NCBI GenBank assembly: GCA_024137785.1
Contig: JAHRHZ010000150.1
Coordinates: forward strand, 631,627-695,626
From: Ginglymostoma cirratum
Taxonomy: Eukaryota
Reading direction: 5' to 3'
Length of the DNA: 64,000 bases
In this document: one piece after another, positions 1 through 64,000 of the stretch
How the letters are laid out: every line of letters starts with the position of its first letter
Position numbering within the stretch: the stretch's first letter is position 1
Program-made: the position numbers and the translations under genes
The notes under the pieces: generated by a model
The model's database searches: none
Told to the model about the DNA's origin: nothing
The model's input: the letters and a program-made list of their open reading frames with translations, nothing else

Positions 1-365
1 CAGGATGACAGCTGGTGACCAGTGGAGTTCCACAGGGCTGAGAATTAGGACCGCAACTATTCATATTATGCATTAATGATCTGCATGAAGGAACTGAGGG
101 CATTGTTGCTAAGTTTGCAGATGACACAAAGAAAGGTGAAGGGACAGATGATGTTGAGGAAGCAGTGAAGCTGCAGAAGGGACCGCTGCATAGTGGAAGC
201 TTTCAAAAATGAGATAATGCGAGTCCAGAGACAGTATGCTCCTGTCAGTGTGAAGGGCAAGGCTGGTCGGTGTAGGGATGAGTAGAGAGGTTGAGGCTTT
301 GGCCAAGAAAAGTAAGGAAGCGTATGTTAGGTATAGACAGCAGGGATTGAGTGAATCTCTGAGTA
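1..365 (+). mobile_element. CR1-type LINE ORF2 fragments (RT core)
   Basis: Translates to VTSGVPQG..LGPQLF..INDLHEGTEGIVAKFADDTK, the CR1 RT motif; joined to a second, more upstream ORF2 fragment. Confidence 0.85.
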
Positions 366-700
366 AAGAACCTACCTCTACGTCTCCCCTGTAACTATCT
401 CTACTCACTTTAAAACTATGCTCCCTTGTAATATCTACCTCCACCCTAGGTAGAAGTCTCTGGCTGTCCACTCTAGCTATATCTCTGATCATTTTGTACA
501 CCTCCATCAAGTCACCTCTCATCCTTCGTTGTTCTGAAGAGAAAAGTCCCAGCTCTCTCAACCTTTCCTCGTAAGACCTTCCCTCCATTCCAGGCAACAC
601 CCCGGTAAATCTCCTCTGCACGTTTTCCAATGCTTCCACATCTTTCCTGTATGACCAGGCGACCAGATATGGACACAATACTTCAGATGCGGCGGAACCA
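366..700 (-). mobile_element. CR1 LINE ORF2 C-terminal fragment
   Basis: ORF 109..678(-): YRKDVEALENVQRRFT..LPGMEGRSYEERLRELGLFS..RRMRGDLMEVYKM, typical CR1 C-terminus. Confidence 0.9.
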
Positions 701-879
701 ATATTCCCTCATCTTGTTAAGTTAGTTAGACTCAGATCTTTGAAGCTAAATAGCAGTTCAGCTTTCAGGGTCCATGGGCTAGAGATATTGATATTTCAAT
801 CTTTCCCGGGCTCCCAGAAATACTCCGTTGAGAGCATTCTGTGACCTGCTGTAGGGTTCACTTGTCTTGTTTCAGGAAA

Positions 880-2530
880 TGGAGTCTCATTATGAGACAG
901 AGACATCACCCACCCTGAGGGACACAGAACACACCCACGGCCTCACACACACACAGAGAAATACAGTCAGGCTGAAATATGGGAACACACCTGCATGCAG
1001 ACATGGAATACACACACACACACACATACACGCACAAATACAGTCATTCTGAGATATCAGAAGACATCTATACACAGACACAGAATCACATCCACATCCT
1101 CACTCACATGTAGAAATGAAGTCATACTGAGAGACATTACACACCAACATACAAGAACTTACAGAAACATTTCTGTACACACACACACACAACAGCACAC
1201 TCAAACACAGTTACAGAACTGGACACGCACACAATTGGATACAGGCAGAGAGCAACACTCTTAAATGAAGAGACACACCCAAAGAGGGGCACAGAGAGAT
1301 CCTGATGGAGGCACAGAAAGATCTCGACACACGGACAGACAGCCAAACACAGTCTCAACAACACACTCATCCACTTAAACAGGAGCATAGCCAGACAGAG
1401 ACACGCCCTGCACTCCCATAATGGTACACCCACTCTCAAAGGTACTCACACATAGAGTCACAGAACTATCATGACTTGCTGACAGTAATACACAAACACA
1501 CACACATAAACAGCACATACTTAGACACAAGCGCAGCAGGCACCTTGTGCAAAACGCTCACAGATACACAACCACAGAGGCACAGTAACAGACACACACA
1601 AAAACAGATAGATACAGAAGTACTCTCACACAGACTCAATAACATAACCAAACACATCAGCACTGCCATATACATTAAGCGAAATACTTCCAAACACATA
1701 CACACAAGAGAAAAAAAGAAACACACAGACAAAGAAACACGCTCATAACGTGGCATAGAGACACATCCAAGGAGAAAAACCAAGGGACACACAGACACAG
1801 ACATTCCAACAAAGACAGTGAAAGAAAATCATACACAGACCAAAAGAGAAACAGACACACAAAATCTTCCTAACAGACACGGTGTTGGGATGCTGAGTTT
1901 AGGAGGGGGGGGGGGGTGCAGTGAGAGAGGGATAGAGAGAGAGAAGGACAGAGAGAGAAAGAGTCAAAATGGAAGAGATGGGGTGACAATGCTGGCTGTG
2001 TCGGTTTGTATTTTGCAAAATCACGTCCTGGAATAAAATCAGTGAATGAAGGGATGAGGAAGGGATTTGAGCCAATGCACGTGAGCAAATGATAAATGGG
2101 TCAACACGTGTCTGACTTCGTCATTGACAGGGATAAAGAGGCAGACAGAGGGAGAGCGAGAGACAAAAAGCCATAGAGAAAGAGACAGACAATTATAGCG
2201 AGACAAAGAGAGGCAGAGGGAGAGAGAGAGATAGAGAGTGACAGAGAGAGTGAGAGACAGAGATAGAGAAAGAGACAGAGACACAAATAGAAAGGGACAG
2301 AGAGCGAGAGAGACCTTGATAGAGACTGACGGCGAGATACTGGGAGAGATGGGGAGAGGGTAGGGGAGAGAGAGACATAGAGGAGAGTGAGAGAGGGGGG
2401 AAGAGCGCGATAGAGACAAAGGCAGAGAGAGAGAGATAGAAGGCAACAGAGAGAGGGATAGTGAGGGAGAGTGAGAGAGGGAGGAAGAACGCTATAGATA
2501 CAAAGACAGACAGAAAGAGAGAAAGAGAAG
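880..2530. repeat. Degenerate (CA)n then (GA)n simple-repeat tract
   Basis: acacacag-type runs ~880-1870 and gagagaca-type runs ~1920-2530; ORFs here are low-complexity. Confidence 0.9.
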
Positions 2531-3359
2531 GCAGCGTCCTTGTGAAGGGAGTAGACGGGAGTTAGGCTTAGGAAGCTCTCTCAAAAATAAGCAAAAGTTC
2601 ATGAAATAATAACCAATTCAGACAAGAGGATCACCAGCGCACGGAGCCTTTCGCTTGTTGTAATGAAGTGTTTATCGCGAGCTGATCAGAGAGAGTCGGT
2701 CAATCGTCATTGCGCAGGAGGGTCTGTTTCTGCCTCTGACCCCCCTAGACCCCTACAGGGGAAATGCAGAGGCTCCTCCTGCCGGTCTTTAACACTCGCT
2801 CACAAGGCAGTCCGAGAAGACTAATGTTCCAGCTGAACCCATCCCTCACAGCCAGTCCGTCATTTCCTATCATTTTTCTGGCCTCCTTCCATCCTAACCC
2901 GACCCTGACAGTCACCTCTTGCCCTCTTACCTGCTGTTCCTTTCTCAGGGCCTTCATGTTTTTCATTCTTTTGATGGATAGATTCTTGTGAAGCTTTGGA
3001 GGTGGGTGGGGGGCGGATTTGGGAATTGGTCCTCAGGTGCAGACGGGAATGCGGATTTGACGTTACAGTTGGATGAGTCGCGGTACTCTGGGACAGCGGG
3101 CGAACCGGGCTGGAAGGGCCGAGTGGCCTGCTGCAGCTCATTGTCTGTGCGCTTACGCCTGGGTGTCAATCCATCGGTGAAACAGGGATAGCAGCGCGTT
3201 TCTGTGCGCGGTGTACGGTGACCCATCCTGCTTACCACACTCCCTCATCCACCGCTGGGTGTTATACTCCAGATCCATGTGGGTTTGTGCTGGTGGATTC
3301 CTGGCCGTACCTATGCAGTTCCTGAACTGGGAACACTGCGGGTGATTCTGGACCACTCT

Positions 3360-4202
3360 CAGTTGCTTTGCAGAGCGATTAAGTGAATAACAACGCGTCC
3401 AGTTGTTGCACCGCGTTCCTAAAACTGCTTTCGTGACTTGGACAGAGCCACTGCGTAAAATAATCTGTTCGCGCTGCAGCTTAAATCCTTGAGCGTATCT
3501 CCGACATAGTTTTCGCCCCAAGATAGTCTGCCGTTCCGTTAACCCTGAAGGGTATGAAGTTTGCACCGTACACTAGCCGCAGAAGTATAACGCTGACGGT
3601 TATGGTGATAAAGGAAATCACCGACTTCGGCTCTGCGTCTTTGTGACTCTCTCCCGTGCTCCGACCCCTCGGTGTCTTGCGTACTGCGGCCGCTAAAATG
3701 TCCCTGACCGTCCTAGCCTTCATCAACACGAATGGAATGAAAGAGGTTAAAATGTTGCCAAACTGGTTAAATCCCAGCCACCTGGGATCGGCAAAATAAG
3801 TTTTCTTTATTTGGCAGTACCATGGAATGTTGTCAATTGTCTTCTTAGGTTTGAGCACAAAATAGAAGGGAAAGTTTTGTTTTCGAACGGAGCAGAATGC
3901 CAGTTACAGCTGGAGCTACGGCCAAGGCTTTCTCTGTTCAATATTTTCACTTAAATTTCAGGAAGCAAATGACCACAAATCGATCATTGGAGAAAACGAC
4001 AGTGGGCCAAACGGAACGGTCTGTAGCTGCACGAACTACGCCAAGCAGTGGGGTTGTACAGGATAGATGGTTGGAAGTAATTCAACTGAGTCACCTTAGT
4101 GTGATGTTCGTGACAATGAACATTCGGTCCACCGTTGCCATAGCCAATAGTCAGAGAAGCCTCACTTTCCCCCTTCTGAGAACCGAAATCACCTGTAGGA
4201 GA
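3360..4202 (-). pseudogene. GPR139/142-like GPCR pseudogene, exon 2
   Basis: Collinear with the intact receptor at 26443-27353: LAMATVD, VRAATDRSVWPTVVFSNDRFVVIC, IDNIPWYC, ILTSFIPF, GESHKDAEPKSVISFITI, GDTLKDLSCSANRLFYAVALSKSRKQF. Multiple stops/frameshifts. Acceptor ctcctacag present twice as a 10-bp tandem duplication (4193-4212). Confidence 0.9.
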
Positions 4203-4399
4203 CTGTAGGAGACCGAATGCAAAACGAAAGTCAGAAATTACTGAACAAGCATTCTTCTTGTTTGCTCAGAGACCAATAGAATATCTTAGCACCTAAATAG
4301 TTGGGAGGTTCAAAGGTCAAATATAAACATGATAGCTCCAAACCTGAATCATTTCGAAGCTGCTTACTCTTGGGTTTAACCAAGTGGGGCAGGGAATTG

Positions 4400-6420
4400 G
4401 CAGATAGCAAGCGGCCATAATTAATAAGGTGGAGGGCAGGAAGATTACAGGGGATTTGAGGAAAAGGCTTTCAGTCAGAGAGTGGTGTGGGTTTGGAATA
4501 CACTGATGGGATGGGAGTTGAGGTGTGAAACCTCACAACCTTTAAAAACTACTTGAATGAGCGCTCAAAGTCTTGTAATATTCAAGGTTCTGAGTCTAGT
4601 GCTGTAAACTGGGACAAGTGTAGATTTAGTGCAGCTTTGAAAGCAGAAGCTTGATGGACCAAAGCACCTCTTCTGTACAGTTGGGTTCTATGATTCTAAA
4701 AATTGCTTTTGGGAGGCAGGTTGGGAAGTTAAACATTTTAATGATAAATCAAACAGCTGTTGATCCTGGAAACATGGAACAGAAACAAAAATAGCTGGAG
4801 AAATTCAACAGGTCTGGCAGTATCTGTGGAGAGGGAAACAGAGTTAATGTTTCAGGTCCAGAATCATGTTTTAGCAAACCATCTTCATCCGAAGAAGGGT
4901 CACTGGACTCAAAACCTTAACTCTGTTTTCTCCTCATACGAGACCGTGTCATTGCAAATAAAGGGCAACAGTTCATTTCTAAAAGGGAACTGAAATACAG
5001 TGTTCACGCTCATCTACTATGGAACCTTTGTTAGACCACACTTAGCATACTGCATGTAGCTCTGGTCACCATAGTACAATAACATGAGTTGATGCACTGG
5101 AAAAGATGCAATTATTCAATGGAGAATGCTAACAGAGTTGTGAAAGTTTTGTTTCATCATTAAAGGCGCAAGACACCATCAAAGTGTTCTATGTCATGAT
5201 AAATAGTATATGTTAACTCATTGAGCTCTTCATAACTTGTCTTGGTAAGTCAACAATTCCTTATCATGTTTAACAAATGTTCTAAATTAGCTTGTGTATT
5301 GACTCAGTACCATCCTCAAATAGGGATATATGATTTTTTTTTGCATTCTTTGCATTGTCTTACTCTGATACCTTTGGAATGTTGTGACTGTTGATATTTT
5401 ATGAATAAAGTATATAAGAAACAGTTCATTTATTGATTGCTGGTGCTTCAGTCTGTGCACAATAAAATATACTATAATAAAAATCTGGTCTCTCTAGCTG
5501 TCTATTGTGTTCTGATCATGTCAGGGCAATTAACATTTAAATTGATAATCTGAATACACAGCAGTTCATAGACAGAATGAGACAACATGATTTCACAACA
5601 ATTCTTTGGAAAAAAAACTTTATTTTACAATGAGAATAATTAACCAAGATGAGCAGAATTAACCTAATGGTATAATTCACAAATTCTTATATTCTAAACG
5701 CGGTTAAAATTATTCCTCCCCAGCAAGAATTACTTCTTGCATTGTGAAAATTATGAAGATACAAACACTTCTTCAGGGTGCAACTAGAAGGTAACCACAG
5801 TGTTCTGGAATTCACTTTAATAGGCCTCATTCTTTCTGCTATCTCATAGAACCACAGAAAAGCTTTGGCATGGAAAGAGGCAATTCAGTTCGCCATGTAA
5901 ATTCACTTTAAAACTCCTTAGTCTTTATACTGTCCTATAGAACCACTGGAAAGTTATTGCAGACAGAGAGGTCAGCCAGCCCATCACATCTGTGTCAACT
6001 GAGTAAACGAGCTACCTGTTCTAATGCCAATTTCCAGGATGTCGCCTACAGCCTTGAAAGTTACTCTAATTCAATTGCATTTCCTCGTTCCCTTTAAATG
6101 TGTTGAGGATTGTCCCTGCTAGCTCCCCAAACTGGGCAGTGAATTCCAGATACGCTACCACCTTCTGGATAAAAGGGTGAGCCCTCACGTCTGATATAAT
6201 CCTTCCATCAATCAGTCTCACTCTGTGTCTCCTGATAACTTGTGCTCTCCATTTGCGGTAACTGGTCTCTATCAAGACCCTCATGATTTTGTCTCCCTCA
6301 ATCACATCACCCTTTGTTCTCAGGAAAATCCAATCTTCCCTCAATGCTGCAGTAATTTCCATGCACTGGCTACATTCTTGTAAATCTCCACTGTATTTTC
6401 CCCAGTGCAATTTTGTCCTT
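4400..6420 (+). repeat. Segmental duplication copy A (paralog of ~16700-18690; its 3' part also of ~15110-15960)
   Basis: Collinear shared blocks, e.g. gatttgaggaaaaggctttca, aagttaaacattttaatga, tattgtgttctgatca, caaacacttcttcagg, ccccag(t/a)gcaatt(t/c)tgtcct. Confidence 0.85.
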
Positions 6421-6424
6421 ACTG

Positions 6425-6690
6425 TTAGGTGGTGATTGCATTTATTGCCCATCCCTAATTGCCCAGAGGCAGTTAAGAATCAACCATATTGCAGTGGGTC
6501 TGGAGTCACATGTAGGCCAGACCAGGTAAGAGTGGCAGTTTCCTTCCCTAAAGGACATTAGAGAGTCAGATGGGCTTTTCCAACAATTGACAATGGATTC
6601 ATGGTCATCATTTGACTCTTAATTCCAGATATTTATTGAATTCAAATTCCACCATCTGCTGTGGCAGGATTCGAACCCAGGTCCCTACAA
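6425..6690 (-). mobile_element. tRNA-headed Deu-domain SINE (SacSINE1-like), 5'-truncated
   Basis: Reverse complement contains B-box gggttcgaatcc, the Deu-like core ccttacctggtctggcctacatgtgactccagaccc and 3' ggcaataaatg; same family as 33652-33970. Confidence 0.8.
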
Positions 6691-6699
6691 CCTGGTCGT

Positions 6700-7830
6700 C
6701 ATCAATGGTATGTTGAAGGCTACAAAGAACATGACCTAGTTTCTCTGCTCCAGGGAAGTACTGGACAACAAAGAGTACTGTATCAATCCTGTCCTATGTC
6801 TGTCTTCTGAGGATGTCATGGTAGTTTTTCACTGTCACTTGTTGGAACTGGCAATCAATGAGTTGAGCATCATATCCAGTTCTTCTTTCAGTGTCCATAG
6901 GTGTACTTCACATTCCTCCTCATCTGAGAAGATCTTGTGTACATGTATGGCTTATCGGTAAGAGATGGCTTCTTTAACATGTTTAGGGTGGAAGATAGAG
7001 AAATGCAGCTTCGTGAGGTTATCTGTGGGTTTGTGCTAGAGTGAATTGAGGTGTCTGTCCTTGATGGAGATGTGTGTGTCCAAGAACGTGTGACAGGTGT
7101 ATAGCATTGGTTGGAGGTCCTGTGCAGCAAAGAATCTTGCTTAAAATTGTGCGTGAAAATATTGGCCTACTGGAATGCAAATTTGGTCCCATGGCTGTGC
7201 TGTGTATCTGAATGAAGAGCTGTTTGCCGAAGGTGAAGACATTGTGGTCGAGGATGAAGTGAATGAGTGGTAGAATGGCATCTGGAAATTGGCAGTTGTT
7301 AGTGTGGGACACTGAGGCTGTTGCAGTGATGCCGTCATCTTAGGGGAAGCTGGAGTAGAGTGCCAAAATGACCATTGTGACAAGGAATGTTTATGTTTCA
7401 ACGGTTCTGTAGGTGCTGAGTTTCTGTAAAAGTCTGCAGTGTCATGGAAGACGTTGAGGCAATGACCTCCTCAGAAGACAGGCACAGATCATGACGGATA
7501 GAATACCCTTCATCTTCCAGTATGTTCCCAGAATGGAGAAACTATGTCATATTCTACACAGCCTTCAGCATGTCATAGATAACCCAGACCATCCCTAATC
7601 CTCCACTTCTCACCTTCAAACGACTGCCAAACTTCAAACAGACTATCATTCACAGTAAACTACTGAGCCTTCAGGAGAACAGACACCATAACGACACACA
7701 ACCCTGCCATGGCAACCACTGCAAGACATGCCAGACCATCAACTTCGATACTATCGTCACACCACCACCGCAGACACTGTAGGTATTCGTGTGTCTTGGC
7801 CAATGGTGTCTACCTCACATGTTACAGGAA
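6700..7830. mobile_element. Penelope-like element fragment with inverted halves
   Basis: Minus strand encodes PLE RT pieces (HFILDHNVFTFGKQLFIQIHSTAMG; LSSTLNMLKKP); from ~7455 the plus strand continues into the linker/GIY-YIG region (PCHGNHCKTC-like; ANGVYL). Confidence 0.75.
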
Positions 7831-8099
7831 TATTTGATCAAACTTAGAGGGGTGGGGGCTTGGGCCTAAACTCAGTTAGGAGAAAAATGAAGTTGACTAC
7901 GTGAAGTAGAAAATCTGTGCGTGAAAGCAAAAAGCAGCAGAAACACTTTCTGGAGCCATGAGGATGGTGTGCTTTACAATCCTCGACTTCAGTATCAAAC
8001 AATTCCCTCGCATGTCTCACAGATTCAGAGACAAGGCTCTTTCTGGAATGCTACTTTTGTGATTTTTGGGAGATCCTCAATGACATTTGTGTGATGTGG

Positions 8100-8540
8100 T
8101 ACAGTTACTGTCACCTGTTTTACTTGTGATGACATGTGAGTTAAATGAACAACTGGAAGACTACACCAATATCTTGAACTACAACTATCCAAGAACTTAA
8201 ATTGAAAAACTATTTTATTGCATTTCAGAGTATTGAATTGAAACAAGAACACAGATACATGTACGCAGCAATTTACTATACTTTCCGCAAAAATTACTGA
8301 CACACTTCTTGACACAAAAAACCCCACCATGCTAAACAGGTTTTCCACAGAATGGGATCACGATTGATGCATTTTCATTGAACATACACAAAGCTGGAAG
8401 ATTTAAACCAGGTAGTTGACACTTGTTGTCACATCTCAGGCCTCAATCCCAAATTTCAAATCAACAATTAATCCAGGGTTTATCAGAAAACTTGCCAAGC
8501 ACACATTGTACCTCTGGAAAAATGCAGTCTTACAAACAAA
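8100..8540 (+). mobile_element. Possible highly decayed Gypsy gag relic
   Basis: Weak PGFIRKLAKH..C motif resembling gag LRKLAEHC; no open frame. Confidence 0.2.
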
Positions 8541-8879
8541 ATTGCAAGGTATTCATTTCTCCCCTATTTCCAATGGTTCTGGCTCCTTGTTTCCATCAAA
8601 TACCTCTCTATCCTTGTCCAACCGTTGCTGCCTCCTTCACTCTTCCCACATGGAAAATTTTTCCTTTCTCTCCTTGCAGCTTGCCTCTCTCTCTCTGCTC
8701 CTTTTTATCCATCTTCACATCTTAGTAAGGATATATTGGCATTGGACAAATTGCAATGTAGATTTGCAAGAATAATATCTGGACTTCAGCAGTTATGTTA
8801 TGAGGAGACACAAATTAGGCCTGCTTTCGCTAGAAATTAGAAGACAAGGAAGAAAATAGATATGTATAAATATTTGTTA

Positions 8880-10290
8880 CATCTATAAGTGTGGATGAGG
8901 TGCCGGATGATAGTAGAGTAGTTAATGTTGTGCCTTTGTTTAAGAAGAAGCCTGGGAACTATAAACTTGTGAGTCTGGCTTCAGCGGTGGGTAGGTTTTT
9001 GCAAGTGATTCTGAAAGATAGGATTAGTATGCATTTAGAGAAACAAGGAATTATCAGGGATTGTCAGCATGGCTTTGTGTGGGAGAAATCACGTCTCACA
9101 AACTTGATTGTATTTGCTTGAGGAAGCAACCAAAATGATTGATGAGGGCAGAGTAGTACACATTGTGTACTTGGATTTTAGTAAACCTTTTGACAGGGTT
9201 TCACATGGTAGACTAAATAGTAAAGTTAGATGACATGGGATTAAGGGTGAGCCTTGCCTGGATACTAGATTGGCTTAATGGCAGGAGACAGATAGTGATG
9301 GTGGAGGGTTATTTTTCAGACTGGAGACCTGTGGCTAGTGATGTTCCACAGAGATCAGTGCTGGGTCCACTTTTGTTTGTCATTTGTATAAATGTGTTGG
9401 ATGGCAATATAGGAGCCACAGTTGTAAGTTTGTCAAAGAAGAAGGTTCTCTATTATTACAAAGAGCACTTGATCAATTGGGTCATTGGACTGAAGAGTGG
9501 CAGGTGGAGTTTAACTTGGATAAATATAATGTAATACATTTTGGTTAAAAGAAAAACAAGGGCAGAACTCAAACAATAGTAGGCCTTGGGTAGTGTTGTA
9601 GAACACTGAGACTGAGGTGTTCTCATACGTAATTCTTTGAAGTTTGCATCACATGGGTCATTAAGAAGACATTTAGCATGCTTGCCTTTATTGGTCAGAC
9701 CTTTGAGTACCGGAGTTGGGACATTATGTGGATATTGTACATTGGTGAGGCCTCTCCTGGAGTACTGTGTCCAGTTCTGCTCACCCTGTTATAGGAAGGA
9801 TATTATTAAACTGAACAGGGATCAGCACAGATTTATCAGGACATTGCTGAGAATGGAAGTTTGCGCTGTGGGGAGATGTTAGGTAGGCTGACCCTTTTTC
9901 CACTGGAACATTGGTTGTAGTGGGGAGACATTACAAAGACTTATACAATCATGAGGGGTATTGGTAAAGTGAATGGCAGGTGGTTTTTCCCTGGGATGGG
10001 AGGTTTCAAGACTAGGGTTTATATTTTTAAGTGGAGAGCAGAACATTTTTATAAAGACATGAGCGACAAATTGTTTACACAGAAAATGGTTCATGTGTGG
10101 AATGATCTTTCAGAGGAAGTGCTGTATGTGGATACACTCACAACATTTAAAAGTCATTTAGATATGTACATGAATATAAAAAAAAAATTTGGAGGGATAT
10201 GGGCCAAGTGCAGGCAGGTGGGATCAGTTTAGCTTGGGATTATGGTCAGCATGGACTGGTTGGACCAAAATGTCCGTTTTTATGCTTCAT
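8880..10290 (+). mobile_element. 5'-truncated CR1 LINE (RT + 3' tail)
   Basis: Broken ORFs: VVPLFKK.PGNYKLVSL, QHGFV, WRPVASDVPQRSVLGPLLF, LVRPLLEYCVQF, FFPGMGGFKTR; CR1 tail to ~10285. Confidence 0.9.
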
Positions 10291-11994
10291 GACTGAATGA
10301 ACCTACAAAGGTAAATTATTTCCACTGGTTGGGAATTTGACAAGTAAGGGATACAGTCTGAGAATTAAGGGTAGAATTAAGGGTTTTTTTTTCAAAAATT
10401 TGGAATACCAAAAACCGTCTTCATTTAAAATATTGCTCAACATGAGAACAGACAACCAGACATTTGAAAATTTCACTGACAGATTTTATATTCAGTTCAA
10501 CGTACAACACATTGTTTAGTTTTTAATCATTGAATGAGTATGCTGTTGGTAGAGATATACCAATATCTCTGAATATTTGAATATTCAGAATATATTCCAA
10601 ATCTCTTTTCCTGCCTCAGTGAACCCTTCATTTTAAACTTCTGTCTCACGCTGTATGGAACGCCCCCTCCCCTTTATTTATTCCCCTCTCTCTCATTTTG
10701 TGTTTAATACCATTTCCCCCCTTTTTTCTCGTCTCTCTCAGGCTGTGCTTAATATCTGTACACTTTTATTTATCCTCTCTCTTGAAAGGTGTGTTGAAGA
10801 GACTCTCCCTTTTTATTTCGTCCTCTCTCTCTCTCTTAGAGGCCCTGTTTAATCGCCTCTTCCGTGTAATTTAAATCACTCTCTCCCAGGGGTCCTTTAA
10901 ATTCACCTCCTCCTCTATTCAAACCTCTTTTACTCTCACAGGCTGATTTTAATCCCCTGCCAACCTTTATTTAAAATGCACTTCCTCACTCGGTCTCTCT
11001 CTCTCTCTGTCTCTGTCTGTCTGTCCCTCCCTCTCACACACACACACACGCACACACACTCTCCCACACTTACCCACCCATAGACTATGCTTCATCCTCG
11101 ACACTCACACCCCACATTTTAAAAATTCTGTCGCTCTGTGTGGTTCTGTCTCTTGCACACAGGCTATGTTTAATCTCTTCTCTTTCTGCATGTAAGTCTC
11201 TCTGTTCTTCTGTATTTAATTGTATCTCTATTCTCCTTTATATTTCTACTCCCTCTCTGTATCTCAATCCTGTATTTAACCCTCCGTATGCAGTACTCTC
11301 TTCACTCCCTTGTTCTTAATACTCTGTCTAATCCTCTGCGTTTAATCCTTTCGCTGCATTTATTGCATTTAGTGTGTACTTAATCCCAACTTTATTTCCG
11401 TGTTTATTCCTGTGTCTATTAATCCTGTCTCTTCATCTGCATTTAATTCTCTCACAATTCCTCTGTATTTAGTTGTCTCTCTATTCTTCTTTACTAAACC
11501 ATTTCTCTCTTTCTTTTTATTCAACGCTCTCCCTACTACTCTTTATTACTTCCCATTTAATTCCCTCACGATTGCTCTTCCCCCTTATTCGACACTATCC
11601 CTATTGCTGTCTATTTTATCCTATCCCCATTACTTTGTTTATCATCCCCTCATGATCAGTCACCGTTTAACCTGCTCACTGCTACTCTCAATTTATCACT
11701 CACAAACTTTAACCCTCTCTCTATGTGTTTTCAATTTTCTCCCTATTTCTCTCTATTTAACCCTCTCACTAGTATTACGTTCTACTTAATCTTCTCTCGA
11801 TTACTCTGTATTAAACCCTATTCCTTTCCCCTGTATTTCACCATCTCCCTGTTCTGCTGTATTCACCCCCACTTCATAACTCTTTATTACTCTGTATTAA
11901 CCCTTCTCCCTTCCCCTGAAATTAACCCTCACCCTGTCCCCTGTATTGAACGCTCTCCTTATTACTCTCTGTTTCTCCAATCCCTATTAATCTG

Positions 11995-12468
11995 TACCAA
12001 GTCCCCTCCCCTTCCACAAAGGCTTATGTACCATCACCAAGTCACCCTTTTTTTATGTATGCATAATACAAAACACTGACCCAGCTAGCACAGAGCTAGT
12101 TCCTCTAGAACCCCTGACATAACAAGGTGTTGGGCTGGATGAACACAGCAGGCCAAGCAGCATCATAGGAGCAGGAAAGCTTGATGTTTCGGGCCTAGAC
12201 TCTTCATCAGAAAGAGGTCTAGGCCCGAAACATCAAACTTTCCTGCTCCTATGATGCTGCTTGGCCTGCTGTGTTCATCCAGCCCCACACCTTGTTATCT
12301 CGGATTCTCCAGCATCTGCAGTACCTTTTATCTCTGTTACAAAGAACCCCTGACACTCCTGTTAATATCTGTCAGCCAGGACTGCCTGATCAGGCCAGAT
12401 TAACAGATTTAATGAGGGCACTCATTTTCAGTGAGATCCATCTGGCTGACCTTGTTACAATCACTACA
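11995..12468 (-). mobile_element. Probable solo LTR, itself interrupted by a Penelope mini-element
   Basis: Non-low-complexity island inside the pyrimidine tract; reverse strand begins tgtagtgattgtaac (TG start); sequence rejoins across the TSD at 12107/12343. Confidence 0.45.
12120..12342. mobile_element. Fold-back Penelope pLTR mini-element (family A) with hammerhead core and 13-bp TSD
   Basis: ~90-bp near-perfect inverted arms centred near 12210; flanked by agaacccctgaca at 12107-12119 and 12343-12355. Confidence 0.85.
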
Positions 12469-12704
12469 GCTTCTTCCATTTTAACCCTCTCCCTGTGTCT
12501 CTGTAATCAGAACTCTCCCTTTTGTGCTCTCCATACACTCCCCCATTTCTCTGTATGAAACCCCATGCCTTTCCCAGTATTTACCCCTCTCCCTGTTCCC
12601 CTATATTCAGTCCTCACTCTATTACTCTCGATGTCACCCTCTCTAATCCCTTACATTTAACCGTCCCCCAATTACTCCATATTAAATACTCCATATTAAA
12701 ATAA

Positions 12705-12975
12705 ACTGCTGCCCCTCAGTGCCAGGGATGTGGGTTTAATTCCACTCTTGGGCAACTGCCTGTGCGGTGTTTTCTTTTTATCTCCCTACGTCAGCTGGAT
12801 TTCTTCTGGGAGCTCCGGTTTCCTCCCTCAGTCCGAAGACGTGCAGGTTAGGTGGATAAACCATGGGAAATGCTGGCTTGTAGGGGTGGGTCTGGGTGGG
12901 GTGCTCTTCCGAGGGTTGGTGTGGACTCGATGGGCCGAATGGCCTATTTCCACACTGCAGGGATTCTATGATTCC
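12705..12975 (+). mobile_element. HE1-type V-SINE
   Basis: tRNA-like head, V-domain core ctccggtttcctccctcagtccgaagacgtgcaggttagg, CR1-derived tail gggccgaatggcctatttccacactgcagggattctatgatt. Confidence 0.85.
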
Positions 12976-13569
12976 TTCTCTGCTCCAATGCATTCAAGCT
13001 TCTTCCCATTCCTCTCTATTTCCACACCTCCCTATTTCTTTATATTAAAATTCCCTCCCCCTCTCCTGAATTTAACCCTTTCCCTATTCCCATGTCTTCA
13101 GTCCCCCTCCTATTGAATCCTTTCGCAATTGCTTTGTATTACACTCTCTCCCCGTTTCCCTGTATCTAACCCTCTCACTATTACTCCACTTTTAATTCTC
13201 TCCCTGTATTTTATACTCTCACTATTACATTTTATTTAACCCTCTTCTTGTTTCCCTGCATTTAATCATCTTCCTATTATTCTCTATTTACCCTCTCCTT
13301 ATCATTGTCTCTTTAATCCTCTCCCCAAAATTCTCTATTCAATTGTCTCCCTATCATTCTGTGTTAACAATCTGTCTATCTGTACTTAATTTTCTGTCTT
13401 TCCCTTGTTCTCTTCAATTATTGTTCCCCGATCCTGAATATTTGCTCCGCTCCCACCCAGCCCAACGTCCGGAGCTGCGGCTGCAGATCTATTTCAAAGT
13501 ACAGAGGAAGCTTAACAGCAGCACCATACTGTCAAACATAGCATTGCAGACGGGTAGAAGAAAGGCGCA

Positions 13570-13910
13570 ACTTCAACGTACACACATAAACAGGAAAAGC
13601 TTCAAGACACAACAATTTTTGCGCGCAAACCGAAAAAGCTCCAACAAACAAAATTAATGTGCAAACGTGAACAGCTCTAATGCACAACAATGTTTGTTTA
13701 TAAACTAGAAGACGTCCAAGATACAACAATATTCATATATAAACTCGAACAGCAACTATACACAATATTTACATAGAATTATGAACAGTTCTAATGTACA
13801 ACAATACTGAGACACAAACATGATCAGTTCCAATGCAGAACAATACGTAAACGCAAACATCTCCATTGTGCAAGAACATTTATATATAAATATAAACACT
13901 TCCAATTCAC
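13570..13910 (+). repeat. Degenerate ~38-bp minisatellite
   Basis: Repeated (ga)acag(c/t)tc(t/c)aatg(c/t)acaacaat...aaac units. Confidence 0.7.
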
Positions 13911-15095
13911 ACCTTCCCACAAGAATGAGATCCCCTACTCCCAATTCCTTCTCTTCCGCCGCGTCTGCTCCCAAGATGGGGCGTTTCACTCCCGAACATC
14001 CTCTTATTTCAAGGACCGCAACATCCCCCCGTTCAGTGGTCGAAAATGCTCTCGGCATCTCTTGCATTTCTCGCGCCTCGGCATCACATCCCCTCCCCGC
14101 AACAAAAACAAAGACAGAATTCCCCCCTTGTCCTCACGTAGCACCACACGAAGCTCTGGATTCAACAGTATCATTCTCCAGCACTTCCGCCACCTGCAAT
14201 CTGACCGCACAACCATTTCCTTCCTTCCTTAAGGATATATTTCCTTCCCTACCCCTATCTGCCTTTGGTCGGGACCTCTCTGCCTGAGACTACCTCCTAC
14301 GCTCCACACTCCCCACCAGCCTCACCACCACTGGCACCTTTCCCTGCAACCAAAGGAATGCTACACCTGCCCCTACACCTCCCACCCTCACCTCCATCCA
14401 AGGAAGGGACCAAAAAAAAATTTCACATAAGACAGAGGTGTATCCACCAATGTGGCCCACTGCATCCACTGCTCCCGATGTGGCCTCCTGTACATCGGTG
14501 AGAACAAGCGGTGGCTCGGAAACCACTTTGTAGAGCACCTGCATTCCGTTCGCGACAAACGACACCTTCCAGTCGTGAACCATTTCAACTCCCTCTCCCA
14601 CTACCTGGGAAACATGTCCATCCTGGGTCTCCTCCAATGTCACAACGACGCCATTCAGAAACTGGAGGAGTAGCACCTCATTTTCCGCCTTGGGAGCTTA
14701 CAACCCAATGGTCTCAATGTGGACTTGACCAGTTTCAAAATCTCCCCACCCCTGCCTCATCACATGACCAACCCTCCCTCTCATCCCCGTCCCCTTGACC
14801 TGACACAACCTGTCCATCTTCTCTCCCACCTGTCCGCTCCTCCCACCTCACTGACCAATCCCCACCATTGCCTACCTGCACTCACCTATCACATTCCCAC
14901 TTATTTTCTCCAGCCCCACACCTCCTCTGTCTGTTTATTTTAGAGCTCCCTTCCCCTCCCCTATTTCTGAAGAAGGTCCCGACCCGAAATGTCAACTTTC
15001 CTGCTCCTCTGATGTTGCCTGGCCCGCTGTGCTCCTCCAGCTCCACGCTGTGTTATCTCTGACTCCAGCATCGGCAGTTCTCACTACCTCTGGAA
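13910..15095 (+). mobile_element. Penelope-like element 3' end (GIY-YIG endonuclease + pLTR with hammerhead core)
   Basis: CIHCSRCGLLYIGENKRWLGNHFVEHLHSVR..HFNS..HY..NMSILGLLQC; core ctgaaga(14967)...cccgaaatgtc in the pLTR. Confidence 0.9.
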
Positions 15096-15770
15096 TGTAA
15101 CCGCAGTTCTTTAGAATTCACTTCAAACTTCCGCAGTGACTCAATGATCCCTAAGAGCTGCTGGAAAATCACAGTACAGAAGGAGGCCATTCAACCCACC
15201 ATGTGAATTCACTTTAAAACGCCTCAGTCTTTCTCTTATCCCACAGAACCGCACGACGGTTAATGCACAGAAAGAGGTAATCCATGTTTGTGTCAACTGC
15301 ATAAACGATCTACTTGTTCTAATTCCACTTTACAGTACCTAGTCCACTGTTACTGACTTCAAATGCAGATCCAGATTCCCTTTAAACGAGTTGAGGGTTT
15401 CCACGTCAAACTCCCCAAATACGGCAGTGAATTGCGCACACATCACCGGCCTTTGTTAAGAAGGAATAGCCCTCAAATCCCTTGTAATCCTTACAGCAGT
15501 CAGCCTCATTCTATGTCACATGGTAAAATGTCCTTTCCATTCAGGCCGACAGGCCTGTAACCAAGACCCTGATTATTTTGTATACCTCAATCACATCACC
15601 TCATATTCCTCAGAAGAAGCTCTCCCTCTGATGCTGCTTGGCCTGCTGTGTTCATCCAGCTCTATACCTTTTTACCCCGTATTCCTCTCTGTTACAGGGA
15701 AAACAACCTTAGCCATGTCCAATTTCCCTGAATGCTGTGGAAATTTCCAAGCGCTAACAATGTTTTTGTT

Positions 15771-15899
15771 GAAAACCAAAGGAACTGCGGATGCTGTAAA
15801 TCAGGAACAAAAACAAAGTTGCTGGAAAAGTTCAGCAGGTCTTGCAGCATCTGTGGAGGAGAAAACAGAGTTAACGTTTCGGGTCCGGTGAGCCTTCCT
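15771..15899 (-). mobile_element. Penelope mini-element family B with hammerhead-like core and 13-bp TSD
   Basis: TSD caatgtttttgtt at 15758-15770 and 15900-15912; paralogous empty site caacgctcttgtt at ~18630. Confidence 0.85.
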
Positions 15900-16334
15900 C
15901 AATGTTTTTGTTAATCTCCGCTGTGCTTTCCCCAGAGCAATTTTGTCCTCTCTGTTATGTGGTGACCAGAACTGTGCCGAACAATACAGCTGTGAGCTAC
16001 CCAATATAATGTCTTCTGTAGTTCGAGTGTTACAGGCCTTGCGCGGGGTGAGGAAAATTGTTTTGGGTAACCTTCCGTTCTGGATGAGGGGGCAGTAATT
16101 TGTGGAGAGGTAAAATAAGACTTTTCCCAGTGTGGATATCGGGTCCGGATCTGGACCATATAATGTACCTGGAGGGGTGTAGTTTTGGAGTGTAGTCTAA
16201 TCGAAGTGTGGGGTCAGTTAATCAGTTGCTCAGGAGTACAACTACATGTTTAATCGTATCATGTCTGTTCTGATAGCAGCTGACGTCGTTACAAAACAAA
16301 TGGGAGCCCAGACGAAATCCTGCTTGACCGATCA

Positions 16335-16520
16335 CAATAAAAACCAAAAGAACTGCGGATACTGTAAACCAGGAAGAAAAACCGAAGTTGCTGGAAAAAC
16401 TCAGCAGGTCTGACAGCATCAGTGAAAAAAACGCTGAATAAAAAGTCTGCGAAGAAAAAAACACGTTAACTCTGCATTTTTGTCTTCACAGATGCTGCTA
16501 GACCTGCTGAACTTGCCGTA
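16335..16520. mobile_element. Family B Penelope mini-element, partial fold-back
   Basis: aaaaccaaaagaactgcggat...ctcagcaggtctg followed by inverted cagatgctgctagacctgctga. Confidence 0.7.
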
Positions 16521-16699
16521 TGACAACCTTATTTGGCTTTGTCTTAACCAAGTGACTTCCTGAAGAATCATCAATGCACAATGTTGCAAACATGGCTTGA
16601 GCAACAAAACAGAAGTTAATTACAAAAGAAATGATGTTAAAATAGAATAACCCAAACTATAACTGATAATGCAGATTCAAAAAGGGCATAAATGTTAAA

Positions 16700-19200
16700 G
16701 TGAAAGGTGTTTGGAGGTGATTTGAGGAAAAGGCTTTCAAACAGAGAGTAGTGGGGCTCTTTATGCACTGTTGGTTGGGGGTGGGGTTGTACTTGAGGAG
16801 GGCAGACTCACAACCTTTAAAAACTATTTGGTGAGCACTGGAGGCCACGAGCCTAGTGCTGGAACCTGGGACGAGTGTAGATTTAGTTTAACCGTGTCAG
16901 CACAAGTTTAATGGACCAAAAGGTCTCTTGTGTACCCTAGGGTTCTATGATTTTACGAATTGCATCTGGGAGGCAGGTTGGAAAGTTAAACATTTTAATG
17001 AAACAAATCAAAAAGCTGTGGATGCTGCAAAGTTCGAACAGAAACAGAAATAGCTGGATAAATTCAACACGTATGGTGACATCCGTGGAGAGAGAAACAG
17101 AGCAAACGTTTTGTGTCCTGAATCACTTTTCATCAGACCATGTTCTTCAGAAGAAGGGTCACTGGACTCAAAAAGTTAACTCTGCTTTCACTCCATTCCA
17201 GGCCACGTCAGTGCAAAAAAAGACTGTGATTCGGATCTAAAAGGGAATTGAAAGAACAAAAAAAAATGATGACGTTTGTCAGACCGCATTTAGCATGCCC
17301 GGTGTACTTCTGGTCACCATATTAGAAAAAAAACGTTAATGCACTGGAGAAGATGTAATTATTCGATGGAAAATGATAACAGAGCTGAGAAAGCTTGTTT
17401 CATCATGAAAGGCACAAGCCATTATCTCAGCCCACTCTGATAGGATACATTGAGGGTCTGCTGACTCATTGAGCCACTCATAGCTTGTCTTGGAAAGGAA
17501 ACGATCCCTTGACCTATTTGGCAAATGTTCTAATTTTGAATATGAATTGACTCAGCAAAACGTGCAAAATTTAAGTACAGAAATTGCATTCTCTGCATTA
17601 TCTGACTCAAATATTTTTGGCATACGCCTGAATTTTTTAAAGAGTAATGTACATAATGAAAAACCGAAGAAACCGTTCACTAATTTCAATTGATTGCTGC
17701 TGCTCCAATCTGTGTATAACGAAATATAATGTAAGGAAAATCCGTTCTCTCTGACTCCTTATTGTGTTCTGATCACATCAGGGATAATTAGCATTTGAAC
17801 TGATAAACTGAATACCCAACCATTCATATAGATAACGTGTAAACATGATTCCACAGCGTTTCTTTTTTTAAAAAAATCTTTATTTTAAATGGCAATAACT
17901 AAACAGGGTAAGCATTTTTAACGTAATGATCTAATTGATAAATTCGGATGCTCTAAACTCAGTTAAGTATTTTCCCTCCCTGTCAAGAATTATTTTATGC
18001 ACTGTAAAAATTATGAAGCTGCAAACACTTCTTCAGGCAGCAACTGGAAGTCGTCACAGCCCTCTAGATTCAATCTAACACTCCCCAAGTCATTCTACTA
18101 TCCCATAGAACCGCAGGAACGTTATGGCACCGGAAGGGGTCATTCAGCTTCATTGCGAATTCACTTCAACACTCCTCAGTCAATAGCTGTCGCAAAGAAC
18201 CGCAGGAAAGTCATGCTAGAGAAATAGATTGAGTTAACTCAATAAACTAGATTTCTGTTCTAATCCCACCACCTGGTCTACAGCCCTGAAGGTTTCTTCA
18301 CGTCAGTTGCAGATCCTGATTCGTTTACATCAGTTGATGGTTGCTGCCCCAAGCCCCCCAAACTGAGCAGTGAATTCCGAACACAACACCACCTTCTGGA
18401 TGGAAAGGTTGGGCCTCATGTTCCCTACAACCCTTACAGGAATCAGCCTCACTCTGTGTTCTCTGCTCCGTTCTCTTTTCTCCGTTCGGGGAAACAGGTG
18501 TGCATCCCACAACCTCGTTAATTTTTTACTCCTCAATCACATGACCACTCAATTTTTCTCTATTCTGCGGAAAACGACCCTAACCTTTTCCAATCTTCCC
18601 TCAATGCTGCAGCAACTTCCAAGCGCTAGCAACGCTCTTGTTAATCTCTTCTATACTTTCCCCAGAGCAATTCTGTCCTCATTGTGAAGTGGTGACCAAA
18701 GGTGAGCATCGAACCGCAGCTATAAGCTACACAATGTCTTTTGTAGTACTGGTGTTTCAGATCTGGCAGGGATTGAGGGAATTTGTTTTGGATTGGATCA
18801 GGTCCAGGGTCAGGAGGGTAGTAATTTGAGGAGAGGTAATTATGGAATTATTTTTCAATGTGAATGTCAGGTCACGCTCTAGGGTATACAATGCATCTGG
18901 ATGGGTGTATTTGGGAGTGTCTGGTCGAAGCGTGGGGTAAGTTAATCAGTTACCCATGTGTTAGATTATGTGTTTAATAGGCTTACATCTTCTCTGTCAC
19001 CAGAAATGTAATTAAAGAACAAGTCAAACCGCAGACAGAAGTCCAACTTCATGGATCTCAATCTTATTTGTTTTTGGTTTTAACAAAATTATCTCTCTCT
19101 GAATCATAAACGCACAAAGTTGCAAATTTTGCTTCAACATCACCAGAAAAGTTTATCGCAAAAGAAATGATAATGGAATAGAATAATCTATGCTATGTAT
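16700..19200 (+). repeat. Segmental duplication copy C
   Basis: 16700-18690 collinear with 4400-6420; 18050-19200 collinear with 15110-16650. Confidence 0.85.
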
Positions 19201-20289
19201 TTACAACACAGATTCAAAGGCATTGAACACACTACGAATGTATAATCCCATTCATTCCAAAACAATGCATTAATTGAAATGAAATAAAACACCTTCTATT
19301 TATCATACAAAACACAATTTCTAGTGCAGCTCCAAAAAAAAAGGCGCCTCGCGTAATATTCACGCTAGAAATCCTGCATCTAACATTTGGTTAAGTAACT
19401 TGTGACTTCCATTTTTAAAATGAGACTGCAGTATCTTCTCCCAGGAGCTAACACACAGCTGAGTGTCATCATACTCAGCTTTAAGTGATCGCTTCATGGT
19501 TTTTTTTATGCCAACAATTCTGGTCTAGGGTGAACATGAGCTTTTCACTCCAAGGTAATCAAATTCACGAAATCTATCATTACCTTCTCGTGAGTATAGA
19601 TCTAATCATCAACCCTGTTTCAGGGTCTTCCAAGGACTAAAAGAAATGGCCCAAAGTTAAAACAAAAACTGAAGGTTGCTCAGTTCAGGGTGTTCTTCTT
19701 CAGAACATATTCTAGAACTCTCTAACAAATCTTTGTGGCCCCAGTAATACCATGCTGGGTTGCAAACAATCGAAAACGAACAAAAGTTCATTCCTGCACA
19801 AAGTCTCACAGTTTACAGCCAGGTTTCAAAAGCAGTTTTTGAAAGAAATGGCTGTGATAAGTGAAGTACCTGCAAGTTAACTATTAACCTCAGATACACA
19901 AAGAAACCCACTGATTAATCACACAAATCAAAAACCAAACACACATGCACTTTCGACGTATAAAGTCCCATAGTTTATGCCACTCTTTTCGAAAGTGAAA
20001 GCTTCATTCCATCGAAACTCTCCGTAGTCTCCGATTGAAATGGAGACTTCCAGAAGGTTCCAGAAGAAGATGAACTACACAGTGGAAACTTCAATTTCCA
20101 CGGCAATTCCTTCACACTCTTCGATGGTGGAGATTCTGCAGGGTCCCTGTGATCTGAAAGGAAATTACGAATCGTCCGCCCTGAGGGAGGGTGGCTACAA
20201 CATGCCCACGTATCATTGTCAGTTGCAGAGTAAAACTGCAGAGAATCCTCAGAAAGACTGACGCAAATTGAATGGTGCAACGCACTCAC

Positions 20290-20356
20290 CAGGAATCGCC
20301 ACGATCGGAAGGGTCGTGTAAAATATTTTTTGCAACTGCTGAAATGGAAGATGCGT
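20290..20356 (-). pseudogene. GPR139-like pseudogene exon 1 (start codon ATG->ACG)
   Basis: 67 bp, same length and phase as exon 1 of the intact gene; reads (T)HLPFQQLQKIFYTTLPIVAIP-g|gtgagt versus MHFPMQYGLKIYYAILAVIGVP-g|gtaagt; upstream ~100 bp also homologous. Confidence 0.85.
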
Positions 20357-21334
20357 TTTCTGCGCGAATTCCTTTACGCAGGCAATCTCTCCCTAAATGC
20401 CGAGTTGATATTGTCCCAAAGCCTTTCATCTATACCTGCTGGCATCTCCTGGGGGACTGTCGCATTAAAATTTTTCAAAGAATTTTAGCAAACAGGTGAC
20501 GACAGTGAGTTAAACACCATTTGTGACAGAACATTTCTTGAAGTTTATTGGGTTATGCGAATCTCATTCGGTCAATAACAAACATTGGAAATGAATGTAT
20601 TCCAACATTGATGCCAAACACCACCGTCCCACGTGGAGATCTCATTTTATTTCAGTGTCATCCTTCAATTTGAGTTTGACCATTTGGTCATGAAATTCCG
20701 TTGTTAAGTGTCCTTCTGTGAACTGTTCTCCTGAACAGAGGGACGTGTTTTCCCTGTTTGACAGTGGCTGTTCCGTGAAATAACGATAATTGGTTACTTG
20801 ATACGACACATGGTAGCTTTTGACATATCCAACATCGCAATAGAATTCCTCACCTTGTAACGATGAAGAGTCTCAATCTAAAGTCACTACTCAAACTAAT
20901 ACTAAACTTTAAATAACTCATCGAAAGACATGCTCAATGGTTAACGTAAGTTTCAATGACTACAGCTCCTCCTGCCAGGATGAAACCGTCTTTGCGATGT
21001 GTCAGAGCTGACTCTGAGATACACATAAACTGTACAGCATGAGAGGGAATGAATCATTCTCTGTTTTCTGTAGTGCACTGAACATGTACAGAGGCTTATA
21101 GTGAGACACAGATGACTTGCACAGATTACCAGTGATCCTGGCTTCTCTTTTCCATGACACACCTCTCAACCTTTTTCAACCCTTTCTGCTTCCTTCATCC
21201 TTCCGTGACGTGCAATTCCTTGTTTCTGTCCTTGCAGCCTCCCTCTCTCCTCCTTGTTTTCCACCTTCTGCCCATTGGATATCGTAGCAGACTTAGAATA
21301 TTTGCTCCATCAAGTCTGTTCCAACATTCTATCA

Positions 21335-22670
21335 TAAGAACATGAAAAAAACGGGAGAAGTCCATCTGTCCCCTCAAGCCTGCTGCACCGTACAATAAAA
21401 TCATGGCTCATCTTCTCATGGACTCAATTCCACTTACCTTCCACTCACCACAATCCTTAATTCCTTTAGCATTCAAAAATCTATTTACCTTTGACTTAAA
21501 AAAATGCAACAACATAGCTTCAGCTGCTTCACTGGGCGGGGAATACCATAGATTCACAATCCATTCGTGAAAAAGTTTCTCCTAAATCTGCTCCGCTTAC
21601 TCTGAGGCTTTGCCCCAGTGGAAATGCCAGTGGAAACAACTTGCCTTCTTCTATCTTATCTATTCCATTCATCATCTTAAATGTTTCCTTAACATACACC
21701 CCCGTCCCCATTTCTTCTAAATTCCAGTGAGTGTAGTCCCAGTCTACTCAATCTCTCTTCATAAACCACCCATTCCAGTGCAAGTACGTCCATTCTCAAG
21801 TAAGGTAAAAAGTAAAACTTAATATGTTGATAAGTTTGAAAACCCAATTCTCCTGCCTTCTTCCCATAAACCTTTATCCTATTATCAATTAAGAACCTAT
21901 CTATCTCTTCCTTAGAACCATCCAGAGGAAGTGTCACTCGATCCAAAACATTAACTGTGATTTCACTCCGCAGATGCTGCCAGAGTTGCTGAGCATTTCC
22001 AGCAACCTCTGCTTTTGTTTCTGATTCACAGCATCCGCACTTTTATGATTTTTACCTATCTATCTCTGTCTTAAGTGGACTCAGTGTTTTGGATTCCACA
22101 GCCTTCTCCGGCAATGGGATCCACAGATTCAGCTCCCTCTGGTTGAAGAAGTTCCTACTTATTGTAAACAATAAAGCGTTATCCTTTTTTCTCTGAGGCT
22201 CTGTCTTCTGATCGTCGTCTCTCCTACCATTGGAAACATCTTGTCCATGTCCAGTCTATCCAGGCCTCCCAGTATTCTGTAAGCTTTAATGAGATTTCCC
22301 TCTTTATGCTCCTAAATCCAATCAGTGCAGACCCAGAGTTGTCAATGGCTCCTCATGTGACAAGTACTTTATCCCTGGGCTCCTTCTTGTAAACCTCTCT
22401 GGACCTCCTCCAATGCCAGCACATTCTTCTGTATATATGGGTTCCACAACTGCTCACAATATTCCAAATACAGCCTGTCCAGAGCCTTATACAGTTTCAG
22501 CAGTATGTCCTAGCCCTCTTTTAAAACATGCTAACATTGCATGTGCCTTCCTGACGCCAGCTGAACGCTGCACGTTAACCTTAGGAGGGTACTGAACTGA
22601 GAATCCGAAGTCACTTTCTGCTTCAGAATTCCAAGACATTTCCCCACTTTAAAAAAATGCCTCCACCTCT
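21335..22670 (-). mobile_element. CR1 LINE 3' fragments (two, tandem)
   Basis: YEERLSRLGLHSLEFRR and ETFKMMNGIDK motifs; CR1 tail reversed at ~21340. Confidence 0.8.
21909..22053 (+). mobile_element. Family B Penelope mini-element with 14-bp TSD (degenerate hammerhead)
   Basis: TSD acctatctatctct at 21895-21908 and 22054-22067; body cagatgctgccagagttgctgagcatttccagcaac. Confidence 0.8.
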
Positions 22671-22759
22671 ATCTACTTTCGTCCCTGCAACCTTCACCTA
22701 TCCCTCGTGCACTATCTGAGCCCAGCCGACTCCTTTTTCCCTCTTCTCCTCTGTCAACG

Positions 22760-25700
22760 CGCTTGAAATAAGTACAAAATGTATGGGTGGAGCTACGGAA
22801 TACCAAGAAGCTGGCGGGGTTTGTCAAGCAGACTTCAAAGAGTATTGGAGACATACGGGAAGGCATTTAACAGGATACATACAGGATACAGCTGCAATCA
22901 TGGCTGACTTTAATTTACACATCAGTTGGACAAACCAAGCTGGCTATAATACCATGGAGGACAATTTCCTGACGTCTATAAGTGATGTCATTTTAGACCA
23001 ACATGTTGAGGAGGAACCCACAGAGCAGGATAGTCTGGATTGGTTATTTGCAATGATATAGGATTGATTAATCTTATTGTGTGGGATACATTGGGAAAAG
23101 TGATCAGAAAATGGTAGAATTGTCTATTCAGACGGAGAGTGAAGAAATTAACCCTGAAACCAGGCTCCTGAATCTAAGTAAAGAGAACAAGGAGGAATTG
23201 ATGCTTAAGTTGGCAACAATGGATGGGTAATCCTTATAAAAGGGCTGTTAGTGGATAGGCAATGGCTCATATGTAAGAAACATACACAAGAAGTGTAAAA
23301 ATTGCTCATTCATATATGACACAGCAATAAAACAGCAAAGTGTCAACGTCATTTGGTAGAATGCATCAGCTCCAGAACTTTCCAACAAGCATTGATACAT
23401 TACTTAGCAGGTGGTGAGAAGGGCACTACTTGTGAGATCCTTCACACACAACCAGACTCTTTGCTCCACCTCATGCTGACCTCAAAGTGGCTGTGTGTGT
23501 AGAGACTTCCAGGCATCTCCTGCTGGAATGTGCCTGTGCAAAGGAAGTCTGGAGAAAGCTACAATGGTTTTTGTTTTGTCGAAGCTCATTCTGTGCAGCT
23601 CTGTGATGCAGGACTCTGTGCTGTGCGCTCTGTTCCCTGGGATGCATGCCAAGCAAATATTGACAATGCCTGGAGGACCAACAACTAGGTGAAAGACGCT
23701 GTTTGCTATGTCCAAGATTGATTGGTTTCCAGAGCAAGGTGTTGAACCTTGTCTAGTGTTGTTGACTGGCACATTCCAAGGTTTAGGACTGCACGCTCAG
23801 GAGTGAATTAAAGCCTGGTCAACTGCTGCCAAGGCAGAGTAGGGGCAGATCAATGTCTAAGGTCCTTGTGCTGAAGTTAAATGGGGGTCCGTACAGTTAT
23901 CAGACCATCCCTATTCTTCAAATGTACATACATATAATCTTGTACAAGTAAGAAATATCTTTGGTTTGTTTGCTGGATAGAGTCAAACTCCAATGTTTGT
24001 TACTTCATATGTTATTGTACAGAACCAAACGGCTTGTGCCAACGTATGTACATGAAGATTTTTTTATGAATAGAGCATATTTTGAAATTAAACAAAAACT
24101 GTGGCTTTCAAAAGAAATTAGAAATACTATTAGATGCAAAGAGGAGATAGACAAAATGGCCAGAAAAAAAAGGCAAGCCTGAGCTCTGGAAGCAATTTAG
24201 AATTCAGAAAAAGAAGACAAAAAGATTGGTCAAGACACGAAAAATGTAACGCGGCAACGAGAGTTCAGGGAATAGAAAAAAAAACTGACTTTAAAGTTTT
24301 CTGAGGATATGTGAAGAAAAGTTTAGTGACGGCAAATGTGAATCCATTAAAATCAGAAATGGGGAAATTGCAATGGGAGGGCACAAAGGAAATAAACATT
24401 TGGAAGAAGTAAACATTTAGTTCTCTCTTCATAAATAACCTCCCAGAAATGTTGTAGAGCCCATAGTCTAGTGACAGCGTGGAATTGAAGAAACTCAGTT
24501 CAGTAAACAAAAGATTTTGGGGAAATTAATGGAGTTGAAGACTGACAGATCACCAGGTGCTGATGATGCCAACACTAGAGTGCTAAAGGAAGTGTCCTTG
24601 AAAACAACGGATACTAGTGATCACCTTCCAAAATTCTGTACACTCTGGAGCAGTTACTACAGATTGGAGTGTGGCAAATGTAACCCCACTATCTGGAAAT
24701 TGGGAGGGGGAAAACAATAAACTCACAATTGTAGACTGTTTGGCCTAACATCAGCAGTGGGAAAGGCATGAGGATGTGGTTTATAAATAAAATACCCATT
24801 TGGTAAGCATTAAAAGGGTTAGACAAAGTCAGTATGGAGATTGCTTTTGAGGATACAGCCTACAGAATAGAGGAGAGTGGAACAGTGGATTGAATGGATG
24901 AATAGGCTCTTGATAGAGTTTCATATTAGAACCTAGTGGACAAATTTATTTGCATGGATTGGATAGTAATATATTGAGATGGGTAGAGAATTGGCTGTCA
25001 GACCAGACACAGGCAATGAGAAAAAAGAGCCCTTTTCTCCAGATGGCAGGCGCTGACTAATGTAATAGCTTGTGCCCCATCTCTTCATTATATTTATTAA
25101 CAACATAGAGGACAGAAACAAATACAATATTTCCAAGTTGGCCAACGAAATAAATTAAGCTTTTATTGTGAGTTGTAAGAAGACTTCAGGCCAATGAAGA
25201 ATAGTTGAGTGAGTGCGTAAGCACGTGACAGGTGCAGTAATAATGCCGTCAAAAGTGAAGTTTCACACTTGAGACTGAAAAAAAGAAAGTCAGAGCATTG
25301 CATAAATTATGATGTTTTGAGGAATGTGGTTGTACAAAGGGATTTAGATGACCTTGTTCACGAATCAATGGAAGTAGACAGGCAGGTGTAACAAATAATT
25401 TGAAGGCAAATGGTACATTGACATCCATGGCAAAAGGTTTTGAGTATAGAAATCAGGATGTATGAATGTTGTGATCCAAAGCTTTGGTGAGACCACACTT
25501 GAAGTATTGTTTGCGGTTCTGATGTCTCTGTCGAAGAAAAGACATAATGACTGATGGGAAGTTCAGCAGCGGTTCATTACGTCGGGACTGGGATGGAAAG
25601 ACTATCCCATGAGGAGAGGTTGGTTCGACTTGGCCTGTATTTACTACAGTTCAGACTGTGAAAAGACATTTGATTGAAATGTATGAAATTCTGACACGGC

Positions 25701-26045
25701 TAGACGTACCAGATTAAGGGGAGATGTTTCCCTTGGTTGGGGAGTCTAGAACGAGCGGACACAGTCTCAGAATACGGGACAGACCATCTTGGACAGAGAT
25801 GAGGAAATATTTGTTCACTGAGGAGATTGTCAACATGTACAATTCTCCACCACAGAGATCTGTGAGGAATGGAGCATTTAGTACGATCAAGGAAGAGGTT
25901 GATATATTTTTATATATTAAGAGCATCAAGGGGTTTGGAGAGAAAGCAGGGATATGGTGTTGAGATACAAGATCGGCCGCGATCGTATCGAAATGTGTTC
26001 CAGATTCAATGGGTTGAGTGGCCCGATTCTGTTCCTATGTTCCCA
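22760..26045 (+). mobile_element. Old CR1 LINE ORF2 (EN through RT and tail), split by a Tx1-like insertion
   Basis: IMADFNLHISW, LDQHVEEEPT, LKTDRSPGAD, FPLVGESRTSGHSLRI; CR1 tail near 26020. Confidence 0.8.
23340..24098 (+). mobile_element. L1/Tx1-clade LINE 3' end
   Basis: C-terminal zinc-knuckle region ET..HLLLECACAKEVW, QDSVL..LFPG, VKDA motif; tail tttatgaatagagcatattttgaaattaaacaaaaa. Confidence 0.7.
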
Positions 26046-26442
26046 AATTCCAATCCAACAATGCACAGCTTCAAATGTGCTGTCGATGTCTGTCCCAATT
26101 TTGATACATCCCTTTGTGGGCTTCCACAGTCCATCAGAAACTTTCCAGTCTGGTTGGTTAAATCACCTTGCCACAAAGAGGAGAGCCTGATTGACCGAGG
26201 TAGCTGCCTATTACAGGGCTCGGGTGGCGGTATTGACTGATGCAAGTGTCTGTCATTGAACCTGGGCAGTTAAACATCAAATGAAGCAATATGACTGGGT
26301 GTTGATTTTTCCATTAATTGTGCGAAAGGACCTGAATATTTGAGTTGGGAGATAGTCATTGGATGTAGCTCCTTGATTTATTGAGGACAGTGTCAGATGC
26401 AGGGCAGAGTTCACGGATTGGATGGTCTTCACCCGAACTTCT

Positions 26443-27353
26443 CTAAGTACTTTCTTTATTCATTAATTTAATAACTGATGTGATTGGATATTTCACTACA
26501 CACCAAACCTGCTCTCTGAACTTGGACTGCGTCACACCATAAATAAATGTATTTGTGCAGCAACTTAAATTCCTCAACATCCACCCAACTTCCCGAAATA
26601 CGTATTCGGAATCACTGTACTCCCACGGATTTAATCCTTTTACGTTATAGTATATGAACTCTATAACATACACCAACCACAGAATTATGAAGGTGCCAGA
26701 TATGGTGAAGAGTAAAATCACAGACTTTCTTCTGTTCTCCATTTCAGGATCACTGGGACTCTCTCTCGTGCTCTGACCCCTCAGTCCTTTGCGGACACGA
26801 CTGGCGACTAGAATGTGCCTGACTGTCAGAGCGTTGAGCAACAAAATTAAAGAGAATGGAAGCAATGGTGTTAAGATCCTGTCAAGCCAGGCAAATGTTA
26901 CCCATCCAGGTTCAGTATAATAGACTGGCTTTCGATAACAGAGCCTTGGTACATTGTTGATTATAACCCATGGTTGATATGTAAAGTACTGAGGGATGTT
27001 TTTTAAACAAGACAGAATAGTGGTTGCTGCGAGAAATGCTGCTGAAGTTTTCTTCGTGCAGTATTTTGTTTTTAACTTCTGACAGCAAATTGCCACAAAT
27101 CGATCGAAGGAGAAAGTGACAGTGAACCAGACAGAACAGTCTGTGGCTGCTCGGAGCAAGACATCGTTAACACTGCACACAGGTGTAAGCTCAAGGAATG
27201 ACCCTGGGAAATAATAATAATTGATACGCCACAATATGACCTCAGTGACAATGACCAATAGATCTGCTGTTGCCATGGCCACCAGGTAACGAGCTGTGCA
27301 AGTTGAGAGGCCACACATTCCACGAGACAAGATGACAATTCCCAGGAAGTTAA
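26443..27353 (-). CDS. GPR139/GPR142-like orphan class A GPCR, exon 2
   Basis: Acceptor ttttcactcttacag; phase-1 join gives VNFLGIVILSRGMCGLSTCTARYLVAMATADLL...FSFDRFVAIC...LTPLLPF...ENRRKSVILLF...NLSCCTNTFIYGVTQSKFREQ; open to stop at 26443. With exon 1 the protein is 325 aa with seven hydrophobic segments. Confidence 0.93.
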
Positions 27354-27544
27354 CTGTAAGAGTGAAAAGAGATATTAAAGAGAAAAGCTAGATATTATTG
27401 AACAAATGTACTCCATGCCTGAACCCATGACTGATTTATTCTGTTTGAAAGGCTTAACTCTGACCAGCAGCATTTATCATCTGATCTCATACTATCGAAA
27501 TATCGCATCTAAACCTCGGAGTTATGCATCCTCAGAAGTATTTT

Positions 27545-27785
27545 CATTACTGGAAAGGTTTTGAACTTCAGGATTTTCTGAAGCTGGAAGGTCGGGTTGG
27601 GGGTGTGGGAGAGGAGTTTGGTTTGTTCTGTTATCCAATTCTGACTGCCACTTCAACATACCACCTTGTCACATGGCCAACATCTTGGTCTCAGGCTTAC
27701 TGCAGTGCTCCAGTGAAGCTCAGGACAAAGTTGGAGAACAACACCTCCCAAAATGCATCACCCTACATTTATCTGGATTAAATAT
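27545..27785 (+). mobile_element. Decayed Penelope GIY-YIG fragment (GPCR intron)
   Basis: Resembles PLE ..VSGLLQCSSEAQ.KLE.QHL. Confidence 0.55.
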
Positions 27786-28088
27786 GATTTGCTATTTCTC
27801 CACTCAACGTTTCAGTTGATCTATGTAATCCTGCATCATTTCACATCCTTCCTAACTGTTCACAATGCCACCAATCTTCGTGTCATCTGCAAAATTACTA
27901 ATCAGACCATCAACAATTATCAAAATCACGTACTTAAATTATAAACAGAATTCACAGTACTCTGATCTGTGAAAAACCACTGGCCACCAACCTCCAATTA
28001 GAAATATATCCCTCCATAACAATGCCCTACCTTCTATAACCTAGAAAGTTTTGTATCCAACTTGCCAAACACCACGCAGTAAAATGGA

Positions 28089-28230
28089 CAAGAAGCGATT
28101 TCTGATGAAGGGTTTAGGCCCGAAACGTCAAGTTTTCCTGCTCCTATGATGCTGCTTGACCTGCTGTGTTCATCCAGCCCCATGCTTGTTATCTCGGATT
28201 CTCCAGCATCTGCAGTACCTTTTATCTCTG
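28089..28230 (+). mobile_element. Family A Penelope mini-element with intact hammerhead core and 15-bp TSD, inserted in a CR1 fragment
   Basis: TSD acgcagtaaaatgga at 28074-28088 and 28231-28245; gattt-CTGATGA-a-gggt-ttag-gccc-GAAA-cGTC-aagtt. Confidence 0.9.
28097..28134 (+). ncRNA. Minimal type I hammerhead ribozyme (Penelope family A)
   Basis: CUGAUGA 28102-28108, stem II GGGU/GCCC, GAAA 28122-28125, palindromic ACGU stem III, GUC cleavage triplet, stem I GAUUU/AAGUU with wobbles. Confidence 0.75.
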
Positions 28231-30025
28231 ACGCAGTAAAATGGATTGTGATTTAACCTTCTGGACCAAACTACCAGGACGAACCGGATCAAATGCCTTA
28301 ATAAAGTCCATCTTGACAACAGCCACTGTTTTACCCCCAGAAACCTTCTTTGCCTTTGGTTTCCCTTGTGCGAATATTTGTAACCAGAGGGCATAAAATT
28401 CCAGCAAGAGCCCACTCATTTTAAGACAAATACAAGGATGAATTTCTTTACTCAGAGTATAATGAATCTGTGGAGTTCCCTACTACAGAGGACTGTCGAG
28501 GCTGGGTCATTCAGTATATTTACAGCAGGGATGAGCAGATTTTAATTAATCAGGGAAACAAGGGTTACATAGCAAAGACAGAAAAGTAGAGTTGAAGGTT
28601 ATCAGATTAGCCATGATCTCGTTGAAGGGCAGAGCATTCTCGATGGGCCAAATGGCCAAATTTCACTCCTACGTCACATGGTTTTAACAGGGGCAATAAA
28701 CGAAGATCAGACCCAGCTATTTCTAAGTGTCATACGTTGTAGAGATGGACACCCTTGCTTGAGTTTGTATGCAGAATGACTCTTCCCTGCGTCTGTTCCA
28801 AATTAATTCCAGTGCCATGCTTTGTCCAGATCGACAAAAATCAAAAGTTATCACTTCAAGTTTTTCTCTCTCTCTCTCCATCTATCGTTTACTCCTTACC
28901 CCTACCCTAACCCTGTGTGCTGCACTAAAAAAAGACATTTTTTCGTCCTAACTACCATCAATTCTCATTAACGGTCACCTGACACGAAACGTTAACTGAT
29001 TCATCTTCATAGGTGCCAAACTTGCTGAGATTTTCCAGTAATTTCAGTTTTTGCTTTGTTTGTTTCTGACTTGTGGATAACAACGAAAAGTGAAAACTCC
29101 TGACAGGGTCTGATTCAGCGCTCAGGCACAGTCAAGGGCATTGTGTAAGCATCTATGAGATTCCACAACCAACGGAGCAGAATGAAAATCTGCAGTCGTG
29201 CCGTAGCATTCGTGATTTGTCGTGGACATTTGAATCACAATATAAAATGAGGTGGATTCACAAAAAAACCCCTCCATCCTCAATGACTATGAAGCAAGCA
29301 CAGCACTTTAAAATATGAAGCTGAAACATTTGTAAATTCTTGCGGACAATAATATCGATATCTAAGGAAGAAGGTACTTAACACTGAGGGAGTACAGCGG
29401 AAGTTCACTAGGCTGAAACCGGCGATGAGAGGACTATTTCATGAGGAAAGATTGGCACAAATGGAGCTTCTGAACAGGACTAGACTGACTAGATGCGGGG
29501 AGATGTTTCCCGTGGTTAAGGAGTCTGGGACCAGGGGTAACTATCCAGGATATAGGGTAGACCATTAAGAACTGAGCTGACGAAAATGCCCTGATCCCAG
29601 CGTCTACACTGCCAGACATACCTAATAAATGTGAGCAACTGAGATCAGGCGTTTTTCTCCAGTTTGTGACCGATACTCAGTCCGACACCACTCTTACAGA
29701 TAATGCCAATATTTTCTAAATTTTCTAACTCAGCAGTGAACCAAAGTCTTCACTGACAGAAATTTCTGCAACTGGTTCTGCAATTGATCATGAACAGCGC
29801 AATAAACAAGAGAACATATGGCATCCATGAGACATCAAGAGCAAAAGATAAACTTAAGAACACATGGTAATAGGATTGAATATTCTTTCATTCTCGTCAA
29901 AGAAGTAGTGACGTTGGTCTCGTTCGCGTATACTTTGTACACAGTAACGATTACCTGTCAGAGCAGAAAATCACAAAATTTGGACCCCACATATTTACAC
30001 AACTCGAAGGTGAGTAATGACTTAC

Positions 30026-30092
30026 CAGGAACACCAATAACAGCAAGAATTGCATAATATATTTTCAGCCCGTATTGCATTGGGAAATGCAT
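30026..30092 (-). CDS. GPR139/GPR142-like GPCR, exon 1
   Basis: ATG at 30092, MHFPMQYGLKIYYAILAVIGVP-g then consensus donor gtaagt; supplies the TM1 start missing from the ORF track. Confidence 0.9.
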
Positions 30093-30099
30093 TTATATT

Positions 30100-30200
30100 A
30101 CAAGGTAATCGATCCCTTAGTACTGTAGGCAATACAAAATACTCCGCAGTGATATTCTCCTCAACCATTCATTTATTCCCTTTGGAAGGCCTCCCAGAGG
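30100..30200 (-). promoter_or_regulatory. Putative GPCR core promoter (TATA-like gggaataaatgaatgg)
   Basis: ~80 bp upstream of the ATG; homologous block (ggtatagatgaaagg...caatatca...attgcct) upstream of the pseudo-exon at ~20375-20440. Confidence 0.45.
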
Positions 30201-31464
30201 TAACAAAGGCAACAGCTTTCAATTTTTTTTTCCAAAAAAACAAAATGGAGAAACGTATTGCAACACTCAGTTAATTCCTGTTGGAATTGAATTTATTTAA
30301 CAGCGAAACTCGATCATTTAAATTATCTCACTTTCAGCAAATAACATTTGCAACCAATATTAAACCAGCAAGTGCGCTGTCCATTCGTTGTCCTATCTCT
30401 TCCCCCATATTAGATCTCATACTGTCTCTGCATTGCCTTTTATTCGTTTGTGGCCATTCAGTAATTAAATTTTAAAATGTTACACCGTTTCTCAGGGCTA
30501 TTATACTGCAGCCTGACGTGTAATGTCCCTCCAAAACACTGAAAATTCTGCTATTAAAGTATTTTGTTTGTAGCTATGCTATGCAGAATTTTGCTAATAT
30601 ACAAGCCTAAAGCATTCGAGCATCGCAAACAGACGCAGCAAACACTTCAGTCTAATGAAGTGCCACGCACGCACACACATATTCTCTCTCTCTCTTTCTC
30701 TCTCCCTCTCTCTCTCACACACACACATAGACACACACACACACAATATGCTCTGTTGTATTGCTATTTAGTTCGACTGTATGCCAAATGGTGGAAGTAG
30801 CAAGCATGCAGTACAGCCAGCTAAGACCATATGTCCAAAAGACCAAGAAACAACAGTCAGCTATTCCGCGCAGTAAGTCTGCCCCATCATTCAGTAGGAT
30901 CATGGCTGACCTGAATTTCCTCAAGTCCACTCTCTGGCCCTTTCACTTTAGCTCTAAGTGGTCCCACAACCAGCAAATCAGATATCAACTCTGCAGTCCA
31001 TCTGGCACGCCTCGTCTCTTTCTCTGTCTCTGTCTCAGCCCTTCATTCACACACATCATTCTGTCCCTCTCCCTCACACCTTCTCTCAGACCTTGTCCCA
31101 CAAACTGATCACCACTCTGAGAACCTCTCTCACACGTGCTGTTCACCCACTCATAAATTCGCCCCACCCTTCCAAACTTTTTTAAAAAATTTCCCTCTTC
31201 CATTTATCTAGGAATCCTGTCTCCATCTCTAACCCTCGAGCATTTATCTGCTGAATTTTATTTGTTTTTTTTTGCTCCTGTAGGTTTGCCTAAAATCTCT
31301 CAATCCTCGTTAACTGCACAGATTATCATCGAATCTGTCTTCAAAATAAAATTAGCTTTTCATCATTCAGCGCAATCCCTCCACAGAAAATATGTATCTC
31401 CTTGGACAAGGCGAGGAAACTCTACATGATAATCCAGGTGAACTCTCACCTAAGCTCCACACAA

Positions 31465-31675
31465 ATGAAGGGAGTGCTGTACAATCGGAGGATCAGGACT
31501 GAGATAGTACTGCGTTGTTGGGGGATCAGTACTGAGAGAATGTTGCTCTGCTGCAGGGTGAGTACTGACAAAGTGCTGCACTGTCAGAAGGTCAGTACTG
31601 AGATAGTACTGCACTGTCAGGGGTCAGTACGAAGGGAACACCGTACTCTCAGTGTTGAGGGATTAGTACTGAGTT
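31465..31675 (+). repeat. ~40-bp tandem repeat (gtgctgcactgtcag.gggtcagtactgag)
   Basis: About five degenerate units; unit resembles a SINE-internal segment. Confidence 0.8.
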
Positions 31676-32389
31676 AATTTCATTAGAGAATTTTAATTTA
31701 CTTTGATTGTTCATTCAATGGGGAATTTCTGACAAAACCAGTATATTTCGCCCAATTGCCCTCTTCGTGAGTGGCTTTTGAACTGAACCACACAGTGGTG
31801 GGTCTGCAGCCTTATGTAGTCCACTCTCCAGTAGGGTAATCAGTGAACCAGAGAGAGGTAATACGTCAATCAACGTTACTTTCGTGGTCTCCAGTACTTC
31901 ACCCCTGCCTTCTCTTCTGGGAGTGACCTTCAAATTCTCATATGTATCTGTGCCAAGAGGATTGAGCTGAATTCCCATTGAAGTGACATATTGCCAGGTG
32001 GAAAGAGAATTAAAAGTTACACAGAGTTGCCTCCAAGCCATAGGGAAAGTACAAGTCGGGAGAGCTTTGATGGGAGTTATTTCAGATGAACAAATTTGAA
32101 TTTATGAACGCCTTCCACACTGTCATTGTTTCTTGTTCAATGATGAATGAATGAAAAATGTTTATCTTCTTGTCTGCAGTTAAGATTGATGAGAATGTAA
32201 TTAGGTGACAGCAGATGGACTGAGCTAGATGACTATACAGAGTTGTTGAGGGTGATTGTGTGATCGACTCTGCAGTGGTTTGTTGAAAACAATGCTATAA
32301 TCTACAGATTCAATTGCCAACATGTAAAACAATGAATTCGTATGAATCCTTACAAAACCAATGAGTTTTACATTCCAGATTACAGTTTC

Positions 32390-33010
32390 AAGATAGTAGG
32401 AACTGCAGATGCTGGAGAGTCCGAGACAACAAGATGCAGAGCTGGATGAACACTGCAGGTCAAGCAGCATCATAGGAGCAGGAAGGCTAACGTTTCGGGC
32501 CTAGACCCTTCATCAGAAATGGGCTGGAGATGCCGGCGCATTGCTGTGAGTGTCTGTTTCGGGAGTCACAGGGAGAAACACTTCTCAATGTTCTGAATGT
32601 AGATATTGTCACTGTTGGGGCCATATTGGGAAGGCTTGAATGTGGATTGTAGTCCTTTGGGGATGATCTGGTTCTGTAGGCAGGTACTAAGAAAGGTGAT
32701 GTGGCTGTAGTACCTGGTTTGCTTCAGGACATGGTCGAGCAGTTTCAAGACCGAAGAGATTATGAGAGAGTTGCAGTGGGAGAGAGATCCCCTGAGGTTT
32801 GTCCGGAGGGAGGAGGGTAACTTCTTCAGGGTAGGCATCCTTAGAAGAGGCTTCGCAGTGGGGTTAAAATTGTATCAGAGATAGTAGGAAATGCAGATGC
32901 TGGAGAATCCAAGACATGAAGGGTCTAGGCCCGAAACGTCAGCCTTCCTGCTCCTATGATGCTGCTTGGCCTGCTGTGTTCAGAATTTTAATCTCTGCAC
33001 CTTGTTGTCC
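32390..33010 (-). mobile_element. Internally deleted Penelope element: inverted pLTR piece + 5'UTR/ORF N-terminus + pLTR with hammerhead
   Basis: ORF 32838-32566 (MPTLKKLPSSLRTNL...HVLKQTRYYSHITFLSTCLQNQIIPKGL) sits between family A pLTR copies; hammerhead core at 32487-32520(-); ccagatta on both flanks. Confidence 0.8.
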
Positions 33011-33651
33011 CAGATTATGGTTTATTCCCTTTGACCTCAAATTTACAAAGCAGACTGAGAGAGATATGATAAAATGTGCCTTTAAGAGAGATATGGCTGC
33101 CCTGGTTCACTAGAAGAGACGTGTTGTAAATCTGGTACTTAGCTCCATGGAAAGCAACTTAAAAAGCTTTGTTTTTAATTTAACAATAGAAGCATGAGTG
33201 TGTGAAGTCAGGCTCAGACAGACCCGTGGTTTTAGTTTTGCTTTCAGTTGTTGAAGACGTAGTTTTGGGAGGACGGAGGAGCAAGATACAGCTCTCTCCA
33301 CAAGTTGAAGTTTATTAATTCAAAGGTAGTTATCTCAGGAATGCTACCAGCGCCACTAGCTATTTCAGAGTGGAAACAGCAAAATGCATAGGATTGACAC
33401 ATACGAGAAAAATTGGTGTTTGTGGAGGGTTTCAGATTCATGGGACATTGTGACTGGTTCCAGGGGAGGTGGGTCCTGTGCAAACTGGATGGGTTACGTG
33501 TGGGTAGGACCAGGACTGATGTTTTGGAGGCATACTTCGTAGATTCATTGGAGAGGGTTTAAACTACTGAGGCAGGGGGATGGAAACCAGAGGAGTAGGG
33601 TAGTAATTACAGAAATTGAGGGAGAGGTGGAAACCAAGGCAAAATTCATTA

Positions 33652-33970
33652 GGGGAGGCGATGGCCTACTGGTACTATCACTGTACTGTTAAGCCAGAGA
33701 CCCAGATAACATTCTGGCAACCAGGGTTCGAATCCTGCCACAGCAGATGGTGGAATTTGAATCCAACAAAATATTTGGAATTAAGACTTTAATGATGACC
33801 ATGAATCCATTGTGGACTGCTAGAAAAAAACGTCTGGTTCACTAATGTCCATTAGGGAAGGAAAAGGCCATCCTTACCTGGCAATGGCCTACATGTGACT
33901 CCAGACCTATAACAATGTGGTTGACTTCGAATTGCCCTCTGGGCAATTAGGGGTAGGCAATAAATGCTGC
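33652..33970 (+). mobile_element. Near full-length Deu-domain SINE (SacSINE1-like) inserted in CR1
   Basis: A-box-like gatggcctactggt, B-box gggttcgaatcc, Deu-like core, 3' ggcaataaatgctg. Confidence 0.85.
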
Positions 33971-36550
33971 ATCAATATGAATAAAGGAATGAACAAGAAC
34001 AGGCAGGGAAACAACTGTAAAGAACAGGGAATGTGGTCTGAAACGAATGTGTTTCAATGCAAGAAGTATAATAGGCAAAGTAGATGAGCTTAGAGCTTTG
34101 GTAAGTCCTTGAAACTATGGCATTATTGCAATTACAGAGACTTGGCTGAAAAAAGGCCAGGTCTGGAAGCTGAATATCCCTGATTTTAGATGTTTCAGGT
34201 GTGATAGAAAGGGAGCGAAAAAGAGGTGGGGGAGTTGCATTACAGGTAAGGGAATATCTCACAGCTGTACTGAGCGAGAATACATCCAAGAACGCGTGCA
34301 ACAAGGCAATATGGGTAGAATTCAGGAACAGGAAAGGCGAAATCACAAGCTGAGGGTATACTATAGGCCTCGAAACAGCCATCAGGAAATCGAGGAGACA
34401 ATATGTAGACAGCTTTTGCAAAGTCGTAAAAACAGCAGGGTTGTTGTGGTGGGTGATTTTAACTTCCCCTACATTGACTGGGATTCAGTATGTGCTAGGG
34501 TCTTGGATGAGGCTGAATTTGTAAGAACCATTCGGGACAGATTCTTGACTTAATGTGCAAACAGTCCAACCAGGGAAGGGGTTATACTGCAACTGGTTTT
34601 GGGAAATGAACTCGGCCAGGTGAGTGAAGTTTCAGTGGTGGAGCATTTCAGAAGTGGTGATCATAATACTGTAAGTTTTAAGATACTCATGGATAGGGAT
34701 AATAGCAATCCTCGGGTGAAGGTGTTAAATTTGGGGAAGGTGAACTACAACAATGTTAGGCAGGCCAAGGAGAACTTTGATTGGAGGCGGCTGTTTAAAG
34801 GTAAATCTGCATCTGACTTGTGAGCATATTTCAAATGGCAGTTGATAAGAGTTCAGGAGTGGCAAGTTCCTGCAGGGGAAAGAATAGGTATGCAAGTTAT
34901 GTGAGCCATGGCTGATCAGGGATGTTATGACCTTGGCCAGAAAGAAAAAGGAAGCGTGCATAATGTCTAGGAGGATGCAAACTGATGACATCCTTGAAGG
35001 AGATAAGCAAAATAGGAAAGAAGTAAAACAAGGAATTGGAAAGTCTAAAAGGGATCATGAAGTATGGTCAGCAAACAGGATTAAGGAGAATCCCAAGGCG
35101 TTTTAGGTACATATAAAATATAAGAGGGTAGCCAGAGAAATGATTGGCCCACTCAAGGGCGAAGGAGGGAATCTATGTGTGGAATCAGAAGATGTAGGTG
35201 AGGTCCTAAATGAATATTTTGAATTGGAATTCACCAAAGAGAAGGAATTGGTGGAGAATGATTTCAAGGGAGGGAGTGTCGAGTTTCTAAGCCAAGTTGC
35301 TATTAAAAAGGTGTTGTGCGACTTAAAAGGCATTTAGGTAGATAAATCCTTGGGACCTAGTGGGATCTATCCCAGATTGGGGTGGGGGGAGCGGGAAGGT
35401 AAGAGAACAAACTGGTGGAGCATTGACAGACACCTTTGTATCCTCTTTGGCCATGGGTGAGGTACCAGAGGGCTGGAAAATAGCCAATGTTGTCCCCTTG
35501 TTTAAGAAGGGTAGCAGCCATAATCCTGGAAATTACAGGCCTGCAAATCTCACATCAGTGATAGGAAAATTATTGGAAAAAATTCCCAGGGACAACATCT
35601 ATATGCATTTAGAAGCAAAAGGATTTATTAGCAATAGCCAGCATGGTTTTTGTGCAGGGGAGGTCGTACATTACTAACTTGGTCAAATTTTTGGAGGGGA
35701 TGACAAAGGATATTGATGAGGGGAAAGTGGTTGATGTTGTTTACAGGGACTTCAGTAAGGCCATTGACAGGGTACCTCATGGCAGACTGGTACAAAAGGT
35801 GAAGTTACATGGTATCAGGGGTGAGCTGGCAAGATGGGTAAAGAACTGGCTTGGTCATAGGAGACAGAAAGTAGCAATGCTTTTTTGGAATGGAGGGCTG
35901 TGACGAGTGGTATTCGACAGGAATCAGCGCTGGGATCTCTGCTGTTGGTGATCAACATAAACGATTTGGAGGAAAACGTAGCTGGTCTAATTTGTAAGTT
36001 TGCGGATGATCCAAAGATTGGTGTAGATGTGGATAGAGAGGAGGATTGTCAGATGATACAGCAGGATATAGATCAGTTGGAGGCATGGGCAGAAAAATGG
36101 CAGATGGAGTTTAATCCGGACAAATGTGACATGATGCATTTTGGAAGGGCAGTGCATGTGGAAATTGTATGGCGAATAGCAGAAGCCTTGGGGGTATTGA
36201 TGTGCAGAGGGATCTGGGTGTACAGATTCGCAGATCACTGAAGGAGGCAACGGAGGTTGATAATCAACCAAGTTAATAAAAAAAGGCTTATGCTATGCGT
36301 GCCTTCATCGGAAAGGGCATTGAGTTTAGGGATAGACAAATCACGCTGCAGCTTTATACAACTGTTGTTTGGCTATACTTGGAATATTGCATATAGTTCT
36401 GGTCACCACACAACCAGAAGGATGTCGATACTTTGGAGAGGGTACAAGGATGTTGCCTGTTATGGGGGATTTTAACTATGAAGAAAGGTTAGATAGACTG
36501 TTTATTTTCACTGGATTACAGGACGCTGAGGGGCAGCCTAATAGAATTTT

Positions 36551-36656
36551 GGATAACAAGCCTGGGGCTGGATGAACACAGCAGGTCAAGCAGCATCATA
36601 GGAGCAGGAAAAACTTGACGTTTTGGGCCTAGACCCTTCATCAGAAAATCTGATAA
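36551..36656 (-). mobile_element. Family A Penelope mini-element with 11-bp TSD
   Basis: TSD aatagaatttt at 36540-36550 and 36657-36667; hammerhead GAAA mutated to AAAA. Confidence 0.85.
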
Positions 36657-37239
36657 AATAGAATTTTATCAGATTGTGATAGACATGGATAGAGTGGAAA
36701 GTATGAGACATTTGCCCACTGCAGAGGGGTCATTTACTAGGGGACACAGGTTCAAGGTGGCATGATGGGAGTTTAAAAGAGATGTGCGAGGTAAGCTTTT
36801 CGCACATAGGGTGATGAGTGCCTGGAACACGCTGCTAGAGGAGGTGGTGTAAGTAGACACAATAACTGCATTCAAGAAGCACCTAAATGAATACATGAAT
36901 AGGAATGGAATAGAGGGATATGGATCCTGAAGGTGAAGATAGTTTTAGTATGGAAGGGGAAAATGTGTTGGCAAATGCTTGGAGGGCTTTAGGGCCTGTT
37001 CCTGACCTGTAGTTTTCTTTGTTCATTGCTTTCTGTTCTTTGTTTATTGTTATTTGTTCTCTCTGTTGATGCAACAAAACTTGAGATCTCTTTCTGCTGG
37101 TAGATTATTTCTTTCAGTATTTTGTTCTCACAGATTAAGGTGAAGACATTGCATGTGTCGCTGAATTTTCTCTTGCCAAGTGTGTGTTAATGGGATCCTG
37201 CAATATTGAAACAGTTGATTTGAGCTGATGTGAGTAAAT

Positions 37240-39520
37240 TTTATTTGATTATATTTGATTTATTGTTGCCATATTTACTGAGATACGATTGAAATGTGTT
37301 GTTTTATGTACTGTACAGGCATATTTTGTGAAAAAAAATCATCAGGTGGCAGAACAGAGTAAAGATTACAATGTTACAGTCTCAGAGAAAATGCAGAGAG
37401 GAAGAGAACAACATTAACATTTGAGAGGTCCATTCAAAGACTGACATGGGGCTGGCTGGGGATGGGTGAGTGCGGGAGGGGACGGAGCTATTATTGCGTC
37501 TGTTCACACGTGTTCAAACTTTTCTATCTTTTCTCTGACAGAAGAGGGTGAAAGAGAATCTAACCGGAGTGGAAGGGTCTTTGATTATATTGGTTGCTTT
37601 CCTGAGACGGCTGCAAATGAAGCTGGAGTCAATGGGAAAGAAGGCTGCTTTGAGTGATGGACTGGACTATGTTCATAACTCTCTGTCGTTTTTTTATGGC
37701 CTGGGGAGCAGCAGCTGCCCTACCATGTTGTGATGAATCCAAGTAAGATGTTTTCTGTTGTGCATCTATGACAATTGGTAGTAGTCTTTGTGAACATGCC
37801 AAATTTCCTTAGCCTTCTAAGGAACTGGAGGCATTTCTATTCTTCCTTGAACATTGTGTCGACATGGATGAACCAGGACAGAGAGTTGGTGACCATCATT
37901 CTCAAGAGCTTGACGTTCTCAACTATCTCCACCTCAGTAGCATTGATGCAGATAGAGGCGTGCCCTCCACTCTGCTTCATGAAGTCAATGACCAGTTACA
38001 TTGTTTTGCTAATGCTGATGGTAAGATTGTTGGTTTTACACCATGCTGCAAAGCAATCAATTTCTTTCCTGTACTCCGTCTCATCATTGTTTCAGATCCA
38101 GCTGACAACGGTGATCTTGTCAGCAAACTTGTAAATGGAGTAACGGCGGGATTTGGCCAGACAGTCATGAATGTATAACAAGTATATATTAGAGTGCTGA
38201 ATGCGCAACATTTCAGGGCACTAATATTGAGGACGATGATGGAGAATGTGGAGTCCTTATTCTCACTAATTGCAGTCTATAGTTCAGGAGGTAGAGAATC
38301 CAGTTACAGAGTGGGGAGCTGAGGCCAAGGTCTCGGAGTTTGGAGACGAACTTTCATGGGAATATGATGTTGAAGGCGGACGTAGTCAGTAAAGTCGGAG
38401 CCTGACATAGGTGTGCTTGTTATGCAAATGTTCCATAGATAACTATCGGGCCGAGGAGATGTCACCTGTCATGGACCTGTTGCAAAGGTCAGCGGGAGTG
38501 CAAAGGATGAAGGCAATTTCTGAGCCTGGAGTTGATGTGAGCCACGACTACCCTCTCGAAGCACTTCATAATTATGGAGGTCAGGGCCACCAGTCAGTAG
38601 TCATTGAGGCTGAATGATTGTTCTTTGGCACAGAGATAGCTGGTGGTCTTCTTGCACCAGGTGGGGATTTCAGATCGAAGTAAGGAGAGGTTAAAGATGT
38701 CAAGGAATACTCCTGCCAGCTGATCAGCACAGCATCTGAGTACAAGGCTGTGGTATCCATTCAGGCCGTTCGCTTTCCGTAGGTTCACTCTCAAGAAGGC
38801 CAAGTTGAAGTCTGCAGCAGTGAGCCCGGTGCAGGTATATTCGAGGCTGTTGGAACACGTGGCATTGCTTCACTGACCTTTTGTTCAAAGTGAGTTTAGA
38901 ATACATTGAGCTAATTGGGGAAGGATGCATTGCTGCCCGCGATTCTGTTCAACTTCACTACGTAGCCTGTTATGTCGTGTAAACCTTGCCGCAAACCATG
39001 AGAACCCGTGTGATTAGTCTGTATCTCAAGCTTAGATTCGCATTCTGTCTTGGCATCTCTGATGGCCTTGTGAACGCTGTACCTGGATTTCCTGTATTGG
39101 TCAGGGTCACCTGAATTGAACACCTCAAGCATGGAATTTGGTAGGGAGAGAATCTCCCAGTTTGTCCATGGTTTCCAGTTGGGAAACATTTGGATTAACT
39201 TCATTAGCAGGCAATCTTAGACACACTTACCAATGAAGTCTGTAACAGTAGTGGCGTACTTGTTTCAGTTAGCCACTGAGTTCTTGATGGTATACCTGGT
39301 GGTGGACTCTAAGCAATCATGGAGAAGCCCTTCCGTTGCATCAGACCAAGACTGCTCTATTTTCTGTCTGTATCCTCATGCTTCAATTTATGCTTGTAAG
39401 CTTGGGGGAGGAGCACAGCGCTGGGAACTGATTTTCCAAAATACTGACAGTGAATGATAATGGTGGGCATCTTTGATGGTTTCGTCGTAATAGGCAATGA
39501 TGATCAGACATCTGGTCAGA
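37240..39520 (-). mobile_element. Rex1/Babar-clade LINE (decayed)
   Basis: RVNLRKA.G..G...VLRCCADQLAGVFLDIFNLSL...KKTT...LNDY; PNWKPW; KFADKITVV; QYRKSRY. Confidence 0.85.
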
Positions 39521-39699
39521 CAGAAGACTTGTTTGATGCTATTTTGATAGCTGATGAGTAGTATTTAGATAATGTATTATTTTTATTTAGTGTTTCAATT
39601 GAGTTAAAGTTATGGCAACTATTTTATTTGCAATCGCGACTGGAATGCAGCATTTGCTGAAATACTTGCCTGTAAATAAGATAAAAGTTAGGGTCTAAG

Positions 39700-40680
39700 C
39701 TATTTCCTTGATATATTTTGAGGGAGTTTGGTCTGCTGAATAACAGAGAGAGAGGAGAGATGGTAAGAGAGAGTCTGAGAAACAGCGAGAAAAGATTGGG
39801 AAAGAAATAGGGACAGAGGGTGATGGCATGAAAAGGTAGGAAATATGGGGCAGATTGTGGTACCACTTCAGAAATATTAGGAGACACTGAGACTGATAAA
39901 GACAATGAAGAGAACCATAAATGTTAACCAAGGCAGAGGCAGAAATAAGATCAAATGAAGGAAGGAATACATCTTGAGACAAGAGCGCACAAAGGGAGAG
40001 GTGGTGAGAAATAGAGAGACAGACACAGATAAAGAAAACAAGAGGCATAGACAGAGGGCAAAAAAGAAAATACAGAGCTTGAGAAAAAGACAGAGTTAGA
40101 AAGACGAATTGCTTGATAAATAGCTACAGAATGACAGACAAAGATAAGAAAATGACAGGGACATGCAGATAAACAGAAACAGAGAGAGTGCATGGTGCAG
40201 AGACTGAGACAAAGAGAGCCAGATAGACAGGCAAAGTTACAAATGTGAGTGCTGGGAGTTGGGGGTCGTGATGACACACCCTGCCAGAAAAATACATAGA
40301 TACAAAGGTGGAGAAAATCGGAGCTGAAAAGAAGCAGTCAGATAGAAGAAAGAGATGGACAGAGAGTGAGACAAAAAGATGGAAATAGAGAAACGGGCAG
40401 GTAAACAGGGTAAACATACCTTATAAAGGGATAAAAACTTAAAGAGATAAAATCAGAGCGAGACAGATCAAGGCAAGAGAAAGGCAGAGACTGACGAATT
40501 GGGATACGAAAAAAACAGCATCAGAGAGAGTCAGACAGAAAGAGTCAGGGCAGAGAGTAACAAGGCAAGAGGGAGACAGTCTGACAGATACAGACTCAGA
40601 CGCAGTGAGACAGATTAGCACAGAAAGAAAGAGGGAGTGAGAAACTGAGACGGAGAAAGAGAAATGGAATTTCGTCATCG
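39700..40680. repeat. Degenerate purine-rich (GA/GACA) tract
   Basis: Low-complexity AG-rich sequence. Confidence 0.8.
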
Positions 40681-41084
40681 AAAAGGGGACATCAGGAACA
40701 ATATAGACAACGGTCTGATAATCAAGAAAATTCCCTAACTTTAGGAACTCACACTTCTGACACTCACTATTTCAGAAACGCTGAAATAGTTAAGGCTTTT
40801 TTTTTACCAAAATGAGCAGCTTCACACTTATTCAAACAATATTCCATCTACAATGATATAGCACATTCTGTTAATCTACTCTGAGGACATTCCAGTTTCA
40901 GTAATCTCTGCACATATACGGAACTTACCCATCCCTGCAATATACTGTTCTGTGACCTGGAGAACGAGAAAGATACAAAGACTGGTGAAGGGCCACAAAG
41001 CAGCTTATAGGAGTTACGAAAAGGGATTATGAAAGGAAATTTGCCAGGGACTACCTAAACAAGAAGAAGAAATTTTATAGTCAT

Positions 41085-41685
41085 TTGTTGTCAAAAAGAT
41101 GTACAGCATGGAAACAGACCCTTCAGTCCAACTCATTCATGCCGACCAGATATCCTAAATTAATCTAAACCAATTTGCAAAAAAAAAAAAACCCATATCC
41201 CTCTAAACCCTTCCTGTTGGTGTACCCATCAAAATACCTTTCAAATGTTTCAATTTTTCCAGGCTACACCACTTCATCCAAATAGCTCATTCCACACATG
41301 CACCATCCTCTGCGTGACAAAAGCTTCCCCTTAGGTCCCTTTAAATCTTTCCCTTCTAAAACCTATGCCCTCTAGTTTTGGGCTCCCCTATCCTGGGGAA
41401 AAGACCTTGGATATTCACCCCTATCCATGCCTCTCATGGTTCTGTAAACCTGTATTAGATTAGCCTCTGGTGCTCGAGGGAAAATAACTCCAGCCTATTC
41501 AGCCTTTCCGGTAACTCAAATCCTCCAACACTGGAAACATCCTTGTAAATCTTTTATGAACTGTTTCAAGTTTCCCAACATCATTCCTAGAGCAGGAAGC
41601 CTTGAATTGAATGCAATATTCCAAAAGAAGCGTAATCAATGTCATTTAAATCCGCAACATGACCTCCCAACACCTATCCTCAATT
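41085..41685 (-). mobile_element. CR1 3' end
   Basis: Reversed CR1 tail tacagcatggaaacagacccttcagtcc and C-terminal coding remnant. Confidence 0.8.
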
Positions 41686-42859
41686 TTGCATAAAGGGAAC
41701 ATGGGTGGTCAGGAGCAATGTCAACCCCCTAGGTTCTGAATATTGTCAATGACTACAGGGGGATGGCAATAGTGCTGAATAATTATTTTGCCTCAGTATT
41801 TACAGGAGAGAAAAATCAACAAGAAGATTTTTTTCAGTAAAGTCCTTTTGGTAAGGGCAGTGCCACCCTCATCTGGTCTGTTCTACGTGTAACTCCATAC
41901 TCAAAGCAATGTTATTGAATCTTAACTGCCATCTAGGTTAGGTTATGAATGGTGGACTCGCTAGTGATGCCCTCATTCCACATAAGAATGCAAAAATTAT
42001 GCTGCAGCTACTCGAAAACCCGGTTAGAACCCATGTGGAGGTCTGTGAGCAGATGTGGGCACCACACCTTAAGAAGGAGATATTGGCCTTCAAGGGAGAA
42101 AATAAGTAGATTTACAAGAATGCTAGCTGGACTTTAACGTTGTTATGAGGAGAGATTATACAAACTGGGCCAGTTTCCTCTAGAATTAATAAGACAGGGT
42201 AGATAAAGATAAATTAATTGCACTGGTTGGCGATTCTAGATCAAGGGTCTGACAATGAGGGACATGCTGTTCAGAAGTGCTGTTAGGAAGAACTTCCACA
42301 GAGGAATTTGTTAGAGGTTTGGGAGATTCTTCCACAAACAGCAATGGATGCTGAACCAGTTGTTAATTTTGAATCTGAGATAGATAAATATTTGTTCAAC
42401 AAAGGTATTCATGGATAAGGTACAAAGTTAGGTATGTGTAGTCAGGCTACATATGAACCATTGAATGGCAGAACATGATCTATTCCTATGTTCCTATGAC
42501 TATCAATCTCAACTCAGAGACTTTTCAAAGGATTGACATTCTTCTTAAAGTGCGGTGCTCATAAGTGGGCATACCAATCCTGTCAATTTCCTAGAATTCA
42601 TATCAGGTCCAATCCTCCAATTATGGCTGAAACAGTCAATTACAAAGATGCAGAGATATATCCCACTAAGTGAACGGCTGAAAGATTTGGAATACTGCAA
42701 GCAGTATTTACTTCAAATATTGCTCAAGAAAAAAAAAACAGTCAGAGATTTGAAAACTTCACTGACAGATTTTGTGTCAACATATTTAATTCAACAGACA
42801 AATCATTGCTTAGTTTGAATCATTGAATGAGCTTGTCGTTGACAAAGGCATACATTGGA

Positions 42860-43225
42860 AAAAGAGGAGACCATTTAGCTCCTTCTCCAGCCTGTCTCAC
42901 AGAAATAGGAGGAGGTCGCTTCAGCCCCTCCTCCATCCTATAACATAGGAGCAGGAGAAGAGCCATACAGTTCCTTCTCCAGCCTGCTTGCACAAGAGCG
43001 TAAAGATACCATTCAGCCCCCTCTCCATCTTGTTATGTAGGAAGTGGAGGAGAGCATTCATCTCCCTCTTGAGAATGTCACACAGGAACAGGAGGAGATA
43101 ATTCATTTTGAGACATTAAAGAGGATTACCAGGAGGCCATTCACCCAGTCTTGTGCACTGCACAAGAACAACAGAAGGCCATTACACTAGTACACTCTGT
43201 TCCACGTGAAAAAGCGAAGGCAGGA
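42860..43225 (+). repeat. ~45-50-bp satellite apparently derived from a CR1/HE1 tail (aggaggccattcagcccct.cagcctg)
   Basis: About seven degenerate units. Confidence 0.7.
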
Positions 43226-43619
43226 GGGAAGTGGAAACTGTGAGGTGTGGTGGAGTGTGTGAGGTTGTTATGTATCTTCAGTTACTCAATGCAGTGAGGT
43301 TGTTTGTATATGTCAGGGCGAGGTTTTTGATTTATTTTATTTCAGTTCTTTCATTTGTCAATGAAATACTTTCAATTAAAATGCAATGTACTTCCTATGG
43401 TCTATTTGACTGGCATCCCACATCACAACACTCTCCGACTCCCAAAGTCTTTGTCTTCAACTGCTTATACCTCCCATTGATTAAGATCATGCTATCTCCG
43501 TGACAGCCAATAGGTCATCAGTTTTCTCTCCATCTTTCTCTTTCTTACACCTAAGTCTTCAGACGAAGATTGAAAAAATGAACTCCGATGACAGTCTGAA
43601 AATCAAGTCCAGTAAAGCC

Positions 43620-43910
43620 TTGACGTCACAAAGCTGGGTGGGAGGGTGAGCTGTGAGGAGGATGCAGAAGTCATTCACTGTGGCTTGGATAAGCTGAGTG
43701 AGTGGGCAAATGCATGGCAGATGAAATATAACATGCATAATTATGAGGCTGTCCACTTTGGTAGCAAACACAAGAAGGCAGATTATTACCTGAATGGCGA
43801 TAGGTTGAGAAAAGTGGATGTGCAACAAGTCGAGGGTATCCTTGTATACCACTTGCTGAAGGTAAGCGTGCAGGTGCAGCAGGCAGTGAAAAAGGTGAAT
43901 GGTCTGTTAG
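43620..43910 (+). mobile_element. CR1 RT fragment
   Basis: LDKLSEWANAWQMKYN..VHFG..QVQQAVKKVNG. Confidence 0.85.
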
Positions 43911-43949
43911 CTCGAAACGTCAGCCTTCCTTCCTCATCATCCATGCTAT

Positions 43950-44954
43950 CCCTTTGCATGTGTGTATAAAGATTTCTCCATCCATATGTGCGCCTATTTG
44001 CATCGCTGTGTGTGCATTATGTGTGCGTCTCTCTGTTTGCCTCTCTGCCTCGGTGTACAAATATTTGTCCAACTGTGTATGTCTCTGTCACTATCATGTG
44101 TTTGTGGGTACCTCTGTATATGTGAGTCTATGTGCTCGTGTGTATCTCCATGACTGGGAAGTTGAATGAATTTTAAAAGGTCAAAGCCTCTCTCTCTCCG
44201 CTTCTTCTCTTGTGATTGAAGTGATGCAATGCCATCCTCTACTGACGAATTAATGCAACTGCATACATAGAGGGTGAACTGACATTTCCGAGGACGTGCC
44301 TTTGGACTTGAGACATGGACTCATTCATTTCTGTACAGATACTGCCAAGACTGCTGAGTTTTTCTAAGTGGCTTCCCGTGTGCATTTAATAATCCGTGTG
44401 TGAGATAGTTTCTGTATGCGACAGTCTGTGAATGCCTGTTTATGAATCGTGTGCACTTTGACTTTAATGTTTTTTGCATGCTCGCTTTCCTCTCTATCTA
44501 CGTATTTGTGTACCTGAGTCAGTAAGACCGCATTATACTGGTGCCTGGGTGCTTTCGTTGCGTGGTTATTCTTTTGCATGCGCTAGCAGGTGTCTGATTT
44601 TACATTCACGCATGACGCTTATTGTGTGTATATGCATGATTCATGCGTTTGAGGTTTTTTGCAGGTGTGTGTAAGAGCTTGTTTTCTCTATCTATCAGTT
44701 TGCTATTGTTTGGGCAAGGGAGATTATGTCTGTTTGCATGAGCTGTGTTGCGTGCGTGCATCTGTAAGCCTGTGCTTGTGTGTAAGCTTGATAGCTAAAT
44801 GTTTGTGAGTTTTTTTTTAATGTGTCCCAGTTATGTGTGAATTTATAAGCTGACATTTTCTGGATATGTGAAACAGTTTATGTTTGTGCGCTAACTGGTT
44901 GATGTGTCAATGTGTGTCTTTCAGTGGATGACGGAGGATGTGCCTTTATGGTGC

Positions 44955-44986
<32 letters not shown>

Positions 44987-45110
44987 AAGAAAACCTGTGG
45001 GTGCTTCTTTCAGCATGTGAAAGTGTGTCGTTCCCTTTCTCTTTCTGTGTGTGAGTGCAAACTTGTGCGTTCGTTTCGCTGTGTGAAAGATTGATTGATT
45101 TTTGTCTACC
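43950..45110. repeat. Degenerate (TG)n tract
   Basis: TG-rich low complexity. Confidence 0.7.
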
Positions 45111-45129
45111 GAAATACCGTGAAAAGCTT

Positions 45130-47010
45130 TGTTTATGAGCGGTACAGGTAGATCACAGCAAGCAAAGCATGTACAACTCAAAAAGATTTAGAGCCATACA
45201 GGCTTATTTGAAGCTAAAGTCCATTCAGCAGTCTGATAACGGCCAGATAGAAGCTGTTCCTGAACCTGCTGGTGTGTGTGTTTAGGCTTCAGTATCTTAC
45301 GCCTGACGGAAGAGGTTGTAGGAGGTCATTACCTGGGTGCGATGGGTCTTTGATGATGTTGGCAGCATTTTCTGGGCAGCGAGCCATGCAAATGGATGGA
45401 AGATTGGCTTCCATGATGGTCTGGACTGTGCACACCACCTTCTGTAGTTTCGTATGGTCCTGGGAAGACCAGTTGCCATAGCAGGCCATTATGCACCTGG
45501 ACAGCGTGCTTTCAATGGTGAATCTGTAAAGGTTGGTGAGGGGCCTCGTAGGCATGCCAGATTACCTGAGCTGTCTAAGGAGGATGAGGCGTTGTTGTGC
45601 CTTTTTGTCGTATTTATGTGTGAAGTCTAGGACAAGTCATTGGTTATTGTCATTCCGAGGAACTTGATGCTCTTCACTCTCAGTTCTGTTGATGTAGATG
45701 GGGGAGTGTTTTCTTCCTTTCTTTCAGAAGCTGATGATCAGATCTTTAGTTCTTCTGATGTTGAGACACAGATTATTTTCATAGCTCCAGGTCACCAAGG
45801 CCTCTATCTCTCTTCTGTAGTATCACTCGCTGTTGTTAGATATCCGTCTCATTATGGTGGTGTCATCTGTGAACTTTTAGGTAGCATTCATTGGGTATTC
45901 GGCAACACAGTTGTCGGTGTACAGTAGGGGGCTGCGGATGCATCCTTGAGTGGCTCCAGTGTGGACTGTTATTGTGGAGGAGGAACAGTTACCTATCATC
46001 ATTGATTGTGACCCATGGGACATTAAGCTGAGGATCCAGTTGCAGGGGGTGGAGGGGTGACCAATGTGTCATTGTCTGCTATCTTACACTGTTGAATTTT
46101 TCATTCTGTAATGCCATTTAGTCCTTGCCATAGACGGTGGGTGTCTGTAGGGTGGGTCTGGGCCTCCACCTTGGTCCAGTACTGCCTTTTGGCTTCCCTA
46201 GTGTCCTTCTGGAGGTCAAATCTGGATTTTCTGTATCAGTCCGGGTCACCCACCGCACTTCACTTATAGGGCGCAGTGGGGAGTGCCAGAGGTGCGACAA
46301 GTCTCCGTGAAGCAGAGCATACATCGGTCTGTCAGTTCCCTCTGATAAGTAAGTGTAGATCTGAGTTCATCCATTTTTTTTCTGATACTTTGGACGTTTG
46401 GTAGGAATATGCTGCGGAGGGAGTCTTGAAACCACGTAGTTTCAACCTCACCTTTAGGCCAGCACCTTTCCCCAGTTTCCTTGTCGGTTTCCTGCATCCT
46501 GACGGTCCGGGGAGTCGGTGGTGCGAGTGTGTTGTTTCAATGGGCAAGTGAGCTGGCTCCGGCTGGTCTGGGCCTCCCCGGGGGGCAGGATGTCGCAAGG
46601 TCGGGGTTTGGGCCTGGCTGGTCTGATCTCCTCGAGGACAAGTTACGAAGGTGGAGTTTCTGATCATGGGCGATCCTGGGTGCTGGTGGAGTGAATCTCC
46701 TTTTTTTGCAGGTAAGTGAGTTGGGCCTGGTCGTGCCGGGCCTCCATGGGGTGTGGTAGTCAGGGGATCGGGCCTAGGCTATTCAGGCCTCCTCAGGGTT
46801 GCTCTGCTGCCAGCCTTGGGTAGGTTTGAGTTCCAGTGGGTTGAGCAAGTATTGGAGCCAATTCCATTCCAGGTTAGGTCACTGCAGGTTCATGGGTCGG
46901 GCCTGGGTCCTCGTGGATCCTGCGGGAAACCGATAGGTCTGTCCTGGGTCTGCGAGTCCAGCATTGCCAATACTCAGGTCCGGATGACGGAAGGATCTTT
47001 AAACCTGTAA
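45130..47010 (-). mobile_element. Rex1/Babar-clade LINE, internally deleted, including 5' region
   Basis: LTNLYRFTIESTLSRCIMACYGN..QDHTKLQKVV..IIKDPSHP..QPLPSG; SIFLPNVQSIRKKMDEL...LCFTET; AGLKVRLKLRGF. Confidence 0.85.
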
Positions 47011-48717
47011 TTAGATTTAAAAGAACATTATTAGTAATTACTGGTATCTCTTTATGTGTGTGTGCATGTGCGTGTATAACTGAGCCTTGTGTTTCTTTCA
47101 GTGTGTGAGAAAGACTGCATCTTTGTATGCATGTTGGTGTGTGTTTCTTTCAGCATGTCAGAGAGTGTATGTATTTATGTGTGTATGTGTGTGTGTGTGT
47201 GTGAATGAATCTTAATATGTTTCTTTCGGAGTGTGAGAGAAAGTTTGTCTTTGTGTGCGTGTATGAGAGAGAGTGAGATCATGTATGTGTTTCTTTCAGT
47301 GTGTGAGAAAAAGGTTTGTCTTTATGTGTGCGCGCGTATGTGCGTGTGTGTGTGCGTGTGTGTATGTTTGAGCTGTTTGAGCCTGTGTCTGTTTCTTCCT
47401 TTAGAAAATGTGTGTCTTTATGTGTATGTGCACGAGTGAGGCTTTCTTTCAGAGCATGTTGGTTGGTCTTTCTGCATCCATTATGAGAGGTAACATGCCT
47501 TTCTCTGTGCGCATACATCTGGTGCTTTGTATTTGTCTTTATGTTGCCTCTCAGTGCATCGTTCCCTCAGTTTACACCCAGCGAATTAGTTTGGCGAATC
47601 ACACTGTCACACATTGGTGGAATAAGCCCTGCTACATGGAACAAGGGAGCAGTTTGACTGAGGAATATCTCATGTTTCACAAAAGACACAGGATCCATCA
47701 GAATAGAAGAAGACTGTGAGAGTGTTTCTGAAAATGTCAGCTCTTTAAGTGTGATCAGTACAGTTCACTGTACACTGTCGACACACCCTCCCTGCCTTGT
47801 CTCCCTCGCGTCAGTATATAGTATCGTTTTAAGTGTATCATTGGAATGCGTTTCGAGTAACAAGCGTTAAATTAAAAAAAAATCAGTTCCAACCTCGTTC
47901 AACTCATGGTGACAACGAAACTGTCATTGCATTTCAGAAACGCGTACTTGGTTCACTCGTGTCCTTTTGGGAAGGAAATCCGCCGTTCTCACCTGATCTG
48001 AACTCGATGACCTCCAGACCCACAACATTAGGGCTGATGCTGAAGTGACCTCTGAAATTGCCAGGCAATGCATCACTGGCACAAAACTGTGACAGTGTAG
48101 ATCATGAAGATTCAAGAGATGTCTCGCCACCATCATCTCAATGGCAACTCCGAATATGCAATAAATGTTAGCCTTGCCAGCCACACCCCCATCCCAGATG
48201 AAGTGGACACCATTGTCTTGTGAAAGACTGCTTCTCCTTGAAGTGTCTGGTTTATCAATTTCGGTATATATTTTGAGTCCTTAGGCATTCATTCCATTTC
48301 TCCCTTCCTGACCTTTCACTCATTCCTGCCGGTTCACTTTTCAGGTATTGGTCCAAATCTGTTATGAAATTTGTTGCTATGCCACTCAGGCCACAATTTC
48401 AAACAATGCATTTCCGATCAGAACATCTCGATCGTTCTCTTCAACTTTCATTTGCACTTTCAATCAATTATCTTCCATCATCTTCAGTGTATGAACCCTG
48501 GCCCATTTCCTCCCAAAACTTTCCTATTCATGCACCTTTCCCAAATGTCTTTTAAACGTAGTAGTTGTACCCGCATCCACCACTTTCTCGGGAATTTCAT
48601 TCTACTCACCAACCACCCACGAGTTCAAGATCAATGCAAACCCTCTGCTTAAATGTAATCCTTTTTCAAATGAGTTATTGTCAGAAATTGGCATCTAATC
48701 CACTTTACACTCGACAG

Positions 48718-49025
48718 AAATTCTGGTCTCCTACGTGGAACAGTCTCTTTCATTCGTGCTATTTGGAGGTGGAGACTCGACTACACTCAGATGCACGCTG
48801 AAGGACACTAGCTATCCTCGAATGCCCTGGTACAAACAGCAACCAGAGCGGTCAATGGAAGCCTTATTCTTCTCTGCTAGAGAAGGCCTTGTTACCAATT
48901 ACAGAACCAAGTCTTGTCATTCCGAAAGCCTCAGCAAGACGCTGTTTACCTTGGAACTGAGAGGTGCCTCCCTATCTTACACGACTCTCTATTTTTGAGA
49001 AAGTGACTTTTCAGCTACAAAAACC
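48718..49025 (+). pseudogene. TRBV-like pseudogene 1 (second Cys and RSS heptamer deleted; no leader found)
   Basis: cag|aa ILVSYVEQSLSFV..TLRCTLKDTSYPRMPWYKQQ...TLYF then TGA; RSS spacer and nonamer acaaaaacc (49017-49025) retained. Confidence 0.9.
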
Positions 49026-49548
49026 TGCCTCTGACCCCAGGGATATTCAGGTCTTATTGTCCACCATCAGATGATTGATGTTCAGGGCACATTTTCTGTG
49101 ACCAGGTTAAGATTCAGAGAATATGGAGGACAGATGGCGGAATTCAGCACGTCTCTTCATTCTCAGTGCTCTGTGAGAAGTCTACTGTCAATCACAATCT
49201 CTCCTTGATCTTGAACCATAAACTACAGAATCATTTCCCTTCACTTATTTACTCAAATATCTTTTAATGACATTATTAAATCTGCTTCTAGAATCTTGTA
49301 TCCAACAACTAATTGTTCCTCACATGGAAAATCTCTTCTCCCCCACTCTCAGGGCCTCCTCCCACAAGCTGATCCTATTCACATTTAGTGGAAATCAGTG
49401 TCTCTGATGACTGTCCTTTAACCGACTGGAAACACACTCCCCCGTTTCCCGAAAAGAAACATTTCCGTATTCTGGGCAGTGCAAATTGATCTCCCCTTAA
49501 TCACTCCTGCATTACAGAATGTTAAAACAGGTTGATCGAAAGTTAAAC

Positions 49549-49745
49549 CAGGAACAAAAACAAAGTTGCTGGAAAAGCTCAGCATGTCTGGCAGCATCTG
49601 TTAAGTAAAAAAACAGAGTTAACGTTTCGGGTCTGCTGACCCTTCCTCAGAACTGATGCTGCCAGATCTGCTGAGCTTTTCCAGCAACGTTGTTTTTGTT
49701 CCTGATTTACGGCATCCACAGTTCTTTGGTTTTTGATTTTATTTA
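49549..49745. mobile_element. Fold-back family B Penelope mini-element with 11-bp TSD
   Basis: Inverted arms (caggaacaaaaac...ctggcagcatc / gatgctgccag...gtttttgttcctg); TSD gaaagttaaac at 49538-49548 and 49746-49756; absent from the paralogous site near 56185. Confidence 0.85.
49617..49654 (-). ncRNA. Minimal type I hammerhead ribozyme (Penelope family B)
   Basis: AGUU-CUGAGGA-A-GGGUC-agca-GACCC-GAAA-CG-UU-AACU: perfect 4-bp stem I, 5-bp stem II, palindromic stem III. Confidence 0.8.
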
Positions 49746-50507
49746 GAAAGTTAAACTACATCAGCCTATCACTAGATTTGCAACACAGTGAACTTAAAAT
49801 ATTCACCGATCCTTAAAATTGTTCAATTGTTCATGACCAGAATTTAATCTGATTTTAGGTACAGAGTTTATAACTTAGACAAATATTAACAATTTCCTGT
49901 TAAGAATGCCACCTCAACGGAACGCAGATGAATAAGACAGTTTAATTAATTTCAATGATCTAAGCTCAATCGTCTTAATTATAAAATCCCATTCACACAC
50001 CAACAGACAGACAGCCACAATTAATGGATAAATTAACAAAGAACATCAAACAACTGTAAATTACCAGTTCAATTGCAATTTTAATGAAGAATACCAAACT
50101 GTTGTGAAATTCTTTGGCAATATGCTTTATTATAGGCGTGTGGAAGTCTATATTTTCCTTCAAATCCAAATGACTGGTCAATGCAAATAACCCTGGAACT
50201 GTAGACTTTCACGTATTTGCCACAGGCTGGGTTGCTTCTCAGAACGTTAAATATGTCAATAACAATTGATTATCTGGAGAGAGCAAAACCGAACAAGAAC
50301 TTCGCAGTCTAGCGTCTTCCCAAACTAAAAAAGAACTGCCTCATACCCAAAAAAGCCTAGTAAAAACTATTTCACTCACTGTTTTCCCTTTATTGTTCAG
50401 CATTCTCTGTGATGGATTGGCCAACACCGATCCTCTCTAAATTTAACAATTCAACGTCCACCAACTCCCAGTCTTTGTATCGTCCATCAACCTACCAATT
50501 CTCCCAG

Positions 50508-50605
50508 CGAGATAACAAGGTGTAGAGTTGGATGAACACAGCAGGCCAAGCAGCATCAGAGGAGCAGGAAAGCTGACGTTTCAGGCCTAGACCCTTCTTC
50601 AGAAA
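50508..50605 (-). mobile_element. Family A Penelope pLTR fragment with hammerhead core
   Basis: gagataacaaggtgtagag...gctgacgtttcaggcctagacccttcttcag. Confidence 0.8.
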
Positions 50606-50629
50606 ATTATATTAATTATACCAGCTCTG

Positions 50630-53000
50630 TTTTTCTCGAAATCATTTATGTAGATCATGACCAACAGAGGTCCCAGCACTAACCCTGAGGAACATTACTA
50701 GCCACAACCCTCCATTCCAAAACAAAACATCCTTCCACTGCTACCCTCTGTCTTCTAAGACTAAACTGCTTCTGTATCAAACTTGCCAGCTCACCCTTGA
50801 TAACATATGGCTTCACCTTTTGTGTCATGACAGACCTTGTCAAAGACTTTACTGAGCTCCATGTAGACAACATCAATAGCTTTTCCCTCATCAATTATCT
50901 TTGAAAACACCTTAAAAAAAACTCGATCAGTCAGGCACGACCTCCCCCACACAAAACCATGCTGTCTGTCTCTAATCAGTTCATTTGCTTCTAAATGCTT
51001 TTACATATTGTCCCTGAGAATCTTTTCCAATAATTTCTCTACAGCTAATGCCAAACTCACAGAGCTGTGATTTCCTGGATTATCCCCGCTTTCCTTCTTC
51101 AACAATGGAAAAACATTAGCTTTTCTCCAGTCCTCTGGGACCACGCCTGTGGACAAAGAGGATACAAGGATGTCTGTCAATGCTACAGCAAATTGTTCTC
51201 TTGCCTCCCTTAATATTCTGGGATAGATCCCACCAGGACCTGGCAAAGTATCTACCTTAATACTTTTTAAGATGCATAACAGCTCTTCCTTTTTAGTAGC
51301 AACTTGTCTTAGAAATTCAACATTCTCTCCATGAAATCACCCTCCACCAATTCCTTCTCTTTGGTGAATACTGATACAAAGTATTCATTTAGGACCACAC
51401 TTACCTCTTCTGGCACACATAGATTCCATCGTTTGTGCTCGATGGGTCAACCCTTTCCCTGGCTATCCTATTGCTTTTTATACGTGCATAAAAAAATCAT
51501 TGGGATTCTCGTTAATTCTGTTTTCTAATGACATTTCGCGATCCTTTTTGCCCTGTGTTAGTTCTTTCCTACTTTCCTTATAGACTTCAAAGGCTTTGTA
51601 AATTCCCATCCTCCAAGACCATACATATGCTTCCATTTTCTTTATGACCAACGTCATAACATCCCTGGTCATCCACGGTTTACGTAACTTGTCATACCTA
51701 TCCTTGATTCTCGCAGGAACATGCCGCTTCTGAACTCTTATCATCTGCCGCTTGAAAGGTTCCCACATGTCTGAGTTACCCTCAAACAGCCACCTCCAAT
51801 CAAAACTCCCCACTTCCTGCCTCGTATTGTTATAGTTCGCCTTCGCCCAATTTAACACTTTCATTCAAGGGCTACTGTTAGCCCTATCCACGTGTGTCTC
51901 AATACTCATGGTATTGTGGTCACTCCTCCCAAAATGCTCCTCCAATGAAACTTCCCTCACCTGGCTGGGCTCATTTCCCAAAACCAGTCTTGGTATAACT
52001 CCTTCCCTGTTTGGGCTGTTGACATGCTGCGTCAGGAAGCCAGAGATAAAAGGTACTGCAGATGCTGGAAAATCCGAGATAACAAGGTATGGGGCTGGAT
52101 GAACACAGCAGGCTAAGCAGCATCGTAGGAGCAGGAAAGCTTGACGTTTCAGGCCTAGACCCTTCATCAGAAATAGGGGAGGGGAAGAGGGTTCTGAAAT
52201 AAATAGGGAGAGAGGGGGAGGCGGATAGAAGATGGATAGAGGAGAGGATAGGTGGAGAGGAGGCAGACAAGTCAAAGAGGTGGGGATGGAGCCAGTAAAG
52301 GTGAGTGTAGGTGGGGGGTGGGAGGGTAGGGAGGAGATAGGTCAGTCCAGGGAGGACGGACAGGTCAAGGGAGCGGGATGAGGTTAGTAGATAGGAGATG
52401 GGGGTGGGGCTTAAAACCATGTTTCTGTTTTGCAGGGAAATAGCTACAGGAGAGACCTGTATTGCTTATTTAGCACCCCCCCCCGCTCTGCTTGGATGTG
52501 GCCCATTATCTTTTGCTGCCTGTGGAATCTTGATTCTGCGGTGTGATCACCTCTCTATACGCACTATCCATGACACTCTCTGCCTCGTGAATACCTCACA
52601 ATGTCGCCACACACCACTCCAACTAAGAAAATCGGGTGGTCCAGGAGTTATAGCTAGAGACACTTGCACACAGGCAAGTCCTGGGCACTGTAAATGTGCC
52701 CGGCTTCCCACATCGAACAATAGGAGCAGGTTATGATTTGAAGCTCTCCTGTCATGTCTTACCCCTTTAATTTAATTAATCCTTACATTGTCAAATGCTT
52801 TTAATACTAAATTGAAGTTGCTGATGCTCTCTGCTCCGATAAGAATTTCTCAAAACTTACCTGTTACTCACCAAAAGCAATTTCTAGAAACAGTTTAGGC
52901 TCGCACTCCTTTACCCAATGGAACTCTCACTGCCGACTTTGCTCTCACAATGTTCCAGCTCCTCTCCTCCGAACCTTGCCTCTTTTTTTGAGTCAGAGGA
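50630..53000 (-). mobile_element. CR1 LINE 5' portion (5'UTR, ORF1 zinc finger, ORF2 part), interrupted by a Penelope pLTR
   Basis: ORF1 start MTGELQIITCSYCSMWEA..CKC at ~52755; LVLGNEPSQV..EHFGRSDHN; PGPGGIYPRILREAR; VPEDWRKANV. Confidence 0.85.
52040..52412 (-). mobile_element. Family A Penelope pLTR with hammerhead core
   Basis: Matches 14720-15095 reversed; core at ~52140-52175. Confidence 0.85.
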
Positions 53001-53169
53001 GGAAAGAGGAATGGAAACTCTACAGAAATGTAATGTTTGGGGCTAACCGTTCCTTAATAACAGGTTCTTCCACGATACCCTCGACACTCGCACAGACTGC
53101 AAAGTCCACTTGCAGAAAATAAACAAATGATGTCTCAGCGCCCTATGGTTGGACCTGAAGTTGTTTTTT

Positions 53170-53585
53170 CTGCGCAGACACACTATCAAACATTTTATTT
53201 CAGACCAGAACACCTCGATTTATAAAAGGCTGTCTTCGTCTCTCAATTACATATTCAATTAATCATCTTCCATCATCTTCAGTTCTAATCTCTTGTTACT
53301 GCCAACTCAACTGATGAATTGGCTTTGATTATCTTAAGTATACAATTTGAAATTTTGCCCTGCTATTAATGCTGTCCTGCTAACTATCAATCCAATGAGT
53401 CACTGAGAAATAAAGTAAGGTGGAGTTAAATTTTCACAGCAAATGGTGTCTGGGGAATAAGATAGCAAGAGGGTATGGTGTTTTAAATCATATGCAGCAG
53501 AGAAATTGCCTCCACAAGTGTCATTGAATTGCATGCCGTTCACAGACGGAGCCAGTGACAGATGACAGGATCATGATGCATGAAG
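53170..53585 (+). pseudogene. Orphan TRBV promoter and leader stub (ATGATGCATGAAG) truncated at a Penelope element
   Basis: Collinear with 54520-54925 and 58020-58436; ATG at 53573; Penelope sequence begins at ~53586. Confidence 0.8.
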
Positions 53586-54500
53586 GGGTAGTGGGAACTG
53601 CCGAAGCTGGGGAAACTGAGATAACAAGGTGTACAGCTGGATGAACACAGCAGGTCAAGCAGGATCGGAGGAGCAGGAAAGCTGACGTTTCGGATCTAGA
53701 CCCTTCTTCAGAAATGGGGGAGGGGAAAGGGATTCTGAAATAAGTCGGGAGAGAGGGGGAGGCAGATAGAAGATGGGTAAAGGAGAAGGTAGATGGAGAG
53801 GAGACAGATAGGTCAAGGAGGCAGGGATGGAGCCAGTAAATGTGAGTGTAGGTGGGGAGTTAAGGAGGGGATAGGTCAGTCCAGGGAGGACGGACAGGTC
53901 AAGGCGGCAGCATGAGGCTGATAGGTAGGAGATGGGGTGGGACTTGAGGTGGGAGGAGTGGATAGGTGGGAGGAAGGACAGGTTACGGAGGCGGGGACGA
54001 GGTGGGATGATATTGGGATGCGGTTGGGGGAGGGGAGATTTTGAAGCTTGTGAAGTCCACATTGATACCATTGGGCTGCAGGGTTCCCTGCAGGAGAATA
54101 TTCAAGGAGAATATGAGTTGCTGTTCCTGCAACCTTCAGGTGGCATCGTTGTGGCACTGCAGGAGGCCCAAGATGGACATGTCGTCCAAGGAGTGGGAGT
54201 TGAAATGGTTCGCGAATGGGAGGTGCAGTTGTTTAGTGCGAACCGAGTGAAGGTGTTCTGCAAAGCGGTCCCCAAGCATCCGCTTGGTTTCCCTGATGTA
54301 GAGGAGGCCACAACGGGAACAGTGGATGCAGTATACCACATTAGCAGATGTGCAGGTGAACATCTGTTTGATGTGGAAGGTCTTCTTGGGGCCTGGGATG
54401 GGGGTGAGGGGGAGTGTAGGGGCAGGTGTAGCACTTCCTGTGGTTGCAGGGAAAAGTGTTGGGGTTGGTGGGGCTGGTGGGGAGTGTGGCATTCGTCCCA
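53586..54500 (-). mobile_element. Penelope 3' end (GIY-YIG + pLTR with hammerhead core)
   Basis: FTCTSANVVYCIHCSRCGLLYIRETKRMLGDRFAEHLHSVR; core at ~53680-53715. Confidence 0.92.
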
Positions 54501-54913
54501 CGCCACCATAGAAAGTTGCCGTTATTCAACTCAGAATAGACTTTAAGACAATACATTTCTGATCACAACACCTCGCTGTATATGAGTTGCTCGTTCACAC
54601 CTTCAATCAATTAATTTCCATCATCTTCAATGTCTTGACGACAACCCTTTGGAAGAATTATCTTTACTTATCTAAACTATACAATCCTCTTTGAAATTTG
54701 AGCCCTGCCGTTAAGGGTGCCCTGTTCACTGTCAAACCAATGCGTATCAATCCAATATGGAGACTAAGCTACGTTTCACAGCAAATGATGCGGGTGAGTG
54801 AGACAGCCACCGGAAGTGGTGTATTTAATCAGATTTTGCAGAGGAACTGCCTTCACAAGTGTCATTCGACTGCACGCTGTTCACAGAGGAAGCCAGTATT
54901 AAACGACAGGATC

Positions 54914-55638
54914 ATGCTGCATGAAGTCTATTATCTCATCTGGATGTTTGCACTGCCCCCACGTTCGTTAAGGTAGCACCAGGAATGGAACAATGTATTG
55001 TCCAATCAGCTGCTTAGTAAGTCATTGATCCGATTCTCACTCCTGATCCAGAAGATGGAATTCAAGGCTGACATTCCAGGCATCATTTCTGAGAATCTAG
55101 CTTTGCTCAGAATGGGTGCAACACTTTCAACAGTGCCCAAACATTTAAGTATAGCTTACTTCATTGCCTGTAATGCTGTTGGAAAATGAGTTTTTAGGTA
55201 TCTTCGATATTAGCGCAATCCCTCTGTTTAAATGCAGCCATTGTACAAATCAATTATGGTCATAAATTTGAATCTATTCCAATTCAGATTCTACAGGAAT
55301 TCTGGCCTCTTCCGAGGAGCAGTCTCCTTCCATCATGGCGATTGCGGTGGGTACTTCAAGAGAAGATTCCGGTAACACTTAGATGCACGCTGAAGGATCC
55401 TGGCTATCTCCAAACAAAATGGTGCATACAACAAGCAGACCTGGCAACAGAAGCTCTATTCTACTCTGTTGGAGCAGGACTGGTTGGAAATTACACATTC
55501 GAGTCTTTTCCGAGCATAAGACTTAGCCAAACACTGCCTATTTTAAAACTTGAGAGGTTCCTCACCGTTTCACACTGCTATTTCTGTGTAAGCAGTAGTG
55601 AACAACGTTTGAGAAATTCTTTGCAAGCTACAGAGAAA
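54914..55638 (+). pseudogene. TRBV-like pseudogene 2 (leader + V exon + decayed RSS)
   Basis: Leader MLHEVYYLIWMFALPP 54914-54962 with weak gttcgt donor; V exon from 55297; net +13-nt insertion gives TAG at 55380; alternate frame LRCTLKD...LFYSVGAG...YFCVSSS; RSS aacaacg-22-acagagaaa. Confidence 0.9.
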
Positions 55639-57559
55639 AAAAAACGCATCCAACCCCAGCGACGTTCAGGACTTATTTCTTACCAGCAGGTGGTGTCAGA
55701 TGATTGATGTTTGGGGCGCATTTTACATGAAAAGGTGAAGAATCGGAGAAAGGGGCGGAGAGAAGATAGAACTCAGGTCATCTTTTCATTCCCAGCGCTT
55801 TGAGAGAGCTCGTCTGTAAATCACAATCTCCGCCACTCCTTGCCCCGTAAACTCGAGAAACTTTTCCCTTCATATGTTTAACAATCTTTTTTTTAAAGTC
55901 ATTATTAATTCAGATTCCAGAATTTTTATAAAGCAGCCTTGCTTTCAGGGTAATTATGAAATGTTACTCACATGGAACATCTCATCTCTCCCACTCACAG
56001 GGCCTCCCCAATCAGGCTGATCCTTTTCCCGTCGAGGGGAAATAAATGTCTCTGATGATCATCCTTCATCGCGCTGTAAGGACATTCCGCTCAAATGTTT
56101 CACTTCCGCAATTTCGACGTCTCAAAGCTATCTCTCCTTAAACATTTCTGCACTATCGAATTTTGCTGCACAGGGAGAACAAGTCAAACCATACCAGTCT
56201 CACTATCACTGAATTTGCAACACAGAGAATTTAAAATATTCAGAGTTGCAACTCTCAAAACTGTTTAATTGCTTGTATCCAGACTTTATAAATAATTGAT
56301 GTTGGATATGAAGTTTATAACTTAAATAATAATGAGCAAATTATTATTAGCGATGTAACGTTAGCAGAACATAGAAAAAAAATACACAAGGCTGTCTAAG
56401 CCCAATCTTCTTCAATATGAAACACCATTGCCACACCGACAGACGGACATAATTAAGAGATAAATGAAAACAGCAGATAAAAGAATCATAAGTTGCCAAC
56501 TGGACAACCATTTCAACAGCACGTGCCACTCTTTCATGAAATTCTTTGACGATGGGTTGTATCAGAAGCAAGCGGCAATACATGTCTTCCTTGAATTTTG
56601 AAGTCACTCGTTTATGCAAACAGCACTGGATCTCTGGACTCTCACGTATTTGCTGCAGACTGGTGTTGTTCCTCAGAACTTGCAACGCGTCATTAACTGA
56701 TTAATATCTAGAAAGAGATAGGAAACACGCACAGAAAAAAACCTTATCTATCAGCTTCCAAAGTAAAGAAAATAATAATCTGCCTCATGGCCATAATGCC
56801 AATTCAGAAGCAATTCAGTCTCTGTTCTCTCATTGTTGCTCGACATTCTTTGTGGCTGACTGGCCAGCGCTGATCCACCCTTGATTGACAATTCAAAACC
56901 CACCAACTCCCAGTCTCTCCGGCGGGTTCACAGCTAATTTTAACCAACTTACCCCGATCTAACCTGAATGTGACTCCAGTCACACAACAACGCGACTCAA
57001 TACTAAGTTTCCTCTGAAATGGACTACGATGAGACTCAGTGACATTTCCATAATACATTCCTCCACAGTCCAATACCGGAATAAAGCAAAGGAGCAAATT
57101 CAGCATCCAAACTTTGGGATAATTTCCTTGAGAAATGAATATTTTCAGCGTCACTTGCCAAAAATTTCGCCACATGCAGAGCAGCGATCCCTCTGTATTT
57201 CTTCTCTGACAATGCATCTTTCCTTTAATCCGCGCCCAGTGAATTAATTTGAAGAATCACTCCGTCAGACATTGGTGAAATAAGCCTTCCCGCATGGTAC
57301 AAGGAAACACTTTGACCAAAAAAAAGTCGTGTATTTCACAAAACAACAGGATCCCACTAAATAGAAGTAGACCACGAGGCTGCTCCTGTCAATTTGAGCT
57401 CTTTAGATGAGACCAAAGCAATGCATTGCATCCTGTCTTCACAATTTTCCGGTGTTATCTTACTCGTAAGTGTCCTTTCAAATGTGTCGTTGATATTTAT
57501 TACAAATAACACATTTTCTATTTTAAAAATCATCAGTTCAAACATTGCCCCAGTTATGG

Positions 57560-57850
57560 CGACCACAAAACTGTCATTGTGTAGCAGAAACACATATCTG
57601 GTTCACTGACGCACTTCAGGTGAGGAAATCTGCCGTCCTGACCTGGCCTGGAGTACATGTATGTGCAGAACCGCAGCAATAGGGCTGACTCTGAGCTGAC
57701 CTCTGAAATGGGCCAGCGAGCCTACCAGTTTCCCAAAACCGCAACAGAATAGAACCGGAAGATTTAAGAACGCCTCTCATCATTCCCTTTTCAAAGACAA
57801 TTTGGATGATAAATGTTATTCCAGACAGCTAAACCCACATCCCAGGAAAG
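57560..57850 (+). mobile_element. Old Deu-domain SINE embedded in V cassette (paralogs ~47905-48200 and ~61050-61335)
   Basis: aaactgtcattg...ctggttcact...ggaaatctgccgtcctgacctgg...ctctgaaatgg...ataaatg at the same relative position in three cassettes. Confidence 0.75.
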
Positions 57851-58314
57851 AATGAAATGAGTGGTCACCACTCTGTCCAGACTCTGGTTTACCAGTGTCG
57901 ATATGAAGTTATGAAACGGAGACTTTGTCCCTGTGACCAGTTCACTACTCCCCAACTGCTCTCTCACTCGTTCCTGTTGTTTCTCTTTTGAGGTATTTAT
58001 TCAAAGCTGTTTTGAAATTTGCCGTTATTCCACTCAGACCACACTTTCAGACGATGAACTTCAGACCAGAATTTACCAATCTCTTAATCTCCCATTTACA
58101 CTTAGAATCAATTATAATTCCATCATCTGAAATGTCTGGAATATTATTACTAACAACACAATGAATGAATTGCTTATCTAAACTGTCCCATTCCTCTTGA
58201 AATTTGAGCCCTGCTGTTAACACTGGCCTCTCGTCTGTCAATCCAACTATTCAGTGAAAATATAGTGGAATGGAGCATTATGTGTTAAAGAAAATGGTGT
58301 CGGGGCAATGAAAC

Positions 58315-58423
58315 AGCAACCGGATGTCGTGTATTTAATCAGCTGCAACACGGAAACTGCGCTCACAGGTGCCATTGGACTGCACTCCGTTCACACAGGG
58401 AGCCAGTGTTATATGAAAAGATC
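58315..58423 (+). promoter_or_regulatory. Putative TRBV promoter: ETS site, TATA-like box, E-boxes
   Basis: ccggatgt 58320, tatttaa 58332, cagctg 58340, caggtg 58366; counterparts ccggaagt, tatttaa, caagtg at 54810-54861. Confidence 0.55.
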
Positions 58424-58472
58424 ATGCTGCATGAAATCTATCATCTCGTCTGGATATTGGCACTGTCCCCAG
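58424..58472 (+). CDS. TRBV: TCR beta V leader exon (L-PART1)
   Basis: MLHEIYHLVWILALSP-g|gtaag, 49 nt, phase 1; homologous to leaders at 54914 and 53573. Confidence 0.85.
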
Positions 58473-58982
58473 GTAAGATAAAGACACACCGTGAGTGGAA
58501 CAATGTATTGTTAAATGAGCTGTAGTTCACTCGATAGCGTTCTCCCGTCTGGTCTTAGGCCTGACTCTCAATCTTGATCCTGAAGCCGGAAATCAAGGCT
58601 GACACTCCACACATCATTACCGAGGGTGGTCTGCAATTTTAATTGGTTCACACAATGCTAAACAGGACTTCAGTTGGAGACAATGACTACATTTTCCTCT
58701 TCAGAGAAAAACAAGCCCAGCTTCAAAATTTCAATGTGGAAGTACCTTTCGAAAATAACATATCCGTTGACCAATAAACATTAGAATTATTGAACAACGC
58801 TTTGCTTAAAGTGATCGTGATGACTTTTAACAGTGAACTGACAACTGAAAAGAAGAATTTGCACCCTATTTAAAATGGTTGTTTATCGTGATAGGTTTTA
58901 CATCCAAGAAATTACTGCTTCAATGAATGTCCTAATGAATGATTGCTATAAATTTGAATCTATTCCATTTTAGATCCGATAG

Positions 58983-59276
58983 GAACTCTGGCTCCCTACG
59001 TGGAGCAGTCTCCTTCCATCGTGTCGATTTCAGGAGGACACTCAGCTACACTCAAGTGCACGCTGAAAGATACTGGCTATCTCCGAATGTACTGGTACAG
59101 ACAGCAAACAGGCCGGGCAGTAGAAGCTTTATTCTTTTCAGTTGCAGCAGGGGTTGTTACAAATTACACATTTGAATCTCATCAGGCCACAAGACCCACT
59201 GATACTCTGTTCATTCTGGAACTGAGAACTGCCTTACCGTCTCACACGGGTGTCTATTTTTGCGCGTGCAGCAGTG
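58983..59276 (+). CDS. TRBV: T-cell receptor beta-like variable segment, apparently functional
   Basis: Acceptor tag| at the position of cag| in paralogs; in frame with the leader: GTLAPYVEQSPS...ATLKC...MYWYRQQ...LFFSVAAG...GVYFCACSS; Cys-Trp-Cys spacing 12 and 56. MYWYRQ and the CASS-like end favour beta. Confidence 0.88.
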
Positions 59277-59315
59277 CACAGCGTTTGAGAAAGCGTCTTT
59301 GCATTAACAAAAACC
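59277..59315 (+). other. 23-bp-spacer recombination signal sequence
   Basis: CACAGCG (59277-59283) + 23 nt + ACAAAAACC (59307-59315). Confidence 0.95.
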
Positions 59316-61534
59316 TGCATCCAACCCCGGGGCATTAAGGACTCATTTTCCACCAGTAGGTGAGGATAGACGATTGATGTTAAGGGTACATTTTCTGCGA
59401 CCAGATTATGAATAAGATAATTAAGAGGATACAGTCTGGAATTCAGTCAAGTTTATCCCTCTCAAGGCTTTGAGATAACGCTCCTGTCGATTACAATCTC
59501 ACCTTGTGCTTCTCTAATAAACTGGTGAATTGTTACCATTGACTTATTTACTTAATCCCATTCTAACATGATTAATAAACCCATTTCCAGAACATTCTGT
59601 CAGGCAGCGTCGCATTCAAAATCATAATAAATTCTTCGTCACTGGGAACATCGCCAACCTCCACTCACTGGAACTCCCCCCGCCCCAAACACCCACCTCG
59701 CCCCCAATGGGGGTGATCATTTTTCCATTAGTGGAATTTACTGTCTCTGATGGTGGTGCCTTATCCCACTGAAAGCAGATTCCCTTTTTTCAAAAAAGGT
59801 AACTTTCAACATTCTGAGCACTCAAGCCTATCTCACCTGAAGGCCCCCTGAATTGCAGTGAACATCTGCAAATTCTTCCGATTCTGCGCATCATTCATCT
59901 TTGGCCCCCGCCCCGATGCCAGACTATTGAACCCCTTCCGCAGAAATTTCCTGCATGCTACAAAAAAATCGCACAACAACAGCAAGTAGACAGTGCCTCC
60001 CTACCCTTCACACCGAACTCCCTTACTCACCGAATTCCCAAGGATTTCACTCTGCTCCAACGCTTTTGTTCCAGTGCAGCTTCACTTCCTGTTTACTGTA
60101 ATGGAATGCAGCTAACTTCAATTACTGGCAGCTAACGAGCAAGATTTTGTCTGTAACTTCAGTGTCCTACTCTCATTCTTTCCAGCACAGCGATTGACCA
60201 TTTCAGCCCAAGTCAGAAAGATCCCCAAAACAGCAAATCGGATTCATGTGAGAATTTCCTGCAAGTATAGAGCTGTGTTGAATGAAAAGAGACTGACTGT
60301 GAAAGTGCTTGGAAGTCACTTGCTGACAAAATTCACAAGAATTTCTCTCCATTCAACTGGACTCCACGATCCTGGATTTAGTAATCCATTTTCAAACACT
60401 GAAATTCAGATTACATCTTTGGCAGGTTCACAGCTAATTACGCCCGACATTTCACGATCTGGTCCATATATAGGCCCAGAAACACTATAATGCTGTTTAG
60501 ATGGACTTTTCATTGAAATGGGTTAGTAACCCCTACAGCAACCTTCATGAATTTGTCGCACCGCCGTCCAATTCCACAATTAAGCAAACTTTCAGGTGCA
60601 AACCTCAAGCTATGAAATCGCTGTTTGAGAGAATATTGCTTTCAACATCACCTGCCAAACAGCAAAGCAGCGCTTCCTTGTCTTTGCTTCTCTGACAGTG
60701 CATCGTTCCCCCGGTCCATGCCCAGTGAATTAACTCGAAGAAACACACAGTCACACTTTGTTGGAATAGGGCCTCGCTGCATGGAACAGGGGAACAATTT
60801 TCACCCAAGACTGTTGCATATTTCACAAAAACACAAGATCCTACAGAACAGAACAGAGCCATGAGGCTGTTTCGTTTTCAATGTCAACTGTTTAGATGGG
60901 ATCAGCATAATCCTTTGCACCCTGTCAATAGACCTTCCCAGTCGTATCTTCTTCGTGTCAGTATATAACGCATTTTTAAAAGTGCAGTTGATATATATGT
61001 CAAGTAACTCATTTTTAAAATAAAAAATTCCAATCTTGATCTAGCCATAGTGATCACGAAACTGTCATTGTGAATTACAAACACGCATCTTGTTCTTTGA
61101 TGCCTTTCAGGGGAGAGAATGTGCCATGTTGATCTGGTCTGGAGGACATGTAACTCTAGACCCACAGCAACTGGTTGACTGAATTTTCTCTGAAATGGCT
61201 CAGCAAGCCATTTGTACAAAGCTGTGACAGAATAAAGCGCAACACTTCAAGAAGTGTCTAATCAACATCTTCTCAAGGACAATTCCGGATGGACAACAAA
61301 AGTTAGGATAACTAATACATCCACATCCCAGGATGAAACTAAACAAGTTGTCCCATTGTCTTCTGAATTCCATTTTTTTCTCTCCCTGAAATCTCGGGTT
61401 TACCAATCGTTGTTTGGATTTACAGCCAATGGTCTTTTTAATGGTATTTATTCGATTTTCCCCACCTGCTCTGCCCCCTTTCATACATTGATCCAAATTT
61501 GGTTCGAAAGTTAGAATCGTGGACTCCCTACAGT

Positions 61535-61832
61535 TGTGGGTGCAGGCCATTCATGTTATCGAGTTCATACTGACTTCCAGAGAGCATCCCACCCAGATCC
61601 ACTCACCACCCCTTCACCCTATTCTTGTAATCCTGCGTTCCCCATGGCCGATCAATCCAGTTTGCACATCGCTGGGCAGAATTGTCAACTGAGCACAGCC
61701 GATCCAACTAACATGCAAATCTATGGAAAGTGCGAGGAAACTCATACAGAGAATGTAGATAAGTCCACACAAAAAGTTACCACCCGAGTGTGGATTCGAA
61801 CCTCGGCCTCTGGTTCTATAAGGCAATAGCAC
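61535..61832 (-). mobile_element. HE1-type V-SINE, decayed
   Basis: Reversed tail ctccctacag...aggccattc; B-box ggttcgaatcc at ~61792-61803. Confidence 0.7.
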
Positions 61833-62063
61833 AAATCATTGAGTTCCACTCAGACAGCACCATCCGACATTACATTCCAAATCCAAGCATCTCAATATAC
61901 ATATATAAATTTAACAATGTCTAGATATTTAGGGAAAATGTGGTTATATGTGTTGCTTTGGGGTATGACACATTCGATTGCAACGCAAACACTTTATTCA
62001 AATGCAGCTCTTCTAACGATTTTTTGCCAGAAATTTGAATCGATTCCATTCTACATTGGACAG

Positions 62064-62329
62064 GAATTCTGGCCTCCTATCTGTAGCGGTCTCCTTCTAG
62101 CATGTCGATTGCAGGAGGACACTCGGCTACACTCAGATGCACGCTGTATAATACAGATTGCAGCTACATGTACTGGTACAGGCAAGAAACAAACGGGGCA
62201 ATAGAGGCTTTATTCTACTCTGGTATAGCAGGAGCGGTGCGAAATTACATATCCGAGTCTGATCAGGCCAAAACACACAATGAATTGCTGCTTAGTTTTG
62301 AACTGAGAGCTGCCGTTCCATCTTACATG
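62064..62329 (+). pseudogene. TRBV-like pseudogene 3 (early TAG; truncated by CR1 before the second Cys)
   Basis: cag|ga ILASYL* (TAG 62084) then ..GGHSATLRCTLYNTDCSYMYWYRQETNG..LFYSG...ELRAAVPSY, fused to CR1. Confidence 0.9.
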
Positions 62330-64000
62330 TAGATAGATCGACACAAGGAGAGGCCACTTTGGATTTGGTGCTTGGCAATGAACCATACCAAGGGTTAGAC
62401 CTGTTGGTAGGAGAGCATTTTGGTGGTAGTGATCTTAACTCTGTTACTTTTACAATAGTCATGGAAAAGGATAAGTGCATACAGCATTGTAAGGTTTATA
62501 ATTGGGGGAAGGTTAATTATAATTCTGCTAGGCAAGAACTGGGTAACATAAAATGGGAACAGATGCTGTCAGGGAAGAGCACTATAGAAATGTGGAGATT
62601 GTTTAAAGAATGCATACTGCACGCACTCAAAATGTTTGTCCCTAGCAGGCAGAGAAGATGCTGTCGAGTGATGGAACCTTTGTTCTCAAGAGAGGTCGAA
62701 CGACTGTTTAAGAGGAAGAAGGATGCTTATATAAGGTTAAGGAAACAATGATCGGAAAAGGTTCTAGCTGGATACAAGTTAGCCAGGAAGGAGCTGAAGA
62801 AAGGGCTTAGGAGAGCTATAAGGGGGCATGAGAAAACCCTGGCAGATAGGATCAAGGAAAACTCCAAAGCTCTTTACTCGTAAGTGAGGAATAAGAGAAT
62901 GACCAGAGAAAGGGTAGGCCTGATCAAGGATTGTAAAGGGAATTTGGGCACGGAGCCTAAAGAGATAGGAGTGGTCCTTAATGAATACTTTTCTTCGGTA
63001 TTCACGACTGGGAGGGACCAATTGTAGGGGAGGACATCGTGATACAGGCTGGTAGGCTAGAGGAGGTGGATGCTAGCAAGGAAGATGTACTAGGAAGTTT
63101 GAGGAACTTGAAGATAGATAAGTCCACCAGGCCTTATGGGATTTATCCAAGGATTCTATGGGAAGTGAGGGAAGAGATCGCAGAGCCTTTGGCAATGATC
63201 TTTTCATCCCCAAAGCCCATGGGTATAGTGCCAGAAGACAGGAGAGAGGCAAACATCATTCCCTTGTTCAAAAAAGGGAATAAGGAAAACCCTGGAAATT
63301 ACAGGCCAGTTAGTCTTAGTTCAGTGGTGGGCAAATTATTGAAAAGGGCTCTGAGAGATAGGATTTATGATCACTTGGATAGGCACAGTTTGATTCGTGA
63401 TAGTCAGCATGGATTTGTGAGGGGTAGATCATGCCTCACAAACCTTATTGAATTCTTTGAAGATGTGACCAAACACGTGGATGAAGGTAGAGCAGTGGAT
63501 GTGGTATACATGGATCTAAGTAAGGCGTTTGATAAGGTTCCCCATGGTAGGCTCATGCAGAAAGTAAGGAGGCATGGGATAGGGGGAAATGTGGCAGATT
63601 GGATTCAGAATTGGCTGACCCTTAGAAGACAAAGGGTGGCAGTGGACAGAAAACATTCAACATCGTGCTCAGTTATGAGTGGTGTACGACAAGGATCTGT
63701 TCTGGGTTCTCTTCTATTTGTAATTTTTGTAAATGTTTTGGATGTAGGAGTGGAAGGGTGGATTAGTCAGATCGCGGATGATACGAAGGTGGTTCAAGTT
63801 GTGGATAGTGCAGAGGGCTGCTCTCGGTTACAAAGGGACATTGATAGGATGCAGAGCTGGGCTGAGAAGTGGCAGATGGTGTTTAACCCTGAAAAGTGTG
63901 AGGTGGTTCATTTTGGAAGGACAAATTGAAAGCAGAATACAGGGTTAACGGAAAGATTCTTGGCAGTGTGGAGGAGCAGAGGGATCTCAGGGCTGATGTC
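62330..64000 (+). mobile_element. Relatively young 5'-truncated CR1 LINE ORF2, continues beyond the window
   Basis: DLVLGNEP..EHFGGSD; 296-aa open RT stretch 63039-63929 (PGNYRPVSL, QHGFVRGRSCLTNL, DLSKAFDKVPH, IADDTK). Confidence 0.95.

Follow-up and report, generated by a model that had tools for sequence, protein, structure and literature searches.

Short hammerhead-bearing inserts of Ginglymostoma cirratum as probable end-pieces of two coding Penelope-like element families

The window, by which we mean the whole 64-kb stretch of G. cirratum DNA that was analysed, carries short inserts of two hammerhead-bearing families, A and B, described in the initial annotation as mobile mini-elements. 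Element positions (e.g. -4, +127) are numbered from the C of CUGA, and target-site duplications are abbreviated TSD. The inserts and related fragments are as follows, hairpins being given without a single strand.

4762..4935: hairpin insert of family B, decayed, its arms (+14..+114 and -1..+46) placed head to head
12107..12355: hairpin insert of family A, the minus-strand arm with core 12183-12210 spanning -3..+95 and the plus-strand arm +9..+127, 13-bp TSD 12107-12119 / 12343-12355
12739..12974, plus: old family B-related body fragment from the endonuclease/3' UTR region (-698..-433), without a core
14304..15091, plus: 5'-truncated family A copy with variant stem II, comprising a broken GIY-YIG, 3' UTR, core 14967-14993 and tail
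15625..15684, plus: family A tail fragment, +40..+99
15758..15914, minus: family B stub, +1..+132, C3 mutated in core 15872-15901, TSD 14/15 bp
16339..16514: hairpin of family B, decayed and coreless, whose arms span +47..+131 and +25..+74
17005..17189: another decayed hairpin of family B, its arms spanning +14..+129 and -2..+41
21895..22067, plus: decayed family B stub, +2..+133, 14-bp TSD
28074..28245, plus: the best stub of family A, whose element 28098-28229 spans -4..+127, core 28102-28129 intact with predicted cut after 28129, 9 nt of G-terminated filler ahead of -4, 15-bp TSD
28870..29051, plus: decayed family B copy, about -89..+93
32391..33016, minus: family A composite of an inverted arm (+98..+5), 5' body (+82..+487), then -7..+125 with core 32489-32516
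36540..36667, minus: family A stub, -3..+92, G12 lost in core 36617-36644, 11-bp TSD
49538..49756: family B hairpin insert, one arm on the minus strand with intact core 49621-49650 and end +94, the other on the plus strand (+48..+131), 11-bp TSD
50509..50605, minus: family A stub, -3..+93, intact core 50575-50602, TSD not found
52042..52412, minus: 5'-truncated family A copy keeping the predicted promoter, -232..+127, core 52143-52170
52174..52205, minus: predicted core promoter of the preceding copy, its function suggested by sequence, with a TATA-like hexamer at 52200-52205 (-35) and, at 52174 (-4), an initiator-like A with which helix I begins
53589..54489, minus: family A copy truncated at its 5' end, with a remnant of GIY-YIG coding sequence, the 3' UTR, core 53684-53711 and tail

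All eight family A cores lie where they had been placed initially, with the stems claimed for them, and the decay of family B near 4890, 17150, 21925 and 28975 is confirmed. The sequence CUGANGA-A...GAAACGUC is retained in four of the eight (28102-28129 on the plus strand; 50575-50602, 52143-52170 and 53684-53711 on the minus strand); the others read GAAAUGUC (14967-14993, plus), GAAACAUC (12183-12210, minus) and GAAACGUU (32489-32516, minus), or have lost G12 (36617-36644, minus). Both family B cores of the list lie on the minus strand. Five of the six TSDs reported as exact are so (12107/12343, 13 bp; 21895/22054, 14 bp; 28074/28231, 15 bp; 36540/36657 and 49538/49746, 11 bp each), and the sixth, 15758/15900, matches at 14 of 15 positions. 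Head-to-head hairpins had been overlooked at 12114-12335, 49555-49734, 4762-4935, 17005-17189 and 16339-16514, as had the composite structure of 32391-33016 and the B-related body fragments described below. The core pattern matched 39 times in the first 390 kb of usable genomic sample against 0-2 times in five shuffles, and duplications scoring at least 9, counted in flanks only, accompany 32 of 163 inserts against 1-2 with shuffled pairings. An Rfam scan of the window returned no hammerhead family up to E=5; four weak miRNA/snoRNA matches were discarded as chance.

The proposed minimal, dimer-type hammerhead anatomy is borne out: the CUGANGA and GAAA core, an extra base between 9 and 10.1, the palindromic ACGU and a NUH triplet were all found. 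Among 80 family A and 50 family B copies, selected by regular expression with up to one change per box, N7 is variable and CpG sites are decaying. In counts uncorrected for kinship, helix II pair 2 of family B is GC in 30 and AU in 6 of 44 copies, and pair 4 of family A is UG in 60 copies and UA in 15. Helix I pair 3 differs between the families (UG versus GC), yet U-C occurs in 29/71 family A copies. The hammerhead-competent dimer is predicted at -5.1 (A) and -16.3 (B) kcal/mol against minimum-energy folds of -28.8 and -24.2, and folding z-scores of the monomers are weak (-0.4 to -1.3). In vitro, insertion of a related element was unaffected by hammerhead mutants (Frangieh et al., 2024, PMC11167929).

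Families A and B are the ribozyme-bearing ends (pLTRs) of two Penelope-like elements (PLEs) encoding RT and GIY-YIG, in agreement with the Penelope origin and the mobilisation by PLE RT/GIY-YIG that had been suggested. The full-length layout is hammerhead, ~100-nt module, tail, ORF (ATG near +165), RT, zinc-finger linker, GIY-YIG, 3' UTR and the hammerhead module again, the 5' terminal module continuing into the body in 18/25 family B and 36/39 family A loci. Family B had been thought to lack linked coding sequence. Within the window this stands, the B-related body fragments there (12739-12974, 27642-27747, 61513-61741) all being unattached to a core; elsewhere in the genome it does not, RT and GIY-YIG being linked to the family, with scores at or below the Pfam cut-offs (RVT_1 at locus L121, E=1.4e-6; GIY-YIG at L023, E=1.3e-4). 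At family A locus L126 both domains, again scoring at or below the cut-offs, lie inside one stop-free stretch. DKG and YIDD motifs are present in the RT + GIY-YIG coding copies, and the two families show the hallmarks of EN+ PLEs: 5' truncation, an inverted 5' copy, an optional 30-40 bp tail and a TSD. The linker that separates RT from EN reads CNRRKCYTC in family A and CKQRKCNTC in family B; a CX2-5CxxC linker is a feature of the Neptune/Nematis clades according to Craig et al. (2021, PMC8557442), and this motif suggests a Neptune/Nematis-type assignment for both.

Insert ends were placed, to within +-3 nt, by aligning sequence locally with 34 natural reference copies; the 773 kb of genome used were drawn systematically, but half of their bases are masked and they are perhaps unrepresentative. 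The sample holds ~260 inserts per Mb, extrapolating to ~1.1 million genome-wide, with a median length of 129 bp. As the initial annotation had supposed, the ends are not random: 33/104 family A and 36/95 family B 5' ends fall 0-8 nt before the CUGA core (-8..0), with Poisson P of ~1e-12 and ~1e-15 against local background. Its further suggestion that they are set by self-cleavage is not supported: within +-4 of the predicted cut lie only 5/104 and 8/95 ends (7.0 and 6.5 expected). The 5' cluster is ~30 nt upstream of that cut and the 3' ends are 60-100 nt downstream of it; one family B copy (L213, -192..+30) has an end that coincides with the predicted cut. Near-full-length copies behave alike, with 13/36 measurable 5' ends of family A in -9..-1 and 7/18 of family B in -5..-1, one end in each set bordering masked bases. 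Stubs and near-full-length copies have in common 5' ends at ~-4, 3' ends at ~+92 or +127/131 and TSDs of 9-18 bp. In public data, contigs of four studies end at -3 in family A and contigs of three runs at -3/-4 in family B, marking copy boundaries rather than RNA ends, as all 14 runs consist of contigs; one run, X14, may belong to the same study as the assembly. An exact TSD lies nearby in only 23/54 single copies that start at the edge. In many family A stubs the core is preceded by TTTT, not ATTT, and 15/73 end in ATTTT or TTTTT.

A TATWWA hexamer occurs at -35/-36 in 19/22 long family A copies, with one other match in all 22; in family B an exact TATA box lies at ~-33 in 5/12 copies, with 5 scattered matches elsewhere. 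In both families the TATA-like box stands 29-31 nt above the A of a YYANWYY motif, the initiator consensus. Near-full-length copies begin ~30 nt below the box, on this initiator-like A, which is thus the predicted transcript start. Since stubs start downstream of the TATA box, they are probably dead on arrival; their template may be the 5' module of the full-length mRNA, or RNA from a promoter in 3' pLTRs. Among non-templated family A cases, G stands at -5 in 10/15 (P=0.003, post hoc), an excess expected from cap copying; family B shows no such excess (6/17, P=0.35, in a set that includes loci found with a junction-bearing query). No downstream promoter element could be made out by eye at +28..+32, and a bacterial promoter scan, of a type not applicable to this DNA, found nothing. 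TATA plus initiator in a pLTR was earlier proposed for a rotifer element (PMC8557442; PMC3846280), but the promoter of D. virilis Penelope is internal and TATA-less (PMC2377424), which counts against the predicted TATA start.

The 3' ends are bimodal, at ~+92 and ~+127/131, in agreement with the two internal RT start sites and the tail described by Frangieh et al. (PMC11167929). Neighbouring inserts are arranged head-to-head in 39 cases and tail-to-tail in 2. One long and one short arm are combined in 32/36 hairpins (17.9 expected, P=9e-7), and in 17/32 each arm has sequence missing from the other, so that fold-back of one cDNA cannot make these. Hairpin junctions differ between copies; a clonal hairpin or 500-nt family was rejected on the differing junctions.

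We consider it likely that the short inserts are end-pieces of the two autonomous RT + GIY-YIG families, formed when RT primes inside uncut RNA and runs off at the predicted 5' end, 4-5 nt before the core. The TATA box at about -30 and the initiator at -4 would direct Pol II to make a capped transcript that opens with the initial base of helix I. The protein would nick both target strands and prime them on a single RNA, at +92 for one strand and at +127/131 for its partner; a single surviving cDNA would leave a 95- or 130-bp stub, and two cDNAs joined end to end a hairpin of head-to-head arms, only one of which has the tail. A cDNA reaching the RNA 5' end could jump to the 3' repeat, so regaining the TATA box and with it the pLTR, or could land at an internal site, giving deleted two-ribozyme units; the composite at 32391..33016 likely arose by run-off and a subsequent template jump. 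The ribozyme would be copied uncut, and cutting would strip the cap and ~32 nt, with a speculative regulatory role. As the left edges lie at the predicted RNA start and not at the cut site, the inserts are likely dead by-products of copying rather than a new self-cutting class.

If instead the RT of ordinary 3'-primed, 5'-truncated copies stalled at the 5' edge of a hammerhead that is folded, and perhaps dimerised or bound by protein, the pile at -4 would require no RNA end there. Such stalling would account for the exact coincidence of -4 with the first helix I pair in both families, and for a truncation rate that is higher inside the module (~0.006-0.008 per nt) than upstream of -50 (~0.001-0.002). 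We nevertheless regard it as unlikely: a structure should block RT on entry, at +33, not after unwinding, in the predictions the hammerhead fold lies well above the minimum in energy, the TATA-like box stands at canonical spacing, and a third PLE family of the genome crosses its own hammerhead freely, with no pile there and 10/11 copies reaching upstream. Still less probable is that the boundary at -4/-2 marks a 3' splice site, like that of D. virilis, stubs being copied from spliced RNAs and hairpins made by self-priming. The D. virilis intron end does map to the 5' end of helix I (PMC4209133), family B has what resembles a branch point, a pyrimidine run and an AG at -4/-3, and self-priming is proposed for head-to-head structures in PMC3846280, but an AG is missing from the family A boundary and 17/32 hairpins require two RNA-templated primings. 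Moreover, TSDs lie mostly within ~10 nt of the boundary and distant ones do not exceed the control level, which means that no upstream exon came along. We rank splicing as the least probable of the readings considered.

The proposal of a retrozyme-like non-autonomous RNA class, spreading as 100-230 bp units whose ends are set by self-cleavage, appears very improbable. It would fit the predominance of inserts of at most 260 bp (139/163, 85%), the cores with variable N7 and paired stems kept, and the recurrence of ~500-nt two-ribozyme units (3/39 5'-body copies, with 23 other loci among 40 scored spanning a similar junction). Against it, ends show no excess at the cut, both families have coding parents that end at the same points, short and long copies share the common ribozyme variants, the TATA-like box is absent from stubs, and all four 500-nt junctions read differ, as do those of the hairpins. 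Among 200 sampled inserts there were no tandem arrays; 4 same-strand neighbours lie within 100 bp, and one of these, on inspection, is a true head-to-tail dimer of ~100-bp units (L219), which would suit such a class. No stub-only lineage was seen among the 130 cores compared, although some rare variants occur in short copies only. A separate class of this kind is therefore not upheld.

The inserts have close counterparts among known elements. Like EN+ PLEs of the Neptune/Nematis type as described by Craig et al. (PMC8557442) and Arkhipova et al. (2013, PMC3846280), they derive from elements that have an RT followed by a C-terminal GIY-YIG, with a CX4CxxC linker and pLTRs, and show heavy 5' truncation, an adjacent inverted truncated copy, a 30-40 bp tail at one end only and TSDs; they differ from the elements described there in their extrapolated number, their short median length, the sharp helix I boundary and the rule of one start site per arm. 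With the minimal type I hammerheads of metazoan PLEs (Cervera and De la Pena, 2014, PMC4209133) they share the missing helix III loop, palindromic 15.2-16.2, the extra base between 9 and 10.1, G10.1-C11.1, a short helix I, and the occurrence of pairs on opposite strands and mostly of single motifs "probably related to truncated PLEs"; here, in contrast, helix II has only 4-5 bp and the first base of the ribozyme is the predicted RNA start. The Poseidon element PAc of Anolis (PMC11167929) likewise has two internal RT start sites bounding the tail, nicks and extends both strands and uses uncut RNA as template, but its ORF starts within the hammerhead, which here lies in the 5' UTR, and the assignment of one start site to each strand is deduced here from hairpins in the genome. 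Metazoan non-LTR retrozymes (Cervera and De la Pena, 2020, PMC7229834; Li et al., 2026, 10.64898/2026.07.22.740005) also have type I hammerheads, noncoding short copies and an origin from PLE pLTRs, but form tandem repeats whose units are cleaved out as circles, with canonical ribozymes in the 2020 paper; ours lie scattered, singly or as inverted pairs, and have minimal cores and ends away from the cut. Our search of the open literature found no description of these cartilaginous-fish families, of a helix I start site or of paired priming.

The inserts are thus a known kind of element that gives a useful mechanistic clue, and the notion of a new mini-element class does not hold. Questions stated as open in the literature on PLEs concern the origin of pLTRs, inverted copies and tails and the role of the hammerhead (PMC8557442; PMC11167929; PMC3846280). 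A wider reading, which we offer tentatively as a possibility short of an even chance, would be that the mRNA starts at the first base of the ribozyme, that a dimeric protein uses one RNA to prime the two target strands at two 5' UTR sites, and that a strong-stop cDNA jump to the 3' repeat rebuilds the promoter, the pLTR acting like a true LTR; misdirected jumps would give ~500-nt two-ribozyme units, retrozymes at birth, and the dimer-only ribozyme would be a dose-dependent decapping switch. About one million natural insertions, by extrapolation, argue against the ribozyme defining the ends of the element, and they lead to the predictions that transcripts start, capped, at -4 and that each target strand uses one RT start site.

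The hammerhead cores and target-site duplications (TSDs) that the initial annotation had claimed for the window are present, with some corrections to individual copies. The core pattern gave 39 matches in the first 390 kb of the usable sample and 0-2 in shuffles, and an Rfam scan of the window returned no model matching its hammerheads. The core of families A and B is of the minimal hammerhead type given in PMC4209133, where single motifs from truncated Penelope-like elements (PLEs) and opposite-strand pairs already appear. Covariation in the A and B hammerheads appears modest, and the active dimer is predicted to lie 8-24 kcal/mol above the minimum-energy dimer. This prediction is in line with the low activity reported for minimal hammerheads (PMC4209133) and with cleavage helped by protein (PMC11167929). 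The supplements of these papers and of 10.64898/2026.07.22.740005, which covers one chondrichthyan genome, may already contain A or B motifs or ends.

Several other features lie in the same window:

26443-27387, minus strand: intact rhodopsin-family 7TM ORF, 314 aa (Pfam 7tm_1, E=2e-19)
55198-55707, plus strand: Ig V-type exon, T-cell receptor V-like (by resemblance)
58958-59338, plus strand: Ig V-type exon, T-cell receptor V-like (V-set, E=7e-12)
62985-63929, plus strand: LINE remnant (RVT_1, E=4e-32)
34113-34553 and 35861-36241: LINE remnants

A related Ig V segment may be present near 61830-62200, and we take the LINE remnants in all three intervals to be CR1-like. Elsewhere in the genome, PLEs are found inside or beside other PLEs at the fetched loci L056 (two copies), L067 (4005 onward) and L213 (1724-4290), the nested cases being A in a third PLE family, B in that family and A in B; these suggest a preference for PLE targets.

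Abundance was estimated from 160 segments, each 10 kb long and taken at fixed round coordinates along 40 large contigs of the host assembly (4.36 Gb in 289 contigs), which is probably that of a cartilaginous fish; 827,052 of the 1,600,000 bases were masked. The 772,948 usable bases hold 200 tail-bearing inserts (~260/Mb), which extrapolates to ~1.1 million genome-wide. Leaving out 37 of 219 inserts (window included) that abut an edge or masked bases, 163 sample inserts were kept, with a median length of 129 bp (139 are at most 260 bp). A TSD score of at least 9 was obtained for 48 of the 163; these TSDs are 9-18 bp long (13-15 bp in 30) and 66% A+T.

Both families have coding parents in the genome. 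Several of the 30 fetched B-core loci extend upstream through a common UTR and five have plus-strand GIY-YIG matches; in longer copies of either family, RT and GIY-YIG are both present. The A and B ORFs share 68% identity over 1.7 kb and a CX4CxxC linker, a type that PMC8557442 gives as a Neptune/Nematis mark. Counting from the C of CUGA as 0, the ORF starts at ~+165 with MPTLKK in both families, and the hammerhead module stands at the start of near-full-length copies, continuous with the body, at 18/25 B and 36/39 A loci; the ribozyme is therefore present twice, once in the 5' UTR and once in the 3' terminal module (pLTR). An Ala/Thr/Pro-rich repetitive insert precedes the RT in the A ORF (L232:900-1200, element orientation); it is absent from B and variable among A subfamilies. 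A long inverted B structure (L111/L112, G000:C70:1944294-1949252) has RT segments on both arms, which are 98% alike over a 201-base query.

The short copies had been proposed to be a retrozyme-like class with ends set by self-cleavage. After the predicted cut, the downstream product would begin at +28 in A and at +30 in B. Of the tail-bearing fragments (104 from A, 95 from B), 33 and 36, respectively, have their 5' ends in -8..0, and 5 and 8 have them at most 4 nt from the cut, where the background is 7.0 and 6.5 per 9 nt. The ends are thus non-random, as proposed, but they pile up away from the cleavage site, which stays at background. The 3' ends are bimodal, with 36 at +90..99 and 46 at +120..129 for A, and 44 at +85..104 and 30 at +125..134 for B. 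Ten fragments end 3' in -10..+59, one of them bounded by masked bases and one, a single B copy (L213:4763-4983), at the predicted cut. Near-full-length copies begin at the same position as the short inserts (13/36 A in -9..-1, 7/18 B in -5..-1). In contigs from public runs, loose A ends occur at -3 in 4/4 runs (59, 30, 75 and 12 contigs) and loose B ends at -3/-4 in 3/4 runs, among the matches listed; these are copy boundaries, not RNA ends. The reading of the short inserts as end-pieces of PLEs, as opposed to units delimited by cleavage, is well supported and we regard it as very likely.

Two-ribozyme units also exist. In the window (32391-33016) body position +487 is joined to -7, and a similar +490-type junction is spanned by 23 other loci among 40 scored; its recurrence at 3/39 loci picked solely by their 5' body marks +490 as a preferred acceptor. 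The junctions of the window copy and of three others read (L313-L315) are all different, and two of these copies consist of a hammerhead, ~500 nt and a hammerhead. The acceptor at ~+490 resembles a motif in the tail. At another locus (L219:4253-4458) two ~100-bp A inserts form a head-to-tail dimer with a core in each, a possible retrozyme seed. Such units and the dimer could give circles if read through, and nothing in our data shows their propagation.

The pile of 5' ends points instead to a predicted transcription start at -4. TATWWA occurs at -35/-36 in 19/22 long A copies, which measure 0.5-2.4 kb, and the 22 together contain a single match elsewhere; in B it lies at ~-33 in 5/12 copies, with near variants in the rest and five scattered matches. 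In both families a TATA-like box stands 29-31 nt upstream of an A at -4 in YYANWYY context, read here by the general TATA/initiator consensus and spacing. Helix I begins with this same A. In A inserts with intact -4..-1 the base at -5 is C in 20, G in 10, A in 3 and T in 2; among the non-templated bases, G is over-represented (P=0.003, post hoc), which copying of a cap would predict. B has no G excess at -5. An unrelated third PLE family runs through its hammerhead in 10/11 copies, so a hammerhead alone is no barrier, though this family has its own RT. Its loci (L036, L056, L067, L089, L154, L159, L162, L179, L186, L211) have a longer-stem minimal hammerhead, GIY-YIG upstream and a TATA-like box at ~-47, and their 5' ends do not accumulate at the ribozyme. 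For a rotifer element, a TATA box and an initiator within the pLTR have been proposed before (PMC3846280), and D. virilis Penelope has an internal promoter without TATA (PMC2377424).

Simple inverted pairs make up 37/163 inserts, and neighbors at most 100 bp apart are head-to-head in 39 cases, tail-to-tail in 2 and same-strand in 4. Both arms extend into the tail region in 36 such hairpins; in 32 of these, one arm ends at +113..133 and the other before +110 (17.9 expected by independence, P=9e-7); the shorter-tailed arm ends at +85..105 in 27 of the 32. In 17 of the 32 it extends beyond the long-tailed arm by 10 nt or more on the 5' side, which means that in those neither arm can be copied from the other. 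Junctions vary between inserts, and a diagnostic base is common to both arms in 7/8 testable hairpins. Tails on one side only are already known (PMC8557442, PMC3846280). One long and one short arm, varied junctions and matching diagnostic bases fit a single RNA that would be primed twice, once on each target strand, in agreement with the two start sites and extension of both strands shown for PAc (PMC11167929). Run-off of cDNA from an uncut RNA starting at about -4, with paired priming at two tail sites, is probably how the short inserts of both families arise.
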